NCBI GenBank assembly: GCA_963708135.1
Contig: OY970192.1
Span: 1,088,001-1,152,000 of the forward strand
DNA length: 64,000 nucleotides
Reading direction: 5' to 3'
Source of the DNA: an uncultured Gemmatimonadales bacterium
GTDB taxonomy: Bacteria > Gemmatimonadota > Gemmatimonadetes > Longimicrobiales > RSA9
Shown here: one piece after another, positions 1-64,000 of the stretch
Position numbering within the stretch: the stretch's first letter is position 1
Layout: the number at the start of each line of letters is the position of its first letter
Notes under the pieces: model-generated
Told to the model about the DNA's origin: nothing
Database searches by the model: none
The model's input: the letters and a program-made list of their open reading frames with translations, nothing else
Made by a program: the position numbers and the translations under genes

Positions 1-951
1 ATCCTCCCGGCCGTCACGTGCGGAGGCGGCAAGGGAGGCGGCGGAGCCGCGGACGGCTCGGCGACGGGGGCGTCGCCGGACGGTGCGGCGCCGACGGTCA
101 TCCGGATCACCGCGGTGGCGCACCAGCTGGCCTCGACCACGGACACGGCCGCGCCCGGGTGGACGACGATCCGCTTCGAGAACCGCGGCAATGCGCCGCA
201 TTTCGTGGTCCTCGAGCGGCTGCCGTGCGTGGCGCGCGACGCGGGCGGCTGCGCGCAGAAGACGGTCGAGGACAGCAAGGCGCAGGTCGTGCCCGTGTTC
301 CAGAACATCATGGACGGGATCGCGAAGAGGCCGCTCCGCTACCCGAAGGCGGGCTCGACGCTGCCGGCCTGGGCCGGGCAGGTGGAGTATCTGGGTGGTC
401 CCGGCCTCACCTCGCCGGGCCGGACCGCGGAGGTCACGCTGGACCTCCGGCCCGGGACCTATACCCTGGAGTGCTACGTGAAGACGCGGGACGGGCTCTT
501 CCACTCGGCGGACGGGATGATCCGGGGCCTGGTCGTGACGGATGGCCCCGCCCGCGGGCAGCCTCCCGCGGATGCCGCCATGGTCGTGAACGTCGCGAAG
601 GCCGGGATCACGCTGGACGGCGGCGCGCCGGGGAGCGGCCGGCGCACCTTCCGGGTGCGGTTCGCCGACCAGGGGCAGTACGCGAACTACGTCGGCCACG
701 ACGCGCACCTGGTCCGGCTGGAGGATGGGGCGAACCGGAGGGCGCTCGACGCGTGGATGAACTGGGCGGTGCGCGGCGGGCTGGCGGAGCCGGCGCCCGC
801 CGGCGTCGTCTTCCTGGGCGGCACGCAGGACATGCCGGCGGGCTCGACCGCGTACGTCACGGCCGAGCTGACTCCGGGCACCTACGCGTGGATCGCGGAG
901 GTGCCCGGGCCGATGGAGAAAGGGTTGTACAGGGAATTCACGGTGGAGTAG
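1..951 (+). CDS. Putative lipoprotein with two small beta-sandwich (cupredoxin-like) repeats; 5' end outside the window
   Basis: The frame of ORF 115..951 is open from base 1 (ILPAVTCGGGK..., lipobox-like Cys). It contains H-x-V and PG-x-Y-x-L-x-C type motifs, the second copy being PGTYAWI. Confidence 0.6.
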   Translation: MLPAVTCGGGKGGGGAADGSATGASPDGAAPTVIRITAVAHQLASTTDTAAPGWTTIRFENRGNAPHFVVLERLPCVARDAGGCAQKTVEDSKAQVVPVFQNIMDGIAKRPLRYPKAGSTLPAWAGQVEYLGGPGLTSPGRTAEVTLDLRPGTYTLECYVKTRDGLFHSADGMIRGLVVTDGPARGQPPADAAMVVNVAKAGITLDGGAPGSGRRTFRVRFADQGQYANYVGHDAHLVRLEDGANRRALDAWMNWAVRGGLAEPAPAGVVFLGGTQDMPAGSTAYVTAELTPGTYAWIAEVPGPMEKGLYREFTVE

Positions 952-984
952 GGGCGCCGCCGGCGGGCGAGCAGAAGGCGAGTA

Positions 985-3669
985 CTACCCGGCGTCCGCG
1001 GCCGTGGCTTCCTCCAGCGCGCCCAGGCACTCGTCGCGGTAGGCGGCCGCCTGGGGCGAGGAGCGGATCACCCTGGCGGCCGTCGTGAGCGCCGCCATGC
1101 CCTCGCGGGCCCGGCCCTGGCCGAGGAGCGCGCGGCCGAGCCGGCAGCGGGCCACGGCGGTGGCGAAGTGGCCGGCGGGAAGCGCGCGCTCGAGGATGCG
1201 AAGCGCCCGCCGCGCGCTCGCCTCGCCGGCCGGGAAATCGCCCTGCGCCAACTCGACGCCGGCCAGGGAGAGGTGGGGGAAGGCGATGAGGTAACTTCCG
1301 GGCTGGAGCGCCGCCTCGTAGATGGAGGCGGCGCGCCGGTGCATCTCGGCCGCCTCGTCCAGCCGGCCGAGGCCGGACAGCACGGTGCCGAGGTTCTGGT
1401 ACACGGTGCCGACCTCACGATGGTTCGGGCCCATCAGGCGCACGCGCGCCTCCAGCAGCCGGCGCAGGTCGCGCTCCGCGCCCTCGAGGTCGCCCATCCG
1501 GCGACGCAGGACGGCGAGGTTGTTGAGCGCGTTCAGCGTGTTGCCGTTCTCCGGGCCGAGGGTGCGCTCGAGGATGGCGACGCCGCGCTCGTACTCGCCG
1601 GCGGCCTCGTCATTCCTGCCGAGATCCGAGAGCACCTCCGCCAGGCTCTCATGCGCCATGCCCGCGTTGGCCGATTGCACACCGAATGCGACGCTGTCGA
1701 GCGTGAGCGCCTGGCGCGCGTGGGGCACCGCGTCGGCCGCGTGCCCGAGTCTCTGGAGCACGTCGGAGAGGCCGCGGTGGACGGCCGCGAGCTGGGCCGG
1801 TGGCACGGTGGAGTCGGCGAGCGTGAGGGCGCGGCGGAGCTCGCGCTCCGCGTCGGCGATGCGGTCGACGTAGCCGAACTGGCTGGCCAGGTCATTGTGC
1901 GCCTCGACCTGCTCGGCGACGCTCGGGTCGGGTGCGGCGAGCACGAGGGTGAGGCGGCGCTGGAGGAGGGCGAGCGCGGAGTCCGCGGAAGCGCGCTCGT
2001 GGGCCGCCCCCAGCGCGAGGGCCAGACGGGCCAACCCGTCGCGGTAGGCGCGCGAGACGACGCCGTCGTCACGCTCGTGGAGCGAGAGCGCCCGCGCGGC
2101 GAGCGGCACCGCCTTTTCCGACGTGCCCAGGTTCGTGTAGACCTCGACCAGCGCGTCCAGCAGGTTGGCCTGGATGCGCGGCCGGCCGCCGAGCTCCGCG
2201 AGCACGCGGCTGGCGCCGGTGTCGAGCGCTTCCACCACCGTGATGGCGCGGCCCCGCTCCGGGTTGGCCGGGGCGAAGGGATCGGGGCTGCGCAGGATCT
2301 CGATCAGCAGCCGCTGGACCTGCTCGGCGCGGTCCGCCTGCTCACGCGCGGCATTCCGCTCCCGCTCGAGTCGCGTGGCGTGGCGGATCGCGCTGCCGAC
2401 GTAGAGGAGCAGGAAGAGGAGCGCGGCCACGCCCGCGAGAGCGACCAGGCGGTTCCGCCGCAGGAAGCGGGTGGCCCGGTAGGCGAGCGTATCGGGACGC
2501 GCCCCGACCGGCCGCCCATCGAGGTGGCGCCGGATGTCGTCGGCGAGCTGCTCCACCGACGTGTAGCGGCGCTCCGGCTGCTCGCGCAGCGCCTTCTGCA
2601 GGACGGTGTCGAGGTCCCCGCGGAGGGCGCGGCGGAGCCGCTCCGGCGTCGTGCTGCGCCGGTGGGCGATGCGGACATCCTCCTCCCCGGAGCCGACCCG
2701 CGCACTCGCGCGCACGGCGGTGACCTCCTGGCCGCCGAGGCCTTCGGCAACGGCGGCACGGCCGCGGTCGAAGGGGCGGTGGCCGGCGAGCAGGAGGTAG
2801 AGCAGGATGCCGAGCTGGTAGACGTCGGACGCGGTGGTAATGGGCCTGCCGCTCAACTGCTCGGGGCTCGCGTACTCGGGCGTGAGCACGCGCGAGCCGG
2901 TGCGCGTCAGCGGCGCCTCGTCGTCTTCCGCGGCGTCGAGGATCCTGGCGATGCCGAAGTCGAGCAGCTTCACCCTGCCGTCCCGGGTGACCAGGATGTT
3001 GGAGGGCTTCAGGTCCCGGTGCACGACGAGCTGAGCGTGCGCGTAGCGGACGGCATCGGCGACGCCGAGGAACAGCTCGAGGCGCCGCGCGAGCGGCAGG
3101 CGCGCCGCGTCGCAGTACTCCGTGATCGGCGTGCCATCGACGTACTCCATGACCAGGTACGGCCGGCCGTCCTCGGTGGAGCCGCCGTCGTAGAGGCGAG
3201 CAATGTTGGGGTGCGCGAGCCCGGCGAGGATGCGCCGCTCGAGAAGGAATCGGCGGACGATGTCCTCGGTGTCGATGCCGCGGCGCAGCAGCTTAAGGGC
3301 GACGCGCTGCTGGAAGTCCGCGGCCGCGCGCTCGGCGAGGTAGACGGAGCCCATGCCGCCCCGCCCGATGCGCCGGAGGAGGCGGTAGGCGCCGACGCGC
3401 TCGAGGGGCGGCTCGGCGCCCGGGATCTCCGAGCCGGTGGCGAGCTCCTGGAGCGCCTCGCGGGCCGTGGTCAGGTCGGGCGCCCGGAACAGGCCCTCCG
3501 AGTCGCGCTCCGCCCGAAGCAGCGAGATGACCGCGGCGCAGAGCTGGGCGTCCGTGCCGCACCGCCCGGCGACGAACCTCTCCCGCTCCTCCTGCGGCCG
3601 CTCCAGCGCGGCCGCGAAGAGGCGGTCGATCTCCTTCCAACGTTGCCTGCCGGGATCGTTCATAGCCAT
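985..3669 (-). CDS. Hanks-type Ser/Thr protein kinase with transmembrane helix and C-terminal TPR repeats
   Basis: Motifs IGRGGMGSV, VALK, HRDLKPSN, DFG and TPEYASPE are present, then a TM segment and TPR-like repeats (LNNLAVL..GDLEGAE). Start placed at MAMNDP. Confidence 0.9.
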   Translation of the reverse strand: MAMNDPGRQRWKEIDRLFAAALERPQEERERFVAGRCGTDAQLCAAVISLLRAERDSEGLFRAPDLTTAREALQELATGSEIPGAEPPLERVGAYRLLRRIGRGGMGSVYLAERAAADFQQRVALKLLRRGIDTEDIVRRFLLERRILAGLAHPNIARLYDGGSTEDGRPYLVMEYVDGTPITEYCDAARLPLARRLELFLGVADAVRYAHAQLVVHRDLKPSNILVTRDGRVKLLDFGIARILDAAEDDEAPLTRTGSRVLTPEYASPEQLSGRPITTASDVYQLGILLYLLLAGHRPFDRGRAAVAEGLGGQEVTAVRASARVGSGEEDVRIAHRRSTTPERLRRALRGDLDTVLQKALREQPERRYTSVEQLADDIRRHLDGRPVGARPDTLAYRATRFLRRNRLVALAGVAALLFLLLYVGSAIRHATRLERERNAAREQADRAEQVQRLLIEILRSPDPFAPANPERGRAITVVEALDTGASRVLAELGGRPRIQANLLDALVEVYTNLGTSEKAVPLAARALSLHERDDGVVSRAYRDGLARLALALGAAHERASADSALALLQRRLTLVLAAPDPSVAEQVEAHNDLASQFGYVDRIADAERELRRALTLADSTVPPAQLAAVHRGLSDVLQRLGHAADAVPHARQALTLDSVAFGVQSANAGMAHESLAEVLSDLGRNDEAAGEYERGVAILERTLGPENGNTLNALNNLAVLRRRMGDLEGAERDLRRLLEARVRLMGPNHREVGTVYQNLGTVLSGLGRLDEAAEMHRRAASIYEAALQPGSYLIAFPHLSLAGVELAQGDFPAGEASARRALRILERALPAGHFATAVARCRLGRALLGQGRAREGMAALTTAARVIRSSPQAAAYRDECLGALEEATAADAG

Positions 3670-3844
3670 GGGCGCCGCCGCTCGCGCGGGGTCGAGACGG
3701 GAAACGGCTCGCGCGAAACCACCGCGGCCTTTGGCAGAGGGTCTCGCGAGAATGCGAAGAAGATCCTGCCATGGCAAGGATATCGATGGGACGAGGAGGG
3801 CCGCGGCAGCCGCCGTTCGCGGCTGCCGCGGCCGTGCGGAACCC

Positions 3845-5011
3845 TCAGCCGGGGCGCTCCGCCGCCGGGGCGGCCACGCCGCTGCCGGTCGCCGTGGCGT
3901 AGCGCAGGCGGGCGGCCATGCCGCCGATGCCCAGGAGGCGGGCCGCCGCGCCGTCCTGGACCTCCTCGACGGTGCCGCCCTGCCGCAGCACGGCGAGGGC
4001 CATGCGGCTCGGCAGGTCGGGGCGCGCCTCCAGCGGGCCGCGGCAGCCGGGGCATGCGCCGGGCAGCGGTGCGCGGTAGAGGAGTCCACAGGTCGGGCAC
4101 TCGCCGCCCTCGACCTCGAGGCCGTGCAGCAGGAGCAGCAGGGCGACACGGAGGTCGTTCACCCCCGCGAGCACCTCGTCCGCGCCGAAGACGGCCCGGC
4201 CGCGCCCGGCCTCCTCGGCCAGTCGATCGAGGAGCCGCTCCTGCTCCGCGTACGCGATGGTGCGGGCGGCCTCGCGAACCGCGTCGCCCACCTGGGCGGC
4301 GGGCGCGATGACGGGCAGACGCAGCACCGGATGGAAGCGTTCACGCAGCGGGGACGCGAGCTCCTCGCCCAGATGGGCGAGCGCCTCGGCGGGGCCGCCG
4401 GCCAGGATGAACCGGGGGGACTCGCGGGCGTCGAGGCGCTCCAGCGCCGCGGCGACGCGCCGCACGTGCGCGAGGACGTGTCCCTCGTGGTCGCGCTGGA
4501 TGTTGGCCTGCGCGTAGCCGCCCTGCCTGTGCTTGTTGGGGACGTAGTCCCACAGGTCCTCGAGCTCGCGGATGGAGCCGGGGCCGGCGCGGAAGAAGCG
4601 GGCGCGCTCCTTGTCGAGGAGCACGGCCAGCACCGACGCCTGCCCGTCCACGACGGCGAGGAGCGGCCGCAGGTCCAGGTGCGGGCCCCAGTGGATGGAG
4701 GGAGCGATCCGCGCCTCGAGGGGCACGGCACGGAAGAACTGCCGGGCCGCGCAGGAGAACACGGCCAAGCCGCGCGGCCTTGGCTCGAGCGGCAACGCTG
4801 CCTCGGTCACGGTGCGCAGCTCCGCCTCGAGCCGCGTCCGCTCCGACGCGGGCGCCTCGGCCAGCGCGGCATGGCCGAGCCCGGCGATCTCGGCGGGCAG
4901 GTTGCTGCCCGCGCCACCCGACGGGTCGGTGGAGAGGTAGAGGGAAAGCGCCGGTTCTCCGCCGGCGTCGAACTCGCTCAGGTCCGCGACGGTCTTCTGG
5001 AACCGCAGCAT
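3845..5011 (-). CDS. Bacterial archaeo-eukaryotic release factor (baeRF10/eRF1-like) domain protein
   Basis: LSLYLSTDP N-terminus, KHRQGGYAQANIQR loop, CxxC..CxxC zinc ribbon and GGMAARLRY C-terminus. GGAGG RBS before the ATG at 5011. Confidence 0.75.
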   Translation of the reverse strand: MLRFQKTVADLSEFDAGGEPALSLYLSTDPSGGAGSNLPAEIAGLGHAALAEAPASERTRLEAELRTVTEAALPLEPRPRGLAVFSCAARQFFRAVPLEARIAPSIHWGPHLDLRPLLAVVDGQASVLAVLLDKERARFFRAGPGSIRELEDLWDYVPNKHRQGGYAQANIQRDHEGHVLAHVRRVAAALERLDARESPRFILAGGPAEALAHLGEELASPLRERFHPVLRLPVIAPAAQVGDAVREAARTIAYAEQERLLDRLAEEAGRGRAVFGADEVLAGVNDLRVALLLLLHGLEVEGGECPTCGLLYRAPLPGACPGCRGPLEARPDLPSRMALAVLRQGGTVEEVQDGAAARLLGIGGMAARLRYATATGSGVAAPAAERPG

Positions 5012-5027
5012 GCATCCTCCCCGGGAT

Positions 5028-5705
5028 TCAGACACCCGCGCCCACCATCTCCTCGGCGTTCACGGCCAGCAGGTTGAGGACATCGGTGACGCCGGGCAGC
5101 GCCCAGGCGGCGCGCTCCGCGTCGTCGCTCTCCGCCGGACTGCGGACCGATCCCATGAGCGTGACCCTGGAGCCGCGCACGGCCACGGAGACGCGCGCCG
5201 CGTCCACCTCGGCGCTACGCCTGAGCGCCTCCTCGATGCGCCGCTTCACATCGCCCGCGGCGATGCGCGGGCGCACGGTGATCCGGCTGGTCAGGCCGCT
5301 GACGCCGGTGAGGCTGCGGACCGCGTTCTCCGCGGCCTCCTTCTCGAAGTTCCAATCCACCGCGCCGTCGAGCTGGACCCAGCCGCCCTTGATCGACGCC
5401 GTGATGCGCTCCGCCGGAACGCGCACGTTCCAGCGGAGCGCTCGGACGACCTCCTCGGCGAGCTCGGTGTCGCCCCTCCGACTCGCGTCGGGCAGGCGCA
5501 CGCTCAGCTCGTTGGCCACGGCGCGCACGCCGTGCACCCGCCGCGCGGTCCGCTCCGCCACGAGGATGTCCGCGTAGCTGAGCACGTGACCGGTGAGCGT
5601 GACGACCGCGTCGTGGATCGTGACGCCGATGCCCGCCGCGTCGATGCTCGGCTCGAGATCGAGCTCGGCCAGCACATCCCGCTGCAGGCTGGTATCGGAT
5701 GTCAT
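5028..5705 (-). CDS. BON domain protein (OsmY-like, three BON domains)
   Basis: Repeated VTLTGHV/VQLDGAV/VTLMGSV...GV..V.N.L.V motifs; GAGGAGG RBS. Confidence 0.9.
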   Translation of the reverse strand: MTSDTSLQRDVLAELDLEPSIDAAGIGVTIHDAVVTLTGHVLSYADILVAERTARRVHGVRAVANELSVRLPDASRRGDTELAEEVVRALRWNVRVPAERITASIKGGWVQLDGAVDWNFEKEAAENAVRSLTGVSGLTSRITVRPRIAAGDVKRRIEEALRRSAEVDAARVSVAVRGSRVTLMGSVRSPAESDDAERAAWALPGVTDVLNLLAVNAEEMVGAGV

Positions 5706-6174
5706 CTCTCCCTCCTCGTGCGAGAGGCAGCCCCGCCGCGCCGGCAGCGTGGAGGCGGGAAGCGCGGGTGGTGACCCGGGCGCGGACTCGCGGTTGGCGA
5801 ATCCTTCCCGGCCGCCCGGCGCGGCGGGGGCGGCAGCGAGAGGGGCAAGGCGGAGGCCGTCGGACTCATGCCGGCAGAACGCGGGAGGACGTTGCTCGGC
5901 AACGACTTCGCGGAGCGTGCGATGAATGCGCTCGCGCGGCGGGTCACAACGTCCCGGCGCTGGGGCGTAGCGTGGCGACAGGGATGCGCGCGTGGGGCCG
6001 CGCACCGCGGGGTGCGGCGCGGCACGGGCGGTGCCTGTACGTATATAAAGGCCAGGCGCCACTGCGGGGACGACCGTACGGCCCGGCCGAGGACGAGCCG
6101 GACGCGGGGGCCACGCCAATGTGGGCATGAGTGGATGAGGTGAAGAGGCGGACTCGAACACGGGGGAGGACACG

Positions 6175-7076
6175 ATGTTCAAGTCGATCCTGGTTCCGGT
6201 GGACGGCTCGGCGGCGAGCGAGCAGGCGCTCCCCGCGGCGCGGGCCGTGGCCCGACGGACCGGCGGGAAGGTGGAGCTGCTGCTGGTGCACCAGGCCTCG
6301 CTTCCGGTGCTGCAATATCAGAACGTGCCGGTTCCCGACGCGGACCTGGACCGCGACGTCCGGGTCTCACGCGTGGAGTACCTCCGCAGCCTCGCCGGCG
6401 CTCTGGAGGGGCAGATCGACGTGAGGGCCACCGTGCTCGATGGCGACGACGTGGCCGAGGCGATCGCCGAGCGCGCCAACGCCGGCGCGGACCTCATCGT
6501 CATGACGACACACGGCAGGCGGGGGCTCCGGCGCGCGCTGCTCGGCAGCGTCGCGGAGCACGTGGTGCGGCACGCGCGCGTGCCGGTCCTGCTCCTGCGG
6601 CCGCGCCGGGGCGGGGCGCCGCCGATGCACATCCCGCCCTACGAGCACGTGCTGCTCCCGCTCGACGGCTCGCCCCTGGACGGACCGACCCTGGATGCGG
6701 CGCTCGCGCTGGCCGAGCCCGGCTGCAAGGTGACGTGCTCCACGTATTGGTGCCGGTCACGCTCTTCACGGGACCGCCTGACGCGGGGATCCTGCTCGAG
6801 GCGCACCAGGTGCAGCGCACCGACGCAGGCCGCTACCTGAAAGAAATCGCCGAGACGCTCGAGGGGCGCGGGCTGGACGTGGAAGCGCGCGTGCACGAGG
6901 CGGCGAGCCCGGCCGCGGCGATCACCACGACGGCGCGGGCGCTCGGCGTGGACCTGATCACGATGGGAACGCGGGGCCGCGGCGGGGCCGAGCGGCTGCT
7001 GCTCGGGAGCGTGGCGGAGCGGGTGGCGCGCACGTCGCTGGTGCCGGTGCTGCTCAGGCCGCCCGCGGCGGGGTGA
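6175..7076 (+). pseudogene. Tandem-domain universal stress protein with a frameshift near 6736
   Basis: MFKSILVPVDGS and MTTHGR..LLGSVAE lie in one frame. The second USP domain (LHVLVP..MGTRGRGG..LLGSVAERV) continues in another frame; adding one C in gtgacg^tgctccac restores VTLLHV. Confidence 0.8.
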
Positions 7077-7132
7077 GCGGGGGCTCGGGGGTCGGGGCTC
7101 GGGGTGCTGCCGAGCCTGCCTTCTGCGCGGAG

Positions 7133-7636
7133 TCAGACGTCGAAGATCACCCGCGCGCGCCAGCCGTCCTCGCCCGGCTCGACCGATAGGGCGTGGTAGG
7201 TGACGCCCTTGATCTCGCGCACGGGCGGCCGCGGGTCGGGGTCGCCGCGCACGTCGGCCACGAGGCGGCGCCCCTCCAGCACGCGGAACCGCGCGCCGCC
7301 GTAGAGGAAGCCGTCCGACTGGTGCAGGTAGAGGACCTCGCGCAGCCATGCCGCCAGCAGGAGGGCGGGCTCCGAGGCCTCCAGCGCGATGTGGTGCTCG
7401 GCGGGCGGGAGCGGGAAGAAGGCGAAGACGTCGTCCACGGGAGCGTCCGCATCGGAGGCGCGCGCCCGGCGGGACACGAGCTCCGGCGGCGGCACGGGCT
7501 CATCCTCGCCGCGCACGAGGGCCATCATGCCCCGGGCGGCGCAGTTGAAGAGGTCGGCCAGGGTACCCGCCTTCACGATGAAGCCGACATCGGCCGTGTG
7601 GTCGAGCAGCGTGACACAGGGGGGAAGTTCCGCCAT
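7133..7636 (-). CDS. Archease
   Basis: DHTADVG N-terminal motif and EIKGVTYH...ARVIFDV C-terminal motif. Confidence 0.9.
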   Translation of the reverse strand: MAELPPCVTLLDHTADVGFIVKAGTLADLFNCAARGMMALVRGEDEPVPPPELVSRRARASDADAPVDDVFAFFPLPPAEHHIALEASEPALLLAAWLREVLYLHQSDGFLYGGARFRVLEGRRLVADVRGDPDPRPPVREIKGVTYHALSVEPGEDGWRARVIFDV

Positions 7637-7761
7637 CGGACCTCCGCGGGGAGTGCGGGCGGTGGCCGGGCGGGGCCGATCGGCGGCGCCCGCGCCGGGA
7701 GCTTCGCCGGAAAGTTAGCTCCGTCTCTCGCAGCGCGAAACCGACCGCCCCGTGGCGTGGA

Positions 7762-9162
7762 TCAGAGCGGGACGATCTTGCCGGGGTTCAGGATGTCCCG
7801 CGGGTCGAGCGCGCGCTTGATCGTGGCCATGACGGCCAGCGCCGCGCCGTGCTCGAGCGGCAGGTAGCGCATCTTGCCGAGGCCCACGCCGTGCTCGCCG
7901 GTGCAGGTGCCGTCCATGGCCAGCGCGCGCTCGACCAGGCGGCCGTTCAGCGCCTCGGCCTCGGCGAGCTCCTCCGGCCGGTCGGGGTCGATGAGGAAGA
8001 CCAGGTGGAAGTTGCCGTCGCCGGCGTGGCCGACCAGGCCGACCTGGAGCGAGCCGCGCTCGAGGTCCGCGCGCGTCTCGCGGATGCACTCGGCCAGCCG
8101 GGAGAGGGGCACGCACACGTCCGTGGTCCAGCCGCGCGAGCCGGGACGCAGGGCGAGCGTGGCCGGGTAGACGTCGTGGCGCGCCTTCCAGAGCCGCTGC
8201 CGGTCCTCGGCCGCCGTGGCGAAGGCGAAGGCGCCGCCGCCGTTCTCAGCGGCCAGGGCTTCCACCGCGCGCGCCTGCTCCCGCACCTCGGCGGGCGCGC
8301 CGTGGAACTCGAAGAAGAGCGTGGGTGCGGCCGCGTAGTCGAGGCCGGAATAGCGGCGGACGGCGTCCATGGTGACGGCGTCGAGCACCTCGACGCGCGC
8401 CACCGGGACGCTCGCCTGCATCGTCGCGATGACGGTGTCCACGGCCGCATCGAGCGAGGGGAAGGCGCACACGGCCGCGGCGACCGCCTCCGGGACCGGA
8501 TGCAGGCGGAGCGTGAGGCGGGTGATCACGCCGAGGGTGCCCTCGGAGCCGATGAAGAGGTGGGTCAGATCGTAGCCGGCGGACGACTTGCGGGCGCGGC
8601 CCGCGGTCTCGATCACGCGGCCGTCCGCGAGCACGACCTCGAGCGAGAGCACGTTCTGGCGCATGGCGCCGTAGCGGACGGTGGTGGTGCCGGACGCGCC
8701 CGTGGCGGCCATGCCGCCAAGCGTCGCATCGGCACCCGGATCGACGGGGAAGAAGAGCCCGCTGCCGCGCAGCTCGCGCTCGAGCTGGAGGCGGGTGACC
8801 CCCGGCTCCACCGTGACGTCCATGTCCTCGGCGGAGACGCGCAGCACCCGGTTCATCTTCCGGGTGTCGAGGCTCACGCCGCCGCGGACCGGGATCACGT
8901 GGCCCTCGAGCGACGTGCCGGCGCCGAAGGGGATCAGCGGCACCCCGCGGCGGGCGCAGATGCGGACGATCTCCGCCACCTCGTCCGTCGAGCGGGGGAA
9001 GGCGACGGCGTCCGCCGGGCGCGCCCGGTGGTAGGACTCGTCCTTCCCGTGCAGCGCGCGCTCATCGGCGGAGAGCGAGAGGCGCTCGGCGAGGAGAGCC
9101 TGCAGGTCGCGGATGGCCGCAGCGAGGGCGGCGGGATCGGGGGCGGGGGCGGGGGGAGGCAT
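7762..9162 (-). CDS. FAD-linked oxidase, GlcD/D-lactate dehydrogenase family
   Basis: FGAGTSLEG, PVDPGADATLGGM, GSEGTLG, GHAGDGNFH, GEHGVGLGK and LNPGK motifs. Confidence 0.9.
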   Translation of the reverse strand: MPPPAPAPDPAALAAAIRDLQALLAERLSLSADERALHGKDESYHRARPADAVAFPRSTDEVAEIVRICARRGVPLIPFGAGTSLEGHVIPVRGGVSLDTRKMNRVLRVSAEDMDVTVEPGVTRLQLERELRGSGLFFPVDPGADATLGGMAATGASGTTTVRYGAMRQNVLSLEVVLADGRVIETAGRARKSSAGYDLTHLFIGSEGTLGVITRLTLRLHPVPEAVAAAVCAFPSLDAAVDTVIATMQASVPVARVEVLDAVTMDAVRRYSGLDYAAAPTLFFEFHGAPAEVREQARAVEALAAENGGGAFAFATAAEDRQRLWKARHDVYPATLALRPGSRGWTTDVCVPLSRLAECIRETRADLERGSLQVGLVGHAGDGNFHLVFLIDPDRPEELAEAEALNGRLVERALAMDGTCTGEHGVGLGKMRYLPLEHGAALAVMATIKRALDPRDILNPGKIVPL

Positions 9163-9192
9163 TTGGTTTGGTCTTGGTTTTGGTTTTGGTTT
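9162..9192. repeat. Imperfect (TTTTGG)n microsatellite between lutC and the FAD oxidase
   Basis: Sequence reads tttgg tttgg tcttgg ttttgg ttttgg. Confidence 0.7.
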
Positions 9193-9785
9193 CAAACTGG
9201 ACGCTGGAGCAGTGTGTCCGGGACGAATGCGGCGATGAGGCGGCCGGGGCCGTGGACGCCGTGGACGAGGGTGCCCGCGATGTCGGCGGACTTGCTGGGG
9301 CCGCTGTGCAGGGCAAGGGCGGCGCCGCGGTCGGAGCTGGTGAGGGCCAGGGCCTCGGCCAGCGTGGGGACCAGGAGCGAGTCCGGAACCAGGACGAGGT
9401 GGGTCGGCGCGAGCAGCTGGAGGCGGCGGCCTTCGCGGCTGTCGAGGAGGAGCGACCCGGTCTCGGCCACGGCGCAGCGGGCGAGGGAGATGGCGAGGTC
9501 GGCGCGCTCCGGCGGCGCCGGCTCGAGCGGGGGCCGCAGCGCCGGGGGCACGGCGGCGGCGATGGCGGCGGTGCGGCACCCGGGCGCGAGGCGGGCGGCG
9601 AGGGCCGCGGCCTCCTCGGCGGTCGCCGCGCGGACCACCTCGCCCCCGGCGGCGGTGAAGCGCGCGGCGAAGGCGGCGCGGGCATCGTCGCCCGACAGGG
9701 CATCGGCGCCGAGCGGGCCCGGGTGGGGCACGGGCGAGTGCGCGCGGGCGGCCTCGCGGACGCGAGCGAGGATGTGGTCCCTCAC
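9192..9785 (-). CDS. lutC: Lactate utilization protein C (LUD domain)
   Basis: RDHILARVR, AVAETGS and SGPSKSADIAGTLVHGVHGP motifs; GTG start overlaps the lutB stop. Confidence 0.85.
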   Translation of the reverse strand: MRDHILARVREAARAHSPVPHPGPLGADALSGDDARAAFAARFTAAGGEVVRAATAEEAAALAARLAPGCRTAAIAAAVPPALRPPLEPAPPERADLAISLARCAVAETGSLLLDSREGRRLQLLAPTHLVLVPDSLLVPTLAEALALTSSDRGAALALHSGPSKSADIAGTLVHGVHGPGRLIAAFVPDTLLQRPV

Positions 9786-10152
9786 CGGATGCCGTCCTGC
9801 CAGAGGCGATGGAACGGCTTCGGGCTGGGCTCGAGCCCGGCGCGCGGGCCGGACCAGCCGCGGACGACGGGGAGCAGGTCGCCGTCGAGGACGGCCGCGG
9901 GCAGCGTGCGCAGCGCGGCGGAGGCCAGCCGGTAGAGCGGGGGATTGGTCATGGCGCGCGTGTAGGCGGCCATGGCCACGCGCTCGGCGAGCGGGGGCAG
10001 GCGGGCGTCGCGGGCGCGCTCGCGCCAGAGGTGGAGCAGGCGCGGGATCGGGATGCGGACGGGGCAGGCCTCGGCGCAGGCGCCGCAGAGGGAGGAGGCG
10101 AAGGGCAGCTCGCCCGCGGCCTCGACGCCCGTGAGGCCGGGGGCGAGGATGC
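9782..10152 (-). pseudogene. lutB: LutB C-terminal fragment
   Basis: LPFASSLCGACAEACPVRIPIP Fe-S motif and PKPFHRLW terminus; homology stops abruptly near 10152. Confidence 0.8.
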
Positions 10153-10223
10153 TCCATGGCGGCACGACCCTGGAGTGGGTCGCGCCCGACGTGTTGGCGG
10201 CGCCGTGGTGGGCGGTGGTCTGA
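10150..10223 (+). pseudogene. Possible C-terminal remnant of a DUF4143-type AAA ATPase
   Basis: LHGGTTLEWVAPDVLAAPWWAVV* resembles the terminus of these ATPases (from recall; fragment only). Confidence 0.35.
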
Positions 10224-10252
10224 CCGATACTCTAGCCGCGTCTGGCCAATCC

Positions 10253-10768
10253 CTAATGGTGGCTCTTCTCTTTAGCCGCTTGTGCCATCGCTCCGCGCGC
10301 GCCACGCGAAGGCAGGTACACCTCGACGGTTCTTGCCATGCCAACCCCTCGTACCCATCGAGGCTTCGACTTGAGCAGGCGAATGAGGGTAAACTCAGCT
10401 ACACGTTGCTCAGCAGTCGGAAAGGCCGATTGCCGTGGAGCCGCCGGCGTGGCCCTGAACAAACCGTCAACCTTGGCCGTATCACCAGCAAACTCGCGCA
10501 CCGCGGCTACCCCGAACAGAGCCTGCAAGAGCAGGGTTGGACTAGCGCCGGCGGCGGGAAGCACCAGCACATCAAAGGGCTCGCTACCCGCGCGCCTGAG
10601 GAGCACTGGGCCGCCATCCTGAAATGCAAACGAATCAGGAATGGCCACGGTTACGGGGACTCTTTTCGCAAGTTCGGCCTGCAGGCTGCCGTTGCCTTGC
10701 GCAAGAGCACCCACCGGACAAACTAGCACGAGACAGCTAAGGACGCAAACGTCCAGCGCCAACCGCAT
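10253..10768 (-). CDS. Hypothetical exported protein (lower-GC islet)
   Basis: 171 aa ORF with signal peptide ending ALAQ and a GAGGAGG RBS overlapping the upstream stop. Confidence 0.65.
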   Translation of the reverse strand: MRLALDVCVLSCLVLVCPVGALAQGNGSLQAELAKRVPVTVAIPDSFAFQDGGPVLLRRAGSEPFDVLVLPAAGASPTLLLQALFGVAAVREFAGDTAKVDGLFRATPAAPRQSAFPTAEQRVAEFTLIRLLKSKPRWVRGVGMARTVEVYLPSRGARGAMAQAAKEKSHH

Positions 10769-10778
10769 AAATACCTCC

Positions 10779-11316
10779 TCATTCGCATACGGTGACCGGA
10801 ACCGTTGCCAAGGTAGACCACGTTACGCCACCATCATAACTTACCAGTACAGTATAGTACTCGATGTAACAATAGCTTGGATCACCACCGCCCCCTCCTC
10901 CTGCCAAAAGGCCACCGACAGTGCAACCCATCTCGGGGTCGACAATGAATCCGATGGCGCAGCCAAAGTAAGCCGCGGCACGATTTGCCAAGCAGTTTGC
11001 GTAATCATCCATACACTGCGCGTAGCATATCGCCCGCGACGTGGCACTCGACATCTGGCTGCATTCGGCAATGCACGACTGATATTCGTTATAATTCGTT
11101 ATAGCAGTCCGTAGCATCAAAGTCAGCCAAGTCGAAAACACTCACCGGTCGGCCTGAACGAACGCATGTCGGCGACGGCTGCTGTGCCGCGTCAACCGGA
11201 GGGACCTGGTTGCGCTGAACAGCGACCGGATCCCGACAACCGGTCAGCGAACTTCCGATCGCAGCCGCAAAGAGCGAAGCTCCAAAGAGGCGAACGACCA
11301 AGTCCTTGGTTCTCAT
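10779..11316 (-). pseudogene. Cys-rich lipoprotein interrupted by a 10-bp tandem duplication
   Basis: GGAGG RBS and lipobox LTGC. attcgttata is duplicated at 11084-11103; removing one copy fuses ORF 11089..11340 with ORF 10779..11141. Confidence 0.7.
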
Positions 11317-11380
11317 TCGAACCTCCTGGAAGGGATCCAAAGGTGTCGGCCCCTCGTGGGGCGGTCGGGCAATGCCGCGG

Positions 11381-11677
11381 TCAGGGGCCGAGGCCGATAT
11401 CTTCCATCCCCAACCATGTTAATCGCATACCTGCCCGCTGCGATCGGTCGTGGAGGTGAATTCCGGCCAGTTGTAGCGCGAGCAGCAGAGCCTGTAGCGA
11501 GTCTTCGCCGACCGCAGAGTACACAGCTTCGTCCTGTAGTCCATCAATACGTAGCGCGCACGTCCATCGTCCGGAGGAATCCACCTCTGGCCTAAACAAT
11601 CGCAACGTTATTTCCCTTGTCTCTCCAGTTGCGCTCCTGCCTTCCAGAACGCGCTCAGCTATTACTGACCGGTCCAC
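11381..11677 (-). CDS. DUF6968-like small protein
   Basis: VIAERVL..W.C...I.GL..GEDSLQAL.LAL pattern; AGGAGG RBS. Confidence 0.7.
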   Translation of the reverse strand: MDRSVIAERVLEGRSATGETREITLRLFRPEVDSSGRWTCALRIDGLQDEAVYSAVGEDSLQALLLALQLAGIHLHDRSQRAGMRLTWLGMEDIGLGP

Positions 11678-12010
11678 AAGTCCTCCTGTGGTTCTCGTAC
11701 GGGGAGTCCTTCGCGTGGTGCTATCAAATCAAGCATCCGGCCAATGATGCGGCGATGCGCTGCAATGGGAGGGTAAGGCAGGGATCTGTTCGCGATGGAC
11801 AGCCTAGATCGGGCACTCCCTCGGCGCGCATCGCCTTGTCCTGGCTGGGGCAGTGTGACCGCGCGAACACGTGAGCCGCAAGAGGTGCGGAATTGGAAAG
11901 CGCGACAATAATTGGTCCGTCTTTGTCCAGGCGCAAGAGTTCTCTCTTAATAACACCCGCGGAATCTGTCTGCACTCTTGCACACATTCGTCCCAGACGA
12001 AGACCTGTGT

Positions 12011-12175
12011 ATGCTGGACGTGATGGAGCTCGTGCGCGCCGAGCTCGAGAAGGCCCCGGACGCGAAGAACGAGGAAGTTATTCGAGAAGGCGTCAAGCTC
12101 GACAAGGCCGTGGCGAAGCCCACGCCCCGCCAGTTCCACGCGCGCTATCCCGTCCAGCCACACCCTCGGTTTCCT
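12011..12175 (+). pseudogene. Degenerate remnant of a small basic hypothetical protein
   Basis: VMELVRAELEKAPDAKNEE...LDKAVAKPTPRQFHARYP looks coding, with host-like codon use, but has no clear start or end. Confidence 0.3.
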
Positions 12176-12208
12176 GACGCTCTCGGGCGCCGCCCGCGAA
12201 CGGACCGC

Positions 12209-12700
12209 CTACCCCCACCCTTCATCGGCCGTGGGCCCGTACACCGACGGCACCGGGATGTCCAGCAGCCGCAGGTACACGGTCATCTGGCCGCCGTGGT
12301 GCGAGAGGTGGCTGATGTGCTGGCGCACGACCACGCGGCGTGGCACCGTGAAGATGACCTGCCCGTGGTTCTTCAGCGACCAGGCGACGTCGTAATCCTC
12401 GTCCGTCGCCGCCTCGATCGCCGTCCTCGCCGGCGCAACGTTCCCCTCGAAGCCCGCCAGCAGCGTCTCCGTCGTCTCGAACGAGTAGCCGGGCGCGTCC
12501 TCGAAGTCGAGCGCCGGCTCGGTCAGCGTGTTGGCGATCCAGCCCGGCATCCACGGGAGGAGCTGGGCGAGGTGGCCGAGGGCGAAGGATTTCGGGTGGG
12601 GCTTCCACTCCGCCTTCTCGCTCGGCACGCGCTCCAGCACGCGGCGGGTGGCGGCCATCTCCTGGTCGAATCCGGGGAGCAGCTGCTCGGTCATGGTCAT
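12209..12700 (-). CDS. DinB family protein
   Basis: TRRVLERVP..WKPHPKS..LGHLA and HLSHHGGQMTVYLRLLDIPVPSVYGP motifs. Confidence 0.85.
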   Translation of the reverse strand: MTMTEQLLPGFDQEMAATRRVLERVPSEKAEWKPHPKSFALGHLAQLLPWMPGWIANTLTEPALDFEDAPGYSFETTETLLAGFEGNVAPARTAIEAATDEDYDVAWSLKNHGQVIFTVPRRVVVRQHISHLSHHGGQMTVYLRLLDIPVPSVYGPTADEGWG

Positions 12701-13213
12701 GGGCGCCTCGGGGGTTCGGCGTTCGGGGTTTCCAGCGCCTTCCGGTCCCACGCGCCCCGCTCCGCCGCTGCCTCGTAGGTCTGCTGGAGGAAGGCCCCGA
12801 GCAGCGCGTCGGGATCCCCGGCGCCGCGCACCGCGTCGTACGGCAGCAGCCACTCGTGCAGCTCGGGGTGGTAGTACGCGCCGGGGACGGTGAGGGGCCA
12901 CGTCGCATACCCCACGGGCTCGGGGTAGGCGTACGAGTAGAACGCGGCATCGGTCACGAGCCCGCCGCCCGGCCAGAAGCCGGCGCTGCTCACCTCGTGG
13001 GAGTACGCCTCGCGGGCCACCCGGTCGGCCAGGTTGGGCACGCCGCCGGGGTGCTCCGGTGCGGGGCGGCCGGAGAAGCGGGTCACGGCCAGGTCGAAGC
13101 TGCCCCAGAAGAAGTGCACGGGGCTGCACTTGCCGATAAAGCCCGCTCGGAACTCCTGGAAGACCCGGTCGGCCTGCTGCACCGCGCCGAGGAACGCGCG
13201 CGCCCGCTCCGGC
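12697..13213 (-). pseudogene. DUF5996 family protein, N-terminally truncated
   Basis: FIGKCSPVHFFWGSFDLAVTRFSGR, EAYSHEVSSAGFWPG and FYSYAYPEP motifs; the N-terminal part is absent. Confidence 0.75.
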
Positions 13214-13214
13214 T

Positions 13215-13880
13215 GAGAGCCACGCGCGCTGGAGTCCCGACGGGCGCTGGCTGGCGTTCCTCTCTGCCAGGGAACTGGACGGCGCGACGGGCGGCGCGGG
13301 CGGCCCCGCCGCGAAGAAGGACCGCGGCGCGCAGGTGTGGCTGCTCGACCGGCGCGGCGGCGAGGCGGAGCGGCTGACAGACGTGAAGGGCGGCGTCGAG
13401 GATTTCGGCTGGGCGCCGGACGCGCGGCGGCTGGCGATCGTGGCCACCGACGACCCGGATAGCGCGAAGACCGGCGAGCCCGACAGCGTCGCCTCCCGGC
13501 CGAAGCCCATCGTGATCGACCGCTACCTCTTCAAGGATGACGGCCGGGGCTACCTCACCCACGCGCGCAGCCACCTCTTCCTGTCCGACGTCGCGTCGAA
13601 GAAGCTCGAGCGGCTGACCGACGGCGACTTCGACGACGAGGCGCCCGCGTGGAGCCCCGACGGCACGCGCATCGCCTTCGTGAGCAAGCGGGACGCCCTG
13701 CCCGACCCCGACCGGAACGACAACACCGACGTCTTCGTGATCCAGGCGACGCCGGGTGCGACGCCCCGTCGCCTCACGACCTTCGACGGCCCCGATGGCG
13801 GCCCGCTGGCATGGAGCCCGGACGGGACGCGGCTGGCGTTCGTGGAGGGGAGCCCGCCGAGGTTCTACACAACCAGGACT
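13215..13880 (+). pseudogene. Internal beta-propeller fragment of an S9 family peptidase
   Basis: WSPDG/WAPD repeats and PIVIDRYLFKDDG; there is no start codon region and no catalytic domain. Confidence 0.75.
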
Positions 13881-13999
13881 ACGGCCCGGCGGGCCCCGTC
13901 GAGCCTGAGGGCGGCGGCGGTGACGGACCGGCGGACGGCCGGCGTCTCCTCGAGGATCCGGCGCGCGCGGGCGGCGTAGCCGGGCCGCGGCCCGCTCAC
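13880..13999 (-). pseudogene. lutB: Probable LutB N-terminal fragment
   Basis: GTG overlaps the lutA stop (GTGA) and reads VSGPRPGYAARARRILEETPAVRRSVTAAALRLD before breaking off. Confidence 0.55.
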
Positions 14000-14714
14000 G
14001 CGGCGCTCCCGGCCCGCGCGCGCCAGAGGGCGCTCGCCAGGTGCAGCACGGGCGGCCCGCCGCCACGTCGCGCGATGCGGCCGCCGAGCTGGAGCAGGCA
14101 GCCGCCGTCGGCGGAGACGAGCACGTCCACGGGCGGCAGCGTGTCCAGCTTGCGGTCGGCCATGGCCGCCGAGACCTCCGGCAGCTTGACGGCGAAGAGG
14201 CCGCCGAAGCCGCAGCACTCACGGTCCGCCTCCCAGTCGACCACCGTCGCGCCGGCGGCGCGCAGCAGCACGGGCGCCTCGTCCGCGAGGCCGAGCTCGC
14301 GCAGGGCGTGGCAGCCATGGTGGTAGGCCAGCGTGGTGCCGGCGAGGCCGCTGCCGAGGCGCTCCACGCCGAGCACCTTCACGAGGAACTCCGCCAGCTC
14401 CCAGGTGCGGCCGGCGAGCTCCGTCCAGGGCGACGTCGCCCCCCGAGCTCCGGATAGAAGCAACGCACCATCGCCGCGCAGCTGCCCGACGGCAGCACCA
14501 CGTGATCCGCGCCGTCGAAGACGCGGCGTGTGTGCTCGGCCATGCGCAGCGCCTCTTCGCGGTAGCCCGCGTTGTAGGCCGGCTGCCCGCAGCAGGTCTG
14601 GTCGGGCGGGAAGGCCACATCGACGTCCAGCGAGCGGAGCAGCCGGACGGCGTCCGCCACCGCGTCCGCGAAGAACTGGTCGCCCAGACAGGTGGCGAAG
14701 AGCGCGACCCTCAT
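13996..14714 (-). pseudogene. lutA: Lactate utilization protein A (CCG domains), frameshift at C-run near 14440
   Basis: MRVALFATC, QTCCGQP and SGSCAAM in one frame; YHHGCH, ECCGFGG and DGGCLLQ in another. Confidence 0.85.
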
Positions 14715-14889
14715 CGGGACGCCGTCGCTCGCATCATCGGCCGCCGGGGGAGGGGGGAACGATCGGAGGAGAGTACCGGGTGCCGGAGCGGGGCCGCAAG
14801 AGGCGGAAAGGACACCGGCCGGCAGGTCACGACACCTGCCGGCCGGCTGTGGGATTGTAGGCGGGATTGGGTGGTGGGGTCCTCCGGCG

Positions 14890-15273
14890 TCAGGCCGTGC
14901 TGGCCAGCGCCGCGTAGTCTCCATCATCGAGCTGGAGGTGCACCCAGCGGCCCGTGCTGCCGCACTCCGGGCAATACACGTAGCTCGAGTCCAGCACCTG
15001 CAGGTCGGTCAGCCGGCCGCACGCATCACAGCCGCCGCGGAACGTCGGCCAACCTTCCTCCCTCATGCCGCTGCGCGCGAGGCGCACCGCCATGAGGATC
15101 TTCTTCTGCCCCAGCATCGGACAGAGCTCACCCGTGCAGCGCTCGCCGTAGTCCAGGCACACCAGCACCGGGCCGTCCGGCAGGTTCGCGTGCCCCTCGT
15201 GAGCGTGGTCCTCCGTCCAGGCGACACGAACCTTCTGGTCGCGCGCGGAACAGTACGCGAGTGTCGTCTCCAT
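14890..15273 (-). CDS. Small Cys-rich hypothetical protein (putative metal-binding)
   Basis: 127 aa with 8 Cys including CDACG and CPECG; GGAGG RBS. Confidence 0.7.
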   Translation of the reverse strand: METTLAYCSARDQKVRVAWTEDHAHEGHANLPDGPVLVCLDYGERCTGELCPMLGQKKILMAVRLARSGMREEGWPTFRGGCDACGRLTDLQVLDSSYVYCPECGSTGRWVHLQLDDGDYAALASTA

Positions 15274-15733
15274 CGATGCCCTCCAGGGATGTGTCCGGCG
15301 TCGCAGCCCGTACGGGCCCCGTCGTGCCCTTCGGCAACGTCCGGGCCGGATCCCGCGGCCGTCCCGCCAGGCGACGGATTCGCCGCGCCGGCGCGGTCGA
15401 TTCCCCCGATTCCGGCGCCGCGCGGCGGTGTCCCGGCGGGCGGGGGAGAGGGACAGGGCGCGACTTCGACGCGGCGGCGGTCGGACTGTTTGTCCCGTCT
15501 TCTCGACAGGGCCGCGCGGGGGCCGCGGGGCTCGGGGTTCGCGGCCTGGTGCGCGGAAGCAACGGGTCGTGTGGGGAGTTCGACGACAGCGTGCGCGGGC
15601 AATCCCCCGATGGTTTCCACCAACGCCTTACGCCATCGGGCGGTAGCTCGGCCTAGGTTCGGATTCAAGCGTACTGCCGGCCTCACCGGCCCGGGACCGC
15701 GGCCGGCGCCATCCGTCCACGTGGGGGCCACAC

Positions 15734-17671
15734 ATGGCGACAAGGCTTCAGGAAGAACCCGTCGCGCGAGAGCGTCGGGATGAGAAAGGGCGCGGCGCGC
15801 CAGGGCTGGAGCGGCGCGGCGAGCACACGGTCGAGATCGTCTCCGACTCGGGCGAAGGGGCGCAGAAGGCGGCGCAGATCTTCGGCGCGGTGTCGGCGAA
15901 GATGGGCAACGGCGTGTGGACCGTGGAGATCATCCCGGCGGAGATCCAGCCGCCGCCGCGGGAGCCTGCCGGGGCGAGCGGGAATCGGATCCGTCTCGGG
16001 TCGCGGGAGGTGACGAACTGGGGGGACGAGACGAACCTGGTCATCGCCTTCAACGAGCAGGTGCTGCTGAACCGGCACGAGCTCGGGGCGCTGGCGGAGG
16101 ACGCGGTGCTGCTGGTCGAGAACATGTGGGCGGCGCATCCGGACGAGGACATCCGGCGGCAGTGGCAGCGGGCGATGCGGCAGCTCGCGGGGCGCCGCTA
16201 CCGGGTGGTCGAGGTGCCGATGGAGGAGCAGTGCCTGACGGTCGTGGACAACGCGCGGAAGGGCAAGAACATGTTCGCGCTGGGGATCCTGTCCTGGATC
16301 TATGACCGCGACCTGGAGCTCGTGCGCGAGCAGATCGCCTACACGTTCCGGAAGAAGTCGCAGGAGGTCTACGACAAGAACGTCGCGCTCCTGGAGCTGG
16401 GGGTGCGCTGGGCGAGCGAGCACCTGGACTTCCGCATCGAGGTGCCGCCGACGCCGTCCACCACGCCGAAGGTGGTGATGAACGGCAACCAGGCGCTGGC
16501 GCTGGGCGGGATCGCGGCCGGGATGGAGCTGGCGGCGATGTACCCGATCACGCCGGCCACGTCGGTCTCGCACCACCTGGGCGAGGTGTTCGACTCGTAC
16601 GGCGGCGTGCTGCACCAGGCGGAGGACGAGATCGCGGCGATCGGCGTCGCGATCGGCGCCTCGTACGCGGGCAAGTGTGCCTTCACGATCACGTCGGGAC
16701 CGGGGCTCGCGCTGAAGACGGAGTTCCTCGGGCTCGCCACGATGATCGAGGTGCCGCTGGTGCTGGTGGACGTGCAGCGCGGCGGGCCGAGCACGGGGCT
16801 GCCCACGAAGGTCGAGCAGTCGGACCTGCTGGCGGTGCTGTACGGCCAGCCGGGCGACGCGCCGAAGGTGGTGCTCGCGCCGGCCACGATCGAGGAGTGC
16901 TTCCACGCGATGATCACGGCGCGGCGGATCGCCGATGCGTTCCGCACGCCGGTGATCGTGCTCTCCGATGCCAACCTCGCCACGGGCGTGCAGCCGTTCC
17001 CGCGGCCGAAGCCGGAGCCGCACTGGTTCGCGCCGCCCATGGACCAGAGTCCGGTGGCGGAGGGGAAGCGGCCGTACGACTGGGACGAGCGGACGGGGCT
17101 GGCGGAGCGCTTCATCCCGGGGCGGCCGGGCGGCATGCACACGCTGACCGGGCTCGTGCACGACGAGCGAGGCCGCGTCACCTACGACCAGCGGATGTAC
17201 CAGCACAGCTCGGACATGCGGGCGCGCAAGATCGCCGTGCTCCAGTCGATGCTGGAGCCGCCGGTCGTGAACGGCGATGAGGAAGGCGGCGACCTGCTGC
17301 TGGTGGGCTGGGGCAGCACGAAGGGCGCGATCGAGGAGGCGGTCGAGCGCGCGCGTGGCGAGGGGCTCTCGGTCTCCTCGACGCACCTGACCTTCCTCTC
17401 GCCGCTCCAGCCGGGGCTGAAGCAGATCTTCAGCCGGTTCCGCAAGGTGATGACGGTCGAGATCAACTACAGCGACGACCCGGCCGCGCCCTACGTGACC
17501 GAGGAGAACCGCCGGCGCGGGCAGCTGTCGATGCTGCTGCGCTCGGCCACCCTTGTGGACGTGGACTGCTGGACGCGCGTGCTCGGCGAGCCGCTGCGGC
17601 CCGGCGTGCTGGTCGAGGTGATCAAGAGCAACGTCAGTCGGGCGGGCGCCGCCCGGGGAGGTGCCGCGTGA
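15734..17671 (+). CDS. korA: 2-oxoacid:ferredoxin oxidoreductase alpha subunit
   Basis: SDSGEGAQ, YPITPA, QAEDEIAA, TSGPGLALK and QRGGPSTGLPTK motifs. Confidence 0.9.
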   Translation: MATRLQEEPVARERRDEKGRGAPGLERRGEHTVEIVSDSGEGAQKAAQIFGAVSAKMGNGVWTVEIIPAEIQPPPREPAGASGNRIRLGSREVTNWGDETNLVIAFNEQVLLNRHELGALAEDAVLLVENMWAAHPDEDIRRQWQRAMRQLAGRRYRVVEVPMEEQCLTVVDNARKGKNMFALGILSWIYDRDLELVREQIAYTFRKKSQEVYDKNVALLELGVRWASEHLDFRIEVPPTPSTTPKVVMNGNQALALGGIAAGMELAAMYPITPATSVSHHLGEVFDSYGGVLHQAEDEIAAIGVAIGASYAGKCAFTITSGPGLALKTEFLGLATMIEVPLVLVDVQRGGPSTGLPTKVEQSDLLAVLYGQPGDAPKVVLAPATIEECFHAMITARRIADAFRTPVIVLSDANLATGVQPFPRPKPEPHWFAPPMDQSPVAEGKRPYDWDERTGLAERFIPGRPGGMHTLTGLVHDERGRVTYDQRMYQHSSDMRARKIAVLQSMLEPPVVNGDEEGGDLLLVGWGSTKGAIEEAVERARGEGLSVSSTHLTFLSPLQPGLKQIFSRFRKVMTVEINYSDDPAAPYVTEENRRRGQLSMLLRSATLVDVDCWTRVLGEPLRPGVLVEVIKSNVSRAGAARGGAA

Positions 17672-18621
17672 GCTCCGCCTGCTCGCTCCTGGCCTTCGCG
17701 GCCGAGGACGACGACCGCGTCCTCGACCTTCACGACTACGAGGGCCCCGTGGCCCGCTGGTGCCCGGGGTGCGGGGACCACTCGGTGCTGACGGCCATGC
17801 AGAAGCTGCTCACGGCCGAGCAGCTGCTGCCCGAGACGACGGTCTTCGTGTCCGGGATCGGCTGCTCGAGCCGATTCCCGCACTACATGCACACCTACGG
17901 CTTCCACGGCATCCACGGGCGCGCGCTGCCGGTGGCCACGGGCGTCAAGCTCTCGCGCCCCGAACTGGACGTGTTCGTCGTCATGGGCGATGGCGATTGC
18001 ACCAGCATCGGCGCCGCGCACTGGCTGCACGCCATCCGCTACAACGTGGACATGACGGCGCTGCTGCTGGACAACAACATCTACGGGCTGACCAAGAAGC
18101 AGACCTCGCCCACCACGCCGCAGGGCTTCCCGAGCAACACGCAGCCGAAGGGCAGCTACCTGCCGCCGCTCAACCCGCTCGAGGCGACGCTGGGCGTGAC
18201 CAATGCCTCGTTCGTGGCGCAGACCGCCGAGTGGATCCCGTCGCACCTGTACGCGACGATCCGCGCGGCCTACCACCACAAGGGGTTCTCGTTCGTCCGC
18301 ATTCTCCAGCGCTGCCCGCAGTTCACCGACTCGCTGTTCAGGGAGGCGGTGCGGAAGCCGGCGCTCGTGGAGCTGCTCGTCCACGACGACGGCGTCATCG
18401 TGCCCGACCTGGACAGGGTCTACGAGAACCAGCTGCCGCACGACCCGAGCGACCTGGACGCGGCGAGGCGGCTGGCGGAGGCCTCCGATCGCATCCGGCT
18501 CGGCGTCTTCTACAGGAACGAGAGCCGGCCCCGCTACGACGAGATCCGCACCCTGCCGAGGCACACGGTGGAGGACAAGATCCGGATCATGAACGAGGAG
18601 CTCGACCGCTATGCCGTCTGA
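17668..18621 (+). CDS. korB: 2-oxoacid:ferredoxin oxidoreductase beta subunit (TPP-binding)
   Basis: WCPGCGD, SGIGCSSR, HGRALP, GDGD and NNIYGLTK motifs. Confidence 0.92.
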   Translation: MSSACSLLAFAAEDDDRVLDLHDYEGPVARWCPGCGDHSVLTAMQKLLTAEQLLPETTVFVSGIGCSSRFPHYMHTYGFHGIHGRALPVATGVKLSRPELDVFVVMGDGDCTSIGAAHWLHAIRYNVDMTALLLDNNIYGLTKKQTSPTTPQGFPSNTQPKGSYLPPLNPLEATLGVTNASFVAQTAEWIPSHLYATIRAAYHHKGFSFVRILQRCPQFTDSLFREAVRKPALVELLVHDDGVIVPDLDRVYENQLPHDPSDLDAARRLAEASDRIRLGVFYRNESRPRYDEIRTLPRHTVEDKIRIMNEELDRYAV

Positions 18622-19615
18622 CGATCGGAGCCAGCAGGCACTGCGCGCGGTGGACGGAGCGCGCCGGACGTTCCACTCCGCCGTCGCCGCGGCCGTCGAC
18701 GAGGTGGATGCCTTCCTCGACGCGCACGCGCTCCCGGCCGGCGACGGTGCCGGCCGGGCCGGCGCGGAGCTCGGTCCCTTCGCGGCGGGCCGCATCGACG
18801 CGGCGCGCTTCGGCGCGCTGTTCGGCGGCGGCGTGGCCCTCGAGCCGGTTGCGCTCGAGACGGTGCGCCGGGCGCGCGCGGTGCTGGACGAGATCGCGGC
18901 CGGCAAGGACTCGCTCTTCCTGGCCAGCGTGCCGTCCGGCGGCGACCTGGGCGCCACGGCCGTGGCCGCGCTCGGCCGCGCCGGCCGCGCGTTCGGCGCG
19001 GGCCACGTGGTCGAGCTGATCCGCTCCGGCCGCTACCGCGCGGAGGCGCACGACCACTTCCTCGAGGTCTACCCACCCGAGCTCTGGAACCGGGCCGAGC
19101 GCGAGGTGGCGCCGCCGCTGGTGGTCGAGGTGGACGGCTCGGACCTGCACGTATGCGCCCTGGCCGACCTGCTGCAGGGGCAGCAGAAGCTGGTGCTGGT
19201 GGTGCGCGGCTCCTGTCCGCCCGCGCCTCTGGTGCGGGCCATCACTCCGCGCGTGCTGGTGCTGCAGGTGACGGAGCCGGGTGGCCTGGCGTCGCTGGCC
19301 GCGAGCGACGGGCCGGGCGTGGCGGCGCTGGTGCCGGAGGGCGCCGCGCGGTTCGCCCACGCCCCGCAGGCCGGCGCCTGTCTGGCGGACCGGCTCCAGG
19401 TGGCCAGCCTGCCGGAGCCGCCGCGCACGCCGCTCGCGCGCTACACGGTCTTCCAGCAGGCGGAGGAGCTCGCGCAGCTCGCCGCGCTCGCGACGGAGGC
19501 GGTGCGGCCGGCGGACGCTGCGGCTCCGGCCGCTGCCGAGGGTGGCGAGTTCACGACGGCGGACAAGCTGGCCGCGTGGCTGCTCCGGCACGCCAACCTT
19601 CCGGACCCGGCCTGA
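18611..19615 (+). CDS. Hypothetical protein in the oxidoreductase/Rnf operon
   Basis: 334 aa ORF with host codon use; overlaps korB and ends 13 bp before rnfB. Confidence 0.75.
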   Translation: MPSDDRSQQALRAVDGARRTFHSAVAAAVDEVDAFLDAHALPAGDGAGRAGAELGPFAAGRIDAARFGALFGGGVALEPVALETVRRARAVLDEIAAGKDSLFLASVPSGGDLGATAVAALGRAGRAFGAGHVVELIRSGRYRAEAHDHFLEVYPPELWNRAEREVAPPLVVEVDGSDLHVCALADLLQGQQKLVLVVRGSCPPAPLVRAITPRVLVLQVTEPGGLASLAASDGPGVAALVPEGAARFAHAPQAGACLADRLQVASLPEPPRTPLARYTVFQQAEELAQLAALATEAVRPADAAAPAAAEGGEFTTADKLAAWLLRHANLPDPA

Positions 19616-19628
19616 GAGGGGCGGCGGC

Positions 19629-20471
19629 ATGGGCGTGATCCTCGGCTCGGTCGCGATCCTGGGCGGCGTGGGGGTGATCTTCGGGATCCTCATCGCGCTC
19701 GCCAACAAGAAGCTGCGCGTGTGGGAGGACCCGCGCGTGGACGGCGTGGCCGATCTGCTGCCCAACAACAACTGCGGTGCCTGCGGCTTCGCGGGCTGCC
19801 GCGCGTTCGCGGAGGCGGTGGTCCGCGGCGAGACGGCGCCGGCGCAGTGCACGGTCATGAACGACGACCAGCGCGGCGACGTGGCCGCCTACCTGGGCGT
19901 CGATGCGGGCCAGGCGACGAAGCGGGTCGCGCGGCTGCTGTGCGCGGGCGGCGACGACGTCGCCATCCGGAAGGCGGAGTACCGCGGCATCGAGAGCTGC
20001 GCCGCCGCGGTGGCGGTGACGGGCGGCGGCAAGGGGTGCGCCTGGGGGTGCGTCGGCTATGCCGACTGCGCCGTGGCGTGCGACTTCGACGCCATCCTCA
20101 TGAGCGACACCGGGCTGCCGGTGGTGGACGTCGAGAAGTGCACCGCCTGCGGCGACTGCGTCGATGCATGCCCGCTGGACCTCTTCACCATCCTGCCGCT
20201 GGACGCCCACCTGCTGGTGCAGTGCAGGAGCCTGCTGGAGGGCGAGGCGGCCACGGACGTGTGCAGCGTCGCGTGCAACGCGTGCGGCCGCTGCGCCGCG
20301 GACGCGCCCGGGCTGATCACGATGCGGCGCGGCCTGGCCGTGATCGACTACGACCGCATCGAGCTGCAGAGCAGAAAGGCCATAGGGCGCTGCCCGACCG
20401 GCGCCATCGCGTGGGTCGAGGGCGCGCAATTCACCATGCAGCTTCCCGCGTCAGGGAGCGGAGTGTCATGA
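19629..20471 (+). CDS. rnfB: Rnf electron transport complex subunit B
   Basis: N-terminal membrane anchor, LPNNNCGACGFAGC and several CxxCxxCxxxCP motifs. Confidence 0.9.
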   Translation: MGVILGSVAILGGVGVIFGILIALANKKLRVWEDPRVDGVADLLPNNNCGACGFAGCRAFAEAVVRGETAPAQCTVMNDDQRGDVAAYLGVDAGQATKRVARLLCAGGDDVAIRKAEYRGIESCAAAVAVTGGGKGCAWGCVGYADCAVACDFDAILMSDTGLPVVDVEKCTACGDCVDACPLDLFTILPLDAHLLVQCRSLLEGEAATDVCSVACNACGRCAADAPGLITMRRGLAVIDYDRIELQSRKAIGRCPTGAIAWVEGAQFTMQLPASGSGVS

Positions 20472-23400
20472 GCAGCCGCAAGCAGGCGGAGCCGGAGCGC
20501 CCCGGACCGAAGTACCCGGGGCAGCCGGAGGCGATGGACGGCAGCGCGGCCGTCGTCGAGATGGAGACCGCGGCCAGCGAGGCGGCGGGCGCCTACCCGA
20601 TCACACCCTCGACACAGATGGGCGAGGGCTGGGCGCTGGCCGTGGCGGGCGGCAAGACCAACGTGAACGGCCGCCGGCTGCTCTTCTTCGAGCCGGAGGG
20701 CGAGCACGCGGCGGCGGCGGTCACGGCCGGGATGAGCATGGTCGGGCTGCGGGCCACCAACTTCTCGAGCGGGCAGGGCATCGCCTACATGCACGAGTCG
20801 CTCTACGCGGCCGTCGGCAAGCGCCTGACCTACGTGCTGAACGTGGCCGCGCGCGCCATGACCAAGCACGCGCTCAACGTGCACGCCGGCCACGACGACT
20901 ACCACGCCGTGGACGACACCGGCTTCTTCCAGCTGTTCGCCAAGGACGTGCAGGAGGCGGCCGACCTGAACCTGATCGCGCACCGCGTGGCCGAGCTGGC
21001 GCTGAACCCGGGGCTCGTGGCGCAGGACGGCTTCCTCACCAGCCACGTGATCGAGTCGATCCGGCTGCCCGAGCGCGCGCTGATCAAGGAGTACCTGGGC
21101 GACCCCGCGGACATGGTGGAGTCCCCGACGCCCGCGCAGCGCCTGGTGTTCGGCGAGACGCGCCGGCGCATCCCGGAGATGTTCGATCTGGACTACCCGT
21201 CCATGATCGGCGTCGTGCAGAACCAGGACGCCTACGCGCAGGGCGTGGCCGCCCAGCGGCCCTTCTACTTCGACCACGTGGCCGAGCTCACCGACCGCGC
21301 CATGCGCGAGTACGCCGAGCTCACCGGCCGCACCTACGCCCGCGCCACCGGCTACCGCATGCAGGACGCCGAGTGGGTCATCTGCGGCCAGGGCTCCGTG
21401 GTGCCCAACGCCGAGGCCGTGGCCGACTGGCTGCGCGAGAACCGCGGCCTCAGGGTCGGCGTGCTCAACCTCACCATGTTCCGCCCGTTCCCGGCCGACC
21501 TGGTCACGCACCTGCTGCGTGGCAAGAAGGGCGTCACCGTCCTCGAGCGCGTGGACCAGCCGCTGGCCGTCGATCCGCCGCTGCTGCGCGAGATCCGCGC
21601 GGCCATGACGCAAGCGCTCGAGAACGGCCGCGCCGTCGCCGCGAACGGTAACCGCGCGGCGGGGCGAGCCACCACGAGCGGGCATTCCGGCATGGCGTTC
21701 GGATGGGGACGGGGCCGCGCCGAAGCGGCCACGAACGGCGACGCCGCCGCCCCACCGATGCCGTACCCGAAGCTCGCCGCCGCCCTTCCCGACGAGTTGC
21801 CGGACTTCTTCTCCGGCGGCTTCGGCTTCGGCAGCCGCGACCTGCAGCCAGGCGACATCGTTGCGGCCGTGGAGAACATGGTGCCGCAGGCGCAAGCGCA
21901 AGGGCAAGCGCAAGCGCAAGCGCACGCGCAAGCGCACGCGCGAGCGCACGCCCAAAACCAAAACCAAAACCAAAACCAAAACCCGGAGCGGCGCGGGGCC
22001 GGGCGGAGGCAGCGCCAGTTCTACCTCGGGATCGACTTCATCCGCAAGGGCACGAAGCTGCCCAAGCTGCAGCTGTGGCAGGAGCAGCTGCTGGAGGGCT
22101 ACCCGCACCTGGCGGAGCTGGCGCTCGAGTCGGCAGGCGACCTCAACCTGCACCCGGAGGGCTCCGTCTCGCTGCGCATCCACTCGGTGGGCGGCTGGGG
22201 CGCGATCACGACCGGGAAGAACCTGGCGCTCACGGCGTACGAGCTGGCCGGGCTCAACATCAAGGCCAACCCGAAGTACGGCTCGGAAAAGAAGGGACAG
22301 CCGACCACCTTCTACGCCACGCTCTCGCACCAGTCCCTCAGGATCAACGCGGAGCTGAAGCACGTCGATGTGGTACTGAGCCCGGACCCGAACGTGTTCC
22401 GCCACTCCAACCCGCTGGCGGGGCTGGCCGAGGGCGGCGTGTTCGTGATCCAGAGCGACCAGACGCCGGAGCAGGTGTGGGCGTCACTGCCGGCCACGGC
22501 GCAGGTGGACATCATCGAGAAGAAGCTGGCCGTCTACGCGCTGGACGGCTTCAGCATCGCGGGGGAGGAGGCCTCGGATCCCGAGCTCCGCTACCGCATG
22601 CAGGGCGCCGCCTTCATGGGCGCCTTCTTCGCCGCCTCGCCGCTGGCGGCGCGCGAGGGGCTGGACGAGGCCCGGCTGTTCGAGGGGATCGAGGCGCAGC
22701 TCGAGAAAAAGTTCGGCAAGCTGGGCAAGCGCGTGGTGGACGACAACCTGCGCGTGATCCGGCGCGGCTACGAGGAGATGCGGAAGGTGCCGGTCGGGGC
22801 GGTGAGCGACGAGGTGTCCTCCGCGCTGGCCACGGCGAACGTGCCGGCGCTCATGGACGTGATCGGCGCGGCCGAGGGGCCGGGCAACCCGGGCCGCTTC
22901 TGGGAGCAGGTCTGCTCGATCTACGCCAGCGGCGGCGACGGCATCGCGGACCCGTTCGCGGCGATCAGCGCGGTTCCGGCGGCCAGCAGCACGTTCCGCG
23001 ACATGACCAACATCCGCTTCGAGGTGCCCGAGTTCATCGCCTCGAAGTGCACGGGCTGCGCGCAGTGCTGGACGCAGTGCCCCGACGCGGCGATCCCGGG
23101 GCTGGTCAACACGCCGGAGGAGATCCTGGACGCGGCGATCCGGACGGCGCAGAACGGCCGCTCCTTCGACCGGTTGCGCCAGGTCTCGAAGCACATCGCG
23201 AAGGAAGCGAACAAGGTGATGCAGGGCGTGCCCTTCACCACCTTCGGCGACGTGCTCTCCGCCGCCTACCAGAACGTGGCCGGGAAGCTCGGCTGGGAGG
23301 CCGACCGGCGCGCCGAGCTGGACGAGGAGTTCGCCGCCGTGTTCCCGCGCATCGCCGAGCTGCCGCTGGCGAAGACGGCGCCGTTCTTCGACGTGCCGGA

Positions 23401-25816
23401 GTCGAAGCAGAAGGGCAGCGGCGGCGTCCTCTCCATCACGATCAACCCCGAGGCGTGCAAGGGCTGCAACATCTGCGTGGACGTCTGCCCCGAGAACGCG
23501 CTCATCACGGTCAGGCAGGACGAGGACATCGTCGCGAAGCTGCGCCGCAACTGGGAGCTGTGGCAGAACCTGCCCGACACGGACGAGCGCTACGTGAACG
23601 TCTCGAACCTCGAGGAGGGGATCGGCGTCCTGTCCTCGGTGCTCCTGCACAAGGACGCCTACCGCAGCATGGTGGGCGGCGACGGCGCCTGCATGGGCTG
23701 TGGCGAGAAGACCACGGTGCACCTGGTGGTCTCCGCCATCGAGGCGCTCATGCAGCCGCGCGTGAAGAGGCACGTGGAGAAGCTCGATGCGCTGATTGCC
23801 ACGCTGGACGCGAAGGGCCGCGCGCTGCTCTCGGCGGACGCGGACCTGGATCTCGCGGCGGCGGCGGCCGGCACGGTGGACGTGCCCGTGCCCGCGGAGA
23901 AGCGAGCCGAGCTACGCCGCCTGACGGACGCGATCCACGCGCTGCGGGACCTGCGCTGGCGCTACGTCGAGGGGCCGGGTGGGAAGGGGAGGGCCGCGCT
24001 CGGGATCAGCAACAGCACGGGCTGCTCCTCGGTGTGGGCGAGCACGTATCCGTTCAACCCGTACCCGTTTCCGTGGGTGAACCACCTGTTCCAGGACTCG
24101 CCCTCGATCGCCATCGGCATCTTCGAGGGGCACATGCGCAAGATGGCGGACGGCCTCGCCGCGGTGCGCCGCGCCGAGCTGCTCGCCGGGGACGCCTACG
24201 ACGCGGAGGTCCACGAGGCAGAGCTGCAGGCCTTCGACTGGCGCGCCTTCACCGACGAGGAGTTCAACCTCTGTCCGCCGATCCTGGCCGTGGGCGGCGA
24301 TGGCGCGATGCTCGACATCGGCTTCCAGAACCTGTCCCGCCTGCTCGCCTCCGGGAAGCCGGTGCGCGTGCTCGTGCTCGACACGCAGGTCTACTCCAAC
24401 ACGGGGGGACAGGCGTGCACCAGCGGCTTCACCGGCCAGGTGGCCGACATGGCCGCCTGGGGCAAGGTCCAGCACGGCAAGGAGGAGATCCGCAAGGAGC
24501 TCGCCCTCATCGCCATCGCGCACCGCGGCGCCTTCGTGCACCAGACCTCGCAGGCCAACCCGACGCACCTGCTGGCCGGCGTGATCAAGGGGCTGCACTC
24601 GCGCCGCCCCGCGGTCTTCAACATCTATACGCCCTGCCCGGTCGAGCACGGGCTGCCCGATGAGTGGGCGCCGCACGCGGCGCGCCTCGCGCTCGAGAGC
24701 CGCGCGTTCCCGCTGCTGACCTACGACCCCGATGCGGGCCGGGCCGTGGCCGACTGCCTCTCGCTCGAGGGCAACCCCTCGATCGACGAGACCTGGCCGA
24801 CCTACGAGCTGAGCTACGTCGATGCGGACGGCGCCGACAAGACGCTCGAGCTGCCCGTCACCATCGCGGACTGGGCCGCCACCGAGGGGCGCTTCAAGAA
24901 GCACTTCCGCAAGGTGGCCGAGGCCGACTGGAACGAGGACATGGTGCCGTTCCACGAGTTCGTCGCCCTCTCGCCGGAGGAGCGGGAAGGGAAGAGCAGC
25001 TACGTCCTCACCCTGGCTCCGGACCGGCGCCTCGAGCGGCTGTCCGTCTCCCGCGAGATGGTCACGCTGGCCGAGGACCGGCTGCTCTTCTGGGCCCAGC
25101 TCAAGGAGCTCGCCGGGCTCGAGGTGCCCGAGGTCGTGCGCGACCGGCTCACCTCCGAGATGGAGGACGAGTACGAGGGCAGGCTGGCCGCGCTCCGCGG
25201 CGAGTACGAGGCGCGCCTCGCGGAGCTCAAGGCGACGTATCCGCGCGTCATCGCGCGCCGCCTGGCCGAGGGCCTCGTGCGCGGCACGGCCGGCGGGCGC
25301 CAGACCGTGGCCGACCTGCTCAGGACCGCCGAGGAGACGCCCGGGCTCGAGCCGATCCGGTTCGACCCCGCGGCCGAGGCCGCGCTCGGCGGCGGCGCGG
25401 GCGCGGGCTCGACGTCGCCGGTGCCGGCGGCGGCCGCCACTGCCGCGGCGGCGGACGGCTCCGCTTCGGGCCCCGTCCCGGCCGCGTCGGGCGGCGCTGC
25501 GACTGCGGCTGCGGCGGTCTCCGCCTCGGGGGGTGGGGTGGCGGTGGCGGAGGAGGATGAGGGGCTCGCGATCGAGCCCTACATCGAGTCCGCCCGCTGC
25601 ACGACGTGCAACGAGTGCACGAACCTGAACAAGAAGATGTTCGCGTACAACGAGGAAAAGCAGGCGTACATCAGGGACCCGCGCGCCGGCAGCTTCGCGC
25701 AGCTGGTGCAGGCGGCGGAGCGGTGCCCGGCGGGGATCATCCACCCCGGCACGCCGCTCAACCCGAAGGAGAAGGGCCTCGAGAAGTGGATCGAGCGCGC
25801 CATCCCGTTCAACTGA
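20468..25816 (+). CDS. Large single-chain pyruvate:ferredoxin oxidoreductase-like protein (NifJ/PFOR family) with C-terminal ferredoxin domain
   Basis: YPITPS, EGEHAAA, GGWGAITT, CTGCAQCWTQCP, CKGCNICVDVCP, ACMGCGE, GGDGA and DTQVYSNTGGQ motifs; terminal CTTCNEC...CP. Confidence 0.9.
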   Translation: MSSRKQAEPERPGPKYPGQPEAMDGSAAVVEMETAASEAAGAYPITPSTQMGEGWALAVAGGKTNVNGRRLLFFEPEGEHAAAAVTAGMSMVGLRATNFSSGQGIAYMHESLYAAVGKRLTYVLNVAARAMTKHALNVHAGHDDYHAVDDTGFFQLFAKDVQEAADLNLIAHRVAELALNPGLVAQDGFLTSHVIESIRLPERALIKEYLGDPADMVESPTPAQRLVFGETRRRIPEMFDLDYPSMIGVVQNQDAYAQGVAAQRPFYFDHVAELTDRAMREYAELTGRTYARATGYRMQDAEWVICGQGSVVPNAEAVADWLRENRGLRVGVLNLTMFRPFPADLVTHLLRGKKGVTVLERVDQPLAVDPPLLREIRAAMTQALENGRAVAANGNRAAGRATTSGHSGMAFGWGRGRAEAATNGDAAAPPMPYPKLAAALPDELPDFFSGGFGFGSRDLQPGDIVAAVENMVPQAQAQGQAQAQAHAQAHARAHAQNQNQNQNQNPERRGAGRRQRQFYLGIDFIRKGTKLPKLQLWQEQLLEGYPHLAELALESAGDLNLHPEGSVSLRIHSVGGWGAITTGKNLALTAYELAGLNIKANPKYGSEKKGQPTTFYATLSHQSLRINAELKHVDVVLSPDPNVFRHSNPLAGLAEGGVFVIQSDQTPEQVWASLPATAQVDIIEKKLAVYALDGFSIAGEEASDPELRYRMQGAAFMGAFFAASPLAAREGLDEARLFEGIEAQLEKKFGKLGKRVVDDNLRVIRRGYEEMRKVPVGAVSDEVSSALATANVPALMDVIGAAEGPGNPGRFWEQVCSIYASGGDGIADPFAAISAVPAASSTFRDMTNIRFEVPEFIASKCTGCAQCWTQCPDAAIPGLVNTPEEILDAAIRTAQNGRSFDRLRQVSKHIAKEANKVMQGVPFTTFGDVLSAAYQNVAGKLGWEADRRAELDEEFAAVFPRIAELPLAKTAPFFDVPESKQKGSGGVLSITINPEACKGCNICVDVCPENALITVRQDEDIVAKLRRNWELWQNLPDTDERYVNVSNLEEGIGVLSSVLLHKDAYRSMVGGDGACMGCGEKTTVHLVVSAIEALMQPRVKRHVEKLDALIATLDAKGRALLSADADLDLAAAAAGTVDVPVPAEKRAELRRLTDAIHALRDLRWRYVEGPGGKGRAALGISNSTGCSSVWASTYPFNPYPFPWVNHLFQDSPSIAIGIFEGHMRKMADGLAAVRRAELLAGDAYDAEVHEAELQAFDWRAFTDEEFNLCPPILAVGGDGAMLDIGFQNLSRLLASGKPVRVLVLDTQVYSNTGGQACTSGFTGQVADMAAWGKVQHGKEEIRKELALIAIAHRGAFVHQTSQANPTHLLAGVIKGLHSRRPAVFNIYTPCPVEHGLPDEWAPHAARLALESRAFPLLTYDPDAGRAVADCLSLEGNPSIDETWPTYELSYVDADGADKTLELPVTIADWAATEGRFKKHFRKVAEADWNEDMVPFHEFVALSPEEREGKSSYVLTLAPDRRLERLSVSREMVTLAEDRLLFWAQLKELAGLEVPEVVRDRLTSEMEDEYEGRLAALRGEYEARLAELKATYPRVIARRLAEGLVRGTAGGRQTVADLLRTAEETPGLEPIRFDPAAEAALGGGAGAGSTSPVPAAAATAAAADGSASGPVPAASGGAATAAAAVSASGGGVAVAEEDEGLAIEPYIESARCTTCNECTNLNKKMFAYNEEKQAYIRDPRAGSFAQLVQAAERCPAGIIHPGTPLNPKEKGLEKWIERAIPFN
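21888..21983 (+). repeat. In-frame hexamer microsatellites (GCGCAA/GCGCAC, then CCAAAA x5) inside the PFOR-like gene
   Basis: Encodes QAQAQGQAQAQAHAQAHARAHAQNQNQNQNQN. Confidence 0.85.
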
Positions 25817-25826
25817 GCGGAGAGAG

Positions 25827-27284
25827 ATGAAGCTGACGTTCCGCCACGGGGTTCACCCCCCGGAATCGAAGGAGCTGACGGAGCACGTGCCGTTGCGGCG
25901 CCTGCCGTTCGCGGCGGAGCTCGTGCTCCCGCTCCGGCAGCACGCGGGAAAGCCGGCCGTCCCGCTCGTGAAGGTCGGGGACCACGTGCAGCGGGGCGAC
26001 CGGATCGCCGAGGCCGACGGCTTCGTCTCCTCGCCCGTGCACGCCTCGGCGGCCGGCGTGGTGAAGTCGATCGGCTGGTGGCCGCACCCGGACGGGACCA
26101 TGGCGGAGGCGATCCGGATCGCGGTGGACCGCTACTCGCCCCACATCCCGCGGCCGCGCATGGTGCCGCACTGGGAGGGGCTCTCGGCCGCGCAGGTGGT
26201 GAAGGCCGTGCAGGACGCGGGCGTGGTCGGCCTCGGCGGCGCCGCCTTCCCGACGCACGTCAAGCTCTCGCCGCCGAAGGACGCGAAGATCCACACCCTG
26301 ATCGTGAACGGCGCCGAGTGCGAGCCGTACCTGACCACGGACCACCGGACCATGGTCGAGTACCCGGAGCGCGTGCACTTCGGCGTGCGCATCATGATGA
26401 AGGCGCTCGGCGTCGCGCGAGCCGTAATCGGCGTCGAGATGAACAAGCCGGACGCCATCGAGCGGCTGCGCGCCACCCGGCCCGGGGACCTCGACGTCAC
26501 GATCCTGCCGCTCACGGTGAAATATCCGCAGGGCGCCGAGAAGATGCTGATCGAGGTGGTCACCGGGAAGCGGGTGCCGTCCGGCAGGCTGCCGCTGCAC
26601 GTGGGCGTGGTGGTGCAGAACGTCGGCTCGATCGCCACCATCGCGGAGGTCTTCGAGACCGGGCTGCCGCTGGTCGAGCGGATCGTCACCATATCGGGCC
26701 ATGGCGTGCGCCGCCCCTCCAATCTGATCGTGCCCGTCGGCACGAAGATCCGCGATGCGCTCGAGTTCTGCGGCGGGCTCAGGGAGGACGCGAGCGAGAT
26801 CGTGTTCGGCGGCCCGATGATGGGCACCTCGCAGCCGGACCTCGATACGCCGATCATCAAGGGCACCACCGGCGTGATCGTGCTCAGGCACGCCGACACG
26901 CCGCGCCGCGAGACGCTGCCCTGCATCCGCTGCGGCCGCTGCCTCGACGCCTGCCCCGTCTTCCTGAACCCCTCGCAGCTCGGGCTGCTCGCGCAGGCCG
27001 GCCGCTACGAGGACATGGAGGCGCTGCACCTGGCCGACTGCATGCTGTGCGGCTCCTGCTCCTACGTCTGCCCGTCGAGCATCCCGCTCAGCCAGATGTT
27101 CTCGCTGGGCAGGACGGCGCTGCGGAAGCTGAAGGCGGCGGAAGCCGCGAAGGCGAAGGCGGAGGCCGCGGCCCGCGGGGCGGCGGAGGGCGGCGTCGCC
27201 GCCAGCGGGCCCGGCGGCGCGGCGGCCGGTGCATCGGCCCCGGCCGGCGGCGCGGCCGCGCGGAAGGAGGCGGTGCCCGCATGA
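25827..27284 (+). CDS. rnfC: Rnf complex subunit C
   Basis: GLGGAAFPT, NGAECEPYLT, YPQGAEK, GGPMMG, CIRCGRCLDACP and CMLCGSCSYVCP motifs. Confidence 0.95.
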   Translation: MKLTFRHGVHPPESKELTEHVPLRRLPFAAELVLPLRQHAGKPAVPLVKVGDHVQRGDRIAEADGFVSSPVHASAAGVVKSIGWWPHPDGTMAEAIRIAVDRYSPHIPRPRMVPHWEGLSAAQVVKAVQDAGVVGLGGAAFPTHVKLSPPKDAKIHTLIVNGAECEPYLTTDHRTMVEYPERVHFGVRIMMKALGVARAVIGVEMNKPDAIERLRATRPGDLDVTILPLTVKYPQGAEKMLIEVVTGKRVPSGRLPLHVGVVVQNVGSIATIAEVFETGLPLVERIVTISGHGVRRPSNLIVPVGTKIRDALEFCGGLREDASEIVFGGPMMGTSQPDLDTPIIKGTTGVIVLRHADTPRRETLPCIRCGRCLDACPVFLNPSQLGLLAQAGRYEDMEALHLADCMLCGSCSYVCPSSIPLSQMFSLGRTALRKLKAAEAAKAKAEAAARGAAEGGVAASGPGGAAAGASAPAGGAAARKEAVPA

Positions 27285-27310
27285 GACACCCTGTGTCAAC
27301 CCCCCTGTGT

Positions 27311-28558
27311 TCAAGCAGCCGCCGCGGTGGGTTCCGCGGGGGTGAAGAAGGGGATAGCCCGTCCGTGTCGGGAGGGGTCGTAGGTGGACCGATTGTGCCA
27401 GCAGCGCCACAGCACGCGGACCCAGGCTCGGGCGAGGATTCGGATTGCGTGCGGGTGATCGCAGCCGCGGGCACGGGCGCACTTGTAGACGGCGGCGGCC
27501 CAGGGGTGGGCATGGCGGGAGTTGTCCGCCCAGGTGGTGAGGGCTTGTCGCAGGCGCTTGTTGCAGGCGAAGCGGCAGGCGACGCCGCGATGCTTGCCGG
27601 AGCTGTGCGTAACGGGGGCGACGCCGGCTTCGGCGGCGAGCTGGGCGTCGGTGGCGAAGCGGAGCCGGTCGTCGCCGAGCTCGGCGAGAATCTGGGCGGC
27701 ATTGATGGTGCCGGTGCGGGGGAAGGACTTCAGGATCTCACCGTCGGGATGCTGCGCGAGGTGAGCGGCGATGAGCCCGTCGAGCTCGCGGATCTGAGCC
27801 ACGAGAGGGCGGAGGACGGCGACCAGGGAACGGACGAGCTGACCTTTGGTCTCGCTCTCGAGCTCGGCGGCCTGCCCTGCGGGGGCGGAGCGGAGCCGCT
27901 CGAGGAGCTGATCGACCGGCCGGCGGCCGCAGTAGGCAGTGCGCTTGAGGAATCGTTCGAGGCGCTTGGGCCCGAGGCGGGCGGCGCTCTCCGGGGTGGG
28001 GTAGGCGTCCAGGAAATCGAGGGCGATCGGGCTATCGACATCGGCGAAAATGGCGGCAGCGCCGGCCCAGAAGCTGTCGAGCAGGCTGCGGAGCTGATTG
28101 GCGAGCTGGACGCGGGTCGCGACCAGGTCATCGCGGGTGCGAACGGCGGCGCGAAGCGCCTTGGTGCGATCGGAGGGGACCCGGAGCGGCCGGAATCGAT
28201 GCCCATCGGTACGCAGGACGTCGGCGAGGATGTAGGCATCACCGGGATCGCTCTTCCCCGGAGCCGCGGCGTAGCGGGGCCGGGTGGCCTTGAGGGCGTT
28301 CGGGTGGATCGGAACGACCGGGAAGCCGGCCTCGACCAACGTATCCACCAGAAGTCCGGACGGCCGCTCGATGGCGATGGGCAGCTGCGCCGGAGAGCTG
28401 ACGCGACGCAGGCGCCGGATCAGCTCACTCAGCCCACCGGCCGTGTGAGGGATGGTGAACGCGTCAACGAGGGCGCCGCTCAGATCGAGCACACAGACGT
28501 CATGCTTGTCGCTGGCCCAGTCAATTCCGACGAGGTAGCTTGGATCCAGTCCTTCCAC
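27311..28558 (-). CDS. IS110 family transposase/recombinase
   Basis: VGIDWA, AIERP and KSDPGDA (DEDD residues), GVAPVTHSSGK (catalytic Ser region), NKRLR; GGAGG RBS. Confidence 0.95.
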   Translation of the reverse strand: MEGLDPSYLVGIDWASDKHDVCVLDLSGALVDAFTIPHTAGGLSELIRRLRRVSSPAQLPIAIERPSGLLVDTLVEAGFPVVPIHPNALKATRPRYAAAPGKSDPGDAYILADVLRTDGHRFRPLRVPSDRTKALRAAVRTRDDLVATRVQLANQLRSLLDSFWAGAAAIFADVDSPIALDFLDAYPTPESAARLGPKRLERFLKRTAYCGRRPVDQLLERLRSAPAGQAAELESETKGQLVRSLVAVLRPLVAQIRELDGLIAAHLAQHPDGEILKSFPRTGTINAAQILAELGDDRLRFATDAQLAAEAGVAPVTHSSGKHRGVACRFACNKRLRQALTTWADNSRHAHPWAAAVYKCARARGCDHPHAIRILARAWVRVLWRCWHNRSTYDPSRHGRAIPFFTPAEPTAAAA

Positions 28559-28594
28559 GCCTCACCTCCGAGCAGAGATTCACTCCCTCGCTCC

Positions 28595-28800
28595 GGCGTT
28601 GGAAGGTCTCACCGATCGCTCACTGAAAGGCGCTCTCGGCTTCAGGTGCCGTGGCGCTACACCCTGTGGTCGGTTGGGGCCTTCCACGCCGGGCAGGGGA
28701 GCGGGTCTCATGCGGGCCGTCGAGCGGCAAGCGACGCTGGCTCTCCCTACCCGGACGCCGAAGCACTTCTCTTGAGCGGCGCGAATCTACGCCCCGCTGA
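28595..28800 (-). ncRNA. Predicted IS110 bridge RNA (5' hairpin, target-binding loop, donor-binding loop)
   Basis: Stems 28775-28799, 28689-28754 and 28595-28690; loop segments match the element's own target flank and ends (see findings). Transcript ends are approximate. Confidence 0.8.
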
Positions 28801-28815
28801 GGGTAAGGTGCACCA

Positions 28816-29829
28816 GTGAGCGAGCTCGACGCGGGCCGCCTCCAGATCGCGGCCTCGCCCCACATCCAGGCGGCCGACAGCACCGAGCGGATCATGTGGA
28901 CGGTGGTGGCCACGCTCGTGCCGATCGTGGGCGCCTCCTTCTGGTTCTTCGGCCTGGGCGCGCTGCTCGTCATCGCCAGCGCGACGCTCGGCGCCATGGC
29001 CACCGAGCGCGCGTTCGGCCGGCCGCGCGCGCTCCGCGACGGCTCCGCCGCCATCACCGGGCTGCTCCTCGGGCTCACGCTGCCGCCGGGATTCCCGCTG
29101 TGGATGGCGGCGATCGGCGGCGCCTTCGCGATCGGGCTGGGCAAGCTGATCTTCGGCGGGCTGGGGCAGAACGTCTTCAATCCCGCGCTGCTCGGGCGCG
29201 CGTTCCTGCAGGCGGCGTTCCCCACGGCCATCACCACCTGGCCCACGGTCGGGCAGGGATGGACCACGCTCTACCCGTCCAACTTCGCGTTCCCCTTCGT
29301 GCAGGCGGCGCCCGACGCGGTCACCGCCGCCACGCCGCTCGGGCTCATGAAGTTCGAGCACCACATGACGGACGTGCTGCCCATGATCACCGGCCATACC
29401 GGCGGCTCGCTCGGCGAGACGGCGGGTGCCCTGATTCTCATATGCGGCGCCTACCTGGCCTGGAAGCGCTACCTCGACTGGCGCATCCCGACGAGCATCA
29501 TCCTCACCGTGGCCGGGCTGAGCGCGCTGCTGCACCTGTTCGGCGGCGAGCGCTTCCCGACCGCCGGCTTCATGCTCTTCTCCGGCGGGCTCATGCTCGG
29601 CGCCGTCTACATGGCCACCGACATGGTCACCTCGCCCACCACGCCGAAGGGGGCCTGGATCTTCGGCTTCGGCATCGGCGCGCTCGTCGTGCTGATCCGG
29701 ATCTGGGGCGGGCTGCCGGAGGGCGTCATGTACGCGATCCTGCTCATGAACGCGCTGGTGCCGTTCCTGAACCGCTGGACGCAGCCGCGCGTGTTCGGTA
29801 CGCCGGGTCGGAAGGAGGCCGCAGCGTGA
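28816..29829 (+). CDS. rnfD: Rnf complex subunit D
   Basis: ASPHI, GGLGQNVFNPALLGRAFL, DAVTAATPL (flavinylation Thr), GSLGET and MATDMVTSP motifs. Confidence 0.95.
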   Translation: MSELDAGRLQIAASPHIQAADSTERIMWTVVATLVPIVGASFWFFGLGALLVIASATLGAMATERAFGRPRALRDGSAAITGLLLGLTLPPGFPLWMAAIGGAFAIGLGKLIFGGLGQNVFNPALLGRAFLQAAFPTAITTWPTVGQGWTTLYPSNFAFPFVQAAPDAVTAATPLGLMKFEHHMTDVLPMITGHTGGSLGETAGALILICGAYLAWKRYLDWRIPTSIILTVAGLSALLHLFGGERFPTAGFMLFSGGLMLGAVYMATDMVTSPTTPKGAWIFGFGIGALVVLIRIWGGLPEGVMYAILLMNALVPFLNRWTQPRVFGTPGRKEAAA

Positions 29830-30524
29830 GCGCCGACTGTCACACCCCGCCGACCCCGCCGTCCGAGGGGGCGCCGCCGCCCGACGCGCCGCGGCCGCCC
29901 GAGGTCTCCTCGCTGCGGCTGGTGGGGACGCTCGCCTTCTTCGGCGCCATCGCCGGGTTCCTCATCGTGCTGGTCTTCCAGTGGACCAGGCCGCGCATCG
30001 ACGCGCACAAGGCGCTGGTGCTCCGGCAGGCCGCGCTCGAGGTGCTGGGCGAGCCGCAGCAGATGAAGAGCATCTTCGTCTACCAGGGCAGGCTGGTCGA
30101 TGCGCTGCCCGCCGGCGTGGACTCCCCCGGGCTCGACCGCCTCTACCTCGGCCTCGACGCCGGCGGGCGGCCGGTCGGCTACGCCATCGAGGCGCGCGGC
30201 ACCGGCTTCCAGGACGTGATCGATCTGATCTTCGGCTACGACGCGCACACGAAGAAGCTGCTCGGGATGAAGGTGCTGGAGAGCAAGGAGACGCCGGGGC
30301 TCGGGGAGAAGATCGAGTCGGACTCCTCCTTCGTCGCCGGCTTCAGGGGCCCGACGGGCCCGATCGTCGGGGTCAAGAAGGGACAGGAGAAGGGCGATCC
30401 GCACGAGGTCGACATGATCACCGGGGCGACGATCTCGTCGCGGGCCGTGATCGGCATCATTGACGCGCGGCTGGCCGAGGTCACGCCGCTGCTGGACGCC
30501 TACACCCCGGGAGGCCGCCGATGA
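29826..30524 (+). CDS. rnfG: Rnf complex subunit G (FMN-binding)
   Basis: TM anchor, ETPGLG and DMITGATISS flavinylation motif. Confidence 0.9.
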   Translation: MSADCHTPPTPPSEGAPPPDAPRPPEVSSLRLVGTLAFFGAIAGFLIVLVFQWTRPRIDAHKALVLRQAALEVLGEPQQMKSIFVYQGRLVDALPAGVDSPGLDRLYLGLDAGGRPVGYAIEARGTGFQDVIDLIFGYDAHTKKLLGMKVLESKETPGLGEKIESDSSFVAGFRGPTGPIVGVKKGQEKGDPHEVDMITGATISSRAVIGIIDARLAEVTPLLDAYTPGGRR

Positions 30525-31204
30525 GGGCCACCACCCCGCACGAGGACCTGGTGCGCGGGATCTGGAAGGAGAACCCGGTCTTCGTGCAGCTGCTCGGGCT
30601 GTGCCCGACGCTTGCCGTGACCAACACCGTGGCCAACGGGATCGCGATGGGGCTGGCGACCTTCTTCGTGCTGGTCGGCTCCAGCTTCCTCGTCTCGCTG
30701 CTCCGCAAGCTGATCCCGAACGAGGTGCGCATCAGCGCCTACATCCTCATCATCGCGACGTTCGTGACCGTCGTGGACATGACCCTCGAGGCGCTCGTCC
30801 CCGACATCCACAAGGCGCTCGGCGCCTTCATCGCGCTGATCGTGGTCAACTGCATCATCCTCGGACGGCAGGAGGCCTTCGCCGCCAGGAACCGCGTCGG
30901 CCGCTCCGTGCTCGACGCGGTGGGCACCGGCTTCGGCTTCATCATCACGATGCTCATGATGTCGTCGTTCCGCGAGCTGCTCGGCAGCGGCACCCTGCTC
31001 GGCTACCACGTCCTCGGCCACCACTACGAGCCCTGGGTCGTCATGATCCTGCCGCCCGGCGGCTTCTTCACCCTCGGCTTCTGGCTGCTCGCCTTCGGCT
31101 GGTGGAAGGCCCGCAAGCAGGAGAGCGTCAAGCCCCGCCGCTGGCCGCACGGCGTGCTGCCGCCGCGGCCCGCGCGCCGGGAGCGGAAGGAGGTCGTCGC
31201 ATGA
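30521..31204 (+). CDS. rnfE: Rnf complex subunit E
   Basis: ENPVFVQLLGLCPTLAVT, LIVVNCIILGR and LPPGGF motifs. Confidence 0.95.
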   Translation: MRATTPHEDLVRGIWKENPVFVQLLGLCPTLAVTNTVANGIAMGLATFFVLVGSSFLVSLLRKLIPNEVRISAYILIIATFVTVVDMTLEALVPDIHKALGAFIALIVVNCIILGRQEAFAARNRVGRSVLDAVGTGFGFIITMLMMSSFRELLGSGTLLGYHVLGHHYEPWVVMILPPGGFFTLGFWLLAFGWWKARKQESVKPRRWPHGVLPPRPARRERKEVVA

Positions 31205-31779
31205 TGAAGGACCTGTTCTGGATCTTCATCTCTTCCATGGTGGTGAACAACTTCACCCTGGCGCTGTTCCTCGGGCTGTGCCCGTTCTTCGGGGTGTCGT
31301 CGAAGGTCTCCACCGCCGTCCGCATGGGCGCCGCCGACACGTTCGTGCTGGTGATCACGTCCGTGGCGACGTGGTTCCTCAACCGCTTCATCCTGGCCGA
31401 CGCGCCGTACCTGCGGCTGATCTCCTTCATCGTCGTGATCGCCGCGCTGGTGCAGATCGTCGAGATGATCATCCGCAAGGCGAGCCCCACGCTCTTCCGC
31501 GAGCTCGGCATCTATCTGCCGCTCATCACGACCAACTGCGCGATCCTCGGCCTGGCCATCTTCCAGACCAACCGCGGCTACGGCTTCGCCGAGGGCGTCA
31601 CCTTCGCCGTCGGCTCCGGGCTCGGGCTGACGCTCGCGCTCGTGCTCATGGCCTCGATCCGCGAGCAGGTCGAGCTGGCCGACATCCCCGCCCTCGCCAG
31701 GGGCATGGGCATCGTGCTCATCATCGCCGGCAGCCTCTCGCTCGCCTTCATGGGCTTTGCGGGGCTGTTCAGCTCATGA
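31201..31779 (+). CDS. rnfA: Rnf complex subunit A
   Basis: NNFTLALFLGLCPFFGVS, LGIYLPLITTNCAILG and LAFMGFAG motifs. Confidence 0.95.
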   Translation: MMKDLFWIFISSMVVNNFTLALFLGLCPFFGVSSKVSTAVRMGAADTFVLVITSVATWFLNRFILADAPYLRLISFIVVIAALVQIVEMIIRKASPTLFRELGIYLPLITTNCAILGLAIFQTNRGYGFAEGVTFAVGSGLGLTLALVLMASIREQVELADIPALARGMGIVLIIAGSLSLAFMGFAGLFSS

Positions 31780-31928
31780 TCGCCTCGATCGTGGGCATCG
31801 CCCTGCTCGCCGCCCTCTTCGCCGTCTTCGGGCTCATCCGCCACAAGCCGGACTGCGCGTCCGGCGCCTGCGGCGCCTGCCCCGCAACCTCGTGCGCACT
31901 GAAGGAGTCCGACCATGACCATGCCTGA
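31776..31928 (+). CDS. Small membrane protein with Cys-rich tail
   Basis: ATGA overlap with rnfA; one TM helix, then CASGACGACPATSC. Confidence 0.65.
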   Translation: MIASIVGIALLAALFAVFGLIRHKPDCASGACGACPATSCALKESDHDHA

Positions 31929-32961
31929 GGACCGCGACCGCGCTCCCGCCGGCGAGCCTGCTTCCCCGCAGCCCGACCGCGGCGCACCCGTGGACCGCCG
32001 CCGCTTCCTCGCCCTCGGCGTCGGCGCCTTCGTGGTGGCGACGCTGCCCCGCGCCGCCCACGCCCTGCGCGGCCGCCGCCTCGTGCGCCGCACCGTGCCG
32101 GTCATGGGCACCATCGCAGAGATCGCCGTTGTCGATGGCGACGTGCGCCACGCCGAGGACGCCATCGACGCCGCGCTCGCCGAGCTGCGCCGCGTAGACC
32201 GCACCATGAGCTTCTTCAGCCGCTGGTCCGACGTGGGCCGCGCCAACGCCGGCGCGGGAGCCGAGGCCGTGGAGATCGGCCCCGAGACCGGCCTCGTCCT
32301 GGCCGAGGCGCTGCGCTGGGCGCACGCGAGCGACGGCGCCTTCGATCCCGCCCTGGGCGAGGCCTCCGCCCTGTGGGACGTGACGCACCGGCACGAGCCG
32401 CCGCCCGAGCCCGCCTACCGCCGCTTCGCCGGCCGCCAGCTGTTCCGGCACGTGGACCTCGACCGCGGCGCCGCCGGCGCGCGGGTCCGCTACGAAAACC
32501 CGGAGATCGCGCTCGACCTGGGCGGCATCGCCAAGGGCCACGGCGTGGACCTGGCCGTGAAGGCGCTGCGCGAGCGCGGCGTGAAGGACGCCCTGGTGAA
32601 CGTCGGAGGCGACCTCTACGCGCTGGGCAGATCCGAGCGCGGCGACGACTGGGAGATCGGCGTCCAGTCGCCCACGCGCGCCGAGGGCATCATCGCGCGC
32701 TTCACCCTCTCGGACCGCGCCGTCGCCACGTCCGGCGACTACATGCGCTACTTCGACTGGCACGGCCGCCGCTACCACCACCTGCTCGACCCGGCGACGG
32801 GGGCCCCGCGTGTCACCCGCGAGCACTCCGTCTCCGTGGCGGCCGAGACCTGTATGGCCGCCGACGCCGGCGCGACGGCCGTCTACGGCCTGCCCCGCGC
32901 CGAGGCCGACGCGCTGCTGCGCCGCCCCGCCGGCGGCGCGCGGGTGCTGGATCTGGCGTAG
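31915..32961 (+). CDS. apbE: FAD:protein FMN transferase with Tat-like signal
   Basis: RRRFL, VMGT, DLGGIAKG, VATSGDY and HHLLDP motifs. Confidence 0.93.
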   Translation: MTMPEDRDRAPAGEPASPQPDRGAPVDRRRFLALGVGAFVVATLPRAAHALRGRRLVRRTVPVMGTIAEIAVVDGDVRHAEDAIDAALAELRRVDRTMSFFSRWSDVGRANAGAGAEAVEIGPETGLVLAEALRWAHASDGAFDPALGEASALWDVTHRHEPPPEPAYRRFAGRQLFRHVDLDRGAAGARVRYENPEIALDLGGIAKGHGVDLAVKALRERGVKDALVNVGGDLYALGRSERGDDWEIGVQSPTRAEGIIARFTLSDRAVATSGDYMRYFDWHGRRYHHLLDPATGAPRVTREHSVSVAAETCMAADAGATAVYGLPRAEADALLRRPAGGARVLDLA

Positions 32962-33079
32962 CCGAGCGGCCGCGGGTATAGCCTCCGCGACGGGGGGGAT
33001 TGGCGCCGCGGCCATGCCGCGGCGAGAGTGGGAAAGCCGGACGAAACGTGCACATCGCCGCGGCGATGAACACGATTGT

Positions 33080-33173
33080 CACATTGTGTACGCTATGCGG
33101 ATACAATGTGCAGCGCGCTCGGCGCCGCCGGGAGTCATCGGTGCATTGTGTACGCTATGCGGACACAATGCGC
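33080..33173. repeat. Two copies of a 27-bp-core imperfect palindrome, 62-bp period
   Basis: cattgtgtacgctatgcgga(t/c)acaatg at 33082-33108 and 33144-33170. Confidence 0.85.
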
Positions 33174-33360
33174 GATTCGCGGCTGGGTGCACCACCGGTC
33201 GGTCGATTTCGTCCGCTCCGGCGCCCGAGGCGCGCGCCCGGCTGTTGTTCGGCGCCGCCGCCTTCGGCCAGCCGGACAAGGTCCAGGGCCCCCGGTTGCC
33301 GTCGTCCGTTGCCCCGGCGCCTGGGCCAGTGCGGGAAACCGTATCGACGCTCCCCGCCGA

Positions 33361-34761
33361 TTAGACGCCGTTCACCAGCAGGTGCACCCCGATCGAGGCG
33401 GCGAAGCCAAGCGCGATCGCCCACGTCCACTTGAGGTGGCTCTCGAAGGTGTAGATCCCGCGCGCCTGCCCCATGAGCGCCACGCCCGCGGCGCTGCCGA
33501 CGGAGAGCAGGGAGCCGCCCACACCGGCGGTGAGCGTGACCAGCAGCCACTCCGGCACCGTCATCGCCGGGTTCATCCGCAGCACCGAGAACATCACGGG
33601 GATGTTGTCCACTACCGCGGAGATGACGCCCACCGAGGTGTTCGCGCCGACCGTGCCGAGGCCGCTGTAGAGCCTGCCCGAGAGCGCCGCCAGGTAGCCG
33701 AGCGTGGCCAGGCCGCCGATCGCCATGATGATGCCGAAGAAGAACATCAGCGTGTCCCACTCGGCGCGTTGCAGGATCTCGAAGATGTCGAAGGGGCCCT
33801 CCGGCGGCGCCTCGCCTTCCTCGTCCAGCACCTCGAGCGGCCCGCCGCTCGAGATCGCGCCGCCCGTCCACTTCAGGTACCAGCTGTAGAAGTAGAGCAG
33901 CCCGAGGCCCGTCGTCATGCCCAGCACCGGCGGGATGTAGAGCGCGTTGTAGAACGTCACCGCCGTCGCCACCGTCACCGCGAACAGCCCCACGATGACG
34001 AAGCCGCCGGGACGCACCTGCACCCGCGCGTCATCACCCTCCGGCCGCTCCTTCGGCACCGCGAACGACATGATCAGCGCCGGCACCAGCCAGTTCACCA
34101 CCGCCGGGAGGAACAGGCGGAAAAATTGCCAGAACTCCACCTTCCCGGACTGCCACACCATGAGCGTCGTGATGTCGCCGAACGGCGAGAACGCGCCGCC
34201 GGCGTTCGCGGCCACCACAATGTTGATGCACGCCATCCCCATGAACTTCCGGCTCTGCTTGCCTACCGTCAGCGCGACCGTCCCCATGACCAGCGCCGTC
34301 GTCAGGTTGTCGATCATCGCCGAGAGGAAGAACGACAGGATTCCCGTCGCCCAGAAGACCGCCCGCAAGGTGAGGTTCCGCCGCGCCAGCCACGCCCGCA
34401 GCGCGTCGAACACCAGCCGCTCCTCCATGGTGTTGACGTACGTCATCGCCACCAGGACGAACAGGAACAGCTCGCTGAACTCCGCCAGGTTGTGCCGCAC
34501 CGCCGCCGCCGCCCCCGCGTGGTCGCCCGCGCGCACGTACACCAGCGCCACCAGCGCCCAGATGATCCCCGCCCCGAGCACCACCGGCTTCGACTTGCGC
34601 AGGTGCAGCCGGTTCTCCAGCACCACGGCGACGTACGCCAGCACGAACACAACGATCGCCGCCGGGCCCATCCACGTCAGCGCCAGCGCCGGCGGCGCCG
34701 CCACCGCGCCTTCGCCCTGCTGCAAAAGCGCCAGAAACGCCGTCAGTCCACTCCCTGCCAT
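33361..34761 (-). CDS. nhaD: Na+/H+ antiporter NhaD
   Basis: LHLRKSKP, AMTYVNTM, DNLTTAL, ANAGGAFSPFGDITTLMVW, VDNIPV and GSAAGVALMG motifs. Confidence 0.93.
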   Translation of the reverse strand: MAGSGLTAFLALLQQGEGAVAAPPALALTWMGPAAIVVFVLAYVAVVLENRLHLRKSKPVVLGAGIIWALVALVYVRAGDHAGAAAAVRHNLAEFSELFLFVLVAMTYVNTMEERLVFDALRAWLARRNLTLRAVFWATGILSFFLSAMIDNLTTALVMGTVALTVGKQSRKFMGMACINIVVAANAGGAFSPFGDITTLMVWQSGKVEFWQFFRLFLPAVVNWLVPALIMSFAVPKERPEGDDARVQVRPGGFVIVGLFAVTVATAVTFYNALYIPPVLGMTTGLGLLYFYSWYLKWTGGAISSGGPLEVLDEEGEAPPEGPFDIFEILQRAEWDTLMFFFGIIMAIGGLATLGYLAALSGRLYSGLGTVGANTSVGVISAVVDNIPVMFSVLRMNPAMTVPEWLLVTLTAGVGGSLLSVGSAAGVALMGQARGIYTFESHLKWTWAIALGFAASIGVHLLVNGV

Positions 34762-35053
34762 GAGCTCCCCTCGTCAAGGCGCATCGTCGCGCCGGAACGC
34801 CTTCGTCAGCCTCGAGCCGCGCCGCCGCCCGTCCCACCCCGCCGCCGGTCACCGCGAGCACGCCCGGACCGGACACCCCGCCCGCCCGATCGGCCGCCCG
34901 GCAAGATAGCACCCCCGGCACCACGCGCTGTAGGGCGTTGCTACCGGGACTGTGGGGAATTCCACCAGCCCCCGTGGCCGCCGGGCAGGACGCGTGGGAA
35001 GTTGACGGTGCGGCGCGACGCCCGCGAGCGGCAACGCCGGAAAATGTGCCCCC

Positions 35054-35515
35054 TCACCCGCTGCCGCGGCGCCGCACCAGCGCCTTCAACTCCCCCTCCT
35101 GCGCCACCTCCCCGCGCTGGTTCACCACCTCCAGCCCGAATGCGACGTACCCCTGCTCCGCCTTCCGCGTCGCCCGCTTCGCCGCCACCTTCACCCGCGC
35201 CCGCACCGTGTCCCCCGGCCGGATCGGCGCGCGAAAGCTCCACTCCAGGCCCAGCAGCGCCACCAGCGTGCCCTCGGTCAGCCCGGAGCGGTTCAGCAGC
35301 CCCGTCGCCAGCGCCAGCCCCAGCACCCCGTGCGCCACCCGCCCGCCGAACGCCGTCCCGCGCGCGTACTCCTCGTCCATGTGCAGCGGGTTGAAATCGC
35401 CCGACACCCCCGCGAACGCCACGATCTCCGCGTCCGTCACCGTCCGCCCCCCGGTCTCGTACGCCGCCCCCACCTCCAGCTCCTCGAACCACAGCCCGCG
35501 CATCCTCGCCTCCAT
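35054..35515 (-). CDS. MaoC-like (hot-dog) dehydratase
   Basis: FAGVSGDFNPLHMD..FGGRVAHG motif; AAGGAGG RBS. Confidence 0.9.
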   Translation of the reverse strand: MEARMRGLWFEELEVGAAYETGGRTVTDAEIVAFAGVSGDFNPLHMDEEYARGTAFGGRVAHGVLGLALATGLLNRSGLTEGTLVALLGLEWSFRAPIRPGDTVRARVKVAAKRATRKAEQGYVAFGLEVVNQRGEVAQEGELKALVRRRGSG

Positions 35516-35528
35516 TGCCACACCCTCC

Positions 35529-35585
35529 TTGACTTCTACCAACGTATGACACAATACTTACGAGCGTACGCCACATGACACAATA
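35529..35585 (+). promoter_or_regulatory. Putative paaX promoter with two 11-bp direct repeats (candidate operator)
   Basis: TTGACT (35529-34) and AATACT (35553-58); ATGACACAATA at 35546-56 and 35575-85. Confidence 0.5.
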
Positions 35586-35594
35586 GGAGCCCGC

Positions 35595-36437
35595 GTGCCG
35601 CGACCGCAGGACCGAGTCTTCACCCTTTTCGGCGATACGCTGCTGCACCGCTCGGGCGCGGTGTGGACGGGCAGCCTGATCGCGCTGCTGGGGCCGCTCG
35701 GGCTGTCGCCGGCGGCGACGCGGACGGTGCTCTCGCGCATGCGGCGCAAGGGATGGCTGCAGGCGGAGAAGCGTGGGCGCAAGAGCTACTACGACCTGAC
35801 GGCGCGGGGGCGGCGGCTGCTGGAGGAGGGGGAGAAGCGGATCTACGATCCGCCGCGGGATGAGCCGTGGGAAGGCAGCTGGTTCGTGGTGGCGTACCGG
35901 GTGCCGGAGGAGCGGCGCACGCTGCGCGACCGCCTGCGGGTGCGGCTCACGTGGCTGGGGTGTGGGCAGATGGGGAACGGGGTGTGGATCTCGCCGCACG
36001 ACATCGAGGCGGAGGTGCGGCAGATCGCGGAGGAGCTGGGCACGCGGGACCACGTCGAGCTGTTCCGGGCCACGCACCTGGGGTTCAGCAGCGAAGCGTC
36101 GCTGGTGGCGCAGTGCTGGGACCTTCCGGCGGTGGCGGAGGCGTATCGCGATTTCCTGGCGGAGCACGAGCCGGAGCTGGAGCGCTGCGCGGGGTTGCTT
36201 CGGGCGGGCACGCTCTCGCCCAAGGAGTGCTTCGAGCGGCGCTTCGACCTGATCCACGAGTACCGGGCCTTCCCGTTCATGGATCCCTACCTGCCGCGGG
36301 AGCTGCTGCCGCAGGACTGGCCGGGGGCGCGGGCGGCGACGCTGTTCGAGGCGTACCACGCGCTACTGACGCCGCCGGCGGAGGCGTACGTGGACGAGGT
36401 GCTCGTGGTGGCGAACGGCAGGAAGCCGCAGACCTGA
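35595..36437 (+). CDS. paaX: PaaX family transcriptional regulator
   Basis: FTLFGD, RTVLSRM..GWL..YYDLT, W.G.W, WISP, CWDL and DPYLPRELLP.DWPG motifs. Confidence 0.9.
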   Translation: MPRPQDRVFTLFGDTLLHRSGAVWTGSLIALLGPLGLSPAATRTVLSRMRRKGWLQAEKRGRKSYYDLTARGRRLLEEGEKRIYDPPRDEPWEGSWFVVAYRVPEERRTLRDRLRVRLTWLGCGQMGNGVWISPHDIEAEVRQIAEELGTRDHVELFRATHLGFSSEASLVAQCWDLPAVAEAYRDFLAEHEPELERCAGLLRAGTLSPKECFERRFDLIHEYRAFPFMDPYLPRELLPQDWPGARAATLFEAYHALLTPPAEAYVDEVLVVANGRKPQT

Positions 36438-36496
36438 ACGCGTGGCCGGCTGCTGGAGGCGGGGCCGGCCGCCCCAACCGAGTTGCAGGGGGAGCG

Positions 36497-37597
36497 ATGC
36501 GTCAGTTCGAGTCGAAGCCCGCGGAGTCCTTCGAGCTCCGCGAGGTGCTGTACCGGAAGTCCGACTGGGTCGCGACGGTCACGATCGACCGTCCCCATGC
36601 CTACAACGCCTACTCGACGGCGGCGCTCGTCGAGCTCGCCACGGTGCTCCGCGACGCCGCGTTCGACGACTCGATCGGGGTGATCGTGCTGACCGGCGCG
36701 GGCGATCGCGCCTTCTGCACGGGCGGCGACGTGAAGGAGTACGAGGAGGTCTACACCTCCTATCCGCGCGACTACTGGAAGTACATGGGCCTGTTCCGGG
36801 CCTACATCGAGGCGATCGTGAACGCCGGCAAGCCGGTGATCGCGCGCCTGAACGGGATGGCGGCGGGCGGCGGCAACGAGAGCCAGCTCGCGTGTGACCT
36901 GTCCGTGATCGCCGAGCACGCCTGGATCGGGCAGGTCGGCACGCGCGTCGGCAGCGTGGCGGCCGGCGGCTCGACGCAGTGGCTGCCGATCACCGTGGGC
37001 GACCGCCGGGCCAGGGAGATCCTGCTGCTGAACGAGCGGATCCCCGCCTACCAGGCGCTCGAGTGGGGGCTGGTCAACCGCGTGGCGCCCTCGGTCGTGA
37101 AGGACGGCGCCTTCGTCACGCGCGCCACGCCCGAGCAGATCAAGGATGCCCAGGCCGGCCGGAACGGCTACTCGATCTCCCTCGAGAAGCTCAATGAGGA
37201 GGTCGCGAAGCTCGCCGGCCGGCTGCTCGAGCAGTTCCCCGAGTGCACCCGCTACACCAAGCAGCAGGTGAACTTCTGGAAGGAGCTCGCCTGGCACCAG
37301 ACGATCGGCCACGCGCGCGACTGGCTCTCCGTCCACTACACGGCCCGCGAGCCGTGGGAGGGGATGCGCGCGTTCGTCGAGAAGCGCCCCGCCGGCTACA
37401 TGGAGCAGCGCCGCCTGGCGGCGGCGGGCGCCTCCAGCGAGTTCGTCTGGGGCCCGAACGAGCGCGAGTGCCCGGCGTGCGGCGCGGTGGGTCTGCCTGC
37501 CGGCTTCGCCTGGTGCGGCGCCTGCGGCCAGGCCCTGGCGGACGCGGTGGCGGCGGGGAACGGCGTGGCGGCTTCGGCGCCGGCGGAGGCGCGATGA
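36497..37597 (+). CDS. oah: 6-oxocyclohex-1-ene-1-carbonyl-CoA hydrolase (Oah/BamA-like)
   Basis: Crotonase fold with YNAYST, AFCTGGDVKEY, GGGNE, FPECTRYTK and RDWL; adjacent to BCR genes. Confidence 0.82.
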   Translation: MRQFESKPAESFELREVLYRKSDWVATVTIDRPHAYNAYSTAALVELATVLRDAAFDDSIGVIVLTGAGDRAFCTGGDVKEYEEVYTSYPRDYWKYMGLFRAYIEAIVNAGKPVIARLNGMAAGGGNESQLACDLSVIAEHAWIGQVGTRVGSVAAGGSTQWLPITVGDRRAREILLLNERIPAYQALEWGLVNRVAPSVVKDGAFVTRATPEQIKDAQAGRNGYSISLEKLNEEVAKLAGRLLEQFPECTRYTKQQVNFWKELAWHQTIGHARDWLSVHYTAREPWEGMRAFVEKRPAGYMEQRRLAAAGASSEFVWGPNERECPACGAVGLPAGFAWCGACGQALADAVAAGNGVAASAPAEAR

Positions 37598-38376
37598 GCG
37601 ACGCCTCGGCCGCCGCGACGTCCGCGGTGCGCGTGGAGCGGCGCGGCGGCGTCGCCTGGCTCGTGATGGACCGTCCGCCGCTCAACGTCCTCGACATCGC
37701 GATGATGCGCGAGCTCGGCGCGGCGCTGGACGCGCTCGCCGGCGCGCCGCCGAGGGTGGTCGTCCTGACCGGCGCCGGCCGCGCCTTCTGCGCGGGCGTG
37801 GACGTGGCGGACCACACGGAGTCCCGGGTGGCGGAGATGCTGGCGGCGTTCCACGGCGTGCTCGGGAGGCTCCTGCACATGGGAGCGCCGGTGGTCGCGG
37901 CGGTGAACGGCGCGGCGCTGGGCGGCGGCTGCGAGCTCGTCCAGGCCTGCGACATCGTCCTCGCCCGCGCCGGCGCGAAGCTCGGACAGCCGGAGATCGG
38001 GCTGGGCGTCTTCCCGCCCGCGGCGGCGGCGCTGCTGCCGCGGCGCATCGGCGTGCAGGCTGCGCTGGACCTGGTGCTGACGGGGCGGGTGGTCGAGGCG
38101 GAGGAGGCGCGCGCGCTCGGTCTCGTCGCGCGGGTGCTGCCGGCGGATGGCTTCGAGGCGGAGGTGGCGGCGTACGCGGGGAAGCTCGCGGGGCTGAGCG
38201 CGCCGGTGGTGCGGCTGGCCAAGCGCGCGGTCATGGATGGACTGGAGCGCCCGGCGGCGGAGGCGCTGGCGCGGGCGGAGACCCTGTATCTGGACGAGCT
38301 GATGCGGCTCGGGGACGCGGCCGAGGGGCTGGCGGCGTTCCTGGAGAAGCGGGCGCCCGTCTGGAAGGATGCGTGA
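37594..38376 (+). CDS. dch: Cyclohexa-1,5-dienecarbonyl-CoA hydratase (Dch-like)
   Basis: [32 protein letters not shown] and ETLYLDELM motifs; gene context. Confidence 0.8.
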
Positions 38377-38380
38377 GGCG

Positions 38381-39595
38381 ATGAGCACGGCAGCGATGAC
38401 GCCGACGCGGGCGCCGGCGCCCCGTCCGGAGGGTCCGTTCCTGGAGATCGCGCGGGGCGCCGGGCTGGACGCTATCCTGGCCGCCTGCCGCGAGCTGGTG
38501 GAGGACACGGATTTCCCCACGGTGCGCCGCTGGCGGGAGGCGGGCGGCCGCGCCGTGGGCCATTTCCAGGTCTACTTCCCGGAGGAGCTCGCGCACGCCG
38601 CGGGGCTGCTCCCCGTGAAGGTGCGCGGGGCGCCGGTCGAGCGCGAGCGGGCGGACTCGCACTTCGGCTCCTACCTCTGCTCGATCCTGCGCAGCTCGCT
38701 CGAGCTGGCGCTTTCCGGCCGGCTGGAGCTGGACCTTTTCGTGACCCACCCGATCTGCGACGCCGCCCGCAACCTCGCCGGCGTGTGGGGCCGCAACGTG
38801 CCGGCCGCGCCCGCGCAGATCCTCTACCTGCCGCAGAACCCGAACTCGGCCTTCAGCGCCACCTACCTGCGCGCCGAGTACGCCCGCGTGCTGGCGGACA
38901 TCGAGGCGGTGGCGGGGCGTAGCGTGACGGTGGACGACCTGCGTCACTCGATCGGCGTGTTCGACGAGAACCGGCGGCTGCTGCGCGAGCTGTACGCGGT
39001 GAAGCGCGAGACGCCGTGGCTGCTGTCCGTGGACGAGGCGTACGTGCTCATGGCCGTGGGCGGGCTCATCCCGCGCGAGGAGCACAACGCGCTGCTCGCC
39101 ACGGCGCTGCCGCTCGCGCGCGCCCGGCAGGCGCGGCGCCAGGACAAGATCCGGGTGGTCTTCGAGGGCGGCTTCTGCGAGCAGCCGCCGCTCGACCTGC
39201 TGCGCGCCATCGCGCAGTTCTGCTACGTGGTCGATGACGACCTGCTCATCGGGCTGCGCTGGATCGAGGAGGACGTCGGCACGGCCGGCGACCCGCTCGC
39301 GGCGCTGGCCAATGCCTACCTGAACCGCTCCTCCTACAGCCCCGTGCAGCACGATCTGCGCAAGCCGAAGGAGAAGATGCTGCTCGAGCGCATCCGCGGC
39401 GCGGAGGCGAGCGCCGCGATCATCGCCGCGGCCAAGATGTGCGAGCCGGGGCTGGACGAGCAGGTGGCGTACTCGAAGGCGCTGGACGGGGCAGGGGTGC
39501 CGTACTTCGTCACCGAGTTCGAGGAGCGGATGACGGGGTTCGACCATCTCCAGATCCAGCTCGAGACATTCGTGGAGAACATCCTCTTCGACTAG
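38381..39595 (+). CDS. bcrC: Class I benzoyl-CoA reductase catalytic subunit (BcrC/BzdN-like)
   Basis: [38 protein letters not shown] and KMCEPGL motifs. Confidence 0.82.
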
Positions 39596-39669
39596 CGCCG
39601 CGGCGCCGCCTCCGCGTCGGAGCGGAGCGCGGCGGGCCGCGGCGCCATGCCGGTGAACGGAGGCGGGTC

Positions 39670-41067
39670 ATGCCGATGGTGGCCGAGAGAGAGCTGCTGG
39701 GACGCGGCGCCCACGAGGGGCGGCGCCTGTTCCGGGAGTGGTTCGACAGCCTGACGGGCGCGGCCGAGCGCGGCGAGCCGACGGCCTACGTGTTCGTCAT
39801 GGGCAGCATGGTCGAGGTGCTGCGCGCCTTCGACTTCCACGTCGTCTTCCCGGAGATCAACTCCTTGCAGACGGCCGTGCGGCGCACGGCGGACGAGCTG
39901 CTCGGCTTCGCCGAGGACTACGGCTACTCGCCCGACGTGTGCGGCTACGTGAAGGCGGACGTGGCCGTCCAGCTCCAGAACGGGCGCCACCCAATGGGCA
40001 CGATCCCCCGCCCGACGCTCGCCGTCCTCACCAACGCCTGCAACACCTACATGAAATGGGCGGAGATCTGGGAGCGGCTGCACGGCACCCCCGTCGTCAC
40101 GATCGACGTGCCGGTCTCGCGCAGCGCCGCCGCCGCCGGTGCGCCCGCGGCCGCCGACCTCGCCCGCGACCGCGCGTACGTGGACGCGCAGGTGCGCGAG
40201 CTCATCGCCACCTGCGAGCGCACGACCGGCAGGCGCCTGGACATGGACCGGCTGCGCCAGGTGATGGAGTGGACGAACCGGATGACGCGCGCGTGGGTCC
40301 GGCTGCTCGAGCTGAACGCCGCCCGCCCCGCGCCCTTCGACGCGCTCGTCGAGGGCACCGTCTACCTGGGCGTGGCCAACGCGCTGCGCGGCACCGAGGA
40401 GGGCGCCCGCTACTTCGAGGACCTGGTCGAGGAGATCGAGTACAAGGTCGCCCACGGCATCGGCGCGCTCCCCGACGAGCGGCACCGCCTCATCTTCGTG
40501 GGCGTGCCCTGCTACCCGATCTTCCGCCGCTTCTTCGAGCTCTTCGCGGACTGGGGCGGCGCCTTCGTCGGCTCGACCTACCTCTGGTTCGCCGCGGGCG
40601 GCATGAACCTCGGCTACGAGTACGACCTCGACCACCCGCTCGAGAGCCTGGCCGAGGGGCTCGTCCGGAGCATCCGCACGGCCACGGACGCCATGATGTT
40701 CCACGACGACGCCCTGATCGACGCCATCGACCGCCTCGGCGCCGACGGCGTGGTCTACCACCCGGTCAAGAGCTGCCGCACCGTCTCCACGGGGCTCGCC
40801 GACAGCCGGCGCGCCGTCATGGCCAGCCGGGACGTGATGTCGCTCTACATCGAGAGCGACATGATGGACAAGCGCGTGGTCTCCGAGGCGCAGCTGAAGA
40901 ACCGGATCGACGCCTTCTTCGAGGGCCTCGACAGCCGCCAGCTGCGCCAGGCGACGGAGGCCGACGCCGCCGCCACCGCCCGTGCCGCGTCCGCGGCGGC
41001 CGAAGGCGTGACGGCCGCCGCGGCGGCGGAGTCCGGCGAGGGCCGCGCCTGCAGCGCGAACCCCTGA
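39670..41067 (+). CDS. bcrB: Class I benzoyl-CoA reductase catalytic subunit (BcrB/BzdO-like)
   Basis: [35 protein letters not shown] and [11 protein letters not shown] motifs. Confidence 0.82.
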
Positions 41068-41098
41068 CCCCTGGTCCCCAGCACCTCGCGAGGTTCAG

Positions 41099-41914
41099 AT
41101 GCTCTATGCAGCGGGAGTGGACGTCGGCTCCACCCAGACCAAGGCGGTCATCGTGGACGAGGCCGGGCGACTGGCGGGGAAGAGCCTGATCGGCACCGGC
41201 GCGAACGTCGTCACGGCCGCCGAGAAGGCCTTCGACCTCGCGCTCGACGACGGCCTCGTGCGGCGCGCCGACGTCGGCTTCGTCATCGGCACCGGCTACG
41301 GCCGCTACAAGGTCGAGTTCGGCGATGCGCAGGTGACCGAGATCCTGTGCCACGCGCGCGGCGCCTCGCACATGTTCCCCGGCACGCTGACCGTGCTCGA
41401 CATGGGCGGGCAGGACACCAAGGCCATCCGTATCCGCCCCGGCGGCGAGGTGGCCGACTTCTGCATGAACGACAAGTGCGCCGCCGGTACGGGCCGCTTC
41501 CTCCAGTCCGCCGCCGCCGCGCTGGACATTCCGCTCGACGAACTCGGCCCCACCGCCCTGCGCGCGCAGCGCCCCGTCGAGATCAGCACGACGTGCACGG
41601 TCTTCGCCGAGTCCGAGGTCCTCTCCTGGCTCGCCCGCGGCAAGAAGATCGAGGACATCCTGGCCGGCGTGCACCACTCGATCGCGCAGCGCTCGATCGC
41701 GCTGCTGCGCCGCGTCGGCATCGAGGCGGAGCTCACCTTCACCGGCGGCGTGACCCGCAACGAGGCCATGGTCGCCGTGCTCCAGGAGCTGCTCGGACTG
41801 CGCCTCAACGTGAGCCCCGAAGCCCACTTCATGGGCGCGCTCGGCGGCGCGCTCTTCGCCCTCGACCGCGTGGCCGCCGGCCAGCCGGCCGTGGCCGGAG
41901 GAGGTGCCGCATGA
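41099..41914 (+). CDS. BcrA/BcrD/HgdC family ATP-dependent activase subunit
   Basis: [36 protein letters not shown] and CTVFAESE motifs. Confidence 0.88.
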
Positions 41915-42735
41915 GGTACACGGCCGGAATCGACGTCGGCTCGACCTACACCAAGGCCGCCATCGTCTCGGGCGACGGCCGCCTGGCCGGCACCGCGCTC
42001 ACCGAGACCGGGTTCCGCCTCGAGGAGGCCGCCTCGCGCGCCCTCGACGGCGCGCTCGCCCAGGCCGGCATCCGCCGCGAGGAGCTCGCCTACATCGCCA
42101 GCACCGGCTACGGCCGCTACATGGTCCCCTGGCGCGACACCCAGGTCACGGACCTCACCGCCCACGCCCGCGGCGCCCGCTTCTTCTTCCCGGGCACGCG
42201 CACCGTCCTCGACATCGGCGGCCAGACCATGAAGGCGCTGCGCATCGACGACCGCGCCCGCGTGCAGTCCTTCCGCCTGAACGACAAGTGCGCCGCCGGC
42301 ACCGGCGCCTTCCTGGAGAAGACCGCCCGCTACCTCGGCTACCGGATCGAGGAGATCGGCCCGCTCGTGGCCACCTCCCACGAGGCCGTCGAGATCTCCG
42401 GCGTGTGCGCCGTCTTCGCCGAGTCGGAGGTCATCAACCAGATCAGCGCCGGCGCCACGGCCGCCGACATCATGCACGGCGCCATGCGCTCGCTCGTGAA
42501 GCGCGCCGTCCAGCTCATGCGGCGCGTGCAGATGGAGCCGGAGATCGCGCTCGTCGGGGGCATCATCCGATTCCCCACCATGGTCGCCGTCCTGCGCGAG
42601 AGCCTGGGCGAGGGGCTGAACGTGGCGCAGGGGCCGCTGCCCCAGTTCACCGGCGCCCTCGGCGCCGCCGTCCTCGCCCGCCGCCGCCTCGAGAAGCTCG
42701 AGCGCCAGGAGGCCGCCGGTGGCGTTCCCGCCTGA
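41911..42735 (+). CDS. Second BcrA/BcrD/HgdC family activase subunit
   Basis: [35 protein letters not shown] and CAVFAESE motifs. Confidence 0.88.
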
Positions 42736-43051
42736 GGCCGCCGCTTCCGGCGCCGCCGCGCCGCCCCGCGCGGACGAGGTCTCCGCGCACCCGGGGACGC
42801 CCGCCGCGCCCGCCCCGGAGCTCGGCCCGGAGGACCCGCTCGCCCGGGACGCCGCGCTCGAGGCCCTCGGGTGGGAGCGCCGCTTCACGGAGGGGGCGGC
42901 GCGCCTGCGCGAGAGCGTCGCCCTCTACGAGTCGCTCGGCTGGGAGGTACGCACCGAGCCGCTTGCCGCCGCCGAGCTCGCCGACGAGTGCCACGACTGC
43001 ACGCTGGCGCTCGCCCTCTTCCGGATCCTCTACGTCAGGAGGCGCGCGTGA
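42719..43051 (+). CDS. Small hypothetical protein with CxxC
   Basis: [25 protein letters not shown]; overlaps both neighbours. The start is uncertain. Confidence 0.7.
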
Positions 43052-44067
43052 GAGCCGCCGTGTTCCACGGCGCGGGCAAGCCGCTCGCCGTCGAGGAGCT
43101 GCCTACTCCCGAGCCCGGTCCGGGCGAGGTGCGCGTGAGGGTCGCCGCGTGCGGCGTCTGCCACACCGACCTGCACTACACCGACCACGGCACGCGCACC
43201 TTCAAGGAGCCGCCGCTGGTGCTCGGCCACGAGGTGTCCGGCACGCTGGACGCCCTGGGCGCGGACGTGCGCGGCTGGTCGGAGGGCGCCCGCGTCCTGC
43301 TCCCCGCCGTCCTGACCTGCGGCCACTGCGCCGCCTGCCGCGCGGGGCGCGAGAACATCTGCGAGAACGGCGTCATGCTGGGCAACCACATCGACGGCGG
43401 CTTCGCGGAATACATCGTGGTCCCGGCCAAGGACCTGATCCCGCTGCCGGAGGAGATCCCGCTGGTGGAGGGCGCGATCATCGCCGACGCGCTGACCACC
43501 CCGTACCACGCGGTGGTGAACCGCGGCCGGGTTCGCCCCGGAGACCGCGTGCTCGTCGTCGGCTGCGGCGGCATCGGGTTGAACCTCGTGCAGATGGCCG
43601 CCGCCGTGGGCGCGCGCGTCCTCGCCGTGGACGTGAGCCCCGAGAAGCTCGAGTGGGCCCGCCGCTTCGGCGCCGAGACGATCGACGGTGCCGCGACGCC
43701 GCGCATCGACCGGGACGTGCGCGCCCGGACGGATGGCGGCGCCGACGTCGCCTTCGAGGCCGTCGGCCGCGCCGCCACCCAGGAGCAGGCCTTCGCCTCG
43801 CTCCGTACCGGCGGCCGCCTCGTCTGCGTCGGCTACAGCCCCGAGACCCTGCCGCTGAACGCCGGCCGCGTCATGTTCCGCGAGATGGAGGTGGTCGGCT
43901 CGCTCGGCTGCCGGCCCGGCGACTACCCGCGCGTCATCGAGCTCGTGCGCCAGGGCCGGCTCCGCCTGAGCGAGCTCGTCACCGCCCGCTTCCCGCTGGG
44001 CCGCATTGCCGATGCCCTCGACACGCTGCGCGCCGGCAACGGCATCCGCTCCGTCGTCGTGCCGTGA
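43048..44067 (+). CDS. had: Zn-dependent alcohol dehydrogenase, probable 6-hydroxycyclohex-1-ene-1-carbonyl-CoA dehydrogenase
   Basis: [17 protein letters not shown], CxxCxxC...C, ADALTTPY and GCGGIG motifs; gene context. Confidence 0.8.
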
Positions 44068-44111
44068 CCGGCGCCGCCCCGGGCGGCTCGCCCCCGAACC
44101 CTGGAGTCGCC

Positions 44112-44549
44112 GTGCGGATCATCGATTCGCTCCTCGCCGAGCACGGTCTGCTCTACGCTCAGCTCGACCACCTCGAGGCGACGGTTCCCGGCGCCGACCT
44201 GCCCTCGCTGCGTGCCACGGCCGCGCTCCTGGCCGCCGCGCTCCGGGTCCACGCCGAGGCCGAGGACGAGCTCCTCTTCGCCGCCGTCCGCGACGCCACC
44301 GGCGGGCTCCCCGGCCCGCTCTCCGCCATGCACGACGACCACGACGAGATCGCCGAGGCGCTGGACGAGGTCGCCGCCGCCGACTCCGTCGAGCGCGCCA
44401 GACAGCTGCTCCTGTGGACGCTGCGCCACGCCCGCGACCACTTCGCCCGCGAGGAGCACGCCGCGTTCCCTATGGCCGAGGAGGCACTCGACCGCGTCAC
44501 GCTCGAGCGGCTCGGCGCCGAGCTGGCCCGACGCCGCGGCCTGGCCTAG
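44112..44549 (+). CDS. Hemerythrin-like (HHE) domain protein
   Basis: EH, HAEAEDELLF, DDHDEI and HFAREEHAAFP motifs. Confidence 0.8.
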   Translation: MRIIDSLLAEHGLLYAQLDHLEATVPGADLPSLRATAALLAAALRVHAEAEDELLFAAVRDATGGLPGPLSAMHDDHDEIAEALDEVAAADSVERARQLLLWTLRHARDHFAREEHAAFPMAEEALDRVTLERLGAELARRRGLA

Positions 44550-44564
44550 TCCCCTCGCCCGCGG

Positions 44565-45833
44565 TCAGCCCTTCCTGTCCTCCGCCGCCTGGTCGGGGTG
44601 CCCGTGCCGCCGCGCGACGACGATGGTGCGCCAGAGGGCGAGCCAGCCGAGGATCGCGAGCACGCCGACGGTGGGCCACATCATCGGGTAACCCTTCACC
44701 TTCGGCATGAAGCCCTTGCCCAGGTCGATGGCGGCGCCCACCAGCATCGGCGAGAAGATGCGGCCGAAGCCGACGCTGAAGACGAACAGCCCCGTGTACT
44801 CGCCCTGGTGCCCCTCGCCCATGAGCTCGGCGAAGTAGGGGTAGGTGATGGTGACGGCGCCCGCGGCGCCGAGGCCGCCGAAGCCGAGCGCGATCCCGGC
44901 GCCGAGCGGGTGGCGCAGGAAGGTGGCCACGGAGAACGCGGCGGCCAGCACGGCGGTGCCGACCATCAGGAGCCGGCCGCGCGGCAGCTTGTCGCCGAGC
45001 TTGCCGAGCACGGCGGAGCCGATGCCGATGCCGATGACGAGGATGCCGAGGCCCTCGGATGTCTGCGCGACCGTCACGCCGAGCACCGTGGTCGAGTAGA
45101 GGAAGATGTAGGGTCGGATGCCGTCGATGGCGCCGTTCCAGAACGCGTTCGCCACCAGCAGCCATATTCCGGCCGGGTGCTTCTTCAGCTGTTTCCACAT
45201 CTGCTTGAGGCCGACGTGCCGGCGCCCGTCCTCCTCCCGGTCGCCGCCCACCCGCCGCTCCGCGAGCCAGGTCGCGCCGGTGGTGCCGAGCAGCAGCGCG
45301 GCGCCGACGAGGAACGGCAGCAGCTTGCCGATGGAGAAGAGGAGCCCGGCCGCCACGAGCCCGTACGCGAGCCCCGCCGCGCGGAAGATCCCGCGCGACC
45401 CCTGCACCCGCCCGCGCCGCTCGTCCGGCACGGAATCGAGCATGAGCGTCCAGAGCGGCGTCAGGTAGGTGTGCAGCGCGGCGAAGAAGACGAACGCCAC
45501 ACCGGCCATCATCCAGTAGCTGCCGAGGAACGGCTCGATCACCATGGCCGCGGCCATGGCGGGCGCGGCCAGGAGCAGGAACAGCATCCGGCGCCCGAAG
45601 TGGCGGGCCAGCCCGCGCGGCATCTTGTCGCTCAGGTAGCCGACCCAGAACGGCACCAGCAGCGCGAACACGCCCTCCCCGCCCACGGCGAAGCCGATCC
45701 AGAAATTCGAGGCCGCGTACTTCTGGAGCAGCAGCGGCAGCACGACGACGATCGTCGTCTGCGCGGCCGCCGCGCCCAGCTCGCCGCTGGTGAGCGCGTA
45801 CTCCCACCGGCTCCCGCCCTCCCGCTCGCTCAA
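44565..45833 (-). CDS. MFS transporter
   Basis: About 12 hydrophobic segments with GYLSDK...GRR and GKLGDK motifs; AGGAG RBS before a TTG start. Confidence 0.85.
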   Translation of the reverse strand: MSEREGGSRWEYALTSGELGAAAAQTTIVVVLPLLLQKYAASNFWIGFAVGGEGVFALLVPFWVGYLSDKMPRGLARHFGRRMLFLLLAAPAMAAAMVIEPFLGSYWMMAGVAFVFFAALHTYLTPLWTLMLDSVPDERRGRVQGSRGIFRAAGLAYGLVAAGLLFSIGKLLPFLVGAALLLGTTGATWLAERRVGGDREEDGRRHVGLKQMWKQLKKHPAGIWLLVANAFWNGAIDGIRPYIFLYSTTVLGVTVAQTSEGLGILVIGIGIGSAVLGKLGDKLPRGRLLMVGTAVLAAAFSVATFLRHPLGAGIALGFGGLGAAGAVTITYPYFAELMGEGHQGEYTGLFVFSVGFGRIFSPMLVGAAIDLGKGFMPKVKGYPMMWPTVGVLAILGWLALWRTIVVARRHGHPDQAAEDRKG

Positions 45834-45971
45834 TCTCGCTCCTGTTCCGCCGTCCTCCCCGCCCCGGGTCGCGCGCGAGCCGGGGCCGGGAAGGGGAGCA
45901 ACAAGCGTTCCCTCCCCGCCCCGTCCCATGGCACCGTTCTCGCACAGCGGCCGCCACCGGGAGGAGGCCGA

Positions 45972-46532
45972 ATGATTCATCCGTGGCACGACCTGCCGCC
46001 GGGGCCGTATCCACCCGAGGAGGTCACCGTGCTGGTGGAGATCCCCGGCGGCAGCCGCAACAAATACGAGCTCGACAAGGCGATGGGGATCCTGCGGCTG
46101 GACCGGGTGCTCTACTCCCCCATGCATTACCCCGGCGACTATGGCTTCATCCCACGCACGCTCTCACCCGACGGCGACCCGTGCGACGTCCTCGTCCTCG
46201 TGAAGGAGCCCACCTTCGCGGGGTGCCTCATCGACGTGCGCCCCATCGGCATGCTGCGCATGCGCGACGCCGGCGCGCTGGACGAGAAGATCGTCGCCGT
46301 CCCGCTCCGCGACCCGCTCCAGGCCGCCTACTTCGACATCGCTGACGTGCCCCGCCACCTGCTGCGCATGATCGAGCACTTCTTCGAGGTCTACAAGCAG
46401 CTCGAGGGCCGCGGCGTCGAGGTTTTCGGCTGGGCCAAGAGCGAGGCCGCCTTCTCCGTCATCAGCGACGCGATCGACCGCTACTGGCGCGAGTTCGGCG
46501 GCCGCGGCGCCCCGGCCCCGACCGTCGGCTGA
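45972..46532 (+). CDS. ppa: Soluble inorganic pyrophosphatase (family I)
   Basis: EIPGGSRNKYELDK, YPGDYGFIP, DGDPCDV, DEKI and HFFEVYK motifs. Confidence 0.93.
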   Translation: MIHPWHDLPPGPYPPEEVTVLVEIPGGSRNKYELDKAMGILRLDRVLYSPMHYPGDYGFIPRTLSPDGDPCDVLVLVKEPTFAGCLIDVRPIGMLRMRDAGALDEKIVAVPLRDPLQAAYFDIADVPRHLLRMIEHFFEVYKQLEGRGVEVFGWAKSEAAFSVISDAIDRYWREFGGRGAPAPTVG

Positions 46533-46533
46533 C

Positions 46534-47229
46534 GTGCCCGGTTGGCTCCTCGTCCTCGCCTGGGTCTCGCTCGGCGCCGCCACCCTGTGCGCCCTCGCCA
46601 TCGCCCTGGACATCGCCGCCGGGTACCGCCAGCACATGTGGATCATGAACGCCGTCTGGCCGGTCACCGCCCTCTACGCAGGACCGCTCGCCCTCCTGGC
46701 CTACTACCGCGTGGGCCGGCTCTCCACCGAGCGGCGTGTCCGCCAGGCGAAGGCGCGCGGCGAGGAGCCGCCCTCGATGCGGAAGCCGTTCCGGCAGACC
46801 GCCGCCGTCGCCGCCACCCACTGCGGCGCCGGCTGCAGCCTCGGCGACCTCGTGGCCGAATGGCTCGTCTTCCTCGCCCCGCTCACCCTCTTCGGCCATC
46901 ACCTCTTCGGCGCCTGGGCCGTCAACTACGCGGCCGCCTACACCTTCGGTATCGCCTTCCAGTATTTCACCATCGCCCCCATGCGCGACCTCTCCCTCGG
47001 TCGCGGCATCCTGGCCGCCATGAAAGCCGACACCCTCTCCCTCTCCGCCTGGCAGATCGGCATGTACGGCTGGATGGCCATCGCCACCTTCGCCATCTTC
47101 GGCCACGAGCTCGAGCAGGACTCCCCCGTCTTCTGGTTCATGATGCAGATCGGCATGCTCGCCGGCTTCCTCACCGCCTACCCCGTGAACCGCTGGCTCC
47201 TGAAGAAAGGCCTGAAAGAACCGATGTGA
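46534..47229 (+). CDS. DUF4396 family membrane protein
   Basis: QHMWIMNAVWP, HCGAGCSLGD, WQIGMYGWM and YPVNRWL..GLKEPM motifs. Confidence 0.85.
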   Translation: MPGWLLVLAWVSLGAATLCALAIALDIAAGYRQHMWIMNAVWPVTALYAGPLALLAYYRVGRLSTERRVRQAKARGEEPPSMRKPFRQTAAVAATHCGAGCSLGDLVAEWLVFLAPLTLFGHHLFGAWAVNYAAAYTFGIAFQYFTIAPMRDLSLGRGILAAMKADTLSLSAWQIGMYGWMAIATFAIFGHELEQDSPVFWFMMQIGMLAGFLTAYPVNRWLLKKGLKEPM

Positions 47230-47473
47230 CTCCTCCTCACCCCCTCCCTCCCCCCGCACTCACCCCCACCCGAATCCCCACTCTCCCCCTCCCCCTCACC
47301 CTCCCACCCCGGCGCCGGGCCAACCTGTCCCATCTCAGCCTCGCCAGCCACCTGGGGTTGGTCGCTAGAAGTTGCTGTACCGCATTGACTTGGTACCCAG
47401 CATAGCCGCGGGGATGCCGCGGGCCCGGCCTTCGCATCGCTCTTCCTCCGCGATGTCAACGGGAGGAGGTAGC

Positions 47474-48409
47474 ATGGCCCATCCCGCCAATCCCTCGATC
47501 CTCGTGGCGACGGACCTCACGGAGTCCTCGGACGCCGCGGTGGCGAGCGCCGCCGCGCTCGCGGCGCGTACGGGAGCGCCGCTGCACCTGGTGCACGCCC
47601 TCGACTTCGCGGACGCGCCGTACGCACGCGTCGAGCCGGCGCCGGCGACCTTCCAGGACCGGCTGGCCGCGGCGGACGAGGCCGTGGAGGCGCAGCTCGC
47701 GCGGGCCGCGCCTGAAGGTGCCGTCGTCGCCACGCGGGAGCTCATCCTCTATTCGCCCTGGAAGGCCATCGCGGAGCGCGCCGTGCGCGTGCGGGCGGAG
47801 CTCATCGTGCTGGGCGGTCACTGTCCGCGCGGGCTGGCGGACCGTCTGCTCGGGACGACGGCGGACCGCGTTCTGCGGCGCGCGCCGGTCCCCTGCCTGC
47901 TGGTTCGGATGCCGCTCCCGCTGCCGCTCGCGCGCGTCCTCGTGCCCGTGGACTTCTCGGCCAACGGCGCACCGGCGCTGGACGCGGCGTTCAGGTGGGC
48001 CGCGCGGCTCGGGGCGCCGGCGGCGGGCGGTCGCGCCGGCCCCGGTGCGGTGGAGCTGGTCGCGTTGCACGTCGTCTCGCCGGCCATCCGGCTTCCCGGC
48101 GGGGCGGTCGCGGAGGAGGCGGCCGGGCGCGAGCTGGCCCGGCTGGTGGAGCGCGCGCGGCTGCGCGCCGGCCGTGGCGCGGAGGCTGTATCGGTCCGGC
48201 AGGAGATCCGCTCGGGGGACGCCGCGGAAGAGATCCTGCGCCGCGCCGCGGACGGCGCGGCGGACCTCGTGGTCCTCGGAACGCACGGGCAGGGCGCGAT
48301 CGAGCGGGCGATCATCGGCAGCGTGGCGCAGGCGGTGGCGCGCGCGGCCTCCTGCGCGGTTCTGCTCACGCCTCCCTCCGGCGGGCTGCCGGGCACGGGC
48401 TCGCGCTGA
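47474..48409 (+). CDS. Tandem-domain universal stress protein
   Basis: ILVATDL..LLGTTADRVLR and VLVPVDFS..GTHGQG..IGSVAQAV motifs. Confidence 0.9.
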   Translation: MAHPANPSILVATDLTESSDAAVASAAALAARTGAPLHLVHALDFADAPYARVEPAPATFQDRLAAADEAVEAQLARAAPEGAVVATRELILYSPWKAIAERAVRVRAELIVLGGHCPRGLADRLLGTTADRVLRRAPVPCLLVRMPLPLPLARVLVPVDFSANGAPALDAAFRWAARLGAPAAGGRAGPGAVELVALHVVSPAIRLPGGAVAEEAAGRELARLVERARLRAGRGAEAVSVRQEIRSGDAAEEILRRAADGAADLVVLGTHGQGAIERAIIGSVAQAVARAASCAVLLTPPSGGLPGTGSR

Positions 48410-48536
48410 CGGAACCCGATGGCGCTTCGGGTGGTATGGTCTCTGCGCCCATCCGTTTGCGCGCGCGACAAAGGTGGGGCCACCGGCCACGCGGACAGGT
48501 GCCGAGCCCGCCCCGCCGGCCTCACCGGGAGGATCC

Positions 48537-49403
48537 ATGTCCACGAATGCGCAGCCTCCAGCCCGCTCCCTTCCGTTGCTGTTCGCGGCCGCGGCACTCC
48601 TGGCCGCCCCCGCGCTGCTCGCCGCGCAGAGCCCGGCGCCCGCGCGGACCGCGCCGGCCGCGTCCGCGACGTCGGCCCCGCTGCCGCCGCCTCCCGCGGA
48701 TGCGGTTCCGGCCCCAGTCGAGACTGCCCGTCACCATGACGGCGGCTTCCTCTTCGGTCGGCCGCAGGGGTACGTGACGCTGCGCGCCGGCATGACGTTC
48801 CCGCGCGCGAGCGGCCAGATCTACCAGGACCTGACGCGGCAGTTCACGCTGAGCAAGGGCGATTTCCGGACGACCGCGCTCGAGATGGACGTCGGGGTCC
48901 CGATCAACGACCGCTTCGACGCCACCTTCGGCATCGGCTACGGTCGCACGACCCGTCCCTCGGAGGACCGTGTGTACGTGGATGACAACAACCTGCCGAT
49001 CCGCCAGACCACCCGGCTCACGCGCGTGCCGCTGATGGCGGGCGTGAAGGCGTACCTCGTGCCGAATGGCCGCGAGATCGGGAGTCTGGCGTGGGTGCCC
49101 CCGCACGTTGCACCTTACGTGGCGGCGGGTGCGGGCTTCGCCTGGTACCGGCTCACGCAGCAGGGCGACTTCGTGGACTACGGCGACCTCACCATCCAGA
49201 CGGACCGGCTGAGCTCGAGCGGCTTCGCTCCGCTGGGGCAGCTCGCCGCCGGGGTGGACCTCTCGCTCTCGCCCCGCTTCGTGCTCACCGCCGAGGCGCG
49301 CTACACGCTCTCTTCCGCGTCGATGAACCAGGATTACGCGGGCTACGACAGGATCGACCTGAGCGGGCTGCAGACAACGGCCGGCCTGTCGGTACGCTTC
49401 TAG
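48537..49403 (+). CDS. Outer-membrane beta-barrel protein
   Basis: Signal peptide, Pro/Ala linker, PYVAAGAG, alternating beta strands and a terminal Phe (GLSVRF). Confidence 0.7.
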   Translation: MSTNAQPPARSLPLLFAAAALLAAPALLAAQSPAPARTAPAASATSAPLPPPPADAVPAPVETARHHDGGFLFGRPQGYVTLRAGMTFPRASGQIYQDLTRQFTLSKGDFRTTALEMDVGVPINDRFDATFGIGYGRTTRPSEDRVYVDDNNLPIRQTTRLTRVPLMAGVKAYLVPNGREIGSLAWVPPHVAPYVAAGAGFAWYRLTQQGDFVDYGDLTIQTDRLSSSGFAPLGQLAAGVDLSLSPRFVLTAEARYTLSSASMNQDYAGYDRIDLSGLQTTAGLSVRF

Positions 49404-49417
49404 GAAGGAGGAGGACC

Positions 49418-50740
49418 ATGCGCGATTCCCGATTCCAGCTCTCCCGCCTCGCGGGCGGCCTCGCGGCCGCGCTCCTCGCGGTGGGCACCGTCGGCGCCTC
49501 CGTCCTTTCCGCCGCGCCCGCGCCGGACGCGCGCTGGCAGCCGTGGCTCGGTTGCTGGCAGCCCGTCGCGGAACCTGGCGCCGGCGCGCAGCCGGCCGCC
49601 GGAACCGTGGTCTGCGTCGTTGCCGACGGCGATGGCGTGCGCGTGCTTTCCTACGCCGGCGGCGCGCAGGTCTCGGAGCGCCGGATCGTGGCCGATGGGC
49701 AGCCGCGGCCGGTCACGGATGATGGCTGCACCGGCACCGGCACGGCGCGCTGGTCCGAGGACGGCTTCCGCGTCTTCCTCGAGTCGGACCTCTCCTGCGG
49801 CACGCGCGGCGAGACGCGCGGCGCCGGCGTGATGGCGATCCTGCCCGGCTCGCACTGGCTGGACGCCCGCTCCGTGCTCGTGCAGGACCAGCCGCTGATG
49901 CGCGTCGAGCGCTACCGACTGGCCGGCGCGGAGGCGATGCAGACGGCCGGCGTGCCGGCGGGTCTCGTGCCCGCCGCGGCCACGCCGGAGACGCTTGCCC
50001 GCATGGCCGCCGCCTCGCCTCTCGGCACCGCGGATGTGATCGAGGCCAGCCGCGAGCTGCGCCCCGAGCTCGTGCAGGTGCTGCTGGCCGAGCGCCACGC
50101 CGGCTTCGACCTCGACGCCGCCACCCTCGAACACCTCGCGGACGCGGGCGTGCCGGGCGAGGTCACGGACCTGATGGTCGCGCTCTCGAACCCCGACCGC
50201 TTCGTCGTGGACGCCGGCTCCGGCGAGATCGCCAACACGGCGGATCTCCAGGAGGAGCAGCCCGGCCGCGAGCACGTCGCCTACGCGCCGGGCGCCCGGG
50301 TCTACACCGGCTGGGACTGCGGCGGCTTCGGCTACGATCCGTTCTGGGGCAGCCCCTACTGGGGCGCCGCGTACAGCTACGGCTACGGCTCTTCCTGTGG
50401 CTACGGCTACGGCTACGGCTACGGCTACGGCGGGTACTCGCCCTACGGCTTCGGTGGCGGCTACGGCTGGTCGCCCTACCTGCCCGGGCAGGTTATCGTC
50501 GTGCGGGGCGAGAATTCCGGCGAGTCCGGCGGCACCATGGTTCCCGGCCACGGCTACTCCCACGGCAGCGGCGGGAGCGCGAGTCGCACCGCCCACCCGC
50601 GCGGGTCCGGCGCCTCCGTCCAGGTGCCACGCGGTACGTCGTCGGGCGCGTCCTCGCACTCGGGCTCCTCGGGCGGCGGCTCCTCGAGCAGCGGCTCGGC
50701 GCCGGTGCGGCACGCGCATCCGCGCGGGAGCCACCACTAG
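49418..50740 (+). CDS. Exported hypothetical protein with Gly/Tyr-rich and Gly/Ser-rich C-terminus
   Basis: Signal peptide, WQPWLGCW, (GY)n tract encoded by ggctac repeats; AGGAGG RBS. Confidence 0.75.
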   Translation: MRDSRFQLSRLAGGLAAALLAVGTVGASVLSAAPAPDARWQPWLGCWQPVAEPGAGAQPAAGTVVCVVADGDGVRVLSYAGGAQVSERRIVADGQPRPVTDDGCTGTGTARWSEDGFRVFLESDLSCGTRGETRGAGVMAILPGSHWLDARSVLVQDQPLMRVERYRLAGAEAMQTAGVPAGLVPAAATPETLARMAAASPLGTADVIEASRELRPELVQVLLAERHAGFDLDAATLEHLADAGVPGEVTDLMVALSNPDRFVVDAGSGEIANTADLQEEQPGREHVAYAPGARVYTGWDCGGFGYDPFWGSPYWGAAYSYGYGSSCGYGYGYGYGYGGYSPYGFGGGYGWSPYLPGQVIVVRGENSGESGGTMVPGHGYSHGSGGSASRTAHPRGSGASVQVPRGTSSGASSHSGSSGGGSSSSGSAPVRHAHPRGSHH

Positions 50741-50764
50741 GCGCGGCGCGGCGGAGGCGTGCCG

Positions 50765-51865
50765 ATGACGGCGGCGCGGAACGCGCGCGGGGATAGGCGC
50801 CGGCTCGCGCTGGCCGTACTCGTCGCGCTCGGCCTCGGCGTCGGCTACGCGCTCGCCCCCTACGCCACCGGGCTCTTCGGCGCGACCATCCTCTACGTGA
50901 TGGCCGCGCCCGTGCATCGGGCACTCGCGCGCCGGCTCCCCGCCGGCTGGGCCGCGCTCCTGGTCATCCTGGCCGTGCTGCTCCTGATCCTGGTGCCGAC
51001 CCTCTGGCTGGTCAGCGTGGCAGTCGGGGAGACTCCAGGGATCCTGGCCGACCTCGGCAACGGGAACGCCCTCGCCCGCCTCCAGGCAATCCGCATCGGG
51101 CCGCTCGCCATCGGCGGCCAGCTCGCCGCGCTCGGCGGACAGCTGCTCTCCTGGGCCTCGCGCCAGGCGGTCTCCGTCTTCGGCAGCGCCACGCGCGGCA
51201 CGCTCAACCTGGTCATCGCGCTCACCGGGCTCTACTACCTGCTGCTCGAGCCGGACACGCTGTGGGAGCGCACGAAGGCGCTGCTGCCGTTCTCCGACGC
51301 CACCGCCGAGCGGCTGCGCCTGCGCTTCCACAGCATCACGGAGTCGATGCTGCTCGGCACGGCCCTCACGGCCGTGCTCCAGGGCACCGTGATCGGGCTG
51401 GCCTTCTGGGGGCTCCACATCCACAACGCCCTCTTCTGGGGCGCCGTCACCGCCCTCGCCTCGATCGTGCCCGTCGTCGGAAGCGCCCTCGTCTGGCTCC
51501 CGGCCGCCGGCATCATGGCGCTTGGCGGCCGCTACGGCGCCGCCATCGCGCTCCTCGCCATCGGCGGCATCGTCGCCGCCAACATCGACAACGTGGCGCG
51601 CCCGCTCATCTACCGCCGCGTCTCCAACCTGCACCCGATGATCACCATCGTGGGCGCCTTCGCGGGTGTCACCGTCATGGGGTTCGCCGGCGTGCTCATC
51701 GGGCCGCTCGCCATCAGCTACTTCTTCGAGCTCGTGACCGCTTACCGCGAGGAGTATGGCGCCGCCGCGGCCTCCGCCACGCCCGCGGCCCCCGCGGCCG
51801 CGCCGGTGGCCGCGGGTCGGGCCGACCCTCCCGCGCCCGCGCCGCTCGAACCCACGATCTCCTGA
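50765..51865 (+). CDS. AI-2E family transporter
   Basis: Multiple TM segments; PVVGSALVWLP, IDNVARP, LHP and G.LIGP motifs. Confidence 0.88.
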   Translation: MTAARNARGDRRRLALAVLVALGLGVGYALAPYATGLFGATILYVMAAPVHRALARRLPAGWAALLVILAVLLLILVPTLWLVSVAVGETPGILADLGNGNALARLQAIRIGPLAIGGQLAALGGQLLSWASRQAVSVFGSATRGTLNLVIALTGLYYLLLEPDTLWERTKALLPFSDATAERLRLRFHSITESMLLGTALTAVLQGTVIGLAFWGLHIHNALFWGAVTALASIVPVVGSALVWLPAAGIMALGGRYGAAIALLAIGGIVAANIDNVARPLIYRRVSNLHPMITIVGAFAGVTVMGFAGVLIGPLAISYFFELVTAYREEYGAAAASATPAAPAAAPVAAGRADPPAPAPLEPTIS

Positions 51866-52143
51866 AGGGGCGCGGGGCGCCGCGCGCGCGACTCCGTGGG
51901 CGGCGCCCCCGCCGCGATCCGGGCGGCCAGCCGCTACGCGCGCGAAAGCGCCCCGCGGGCGCGGTCGGGCCGTCTCATCCTGTCCCGTCCGCACCTGCCG
52001 CGGGCGATGTCAGGATGCCATAAGCACCACCCGTGCGGTATATGGCCGTGGACGAAGCCGGATGTCGGCTCGGCCGCGCCGGAGCCGGGTGGAGCGCCGG
52101 AGAGCAGCGGGGCGTCGTCGCCTTCAGCGTGGAGGGAAATCCG

Positions 52144-52815
52144 ATGAGCAGCATGTCCGGCGAGCTGGGCCACGCGACCAGCTATCCAGTGGACGTCCTC
52201 GTCGTGCCGGCGGTGCACGAGAGGAACCGGCTCACGACGGCGTTCCGCCCGATCCTCGCCCTGCCGCACCTCGTGCTGGTGGGCGGCCCGATCGTCAGCG
52301 GCCTCGCCTGGCGCTGGACCGGCGAGCACGGCAGCATTACCGGGGTCGGCGCCGGCGGCGTGCTCGGCGCCGCCGCCGTGGTGGGGTCGGTCATCGCGTG
52401 GTTCGCCATCCTGTTCACCGGCCGCTATCCGCCCGGGCTGTGGAGCCTGGCCGCCCTCTACCTGCGCTGGCGGGTCCGTGCCGTGGCGTACATGATGCTG
52501 CTGCGGGACGAGTTTCCGCCCTTCGGCGACGGCTCGTATCCGACCTCGCTCGAGCTCGAGCCGCCCGACGCGCCCCGCGACCGGCTGAGCGTCGCGTTCC
52601 GGGTGATCCTCGCGCTGCCGCAGGTGCTCGTGGTCTGGGCGCTCGGCATCGGCTGGGTGATCGGCACGGTGCTCGCCTGGTTCGCGATCGTCTTCACGGG
52701 CACCTACCCGCGCGGGCTCTACGACTTCGGCGTGGGCGTGCTCCGCTGGAGCACCCGCGTCGAGGCGTACCTGCTGCTGCTGCGCGACGAGTACCCGCCG
52801 TTCTCGCTGGCGTAG
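52144..52815 (+). CDS. DUF4389 domain membrane protein
   Basis: Two repeats of R.ILALP..WFAI.FTG.YP.GL..LLRDE.PPF. Confidence 0.88.
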   Translation: MSSMSGELGHATSYPVDVLVVPAVHERNRLTTAFRPILALPHLVLVGGPIVSGLAWRWTGEHGSITGVGAGGVLGAAAVVGSVIAWFAILFTGRYPPGLWSLAALYLRWRVRAVAYMMLLRDEFPPFGDGSYPTSLELEPPDAPRDRLSVAFRVILALPQVLVVWALGIGWVIGTVLAWFAIVFTGTYPRGLYDFGVGVLRWSTRVEAYLLLLRDEYPPFSLA

Positions 52816-52886
52816 GGTCGTGGCGGCGGCTCCCCCCGGCCGGCGGGCCGACGGGGTCCTGGACGACTGCCCTGGAGGAGATCGAC

Positions 52887-53255
52887 ATGCCCCTGTCCGA
52901 TGAGCAGCGTGCGTATCTCGAGCGACGGCTGGAGGAGGAGCGCGCCAGGGTCCTGGGCGCGCTCAACCGCGGTGTCGCGGAGCACTCGAGGGCGGAGGAG
53001 AGGGAGCGCGCGGGCGACCTGTCGGCGGTGCCGCTGCACCTGGCCGACATCGGGACCGACGCCATCCAGGAGGAGATCGATGCCGCCAACGAGACGCGCG
53101 AATCGAACGAGCTCGCCGAGATCGACGCCGCCCTCGAGCGGCTCCGCCAGGACCCCGAGCGCTTCGGGATCTGCGAGGACAGCGGAGCCGAGATCCCCTT
53201 CGAGCGGCTCAGCCTGATCCCGTGGGCGCGCACCTGCGCCCGGGCTGGCGCCTGA
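52887..53255 (+). CDS. TraR/DksA family protein
   Basis: Coiled coil, HLADIGT tip, [30 protein letters not shown]. Confidence 0.85.
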
Positions 53256-53412
53256 CGCCGTCCCCCGTCGTGACACCGCTGGACGCGGCCGCCCTCCCAC
53301 GCGATCTTGGGTCGCCGGAACAGCGACGGGGCGGCCGCGCCGGAGCGCCGGGGCGCATGCCGACGCCCCCGCGGAGCCGCGATCGACACGACAGGGCGCG
53401 ACGGGAGACGGA

Positions 53413-54297
53413 ATGGTGACCGGGACACGGAAGCAGGCGGGAGGGCAGGGAACGGCGCCGCGGGGCGGCCCGCTCCTGTGGGTGCTGGTGCTCGTTGCCA
53501 TCGCGCTCGTCGGCACCATCCTGCTCGCCGCGCACCGCCGGCGGGCGGCGCGCGAGGCGGCCGTCGCGCCGCACGTCCGCACGCCGGTGCCGGCCAGCGT
53601 GATGGCCGATCTCCAGGGCATTCCGGACTCCACCTGGGCGCGCGTCGGGACGGCGCGGGCCGCGCCGCCGACCTTCGTCGGCGATTCCGACCGCGTCGGC
53701 GGCAAGCCGGTGGTGCTCTACATCGGCGCCGGGTACTGCCCCTACTGCGCCGCCGCACGGTGGTCGATGATCGCCGCGCTCTCCCGCTTCGGCACGTTCT
53801 CCGGCCTGACCTACGCCGCGTCCTCCGTCGTGGACGTCTTTCCCGGCACGCCCACCTTCTCCTTCTACGGCGCGCGCTACGCGAGCCCCTACGTCGAGTT
53901 CCAGTCGGTCGAGCTGGAGAGCGACGAGATGCTCGCGAACGGCCGCTACGTGCCCCTGGAGACCCCCACGCTCCGGCAGCAGGCGCTGCTGGAGACGTAC
54001 GACGTCCCGCCCTACGTCCCCACCGGGAGCGCCGGCGGCATCCCCTTCATCCTCGTGGCCGGCTGCTACATGTGGAGCGGCTCCCCGTTCTCGCCCGGCC
54101 TCCTCGCCGACCGGACGCAGGCGGAGATCGCCGCCACGCTGCCCGCCGGCTCCGCCGATGCCGCGCGTGCCATCCTCGCTTACGCCAACGAACTGACGGC
54201 GACGATCTGCGCGAGCGACGGCAACCGGCCGGCCCAGGTCTGCGCGCAGCCCGCCGTGCGCGACGCCATCCGGGCGCTCCCCTCCAGCGCCCCCTGA
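53413..54297 (+). CDS. DUF929 family thioredoxin-like membrane-anchored protein
   Basis: [33 protein letters not shown] and IPF motifs. Confidence 0.85.
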
Positions 54298-54761
54298 TGC
54301 GCCCGCGCTCCCTCGACCGCCTCCGGCTCGCGCTGGCGGCGCTCGGCCTGCTGATCTCCGCCTACCTCACGCTCCTGCACTACGACAGCGCCGTGCCGCT
54401 GGTCTGCGGCCGCGGCGCGCTCGTCGATTGCGAGACCGTGCTCGCGAGCCCCTCGGCGAGCGTGCTGGGCGTGCCCGTCGCCGCGTGGGGACTCGCCTGG
54501 TTCGCCGTCGCGCTCGCGCTCGCCCTGCTCTCGCTGCGCCCCGGCACGCGCGGCGAGTCCCCGCCCCTGCGCGCCGCCGGCCTGGGCTGGACGCTGATCG
54601 GCACTGCCGCCGTGCTCTGGCTGATCTATCAGGAGGTGGGCGTCATCGGCCGCCTCTGCGCCTGGTGCACCGCCGTGCACCTAGTGGTGCTCGCGCTCCT
54701 CGTCCTGCAGGTCCTGCGGGAATCGCCCCGCGCGGCGCCCGCGCAGCTCCGGGAGCCGTGA
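54297..54761 (+). CDS. Vitamin K epoxide reductase (VKOR) family protein
   Basis: C...DCETVLAS..S..GVPV and CAWC active-site motif; 4 TM segments. Confidence 0.88.
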   Translation: MRPRSLDRLRLALAALGLLISAYLTLLHYDSAVPLVCGRGALVDCETVLASPSASVLGVPVAAWGLAWFAVALALALLSLRPGTRGESPPLRAAGLGWTLIGTAAVLWLIYQEVGVIGRLCAWCTAVHLVVLALLVLQVLRESPRAAPAQLREP

Positions 54762-54774
54762 GGCTCCGGCCGCG

Positions 54775-55374
54775 TCAGGGCGTGGCGGGCGTGGCGGGCT
54801 CCGGGCGCGCGCCGCCCGGCCCGGTGAAGACGGCCGGGACGCTCAGCTCGAGCGCCGGCGCGGAAGGCGACGGCTGCCAGCGCAGCACGTCCGCGCAGAT
54901 CTCCGGGCCCGCATCCGCAGAGAGCCGCTGGCGCTCGATGCGCCGGCCGTCCGCATCGACCACCCAGTACTCCGGCACCCCGAAATCGCGGTAGCGCGGC
55001 GGCTTCTTCAGCCGGTCGATCCGCTTCGAGCCCGGCGAGAGCACCTCGACCACCAGCGCCGGTGGCGACTCCACGCCCCGGTCCGACAGCTCAGCGTCCG
55101 GCGGCACGAAGACCATGTCCGGGCGCAGGAAATTCCCGGAGACGAACAGCACGTCCACGTCCCACAGCATCTCGCCGAGGCGATGCTCCTCGACGTAGTC
55201 GTCGAGCATCCTGAAGAGCCTCGCCGCGACCCGCTGGTGCGCGATTCCGGGCGCCGGCGTAACGCACAGCTCCCCGTCGATGACCTCGTACCGGTTGCCA
55301 TCGTTCGGCAGGCGGGCATACTCCGCGTAGCTCCACTCCGGGGCGGTTCCCGTCGGCTGCGCCATGGTCGTCAT
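54775..55374 (-). CDS. Uma2 family endonuclease
   Basis: RYEVIDGEL..PAP...HQ, RPDMVF, LVVEVLSPGS and GVPEYWVVD motifs. Confidence 0.9.
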   Translation of the reverse strand: MTTMAQPTGTAPEWSYAEYARLPNDGNRYEVIDGELCVTPAPGIAHQRVAARLFRMLDDYVEEHRLGEMLWDVDVLFVSGNFLRPDMVFVPPDAELSDRGVESPPALVVEVLSPGSKRIDRLKKPPRYRDFGVPEYWVVDADGRRIERQRLSADAGPEICADVLRWQPSPSAPALELSVPAVFTGPGGARPEPATPATP

Positions 55375-55566
55375 CCGGTGAAGGTGCGTGTGAGGCCGGG
55401 GCACTCCGATAGCGGCCCGCGACATTCTTCCCTCCAACCATAACCTCGCCCGCCGCGCGGAGGCGAGGGCAGAGGCCGCTACACGCGTCCGGCCCCCGTC
55501 GTTATCTTCTTCACGCGCGGTCGGACCCGGGGAAGCATCGATGCCCCCGGCCCGCAGGAGCACCTC

Positions 55567-55648
55567 GGAGGGTTGGCAGAACGGTAATGCAGCGGTCTTG
55601 AAAACCGCCGGGCGCAAGCCCTTCCGGGTTCGAGTCCCGGGCCCTCCG
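55567..55648 (+). tRNA. tRNA-Ser (anticodon UGA), CCA not encoded
   Basis: GGAGGGT/GCCCTCC acceptor stem, GCGGT-CTTGAAA-ACCGC anticodon arm, long variable arm, CCGGG-TTCGAGT-CCCGG T arm, discriminator G. Confidence 0.95.
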
Positions 55649-55881
55649 CTACGAGCAACGACGCGGGTTTCTGGCGATTCGGCAGGAGCTCGCGCCGTTC
55701 GCCTCCCCGCCCCAAGCGGATGCCGGCTGGTCGGGGCCGGGGCGGCCTGCCGGCGCACGGAAACCAGCGGTCGGCGTGGGGCGCCGGCTGCCGGTTCGCT
55801 CACCCGAACCCGGAGTATCGGTAAGACGATGGGCAAGCACCTCGCCCTCCCCGCCTGGGCGAGCGTCGAGGGGCGGGGCTA

Positions 55882-56784
55882 CTAACGGAACCGGTGGAAC
55901 ACGGCGACGCGTAGATTGAAGAGACCGTCCCGAATCCGCCTGCCCCCGCGCCTGACGTAGAGGGGCGTATACAACCCGGTCACGGAAATGAGGCTGCGGG
56001 GGAGGAATCGGTAATCCGCGCCTCCTCTCAAGAAGAAGGTCGATCCGGAGCTCCGGAGCAGGGTCCGGTCGCGTTTCCCGGAATACCGTGCATCGACCTG
56101 GAACTCGTTCCCGAAGTAGTTCCAGCCGAATGCGATGTTGGGCTCGAAGCGCGTGGCCATCGGGAACGCGGCCCCCACCTCGAGGCCGACGGCGCGCAAG
56201 CGCAGCTCGTCGTGGGACACCTGCTCACAGTCGTACGGGTTGCGAACGGAGTCCGCTCCCGCGGCGACCTTCTTTCGGTCGCAGGTGATGTCGCCTTCGA
56301 GGTCGCCGACCTGGCCATGCAAGCGCCCTCCCACCCGCCACCCCTGGTGCGATGCAATCGGACGCCCCAAAGACCAGCTCAGGTGGTCGGGGCGGATTCC
56401 TCCGACGCGAATGGGCGGGATGTATCCAACCCCGAGGGAAAACCGCCCCGGAAGCCCGATCGACACCCGCGCGCGTCCGAACGCGGGGCTGCGATTCACG
56501 TTCTCGTCGTTCATGCCGTTGAAGCCGACCCGGCGCTGCTGCGCGCTCAGCGAGGGGAGCCACCCCGCTTCCAGGCCGATCCGAACGCTCCAGGGCTCGA
56601 CCTCGTGGGCGATCGGCGCCGTCATGAGCAACTCGGACCCCACGAGGCTCATGAGCCAGGCCTCGGGTTGTGTGTGCCCCAAGTCCAGTGTGTCGGAGAT
56701 CAGCTGCCCGGCAAGGGGTGACCCGCCGAGCAGCAGCCAGGCGAAGAAGAGACATGGACCGGGCGTGGAACGCCTTCGTGACAT
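55882..56784 (-). CDS. Hypothetical exported, probably outer-membrane, protein
   Basis: Signal peptide and amphipathic strands; AGGAAGG RBS. Confidence 0.65.
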   Translation of the reverse strand: MSRRRSTPGPCLFFAWLLLGGSPLAGQLISDTLDLGHTQPEAWLMSLVGSELLMTAPIAHEVEPWSVRIGLEAGWLPSLSAQQRRVGFNGMNDENVNRSPAFGRARVSIGLPGRFSLGVGYIPPIRVGGIRPDHLSWSLGRPIASHQGWRVGGRLHGQVGDLEGDITCDRKKVAAGADSVRNPYDCEQVSHDELRLRAVGLEVGAAFPMATRFEPNIAFGWNYFGNEFQVDARYSGKRDRTLLRSSGSTFFLRGGADYRFLPRSLISVTGLYTPLYVRRGGRRIRDGLFNLRVAVFHRFR

Positions 56785-56793
56785 TGGCCTTCC

Positions 56794-57402
56794 TCACGTC
56801 GGGGGACTGAAGAGGAGCTGGAATCGAACGCGCACCAGATCGTCCACATCGATGGTCCCGAGGCCCGCGCTCTGCGGCTCGATGCCGTAGTCCGTCTGTC
56901 TCAGCTGGAACGTCCCCGATAGCGACAGCGTCCCGTCTCCGCGCCGCGCACGGAGAGCCGGCACCTCGATTTCGCGGCTGTGCCCGTGCATCGAGAATCG
57001 GCCGGAGAGGCGGAGCTCGCTCGGGCTCTCACCCTGCACGACGTCGGTCGTGACGAAGCGGATGGTCGGATGTCGGGCGGCATCCAGCGCATCCGGACCG
57101 AGCATCCGTTTCTGGACCTTGCGCACGGTGGCAGCCCCGGGTCCACCTTTCAATTGCGCGATCCTCCTGGCGTCGGCTCTGTCGATCACCAGGGAAGCCA
57201 CAGGAATCGTCAGCGTGAAGGGAGTCCCGGTCCAGTCGGAACCATCCCATTCCGGCTCGACGGACCATTCGGTCGCGAGCACGGCATGCTCGTGGCCGAG
57301 GAAGCCCAGGATCCCGGCCCTGCCGGTGATCGCGAGCAAGTAGGCGTCTGGTTGATCCACTGTCAACCCCTTCCGTGGCGGCTCCCGGACGCGGTAGCGC
57401 AT
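56794..57402 (-). CDS. YceI family protein
   Basis: LGHEH, IPVASL, LDAARHPTIRF, G.FSMHG and QTDYGIEP motifs. The start is uncertain. Confidence 0.8.
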   Translation of the reverse strand: MRYRVREPPRKGLTVDQPDAYLLAITGRAGILGFLGHEHAVLATEWSVEPEWDGSDWTGTPFTLTIPVASLVIDRADARRIAQLKGGPGAATVRKVQKRMLGPDALDAARHPTIRFVTTDVVQGESPSELRLSGRFSMHGHSREIEVPALRARRGDGTLSLSGTFQLRQTDYGIEPQSAGLGTIDVDDLVRVRFQLLFSPPT

Positions 57403-57636
57403 GCATACCAATCAGTTACCGCCCCGGAATCGTTCCAGGTGCGCAGCCGGGGCTCCCGATTCGCCCAATTCGCGGAATGGACCTGCCTTTCCCCGGTGGA
57501 GGTGGAGGACCGGGCGGGGGAGGGCGCTACTCGTGTGGCGCGGCTCTTCGCCGCGCCGTGCTTGACCCATCCAGACCGGCCTCCTATGCTTGAGGGAGTC
57601 CCCCCCGAGATCCTTCTGTTTCTCCAGTGCCGAGAG

Positions 57637-58248
57637 ATGCTCGTGCGTCTGCCGCCGCATCCCGCCTCGGAGGCCGCCGCGCTCGCCCCTTCCCGCCAGA
57701 AGTCGGCGGCGGTGAGCGACGAGGTGCTGCTCGCGCGCCTCGCGGAGGACGACGCCGGCGCGCTGGAGCTCATCCTCTCACGCCACTGGCCGCTGGTCGT
57801 GGGCTACCTCTCCCGGATGACGGGGGCGGTGGACGCGGCCGAGGACCTGGCGCAGCGGACGTTCTGCCGGCTGTGGGCCCGGCGCGCCGCCTGGCGGCCG
57901 GACGGCTCGCTGCGGGCGCTGCTCTGCCGGGTGGCGCGCAACCTGGCCGTGAGCGAGCACCGGCGGCGCGCGTCGAGGGAGCGGAGCGAGGCGGCGTTCC
58001 TCGAGCTCTCGGCGCCCGGCGAGACGGCGGCCGACCACGCGGCCCGCTACGAGCTCCGCGTCGCCCTCGAGCGCGCGATCGACCGGCTTCCGGAGCGGCG
58101 GCGCGAGATCGTGGTCCTGCGCTGCGTCCACGGGCTGTCCTACCGCGAGATCTCCGATGTCATGGGCATCGCGGAGCAGACGGTGGCGAACCAGCTGAGC
58201 CGGGCGCTGCGCACGCTGCGCACGACTCTCGGCGACGCGCTCGGGTGA
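57637..58248 (+). CDS. ECF RNA polymerase sigma factor
   Basis: AEDLAQRTFCRLW, VARNLA and LPERRREIVVL..GLSYREIS.VMGI..QTV motifs. The start is uncertain. Confidence 0.88.
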   Translation: MLVRLPPHPASEAAALAPSRQKSAAVSDEVLLARLAEDDAGALELILSRHWPLVVGYLSRMTGAVDAAEDLAQRTFCRLWARRAAWRPDGSLRALLCRVARNLAVSEHRRRASRERSEAAFLELSAPGETAADHAARYELRVALERAIDRLPERRREIVVLRCVHGLSYREISDVMGIAEQTVANQLSRALRTLRTTLGDALG

Positions 58249-58299
58249 GCGCGCGCACCCCCCCCCGGCCCCCCCCCGCATAGGATCGCGGGCACAAGC

Positions 58300-58400
58300 C
58301 AACTGCGGCACGACTGACTGCGGCACGACTGACTGCGGCACGATTGACTGCGGCACGACCAACTGCGGCACAAACCAGCTGCGGCACGACCAACTGCGGC
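58300..58400. repeat. 15-bp tandem array A (7 copies of a CTGCGGC core)
   Basis: Consensus (c/t)(a/g)actgcggcacgac. Confidence 0.9.
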
Positions 58401-58495
58401 CGGAGTCGGGAGGGGGAGTGGCGTCGGTGGGCCGGAGTCCCACCGAGCGGCCGGGCTTCGGCCACCGACCCGCGAGCGATCTCCGCCGTCAGGTG

Positions 58496-58680
58496 GTGTC
58501 GCCTCAGGTGGTGCCGCCTCATGTAAGTGCCGCCTCAAGCAGTGCCGTCTCAAGCCGTGCCCCTCAGGTAAGTGCCGCCTCAAGTAGTGCCGCCTCAAGT
58601 AGTGCCGCCTCAAGCAGTGCCGCCTCAAGCAGTGCCGCCTCAAGCAGTGCCCACCTCGAGCACTGCCCGCCTTCAAGTAG
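58496..58680. repeat. 15-bp tandem array B (~12 copies)
   Basis: Consensus gtgccgcctcaag(c/t)a. Confidence 0.9.
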
Positions 58681-58730
58681 TCGCGGGTGGTCAGGTGGTA
58701 GGAATCGCTCGCGGCGTGCGTGTCATCGGC

Positions 58731-60395
58731 ATGAAACGACGACTGCTCCGCCTCGCCGCCGTGTGCCTGGCCACGGTACCGCTCTTCGGCGCCGTCCGCG
58801 CCGGACCTCCCACCTTCGAGATCTCGTTTGCCGGCGCGGCCCATCCGGGTCCGGTCACGGGCCGGCTCGTGCTCATGATCTCGACGCGGCCCACGCCCGA
58901 GCCGCGCTACCTGGTCTCGGCGCGGGGCCCGGCGGTCTACGGCGTGGACCTCGACCAGCTTCCGCCCGGGCGCTCGGCGACGATCGACGAGCGCACGCTC
59001 GGCGCGCCCGTCTCGCTCGCGGAGCTGCCGCCCGGGGACTATTACGCCCAGGCGGTCCTCAACGTCTACACGCAGCTCCACCGCTCGGACGGCAAGACGA
59101 TCTGGGCGCACATCAACGACGGCTCGGTGGAGTTCTTCTCGACGGCGGCCGGGAACCTCTACAGCGACGTCGTACCCGTCCACATCGGTGATGGGGGCAC
59201 GGTCCGCATCACCATGTCGCACGTGATGCCGGCCGAGCCGGACCCGCCGGACACGAAGTGGCTCCAGCACGTCCGCATCCAGAGCCGCCTGCTCACGGCG
59301 TTCTGGGGCCACCCGGTCTACATCAAGGCGCACGTCCTGCTCCCGCGCGGTTACGCGGAGCACCCAAACACCTACTATCCGAGCATCTACACGCTCGGGC
59401 ACGGGAGCGCGCCGCTCTCCTTCACCACGACGCCGCCAAAGCCGGGCGCGCCGACGGGGGTGAGCCCGGTGACCGGCCTCGAGCCCGGGTACGAGACGTA
59501 CCTGAAGTGGAGCGCGGACGGCTACCCACGCGTCATCTGCATCAGCCTCGAGCAGCAGACGCCCTACTTCCCCGACTCGTACTCGGTGAACTCGGCGAAC
59601 AACGGTCCCTACGGGGATGCCTTCGTCCAGGAGGTGGTCCCCTATCTCGAGAAGCACTTCCGGATCATCGGCAAGCCGTACGCGCGCCAGCTCGAGGGTG
59701 CCTCCACGAGCGGGTGGCAGTCGCTCGCGCTGCAGCTCCGGCACCCCGCCTTCTTCGGCGGCGCGTGGATCTTCCAGCCGGACCCGATCGACTTCACGCG
59801 CTACCAGACGACCGACATCTACGCGGACACGAACGCCTTCTCCGTCCCCAACGGCGAGTTCTTCCCGGCCGTGCGCTACTTCCAGCGCACCACGGAAGGG
59901 CAGGGCGTGATCACGACGCGCCAGCTCAGCCGGCTCGAGGCGGTGCTCGGCTCGCACGGCCGCTCCGGCTACCAGCTCGAGGCGTGGGAGGCGATCTACG
60001 GCCCCGTGGGCGAGGACGGCTACCCCGTGCCGCTCTGGGACAAGCTCACCGGCCACATCGACCACGACGTCGCGCGCTACATGCGCGAGCACGGCTACGA
60101 CCTGACCGCCTACGCGCGGGAGCACTGGCCATCGATCGGCCACGACCTCGTGGGGAAGCTCCACTTCTCGGCCGGCGACATGGACAACTACTGGCTGAAT
60201 CTCGGCGTTTACCGCTTCGAGGACTTCCTGAAGGGAACGGCGAACCCGCACTACGAGGGAGACTTCACCTACGGGCGGCCCATGAAGGGGCACGCCTGGC
60301 ACTCACAGCCGTGGGCGGCCTTCATCCGGCGCGTGGCGGAGCGGATCGAGAGCTCCGCGCCGGCGGGCGAGGACGTGGCCCGGTGGCACTACTGA
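58731..60395 (+). CDS. Secreted alpha/beta-hydrolase (esterase-like)
   Basis: Signal peptide, SRLLTAFWG, VLLPRGY, NSANNGPYGD and GASTSG nucleophile elbow. Confidence 0.8.
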   Translation: MKRRLLRLAAVCLATVPLFGAVRAGPPTFEISFAGAAHPGPVTGRLVLMISTRPTPEPRYLVSARGPAVYGVDLDQLPPGRSATIDERTLGAPVSLAELPPGDYYAQAVLNVYTQLHRSDGKTIWAHINDGSVEFFSTAAGNLYSDVVPVHIGDGGTVRITMSHVMPAEPDPPDTKWLQHVRIQSRLLTAFWGHPVYIKAHVLLPRGYAEHPNTYYPSIYTLGHGSAPLSFTTTPPKPGAPTGVSPVTGLEPGYETYLKWSADGYPRVICISLEQQTPYFPDSYSVNSANNGPYGDAFVQEVVPYLEKHFRIIGKPYARQLEGASTSGWQSLALQLRHPAFFGGAWIFQPDPIDFTRYQTTDIYADTNAFSVPNGEFFPAVRYFQRTTEGQGVITTRQLSRLEAVLGSHGRSGYQLEAWEAIYGPVGEDGYPVPLWDKLTGHIDHDVARYMREHGYDLTAYAREHWPSIGHDLVGKLHFSAGDMDNYWLNLGVYRFEDFLKGTANPHYEGDFTYGRPMKGHAWHSQPWAAFIRRVAERIESSAPAGEDVARWHY

Positions 60396-60405
60396 GAGAG
60401 ACGCC

Positions 60406-61161
60406 ATGAGCTCCGACCTCGAGCGCGACGTGCGCTGGCTGAAGCGCTACGCGGCGGTCACCACCGCCGCCATCGTAATCCTCTCGGCGGGCGCGTTCAC
60501 CCGCTCCGAGCAGCACCAGAAGTTCGACGAGATCGACGTGCAGCGCATCAACGTGGTGGAGCCGGACGGCCGCTATCGGCTGGTGATCTCCAACCGCGCG
60601 AAGTCGATCGGGCCGATCTACAAGGGGAAGCCGTTCGGCTACCCGGGCGGCAGCCGGCCCGGGCTGATCTTCTTCAACGACGAGGGCACCGAGAACGGCG
60701 GCCTCACCTTCACCGGCCGCCAGCGGCCGGATGGCACCTACGCGGCCTCCACCCACATGTCGTTCGACCAGTTCGACTCGGACCAGGTGCTGAACCTGGA
60801 CTACGCCGACAACAACGGCCGCCGCCTCGTGGGGTTCTCCGTCAACGACCGGGCGAACGTCAACATCCACGACCTCGTGGTGGAGCGCGACTCGATCATG
60901 AGCATCGCCGACACGGTGGCGCGCGCCGCCGCGCTGCGCCGCTGGGCCGGGCCCCGGAACGGCGTGCCGCTCGTCGCCCAGCGCGTCTTCGTCGGCCGCA
61001 ACCCCTCGAAGGCGGCGGTCGTGAACCTGTCGGACCCGGACGGACACCCGCGCCTGCGGCTGAGCGTCAACTCCCTCGGAACGCCGCGCCTGGAGTTCCT
61101 CGATTCGGCGGGCCACGTGCGCTACAGCCTCCCCGACGAGCGCGAGCCCGGGCACCGATGA
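60406..61161 (+). CDS. Hypothetical membrane-anchored protein
   Basis: LKRYA plus TM, FDEIDVQRINVVEPDG, GLIFFNDEGTENGGL and PRLEFLD. Confidence 0.75.
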   Translation: MSSDLERDVRWLKRYAAVTTAAIVILSAGAFTRSEQHQKFDEIDVQRINVVEPDGRYRLVISNRAKSIGPIYKGKPFGYPGGSRPGLIFFNDEGTENGGLTFTGRQRPDGTYAASTHMSFDQFDSDQVLNLDYADNNGRRLVGFSVNDRANVNIHDLVVERDSIMSIADTVARAAALRRWAGPRNGVPLVAQRVFVGRNPSKAAVVNLSDPDGHPRLRLSVNSLGTPRLEFLDSAGHVRYSLPDEREPGHR

Positions 61162-62162
61162 GCTTCCTCCGATTCCGCCGGCGCCGGCCGGCCGCGCTCG
61201 AGGCGCTGATCGAGCGCGCCGTTCGCGGCGAGGCGGGCGAGGCCGAGCTGCGCGAGCTCGAGCACTGGCGCGAGGCGTCGCTTGCCAACGAGCAGACGTA
61301 CCGGCGCACGGTCGAGCTTCTCGCCGCGCTGCGCGGGCTCGAGGCCGTCCGGACCAGCGCGGCGCCGCCGGCGGAGACGCTCCTCTCGGAGCGGGCGGCG
61401 GCACCGGCGGGAGCCGCTCCCGGGCACCGGGCGTGGCGTTGGGCGGCGGCCGCCGTGGTGGTCGTCGGGCTCGGCGTGGCCGCCGCGCACTTCGGGCCGG
61501 CGCCGTCGGGCCCGCCGCGGCCGCCGGAAGGCGCGGGCGCGTGGGGCTACATCACCGGCCCATGGGAGATGGCGACGGTGCACCTACCGGATGGCTCCAT
61601 GGTCCGGCTCGCGCCATCGACGCGGCTGCGGTTCGTCGGCAGCGACAGTGCGCGCGAGGCGACGCTCGAGGGGCGGGCGTTCTTCGAGGTGGCGCACGAC
61701 CCGGCGCACCCGTTCTACGTGCACACGCGCTTCGGCGAGGCGCGCGTGCTGGGCACGCGCTTCGAGCTGACGATGGAGCGCGGCGAGGTGCGGCTCGTCG
61801 TCGCCTCGGGGCGGGTTCGTCTCTCGGGCCGCGCGAGCCGCGTCGAGGTGGCGGCGGGGGAGGCGAGCGAGGTGCGGAAGGGGAAGGCTCTCCACCCGCG
61901 CCACATCGCCGATCCGGCCCGGATGGACGCCTGGGTCGGGAAATATCTCGCCTTCCAGTCGACCCCGATGCCGGAGGTGCTGCGCCAGATCTCCGACGTC
62001 TACGGCGTCCGCGCGGTGGCCACGGATTCGGTCGTGGCCGCGCGCACCGTCACCGGCTCGTTCGCCGATCAGGACCTGGCCCACGTCCTCGACGTGGTCT
62101 GCGCGATCGTCGAGGCCCGGTGCGAGACGCGCGGCGCGACGATCCTGGTCTCGAGCCGCTAG
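61158..62162 (+). CDS. fecR: FecR family anti-sigma/signal transducer
   Basis: W...N-terminal helix, TM, LPDGS.V.L, LEGRAFFEVAHD..PF.V and VLGTRF motifs. Confidence 0.88.
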   Translation: MSFLRFRRRRPAALEALIERAVRGEAGEAELRELEHWREASLANEQTYRRTVELLAALRGLEAVRTSAAPPAETLLSERAAAPAGAAPGHRAWRWAAAAVVVVGLGVAAAHFGPAPSGPPRPPEGAGAWGYITGPWEMATVHLPDGSMVRLAPSTRLRFVGSDSAREATLEGRAFFEVAHDPAHPFYVHTRFGEARVLGTRFELTMERGEVRLVVASGRVRLSGRASRVEVAAGEASEVRKGKALHPRHIADPARMDAWVGKYLAFQSTPMPEVLRQISDVYGVRAVATDSVVAARTVTGSFADQDLAHVLDVVCAIVEARCETRGATILVSSR

Positions 62163-62234
62163 CGCAGTGATTCCGGGGCACCCGGTGCCCCGTCCGCACC
62201 CGCGATCCCTACTCGACTCGCGAGGAGCCTGGCC

Positions 62235-64000
62235 ATGAGCACCTCCCATGCGCGCCGCGCGCGCCTTCCGATCACCGTGATGCTCGCGATCCTCGCCTCG
62301 GCCGCCTGGAGCGGCGCGAGGGCGGCGGCCCTCGTTGTCCAGGGACCGGAGCGCACCCCCCTCGACCGACCCGCCCGGCTCGACGTGCACGACGTGCCGC
62401 TCGGCACGGCGCTCCGGACGCTCGCCGACCGCTCGGGCGTCCAGCTCGCCTACAGCCCGAGCCTGCTGCCGCTCCAGCTGCGGGTGAGCTGCCCGTGCCG
62501 GGCCGCCACCACCCGCCAGGCGCTCGAGCTGCTGCTCAGGCGGACCGGCTACACGGCGCGCGAGTCCGTCCGCAACGTGATGATCGTGCCGGCCGACCCG
62601 GCGGCCGCCCGGCCGCTCGATCCTTCGGCGCAGCCGGATGCCGCCTCGCCGCGACTGTCGCTGAGCGTGCCGGCGCCCGCCGCCGCGCGCATGCGGGCGC
62701 CCGGCACCATCACCGGCCAGGTGACGGCTGCCGAGACCGGTGAAGCGATCCCCGCCGCGAGCGTGATCATCGAGGGATCGCAGCTGGGCGCGATCACGGG
62801 CGAGGACGGGCGGTATCGGATCGGCGGGGTCCCGGCCGGCCCGCAGACCGTGACCGTGCGGCGCATCGGGTACGTGGCGGCGAGCCGGCCGGTGACGGTC
62901 CCCGATGGCGGAGCTCTGAGCGTGGACTTCTCGCTCAAGACCTCGGCGGTCAACCTGCAGCAGATCGTGGTGACGGGGACGGCCGGCAACCAGACGCGGG
63001 CCGCGCAGGGGGCGGTCGTGGCATCGGTCAATGTGGCCGCCCTGACGTCCAAGGCGCCCGTCTCGTCGGTGACGGAGCTCCTGTCGGGGCGGGTGTCGGG
63101 CGTGAACGTGACCACGGCCTCGGGGACCGTGGGCGCGGCGCCCCGCATCAACATCCGGGGCGCGGCGTCCATCTCGCTGTCGAACGCCCCGCTCGTGTTC
63201 ATCGACGGCATCCGGGTCTCGAGCGAGTCGCGCACCGACGTCGGCACCTACCACGGCCTCGAGCAGCTGGGCGGGCAGTCGGTCACGGCGCTCAACGACC
63301 TGAACCCCGACGACATCGCGAGCATCGAGATCGTCAAGGGACCAGCGGCGGCCACGCTCTACGGCGCGGACGCCTCGGCGGGCGTGATCCAGATCGTCAC
63401 CAAGAAGGGGCGCCTCGGCAGCCATGCCTTCGTGCAGAACGCCTCGTTCGAGTGGAACGTCGTGGATCCGAACTTCACCCCCTACTCGGTGTTCGGCACG
63501 TGCAGCGCGGGCCTGGTCGGGCCCGGCGGGCCGGCGCTGTGCCAGGGGCTCTCGGCGGGGAGCGTCGTCTCGGACAACCCGCTGGTGCGGGAGGGCGTGT
63601 ACCGGAACGGCCACCTCGAGTCGCTGGTCTACGACGGGCACGGCGGCGGGGACAACTTCGGCTACTACGTCTCCGCGAGCGCCACGGACGAGAAGGGCAC
63701 GACGCCGAACAACTCCTACACCCGGCGCACCGGCCGCGCGAGCTTCAACTGGGCCGTGGGGCGGCAGCTCGGCATCGACTTCACCGCCGGGCTGAGCCGC
63801 AACGTCTACAAGCTGCCGCAGGGCGACGACTCGCAGTACGGCTACCTTGCGGATGGCGAGTTCGAGTCGAGCCCGTTCGCGGTGCAGCTCGACGCGAACG
63901 GCAACCGCACGGGCGGCGCGGCGTTCCCGATCGTCGGGCTGACGCAGATCCGCGACGAGCTGACCACGCTCCGCTTCACGCCCTCCGCGCAGGTGCACTA
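62235..64000 (+). CDS. SusC/RagA-like TonB-dependent receptor with N-terminal signalling domain (partial, runs off the window)
   Basis: STN-like domain, GTITGQV, QIVVTGTAG, APLVFIDG and LNPDDIASIEIVKGPAAATLYG plug motif. Confidence 0.9.
   Translation, partial: MSTSHARRARLPITVMLAILASAAWSGARAAALVVQGPERTPLDRPARLDVHDVPLGTALRTLADRSGVQLAYSPSLLPLQLRVSCPCRAATTRQALELLLRRTGYTARESVRNVMIVPADPAAARPLDPSAQPDAASPRLSLSVPAPAAARMRAPGTITGQVTAAETGEAIPAASVIIEGSQLGAITGEDGRYRIGGVPAGPQTVTVRRIGYVAASRPVTVPDGGALSVDFSLKTSAVNLQQIVVTGTAGNQTRAAQGAVVASVNVAALTSKAPVSSVTELLSGRVSGVNVTTASGTVGAAPRINIRGAASISLSNAPLVFIDGIRVSSESRTDVGTYHGLEQLGGQSVTALNDLNPDDIASIEIVKGPAAATLYGADASAGVIQIVTKKGRLGSHAFVQNASFEWNVVDPNFTPYSVFGTCSAGLVGPGGPALCQGLSAGSVVSDNPLVREGVYRNGHLESLVYDGHGGGDNFGYYVSASATDEKGTTPNNSYTRRTGRASFNWAVGRQLGIDFTAGLSRNVYKLPQGDDSQYGYLADGEFESSPFAVQLDANGNRTGGAAFPIVGLTQIRDELTTLRFTPSAQVH

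Follow-up and report, generated by a model that had tools for sequence, protein, structure and literature searches.

The locus analysed here, a window of 64,000 nucleotides from a member of the Gemmatimonadota, places genes for 2-oxoacid:ferredoxin oxidoreductases and an Rnf complex near genes for a benzoyl-CoA reductase (BCR), and raises the question of whether the former constitute a dedicated electron supply for the latter. An earlier sequence-only reading had proposed such a unit, and had named the placement of the contig as one check, which gives Gemmatimonadota as the lineage. Based on sequence comparisons, we consider it probable (about 0.6) that the region is made up of two distinct neighbouring units, a conserved kor-PFOR-rnf operon (15734-32961) and a benzoyl-CoA cluster (35595-44549). 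Using Pfam, NCBIfam and start codons, the gene order of the first was resolved as follows.

15734..17671, plus strand: korA, fused gamma and alpha, the alpha subunit of a two-subunit 2-oxoacid:ferredoxin oxidoreductase
17668..18621, plus strand: korB, TPP/[4Fe-4S] beta subunit, overlapping korA by 4 nt
18611..19615, plus strand: orfX, 334 aa, starting within the end of korB (11-nt overlap)
19629..20471, plus strand: rnfB, long multi-cluster type with 20 Cys (Pfam FeS and Fer4)
20468..25816, plus strand: giant PFOR, 1782 aa, ATGA overlap with rnfB
25827..27284, plus strand: rnfC, NAD(H)/FMN subunit (TIGR01945, 522.6 > 245.95)
27286..28816, minus strand: IS110-family insertion sequence of ~1.5 kb, boundaries approximate, from junction sequences
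27311-28558, minus strand: IS110 transposase gene (Pfam DEDD_Tnp_IS110 and Transposase_20; NF033542, 204.7 > 140)
28559-28816, minus strand: structured non-coding end of the IS110 element (RNA fold z-score -2.95)
28816..29829, plus strand: rnfD, GTG start at the IS junction (TIGR01946, 317 > 207)
29826..30524, plus strand: rnfG, FMN-binding (Pfam FMN_bind; TIGR01947, 99.7 against a cutoff of 102)
30521..31204, plus strand: rnfE (TIGR01948, 240.2 > 213.4)
31201..31779, plus strand: rnfA (TIGR01943, 233.2 > 229.3)
31776..31928, plus strand: small Cys protein, 50 aa, with a single transmembrane helix and clustered Cys residues
31915..32961, plus strand: apbE, FAD:protein FMN transferase (Pfam ApbE, 236.7 bits), last gene of the conserved operon

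This inventory bears out the presence and tight packing of the Kor, PFOR and Rnf genes reported previously, including an rnfB that stands apart from the other rnf genes and overlaps the PFOR-like gene (rnfB ends at 20471, PFOR starts at 20468). The packing does not extend across rnfC and rnfD, where a 1531-nt gap is filled by the overlooked minus-strand IS110 transposase gene and its non-coding end. The packing goes beyond chance, as dozens of independent genomes share this order of genes.

With RnfC as the query, 443 relatives were confirmed, and the best 80 loci were retained; these are labelled Gemmatimonadota (64), other phyla (13) or 'uncultured bacterium' (3). Most are thus from Gemmatimonadota MAGs, and five other phyla appear among the remaining labels. 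Where upstream sequence of at least 9.8 kb was available (43 loci), the korA to PFOR genes lie immediately upstream of rnfC in 39 cases; where the sequence beyond rnfC reached at least 4.5 kb (54 loci), rnfDGEA is present in every one and apbE in 44. Pairwise adjacency was complete for korA-korB (42/42), korB-orfX (44/44), orfX-rnfB (45/45), rnfB-PFOR (50/50), rnfC-rnfD (77/77), rnfD-G (70/70), rnfG-E (66/66), rnfE-A (63/63) and rnfA-apbE (47/47). PFOR-rnfC adjacency, for which the criterion was 450 nt, was found at 69 of 76 loci; the seven failures comprise gaps of ~0.5 kb in L003 and L050, attributed to tblastn matches ending early, and five separations of 5-10 kb, regarded as true. These adjacencies support the proposal of a single functional unit made up of kor, the PFOR-like gene, rnfB and rnfCDGEA-apbE. 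No further gene of the window outside the operon was syntenic with the relatives. The Kor/giant-PFOR/Rnf block, of ~12 genes, is therefore an operon of the housekeeping type that is conserved widely within Gemmatimonadota.

The part of greatest interest is the giant PFOR of ~1700 aa encoded between rnfB and rnfC. It aligns with the Moorella thermoacetica enzyme across domains I-III, V and VI. Its domains follow the order I-II-III-V-VI seen in the single-polypeptide PFORs of M. thermoacetica (6cin) and Desulfovibrio africanus (1b0p), with which it also shares the TPP motif and the motifs for all three Fe-S clusters. In 37 homologues, both CxxCxxCxxxCP motifs, the proximal-cluster Cys residues, the GDG...N TPP motif and a C-terminal CxxCxxC...CP motif are invariant. 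However, it is considerably larger than these enzymes (~1700-1780 aa against ~1170-1230 aa), with conserved inserts at ~887-982 and ~1088-1180 and a C-terminal extension of ~360 aa, and it scores 386 against the TIGR02176 pyruvate:ferredoxin oxidoreductase equivalog, far below the cutoff of 911. The extension combines an alpha/beta domain and a long helix with a disordered linker and a single-cluster, ferredoxin-I-like domain; the latter is 76-81% conserved behind the variable linker. AF2 modelling assigned pLDDT <50 to the linker (residues 224-285 of the modelled piece) and 74-90 to the terminal domain, whose model superposes on D. africanus ferredoxin I with a TM of 0.82 and an rmsd of 1.1 A over 58 columns (probability 1.00).

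All six Rnf subunits are encoded and five of them pass the NCBIfam rnf subfamily models (RnfB, TIGR01944, 75.4 > 68.7), with RnfG, which carries a TGAT motif at residue 199, falling marginally below. RnfB belongs with the long form known from Acetobacterium woodii and Clostridium tetanomorphum; its best solved relatives are 9eri_B (193 bits) and 7zc6_B (171 bits), against 61 bits to the short Azotobacter type. The complexes of these two organisms (gene order rnfB...CDGEA) likewise have six subunits with ApbE alongside, whereas here rnfB and rnfC flank a PFOR gene of 5.3 kb, rnfB is preceded by korAB and an unknown gene, the gene for a small Cys-rich membrane protein separates rnfA from apbE, and rnfC is split from rnfD by IS110. 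The small Cys protein has no significant Pfam match (FeoB_associated at E 0.35); a regular expression flags a counterpart in the rnfA-apbE interval of 37 of 47 loci, of which ~32 were judged genuine. In the main text of a 2025 review of RNF/NQR pumps, 'PFOR', '2-oxoglutarate' and 'Gemmatimonad' do not occur and 'pyruvate' occurs twice.

KorA has Pfam POR and POR_N domains and exceeds the TIGR03710 cutoff (524 bits > 482.75); its best solved relative is 6n2n (278 bits), taken here as the 2-oxoglutarate enzyme from an organism with the reverse TCA cycle. KorB has TPP_enzyme_C and PFO_beta_C domains and falls slightly below the TIGR02177 cutoff (239 bits against 261.9). The orfX product (~335 aa) is conserved but falls into no known family: it has no Pfam or NCBIfam match, its homologues number 605 cluster representatives at E<=1e-3 (320-457 aa and mostly ~335 aa among those listed), and its AF2 model (pLDDT 88.8) matches no PDB fold significantly.

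Taken together, we read the operon as a general ion-pumping module running from 2-oxoacids via ferredoxin and Rnf to NAD+, rather than as a BCR-specific supply. KorAB and the giant PFOR would decarboxylate their substrates, most likely 2-oxoglutarate and pyruvate respectively, and reduce ferredoxin. The single-cluster ferredoxin domain of PFOR, held on a disordered linker of ~60 residues, could deliver electrons to RnfB by docking on it; Rnf would then pass them to NAD+ at RnfC and export Na+ or H+, with ApbE predicted to flavinylate RnfG and RnfD. A physical oxidoreductase-Rnf supercomplex, as suggested previously, is conceivable, and the tethered ferredoxin domain adds to the appeal of this idea.

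The region downstream of apbE contains the following genes.

33361..34761, minus strand: nhaD, Na+/H+ antiporter (NF038006, 508 > 80), outside the conserved operon
35054..35554, minus strand: maoC, MaoC-like (R)-hydratase (Pfam MaoC_dehydratas)
35595..36437, plus strand: PaaX-family regulator (Pfam PaaX, PaaX_M and PaaX_C; TIGR02277, 249 < 264.55), at the start of the BCR cluster
36497..37597, plus strand: oah-like ring-opening hydrolase of the ECH family, 366 aa (best NCBIfam match TIGR03200 dearomat_oah, 193.8 < 464)
37594..38376, plus strand: dch-like dienoyl-CoA hydratase (TIGR03189, 177.4 < 292.5, third among the ECH matches)
38369..39595, plus strand: BCR gamma subunit, MbdN-like (Pfam HGD-D; 9g87_B MbdN, 535 bits)
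39670..41067, plus strand: BCR beta subunit, MbdO-like (Pfam HGD-D; 9g87_A MbdO, 498 bits)
41099..41914, plus strand: BCR alpha ATPase subunit, MbdQ-like (Pfam BcrAD_BadFG; 9gai_D MbdQ, 391 bits)
41911..42735, plus strand: BCR delta ATPase subunit, MbdP-like (Pfam BcrAD_BadFG; 9gai_C MbdP, 288 bits)
42988..44067, plus strand: had-like Zn-dependent dehydrogenase (best NCBIfam match TIGR03201 dearomat_had, 256.5 < 338.65; alternative start 42871)
44112..44549, plus strand: hemerythrin-domain protein (Pfam Hemerythrin, E 1.6e-12 in this frame)

An 881-aa ORF (41904-44549), at whose end the region named in the sequence-only reading also stops, spans the fourth BCR subunit, had and the hemerythrin gene in different frames, and was rejected as a single gene by GC3 frame analysis and Pfam. 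The four subunits score 288-535 bits against MbdN/O/Q/P and ~100 bits against BzdNO, and each has the corresponding subunit of the 3-methylbenzoyl-CoA reductase MbdONQP (PDB 9g87/9gai) as its best solved match. By these similarities the enzyme is a class I BCR, as had been stated, of the MBR type and not the BcrABCD type of Thauera. The accompanying oah-, dch- and had-like genes also resemble the MbdONQP system. That system belongs to Betaproteobacteria, whereas the host here is a member of the Gemmatimonadota, and the present cluster differs from it in its PaaX-like regulator, in the hemerythrin gene at its end, and in having neither a ferredoxin gene of its own nor a CoA ligase gene within the 64-kb window. 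In Thauera aromatica, the bcr cluster goes with ferredoxin and KorAB as the electron supply. The present locus is similar in encoding a two-subunit KorAB-type enzyme near a class I BCR; however, its KorAB is part of another operon, one conserved with or without BCR, there is no dedicated ferredoxin gene, and the BCR is of a different type.

These observations bear on whether KorAB and PFOR, possibly together with a reverse-running Rnf whose ion gradient is balanced by NhaD, exist to supply ferredoxin to the ATP-dependent BCR. The two clusters are adjacent in this genome, and class I BCR requires reduced ferredoxin (PMC11971306). A kor gene belonging to the BCR cluster itself is likewise absent from the window; this, together with the missing ferredoxin gene, fits the idea that the cluster borrows neighbouring genes. 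A PFOR homologue (P0046) and a BcrB homologue (P0214) come from the same source, both listing a longest contig of 40407 bp, so at least one relative may carry PFOR and BCR within 40 kb, on the basis of the coincidence of that figure alone. Against this, no paaX, oah, dch or bcr match was found beyond the operon in any relative, whether at least 3 kb of sequence was available there (0 of 47) or at least 5 kb (0 of 39), in flanks extending 5-7 kb past apbE, such that a more distant BCR cluster would be missed. Furthermore, HGD-D, BcrAD_BadFG and ECH domains were absent from all 74 downstream ORFs of 20 relatives, which are heterogeneous in content, and nhaD follows the operon in just one relative of 47 (L019). 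Although nhaD and the BCR cluster do follow the operon, as reported, maoC and the PaaX-, oah- and dch-like genes intervene before the BCR subunits. Between the end of apbE (32961) and the start of paaX (35595) lie the two minus-strand genes nhaD and maoC and a promoter-like site (35529-35558), indicating separate units; the genes from paaX through oah, dch, the MBR-type BCR (gamma-beta-alpha-delta) and had to hemerythrin are thus predicted to be transcribed separately. The rnf operon is also cut by IS110 in this same genome. We therefore regard a dedicated supply as very unlikely. The operon is usually unlinked from BCR in relatives, the survey outcome that the sequence-only reading had itself set against its proposal, and among the loci compared it lies beside an MBR-type BCR cluster only in this genome, making the adjacency a feature of the genome and not of the operon. 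BCR may well take its electrons from the pool of ferredoxin reduced by KorAB and PFOR, without the operon having been built for it.

A further possibility is that the module runs in the opposite direction, with a gradient from respiration driving Rnf to reduce ferredoxin from NADH, and KorAB and PFOR acting as 2-oxoglutarate and pyruvate synthases in CO2 assimilation or anaplerosis. 2-Oxoacid:ferredoxin oxidoreductases are generally reversible, and the presumed reverse-TCA origin of 6n2n, the closest solved relative of KorA, is in keeping with this direction. Rnf operates in reverse in aerobic Azotobacter (PMC12174285). However, no other reverse-TCA marker, such as a citrate-cleaving enzyme, was detected either in the window or among the relatives' 74 downstream ORFs, and the long RnfB, closer to the ferredoxin-oxidising Rnf of anaerobes than to that of Azotobacter, weakly favours the forward direction. 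We thus consider reverse operation unlikely, and retain the general module as the preferred reading.

Whether the Rnf part still works in this genome may depend on the IS110 element, which sits exactly at the junction of the rnfC stop and the rnfD start. An insertion at this position occurs in none of the 77 related loci with both rnfC and rnfD. This opposite-strand element of 1.5 kb has replaced the rnfD ATG, which overlaps the rnfC stop in L019, with GTG, and has moved the original ribosome-binding site of rnfD 1.5 kb away; it thus probably weakens or uncouples expression of rnfDGEA-apbE. Were it fully polar, only KorAB, the orfX product, RnfB, PFOR and RnfC would be left, in a module that is decaying or rewired. 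This outcome is conceivable, albeit not the one we favour, as the downstream rnf genes are all intact, full-length and of normal GC3, so that the insertion is either recent or tolerated. In addition, a purine-rich stretch precedes the new rnfD GTG, and an outward or internal promoter is conceivable. The element also has two guide-like matches, I5 and D17.

At a G+C content of ~72%, any raw list of ORFs from the window contains many spurious frames, and genes were called by combining third-position GC and start-codon context with Pfam and NCBIfam matches. An 881-aa ORF at 41904-44549 was rejected as a single gene by its third-position GC frames and Pfam content.

Features of the Kor-PFOR-Rnf operon and the genes that follow it (window position, strand, description)
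15734-17671, plus, korA
17668-18621, plus, korB
18611-19615, plus, orfX, 334 aa, no family
19629-20471, plus, rnfB
20468-25816, plus, giant PFOR, 1782 aa
25827-27284, plus, rnfC
27286-28816, minus, IS110-family element, with its transposase gene at 27311-28558 (NF033542, 204.7 bits, cutoff 140)
28816-29829, plus, rnfD
29826-30524, plus, rnfG
30521-31204, plus, rnfE
31201-31779, plus, rnfA
31776-31928, plus, small transmembrane/Cys-rich ORF, 50 aa
31915-32961, plus, apbE (Pfam ApbE, 236.7 bits)
Downstream of the operon, minus, nhaD (NF038006, 508 bits)
After nhaD, minus, MaoC-like gene
Then, plus, PaaX-family regulator gene followed by oah-like and dch-like crotonase genes
After dch, plus, two HGD-D genes, two BcrAD_BadFG ATPase genes, a had-like Zn-dehydrogenase gene and a hemerythrin gene

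As the sequence-only reading had described, the operon is tightly packed, with most adjoining genes overlapping by 4-14 nt or lying 10-13 nt apart, and the rnfB stop shares an ATGA with the PFOR start. The exception is a gap of 1531 nt between rnfC and rnfD; here the sequence-only reading had overlooked the IS110 transposase gene.

An RnfC search with one genome per species returned 443 confirmed relatives, of which the best 80 loci were analysed (top RnfC identity 82%, the window's own genome not being included). By the submitters' own phylum labels, which may be wrong for metagenome-assembled genomes, these comprise 64 Gemmatimonadota (one confirmed by a taxonomy check), 4 Planctomycetota, 4 Rokubacteria, 2 'Deltaproteobacteria', 3 'uncultured bacterium', and one each of Myxococcaceae, Acidobacteria and Acidimicrobiia. 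The window itself is placed in Gemmatimonadota, and to no finer rank. Using tblastn of 25 window proteins, and counting only loci that hold both genes of a pair, adjacency was found for korA-korB in 42/42, korB-orfX in 44/44, orfX-rnfB in 45/45, rnfB-PFOR in 50/50, PFOR-rnfC in 69/76, rnfC-rnfD in 77/77, rnfD-rnfG in 70/70, rnfG-rnfE in 66/66, rnfE-rnfA in 63/63 and rnfA-apbE in 47/47 loci. This pairwise adjacency across related loci bears out the proposal that Kor, PFOR and Rnf form one unit. Where at least 4.5 kb lies downstream, rnfD, G, E and A are present in 54/54 loci and apbE in 44/54. The rnfA-apbE interval was flagged for a small ORF with a hydrophobic helix and a Cys cluster in 37/47 loci, five of which were judged on inspection to be other frames, leaving ~32; the window's own copy has no significant Pfam match (FeoB_associated at E 0.35).

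In 39 of the 43 loci whose sequence extends 9.8 kb or more upstream of rnfC, the block from korA to PFOR immediately precedes this gene. Three of the four exceptions (related loci L007, L008 and L016) carry 7.6-9.8 kb of other genes between PFOR and rnfC, and in the fourth, L019, the match is a second rnf cluster. With L004, the former three make up a set of four Gemmatimonadota loci in which 5.5-9.8 kb of other genes (mostly opposite-strand in L007) separate the PFOR end from rnfC, and the operon can thus be split at this point. L019 (positions 1-16800) holds two tandem rnf clusters, PFOR-rnfCDGEA-apbE and then rnfB-rnfCDGEA-apbE-nhaD (nhaD on the minus strand) without PFOR; the second is nearer to the window (RnfB 82%, RnfC 78% vs 70%), and L019 is the only related locus with nhaD. 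In another locus, L002, a nitrous-oxide-reductase-like gene (16726-18948; nos_propeller and cupredoxin) lies ~1.4 kb downstream of apbE.

The rnfC and rnfD genes overlap at stop and ATG (ATGA) in relative L019 and lie 68 nt apart in L001. In the window, rnfC ends '...cccgcATGAgacaccc', rnfD begins at GTG in '...caccaGTGagcgag', and TGAG is found on both sides of the IS110 element; these junction sequences place the element at the rnfC-stop/rnfD-start and indicate that rnfD was displaced from its ribosome-binding site. The rnf genes downstream of the element are intact, and an insertion at this junction was found in 0/77 relatives. Bridge-RNA-guided IS110 transposition is the mechanism expected to leave guide-like matches in a leader. 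The 258-nt leader upstream of the transposase matches the left junction at 16/18 positions and the other IS end at 10/10, folds better than 200/200 shuffles (z -2.95), and matched no family in Rfam. It looks like a bridge RNA with guides still matching the occupied site, and the element has both features of the IS110 family, a DEDD transposase and a structured non-coding end in which segments match the target and the donor.

The operon encodes the full set of six Rnf subunits (A, B, C, D, E and G), and five of the six NCBIfam models were passed (scores/cutoffs: rnfC 522.6/245.95, rnfD 317/207, rnfE 240.2/213.4, rnfA 233.2/229.3, rnfB 75.4/68.7), with rnfG ~2 bits short (99.7, cutoff 102). With its 20 Cys, RnfB most resembles the long form from A. 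woodii (9eri_B, 193 bits) and from C. tetanomorphum (7zc6_B, 171 bits), whereas it scores 61 bits against the short form from A. vinelandii. RnfG carries the flavinylation motif, TGAT, at residue 199, and ApbE is encoded in the operon; the motif [ST]G[AS]T was not found in RnfD. KorA exceeds the alpha-subunit cutoff (TIGR03710, 524 > 482.75) and KorB falls slightly below that of the beta subunit (TIGR02177, 239.2, cutoff 261.9), which places the pair in the two-subunit alpha/beta family. The predicted specificity for 2-oxoglutarate is taken solely from the best solved relative of KorA, 6n2n.

The giant PFOR aligns over its core with M. thermoacetica PFOR (6cin, 292 bits) across domains I-III, V and VI (residues 21-396 to 4-359, 552-887 to 400-712, 982-1088 to 727-822 and 1270-1424 to 959-1108), and has extra sequence relative to 6cin at 397-551, ~887-982, ~1088-1180 and 1424-1782. 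Both CxxCxxCxxxCP motifs (C861/864/867/871 and C997/1000/1003/1007) are invariant in 37 homologues, as are C1075/1078/1186/1390, the TPP motif GDG...N with G1277-D1278-G1279, and a C-terminal CxxCxxC...CP (C1711, C1714, C1717 and C1753); we assign these Cys residues to particular Fe-S clusters by analogy. In its domain order, its TPP motif and its three [4Fe-4S] motifs, the protein corresponds to a single-chain PFOR. Since the curated equivalog cutoff is not reached (TIGR02176, 386.1 vs 911.35), we call the protein PFOR-like, in membership and in its probable mechanism. At least 120 homologues are listed (1672-1743 aa, 65-74% identity), and wherever a source is named the label is Gemmatimonadota, Longimicrobiales or Longimicrobiaceae. 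The greater length of the window protein comes from low-complexity inserts at residues 391-420 and 481-510 (window 21638-21727 and 21908-21997), Gly/Ala-rich and then QAQAQ...NQNQNQ, which lie in the domain II-III linker and are missing in 77-97% of 30 homologues.

A 31-sequence alignment shows conservation of the inserts at ~887-982 and ~1088-1180 and of residues 1424-1620, then a variable region rich in Ala, Gly and Pro at 1640-1700, and 76-81% identity over residues 1705-1782. The last 369 residues, modelled with AF2 from 19 sequences (mean pLDDT 68), comprise an alpha/beta domain, a ~50-residue helix, a 62-residue segment with pLDDT <50 and a terminal domain with pLDDT 74-90. Searched against the PDB, this model gave no match at E<=0.001; its best match, local to the terminal domain, was Desulfovibrio africanus ferredoxin I (1fxr; probability 1.00, E 1.7e-3), with other single-cluster ferredoxins next. 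The terminal domain superposes on 1fxr with a target-normalised TM of 0.82 and an rmsd of 1.1 A over 58 columns, and on this model the giant PFOR is therefore predicted to carry a covalently tethered ferredoxin.

The sole operon part outside known families is orfX. It has no Cys motif and no Pfam or NCBIfam family, 37 aligned orthologues giving scattered chance matches alone at E<=1, and nothing with E <0.4 was found among PDB sequences; the ESM Atlas was uninformative (scores 0.76-0.78). Searched with an orfX profile, 1.84 billion cluster representatives gave 605 matches at E<=1e-3, of which 327 reach E<=1e-30, and the 150 matches listed (320-457 aa, mostly ~335 aa) nearly all align end to end, which indicates a stand-alone protein and not a domain of a larger one. 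The AF2 model is confident (pLDDT 88.8, pTM 0.80) and had no Foldseek match in the PDB at E<=1e-3; its top fold matches are weak (E 0.03-0.1, TM ~0.2) and offer a lead only, being to PFOR, to the beta subunit of oxalate oxidoreductase and to further TPP enzymes. The orfX start overlaps the korB end in the window and, by tblastn coordinates, in most relatives likewise, which suggests translational coupling to KorB; our guess is that orfX is an adaptor or accessory subunit.

The adjoining benzoyl-CoA reductase (BCR) cluster contains two HGD-D catalytic subunits and two different BcrAD_BadFG ATPase subunits as judged by Pfam. Every subunit is nearest among solved proteins to the corresponding subunit of 3-methylbenzoyl-CoA reductase (MBR), namely gamma to MbdN (535 bits), beta to MbdO (498 bits), alpha to MbdQ (391 bits) and delta to MbdP (288 bits); 2-hydroxyacyl-CoA dehydratases, their activators or BzdNO come next among solved proteins (99-219 bits). 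Thauera-type equivalog cutoffs are missed (benz_CoA_red_C 277/421, B 199/487, A 210/578, D 143/313), and the bzd models (Azoarcus BzdNOPQ) score below these and also miss their cutoffs. This pattern fits the division of class I BCR into three types (BCR, MBR and BZD) given in PMC11971306. The equivalogs of the lower pathway are missed as well (oah 193.8/464, dch 177.4/292.5, had 256.5/338.65); the oah and had models are the best matches of their respective genes and the dch model is third-best. From gene context, the oah-, dch- and had-like genes are likely to be functional counterparts of the benzoyl-CoA lower pathway. Besides the window's own BcrB, at least 119 homologues are listed (66-76% identity), the named ones among them being Gemmatimonadota/Longimicrobiales and Chloroflexi/Anaerolineae. 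Class I BCRs of the MBR type are common among metagenomic proteins labelled Gemmatimonadota or Chloroflexota, and with so many homologues listed the gene is not rare in the metagenomic record of this lineage. In the open-access literature no paper on BCR with Gemmatimonadota in its title was found. A hemerythrin-domain gene (44112-44549) directly follows had at the cluster end and may have an oxygen-sensing or -scavenging role beside an oxygen-sensitive enzyme.

The sequence-only reading proposed the Kor, PFOR, Rnf and NhaD genes as a candidate self-contained electron supply to this BCR, and named as its refutation beforehand an operon usually unlinked from BCR genes in relatives, which is what the synteny survey found in their flanks. 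The paaX, oah, dch and four BCR subunit genes had no tblastn match at E<=1e-8 in the 80 loci, whose flanks are short, reaching at least 3 kb past the last operon gene in 47 and at least 5 kb in 39; the window's own oah begins 3.5 kb past apbE, and its first BCR subunit gene 5.4 kb past it. Pfam detected no HGD-D, BcrAD_BadFG or ECH domain in 74 downstream ORFs from 20 relatives, and these ORFs are mixed, encoding nitrous-oxide reductase, metallo-beta-lactamase-fold proteins, RNA polymerase, H+-pyrophosphatase and others. The nhaD gene lies downstream of the operon in 1/47 loci (L019), and none of 26 further proteins encoded in the window outside the operon had a syntenic match in the 80 loci, where they gave only four weak matches of paralogue type. 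Within the window, two minus-strand genes stand between operon and BCR cluster, and the only two sigma-70-like sites in 27000-38500 include one immediately before paaX, in a scan that may not suit the phylum. Counting against a lack of linkage, no ferredoxin, kor or CoA-ligase gene belonging to the BCR cluster was found in the 64-kb window. Overall, the operon as BCR electron supply is largely refuted, a caution against taking the gene neighbourhood of one genome for a pathway.

Two pairs of homologues bear on the neighbourhood in close relatives. PFOR homologue P0046 and BcrB homologue P0214 come from the same source and both list a longest contig of 40407 bp, and one relative may therefore share the operon-BCR linkage. 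The closest PFOR homologue (P0004, 74%) and the closest NhaD homologue (P0395, 75%), again from a single source, both list a 22484-bp contig. These shared listings hint that close relatives share parts of the window neighbourhood.

Composition, order, conservation, cofactor motifs, the ferredoxin fold, BCR type, the IS insertion and the lack of conserved linkage are directly supported. For function, we propose that KorAB and the giant PFOR would oxidise 2-oxoglutarate and pyruvate, that electrons would pass to RnfB via the tethered or a free ferredoxin, and that Rnf would reduce NAD+ and pump ions. Such a module would serve central metabolism, and the adjoining BCR would draw at most on the common reduced-ferredoxin pool. 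As far as gene content can indicate, electrons may also flow in reverse, with NADH reducing ferredoxin to supply 2-oxoacid synthesis or BCR. An extension of the proposed 2-oxoacid oxidation by Kor, PFOR and Rnf, to which we give perhaps three chances in ten, is a membrane-anchored 2-oxoacid:NAD+ oxidoreductase supercomplex, in which RnfB would be the docking site of the giant PFOR and, by way of orfX, of KorAB, and the tethered ferredoxin would swing between the PFOR distal cluster and RnfB. If this were true, the oxidation of pyruvate and of 2-oxoglutarate would drive ion pumping directly, with no need of free ferredoxin, and the supercomplex would be an energy-conserving counterpart to the dehydrogenase complexes for these two 2-oxoacids, spread widely through Gemmatimonadota and further soil phyla.

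The energy metabolism of Gemmatimonadota, which are abundant in soil, is little studied, and the operon would alter models of their low-oxygen physiology. Two 2-oxoacid:ferredoxin oxidoreductases joined to Rnf suggest that these bacteria gain additional ion-motive force by oxidising central carbon compounds, or can run the route backwards, and a natural PFOR-ferredoxin fusion would be on offer for enzymology. What is new is the arrangement and the predicted ferredoxin-tethered PFOR: no description of the operon was found in the open-access literature, and 'PFOR', '2-oxoglutarate' and 'Gemmatimonad' are absent from the main text of a 2025 RNF/NQR review.

Upstream of korA, the minus strand at 7765-15008 encodes a 728-aa FAD-linked oxidase and LutA/B/C-like lactate-utilisation proteins (CCG, LutB_C and LUD domains), which would make pyruvate beside the PFOR operon. 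Between the LutB/LutC-like genes and a DinB/DUF5996 region, a low-GC islet (10200-12000; 0.61 vs ~0.73) holds small minus-strand ORFs only (171, 120, 83 and 98 aa), of which one looks secreted and one is Cys-rich, and may be foreign DNA. The sole RNA gene detected in the window, tRNA-Ser (anticodon TGA, 55567-55649), overlaps a minus-strand Uma2-domain ORF call, the upstream part of which is thus probably spurious. At 3848-5059, a bacterial archaeo-eukaryotic release-factor-like domain protein (baeRF family 10) adjoins a 1057-aa Ser/Thr kinase with TPR repeats.

Follow-up and report, generated by a model that had tools for sequence, protein, structure and literature searches.

An IS110-group insertion sequence with a predicted two-loop bridge RNA at the rnfC/rnfD junction of a high-G+C bacterial genome

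Results

An IS110-family element occupies the rnfC/rnfD junction

Within the window, i.e. the 64,000-nt stretch of DNA that was analysed, rnfC and rnfD are separated by an IS110-family element whose recombinase gene lies on the minus strand. The ends of the element were set from the guide matches described below and from alignment with homologues, giving the following arrangement:

25827-27284, plus strand: rnfC, with the Pfam families RnfC_N, Complex1_51K, SLBB and Fer4
27284-27285, minus strand: right CT core, 3′ of the right end in all four copies of the element
27286-28818, minus strand: body of the IS110-family element, 1533 bp, with its left end at 28818 and its right end at 27286
27311-28558, minus strand: gene for the 415-aa recombinase, which combines a RuvC-like DEDD domain with a Tnp domain that bears the catalytic Ser
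28819-28820, minus strand: left CT core, 5′ of the left end in all four copies; the left half of the target ends here
28816-29829, plus strand: rnfD, with the Pfam family NQR2_RnfD_RnfE (residues 11-328 on profile positions 2-296)

The host genome has a G+C content of 72%. The nearest relatives come from metagenomes, as bins labelled Gemmatimonadales and Longimicrobiales. The genome contains four full copies of the element, which differ by 0-1 substitutions in the 1530 bases compared and lie between unrelated flanks. A CT dinucleotide flanks all four, confirming the proposal of an earlier note on this DNA that the shared core begins with CT on the element strand. The right-end CT is also present in 60 of the 64 homologues for which a right end was found, and the core column changes between CT, AT and GT jointly in guides and junctions. 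The non-coding left end measures 260 nt (28559-28818) and the right end 25 nt (27286-27310); a long left end upstream of the recombinase gene together with a short right end is the layout of the IS110 group.

The recombinase matches Pfam families PF01548 (DEDD_Tnp_IS110; 2.4e-37) and PF02371 (Transposase_20; 2e-17) and scores 204.7 bits against the NCBIfam model NF033542 (‘IS110 family RNA-guided transposase’; cut-off 140). A search of solved structures with the single recombinase sequence returned no match. A profile of 28 recombinase sequences was needed to find the IS621 transposase (8wt6; E 1.8e-18), which it matched over both domains, and the same profile matched both domains of a second solved IS110-family recombinase, that of ISCro4 (PDB 9t56; E 3.7e-17), a likeness that concerns the protein only. 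Residues D13, E64, D104, D107, S320 and G321 are invariant in the 28 sequences and align with the DEDD and Ser-Gly residues given for IS621 (PMC11208158). The recombinase had been described as intact, and so it is: all catalytic residues are present and the NF033542 score exceeds the cut-off.

The left end is predicted to fold into target- and donor-binding loops

Folding and homologue comparison together place a putative bridge RNA in the left end, with these parts:

28595-28754, minus strand: predicted core of the bridge RNA, in which the target-binding loop comes before the donor-binding loop, from folds and 46 homologues
28744-28754, minus strand: 5′ strand of the target-binding loop outer stem, pairing with 28689-28700 (helix 2)
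28689-28700, minus strand: 3′ strand of the target-binding loop outer stem (helix 2)
28716-28728, minus strand: inner hairpin of the target-binding loop (helix 3)
28680-28690, minus strand: 5′ strand of the donor-binding loop outer stem, pairing with 28595-28606 (helix 4)
28595-28606, minus strand: 3′ strand of the donor-binding loop outer stem (helix 4, and recovered in the separate fold)

Folding of the left end, which the earlier note had proposed as a check, was successful in part. The minimum-energy fold of the whole 256-nt left end mixed the domains and lacked the loop-1 stem, and the domains were therefore folded separately. Alone, loop 1 (28689-28754) adopted an inner hairpin as well as an outer stem, with a stability equalled by 1 of 200 shuffles (z -3.6), and loop 2 (28595-28690) formed outer, middle and inner stems (z -2.83; again 1 of 200). 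The 5′ hairpin region of the left end displayed no unusual stability (z -0.58; 51 of 200 shuffles). From the earlier picture of a small hairpin followed by two large stem-loops, then, the stem-loops are retained, with outer stems at 28689-28700/28744-28754 and 28595-28606/28680-28690 as it had them, while nothing sets the small hairpin apart in stability.

The homologues bear out the proposed pairing. Across the 46 sequences, the proposed pairs hold in 92.3% of cells, as compared to 37.8-44.4% when the partners were slid, and changes on both sides occur in 34 of the 44 proposed pairs; none of 500 shuffles reached the observed value for any measure, although such counts overstate independence because the homologues share descent. 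Compensatory changes affect all 13 pairs of helix 2, three of the four pairs of helix 3 (99.5% paired) and seven of the eight pairs of helix 4 (90.5% paired). A scan of 27000-29200 with 4227 Rfam models gave no match at E up to 1.

Loop segments covary with element ends and insertion-site flanks

Within the two loops, four putative guides and two handshake positions could be read:

28730-28738, minus strand: left target guide, RNA AGCGUCGCU, in the sense of the left target and predicted to pair with the bottom strand
28707-28715, minus strand: right target guide, whose positions 4-7 covary with right flanks
28705-28706, minus strand: handshake-guide position AC, after the right target guide and complementary to the last GT of the right end
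28659-28668, minus strand: left donor guide, with the RNA sequence CACAGGGUGU, the same 10 nt with which the right end closes
28619-28625, minus strand: right donor guide, RNA CAGUGAG, complementary to the core and the first 5 nt of the left end
28617-28618, minus strand: handshake-guide position CG, after the right donor guide and complementary to the target CG before the core

On the target side, ctcatgcgggc (28707-17) is the reverse complement of 27275-85 and agcga (28730-34) equals 28819-23; on the donor side, acaccctgtg (28659-68) equals 27286-95 and ctcactg (28619-25) is complementary to 28814-20. The expectation by chance was taken from 5000 dinucleotide shuffles of the left end. The right-target match of 11 nt never arose and the right-end match of 10 nt arose once, as against 455 shuffles with the 7-nt left-end match and 4914 with the 5-nt left-flank match; no shuffle had all four. 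Being common in shuffles, the 5-nt and 7-nt matches are not significant alone, and it is the homologue comparison that argues for them.

Indeed, positions -8 to -3 of the left target guide covary with the left flanks (n = 52 homologue pairs; observed values attained in 0-27 of 2000 shuffles), as do positions 4-7 of the right target guide with the right flanks (n = 35; 0 of 2000 shuffles at each position), with the same caveat of shared descent. No covariation was seen at positions 8-9 of the right target guide (13 and 15 of 35 matches; 11.5 and 14.8 expected). The covarying right target guide, as judged from these alignments, is the core plus five bases (7 nt), and it matches the rnf site at 7/7 positions. 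The right guide had been called perfect over 11 nt; all 11 bases do match, but only 7 of the 11 stand at covarying positions, and the matches beyond positions 8-9 are to conserved structural bases.

The left target guide had been recognised as mismatched, which the present analysis confirms and extends to every copy: at the rnf site 5/8 positions match (the last 5 nt only), and across the four resident sites the match is weak throughout (3-6/8). This is no better than at typical genomic CTCATG sites, of which a fraction of 0.14-0.93 do at least as well; 58 unoccupied sites match the left guide at 7-8/8 positions. With one bulged RNA base in the left guide, a variant devised post hoc and kept as a lead only, the resident sites reach 8, 7, 6 and 6 contiguous matches, values equalled by fractions of 0.01, 0.036, 0.13 and 0.13 of the 2342 genomic CTCATG sites.

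As for the donor guides, the right donor guide and the left end (helix 1) are 100% complementary in 46 sequences, with five of seven columns changed on both sides. The variable positions of the left donor guide change together with the right end, a test that is partly circular because right ends in homologues were located by loop-segment similarity. Both donor-guide matches of the earlier note, at 28659-68 and 28619-25, are thereby backed by homologues, and alignment of the latter yields the covariation of loop segments with insertion-site flanks that it had anticipated, and covariation with the element ends in addition. The left donor guide ends before it reaches the core, its RNA reading ..UGUAG where the donor reads ..TGTCT; both target guides and the right donor guide contain the core, which the left donor guide leaves unmatched.

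According to the handshake rule described in PMC11208158, each right guide is followed by two bases whose pairing partner is the non-cognate, not the cognate, DNA. Read from the sequence, AC (28705-28706) pairs with donor GT and not with target CG, and CG (28617-28618) with target CG and not with donor GT. The region around 28705-28706 is conserved as GAGAC in most homologues, and the target bases before the core are CG at three of the four copies and TG at the fourth.

Candidate junction promoter and RNA libraries

Two further motifs lie near the ends of the element:

27294-27299, minus strand: TTGACA, a -35-like hexamer without mismatch, 8 nt ahead of the right core
28805-28810, minus strand: CACCTT, conserved in left ends, with ACC nearly invariant in the alignment

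TGACAC, which overlaps the hexamer, recurs in 47 of 64 homologues. By analogy with IS621, TTGACA would provide a junction promoter in the excised circle, where CACCTT, 18 nt after it, could conceivably serve as a weak -10 (agreement with the consensus at 2/6 positions). The opposite strand of CACCTT reads AAGGTG and may instead be a Shine-Dalgarno-like sequence, 5 nt before the new rnfD start. A promoter and terminator scan of both strands of 27200-28950 returned nothing, including no sigma-70-like promoter in the linear copy.

In the search for RNA evidence, fifteen runs contain part of the stretch, and none contains half of its words. Contigs from four RNA libraries of four studies cover ~28561-28764 at 90-97% likeness and stem from related elements; one RNA-library contig covers part of the recombinase gene. 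The runs had been chosen with this stretch, the contigs give neither strand nor ends, and DNA carry-over is possible; at most, they suggest the presence of related left ends in RNA libraries. Transcription of the bridge RNA is inferred, as are its ends.

The insertion regenerates a stop and a start codon and carries an open antisense frame

The element sits exactly on the stop/start codon overlap of rnfC and rnfD, and its insertion regenerates the stop and a start codon. At the right junction rnfC retains its stop, TGA (27282-84), and rnfD now starts with a GTG built from the first three bases of the element’s left end; relatives without the element have, at the same rnfC/rnfD place, an ATG in an ATGA overlap. 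Members of the clade insert at the start codons of genes and antisense to them, in many cases at an ATGA stop/start overlap; gene starts at homologue sites were assessed by Pfam. ORF length alone was rejected as proof of gene starts, other frames being long too (frame 2 reaches at least 100 aa in 15 of 29).

A reading frame runs through the insertion on the strand opposite the recombinase gene:

27281-28819, plus strand: antisense reading frame of 513 codons, from the former rnfD ATG (27281-83) to a TGA at 28817-19

The frame begins at this ATG behind its GGAAGGAGG, and its terminal TGA overlaps the new rnfD GTG. It is open through the whole element, the bridge-RNA gene included. Among homologues, it is open in 34 of 48 and has a length that is a multiple of 3 in 44 of 48; over the left end it is open in 37 of 45 distinct homologues, and in 58 of 62 the left end changes length by multiples of three only. 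The product matches no Pfam family. Openness over the recombinase gene was rejected as evidence in this genome: it is uninformative because rnfC, rnfD and three unrelated IS110 paralogues are likewise free of TTA/CTA/TCA codons.

An element-long antisense ORF has a precedent in ‘hed’ of IS900, reportedly the subject of Doran 1997 (Microbiology 143:547). The likeness is one of description: here, too, an opposite-strand ORF spans the element, is devoid of start signals of its own and is placed behind those of the host. IS900, an IS110-family element of Mycobacterium avium subsp. paratuberculosis, is said in PMC8141618 to target translation initiation signals, and its opposite-strand ORF to span the element without a ribosome-binding site or start codon of its own. 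In the texts searched, IS900 was linked neither to bridge-RNA guides nor to a regenerated stop/start overlap or a rule of three-base steps in length.

Discussion

Other explanations of the left end

Could the left end be a structured 5′ leader, or a set of transposase-bound subterminal DNA repeats, such that its similarity to the ends has nothing to do with RNA guides? Both donor-side matches repeat sequence of the element itself and could in principle be protein-binding sites, and neither an Rfam match in 27000-29200 nor a promoter in the linear copy speaks for a separate RNA. We nevertheless hold this to be very improbable. The compensatory changes in 34 of 44 stem pairs indicate an RNA, and internal DNA repeats cannot account for loop-1 segments that covary with sequence beyond the element at independent insertion sites; in addition, RNA guidance is experimentally established for the IS110 family (PMC11208160, PMC11208158). 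An equally slim chance is given to conservation of the left end by the antisense frame alone, i.e. by a hed-like protein with the RNA structure as a by-product. Compensatory stem changes and covariation between guides and flanks would be unexpected from protein coding, and the antisense product belongs to no known family. The openness of the frame over the left end (37 of 45 distinct homologues) and the three-base steps in left-end length (58 of 62) are what such a protein would predict, but both constraints can coexist.

Least probable of all are chance complementarities in a 72% G+C genome. Chance would readily supply the 5-nt left-flank and 7-nt left-end matches (4914 and 455 of 5000 shuffles), but hardly those of 11 and 10 nt (none and one) or all four at once (none), and the same guide positions covary in homologues; as far as sequence analysis reaches, this explanation is already refuted.

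An element of a known kind

We return to the bridge-RNA reading. Very probably, 27286-28818 is an IS110-group insertion sequence that is intact and has moved recently, and a bridge RNA, with its two internal loops, is encoded in its long left end. The identification as an IS110 element with a bridge RNA, first made in the earlier note, is supported by the recombinase matches, by stem covariation and by the covariation of guides with ends and flanks, and the element appears to have every sequence-level hallmark of an IS110-group bridge-RNA system that could be examined here. It may be programmable and active. It belongs to an already known kind of system, the IS110-family elements that carry their own two-loop guide RNA.

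The closest point of reference is IS621 of Escherichia coli, an IS110-group element with a 177-nt bridge RNA (PMC11208160, PMC11208158). As described there, IS621 shares with the present element a DEDD and Ser recombinase, a long left end encoding a target-binding and then a donor-binding loop, 5′ loop sides that resemble the top strand and 3′ sides complementary to it, a CT core on both sides, two-base handshake positions after the right guides and a right-end -35 hexamer. The two differ in that the proteins are related at profile level only (E 1.8e-18), with 415 aa here and 326 in IS621, and in that the covarying right target guide spans the core plus five here as compared to the 4-7 nt reported for IS621. 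Moreover, the targets here are translation start regions, different from the target sequence given for IS621, the left donor guide ends before the core, and an antisense frame spans the element. For IS621, tolerance of one-armed (‘half-match’) targets has been reported (preprint 10.64898/2026.08.31.748434). IS1111-group seekRNA elements (PMC11187229) are described as having the same recombinase superfamily and the same RNA-guided choice of targets; their left ends are short and their right ends long (PMC11208160, PMC11208158), whereas here 260 nt on the left stand against 25 nt on the right.

Proposed working of the element

By analogy with IS621, from which circle-junction promoter, binding and catalysis are all borrowed here, a circle would be excised in which the right end is joined to the left end across one CT core, and RNA and recombinase would then be expressed. 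The donor-binding loop would hold the junction of right and left end, and the target-binding loop the chromosomal site, with the 5′ side of the latter loop (..GCGUCGCU) pairing with the bottom strand left of the core. A recombinase tetramer, through its DEDD RuvC-like domain and catalytic Ser, would exchange the top strands next to CT; AC and CG, the two bases after the right guides, could pair with the incoming strand of the other DNA. Exchange of the bottom strands would follow, leaving the element between CT cores.

A more tentative suggestion, to which we give somewhat less than even odds, is that the clade may be built for ‘stealth’ insertion into operons, by way of guides for start signals, an antisense frame of 3n length and a regenerated (A/G)TGA after AAGGTG. 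The guides would most often aim at ..CATGAG.., a start codon overlapping the stop of the preceding gene. Ribosomes from the host’s original start would read through the element, terminate and re-initiate on the displaced rnfD, and such re-initiation would preserve translational coupling and avoid polarity.

Significance

The element adds one more natural bridge-RNA orthologue, from a high-G+C soil-type lineage. Its four readable guides, 7-nt right target guide and known natural targets make it useful for the comparison and engineering of bridge recombinases, if unsurprising. More interesting than an additional orthologue is the clade-wide pattern of start-codon guides, regenerated signals and an open antisense frame. 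Should the suggestion of stealth insertion be true, a translated antisense frame would cover a non-coding guide-RNA gene from end to end, and the 1997 observation of ‘hed’ in IS900 would gain a mechanistic explanation tied to RNA-guided targeting. Translation of the antisense frame would reveal an RNA-guided mobile element that cuts the cost of landing inside operons, and would plainly illustrate how a structured RNA gene and a reading frame can occupy the two strands of one piece of DNA.

An intact IS110-group element within the Rnf operon

The element lies on the minus strand between rnfC and rnfD, with the following features.

Features of the element and its neighbours (window positions)
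25827-27284, + strand: rnfC, upstream neighbour of the element, stop TGA at 27282-27284
27286-28818, - strand: element body, flanked by two CT cores
27311-28558, - strand: recombinase ORF of 415 aa, between rnfC and rnfD
28816-29829, + strand: rnfD, downstream neighbour of the element, present start GTG at 28816-28818
27281-28819, + strand: antisense frame of 513 codons, from ATG 27281 to TGA 28817-28819, overlapping the new rnfD GTG

Four copies, differing by 0-1 substitutions over 1530 bases and embedded in unrelated flanks, occur in the 5.45-Mb genome. On the element strand, every copy has ..G-CT-CAC-TGGTGC.. as its left junction and ..GGGTGT-CT-CATG.. as its right one, and the body was accordingly delimited to 27286-28818 between the two CT cores. 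With 260 non-coding bases upstream of the recombinase gene and 25 downstream, the element shares the layout of a long left and a short right end described for the IS110 group in passages of PMC11208160 and PMC11208158.

The recombinase carries the Pfam domain pair of IS110-family transposases (PF01548, 2.4e-37; PF02371, 2e-17) and scores 204.7 bits against the NCBIfam model NF033542, 'IS110 family RNA-guided transposase' (cut-off 140). Searching solved structures with the single sequence returned no match; a 28-sequence profile matched, over both domains, the IS621 transposase (8wt6 and five further entries; E 1.8e-18) and ISCro4 (9t56; 3.7e-17). Residues D13, E64, D104, D107, S320 and G321 are invariant in this profile and align with the DEDD motif, catalytic S241 and conserved G242 named in the IS621 structure paper (passage in PMC11208158). 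The recombinase matches of five homologous loci (L045, L046, L049, L050 and L085) each contain one internal stop and are likely decayed copies. Three distant IS110-family paralogues (24-26% identity) lie less than 30 kb apart in the same genome (G000:C1 810861-839445; L010-L012).

The left end is predicted to encode a bridge RNA

An earlier note had read the left end as a bridge RNA with two large stem-loops, and all the strings and stems it named were found in place. Each domain was folded on its own: loop 1, the target-binding loop (28689-28754), shows an outer stem plus inner hairpin, both guide segments lying in its internal loop (z -3.6), and loop 2, the donor-binding loop (28595-28690), shows three stems, one outer, one middle and one inner (z -2.83). 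The picture is less clear for the whole left end (256 nt; z -2.53), whose minimum-energy structure lacks the loop-1 stem, and the small 5′ hairpin of the note is not unusually stable (z -0.58). No Rfam model matches the region. When the left end was dinucleotide-shuffled 5000 times, no shuffle reproduced the 11 nt complementary to the right flank and one reproduced the 10 nt identical to the right end, so that these two matches reach significance by themselves; the other two, 7 nt complementary to the left end (455/5000) and 5 nt shared with the left flank (4914/5000), do not.

Contigs covering 28561-28764 at 90-97% likeness were present in four RNA libraries, the runs having been preselected with the same stretch and the contigs giving neither strand nor ends. 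No sigma-70-like promoter was found in the linear copy of the element. The right end holds a perfect TTGACA, 18 nt after which a weak CACCTT would lie in a circle junction; by analogy with IS621, we infer that the excised circle may form a junction promoter. A direct repeat in the right end (27286-27315; TTGAACACAGGG and TTGACACAGGG) comprises a second near-copy of the -35-like hexamer and the start of the segment that the left donor guide recognises.

Stems and guides covary across homologues

A scan of species-representative genomes yielded 141 relatives, the best 80 loci of which were retained (54-89% identity; bins labelled Gemmatimonadales, Longimicrobiales, Acidobacteriota, many Alphaproteobacteria and Actinomycetota). 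The 330 nt upstream of the gene were aligned for 70 sequences (69 loci and the window) with at least 250 nt there. Applied to 46 distinct left ends, a trimmed set, RNAalifold recovered the outer stem of loop 1 and the inner hairpins of both loops. In the full 44-pair structure, 92.3% of cells are standard pairs, compared with 37.8-44.4% for control partners slid by 1-3 columns; both sides change in 34 of the 44 pairs, and none of 500 shuffles matched any measure.

As for the donor guides, the right one, on the 3′ side of loop 2, is 100% complementary to columns 1-7 (core and left end) across the 46 sequences, with both-side changes in five of seven columns. The left one, on the 5′ side, tracks the right-end variants GGGTG, GGAAG, GGATG, GGGAG and ATGGGAAG; this comparison is partly circular, since right ends were located (in 64 of 70 sequences) by their likeness to that very segment. 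The adjoining (T/G)GACA motif and the core after the right end (CT in 60, GT in 4) lay outside the search pattern.

For the target loop, setting aside sequences with gaps at the left junction or in the guide region left 62 of the 70, 52 of them with a recognisable left end and 35 of these with at least 9 nt of right flank. The covariation with flanks that the earlier note had proposed as a check was found at positions -8 to -3 and 4-7 (below); right-guide positions 8 and 9 gave no signal (13 and 15 of 35 versus 11.5 and 14.8 expected).

Target guides against flanks in homologues
Left guide, positions -8 to -3 (n=52): 25, 28, 30, 27, 40 and 51 matches; shuffled means 14.5-40.5; 1, 27, 0, 0, 0 and 0 of 2000 shuffles reached the observed value
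Right guide, positions 4-7 (n=35): 34, 34, 31 and 27 matches; shuffled means 28.5, 16.1, 13.3 and 17.6; 0 of 2000 shuffles at each position

The core likewise changes to AT or GT jointly in the guides and the left junction. In L085, L088 and L089, which sit at TGATG-type overlaps and whose right end brings its own in-frame ATG, guides and left junction have AT and the right junction GT, so that the two flanking cores differ.

Together, domains, NF033542, stems and guide covariation agree with the earlier note's reading of an intact bridge-RNA recombinase. The element is an intact IS110-group element, a further member of a known system, and the predicted anatomy of its bridge RNA is canonical.

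Insertion at start codons regenerates translation signals

The former rnfD start, ATG 27281-27283, overlaps the rnfC stop TGA 27282-27284; the new start GTG (28816-28818) is the first three bases of the element's left end, and the present ORF enters the RnfD Pfam domain at residue 11. An element-free rnfC-rnfD junction was found in nine relatives' genomes, at least six showing an ATGA stop/start overlap, and the L101 junction has nearly the same sequence as the window's two flanks.

For 29 homologue insertions the sequence extends at least 600 nt beyond either end; a TGA and an ATG or GTG start codon mark the junctions in 26 of them. On the downstream side, 22 opposite-strand ORFs of at least 40 aa start at the junction codon; 17 matched Pfam and five did not. 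Counting as a true N-terminus a domain running from profile position ≤4 within the first 25 residues, 12 of the 17 begin with one, three are ambiguous and two internal. On the upstream side, Pfam matched 15 of the 27 open stretches that terminate with the junction TGA, and in at least nine of these the domain runs up to the stop. Elements whose right guides differ sit at sequences resembling a Shine-Dalgarno (L069, L072) or at overlaps of the form TGATG (L085 group). This clade (L013-L092) lands antisense to genes, exactly on their start codons and often where two co-directional genes overlap as ATGA, and insertion regenerates a stop and an ATG or GTG start.

Of the copies in the organism's own genome, one occupies the rnfC/rnfD overlap, two lie at ORF starts (an amidase ORF and one of 219 aa with no known family), and the fourth sits behind an EamA transporter gene, not at a start. 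At this last copy (L004, 630487-632016), the EamA-family ORF on the element strand continues 196 nt into the left end before its stop codon and may thereby have acquired an altered C-terminus.

Target choice and the weak left arm

The 11-nt right guide called perfect in the earlier note is present, but the effective guide is the core plus five bases, making the site here a 7/7 match (6, 7 and 6 of 7 at the other copies). The four extra matches coincide with conserved positions, among them the foot of the inner hairpin, and give no evidence of a longer guide. IS621 work describes handshake bases that follow each right guide and pair with the other DNA but must not pair with their own (passage in PMC11208158). 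Candidates for such bases follow both right guides here too: AC after the target guide matches donor GT, and CG after the donor guide matches target CG at three of four copies.

The left guide is mismatched, as the note had held, pairing at 5, 4, 6 and 3 of 8 positions in the four copies. A fraction of 0.14-0.93 of the 2342 unoccupied CTCATG sites in the same genome match it at least equally well, and 58 such sites surpass all four occupied ones (7-8 of 8; three perfect), so the left arm does not explain the occupied sites. One obvious explanation is that a one-arm match may suffice, as the core plus one arm reportedly can for IS621 in vitro (passage in preprint 10.64898/2026.08.31.748434); the other is that only harmless insertions survive. 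The rnfC/rnfD junction of a relative (G004, L096) matches both target guides of the window's element at all covarying positions (left 8/8, right 9/9), some 60 nt ahead of where the rnfD start aligns, yet carries no element.

A reading frame on the opposite strand spans the predicted guide-RNA gene

The antisense frame meets no stop in the right end, the recombinase gene or the bridge-RNA region, and the same frame was seen in L014-L089. The start-to-stop distance between junctions is a multiple of three in 44 of 48 homologues; 34 of the 48 have no internal stop, and five more have only a second stop one codon before the end, against 4-20 stops in each of the remaining two antisense frames. Between the core and the 3′ foot of loop 2, a purely non-coding interval, 14 lengths occur (205-295 nt), all equal to 1 modulo 3; 58 of the 62 sequences conform, and of the four that do not, three have an unrecognised left end. 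L045, one of the likely decayed copies, is among the breakers of the three-base rule. Over the left end, 37 of 45 distinct sequences contain no stop in the antisense frame; for the other five frames the figure is 0-16.

TTA, CTA and TCA codons number 2 of 7911 in recombinase genes versus 42 of 10,234 in Pfam-verified flanking host genes. In the 72% G+C genome studied here, rnfC, rnfD and three unrelated IS110 paralogues lack them equally, and this depletion was rejected there as evidence for the frame. The antisense product matched no Pfam family. CACCTT, a motif conserved in left ends, becomes AAGGTG when read on the plus strand and stands 5 nt ahead of the present rnfD start.

An opposite-strand ORF ('hed') and the targeting of translation initiation signals, described for IS900 in 1997 (passage in PMC8141618), are common to that element and the one studied here; a full-text literature search returned no paper tying a hed-like arrangement to bridge RNAs. 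What is unusual is clade-wide and not particular to the window's copy: targeting of starts and stop/start overlaps, regeneration of the signals, and an antisense frame that stays open across the guide-RNA gene.
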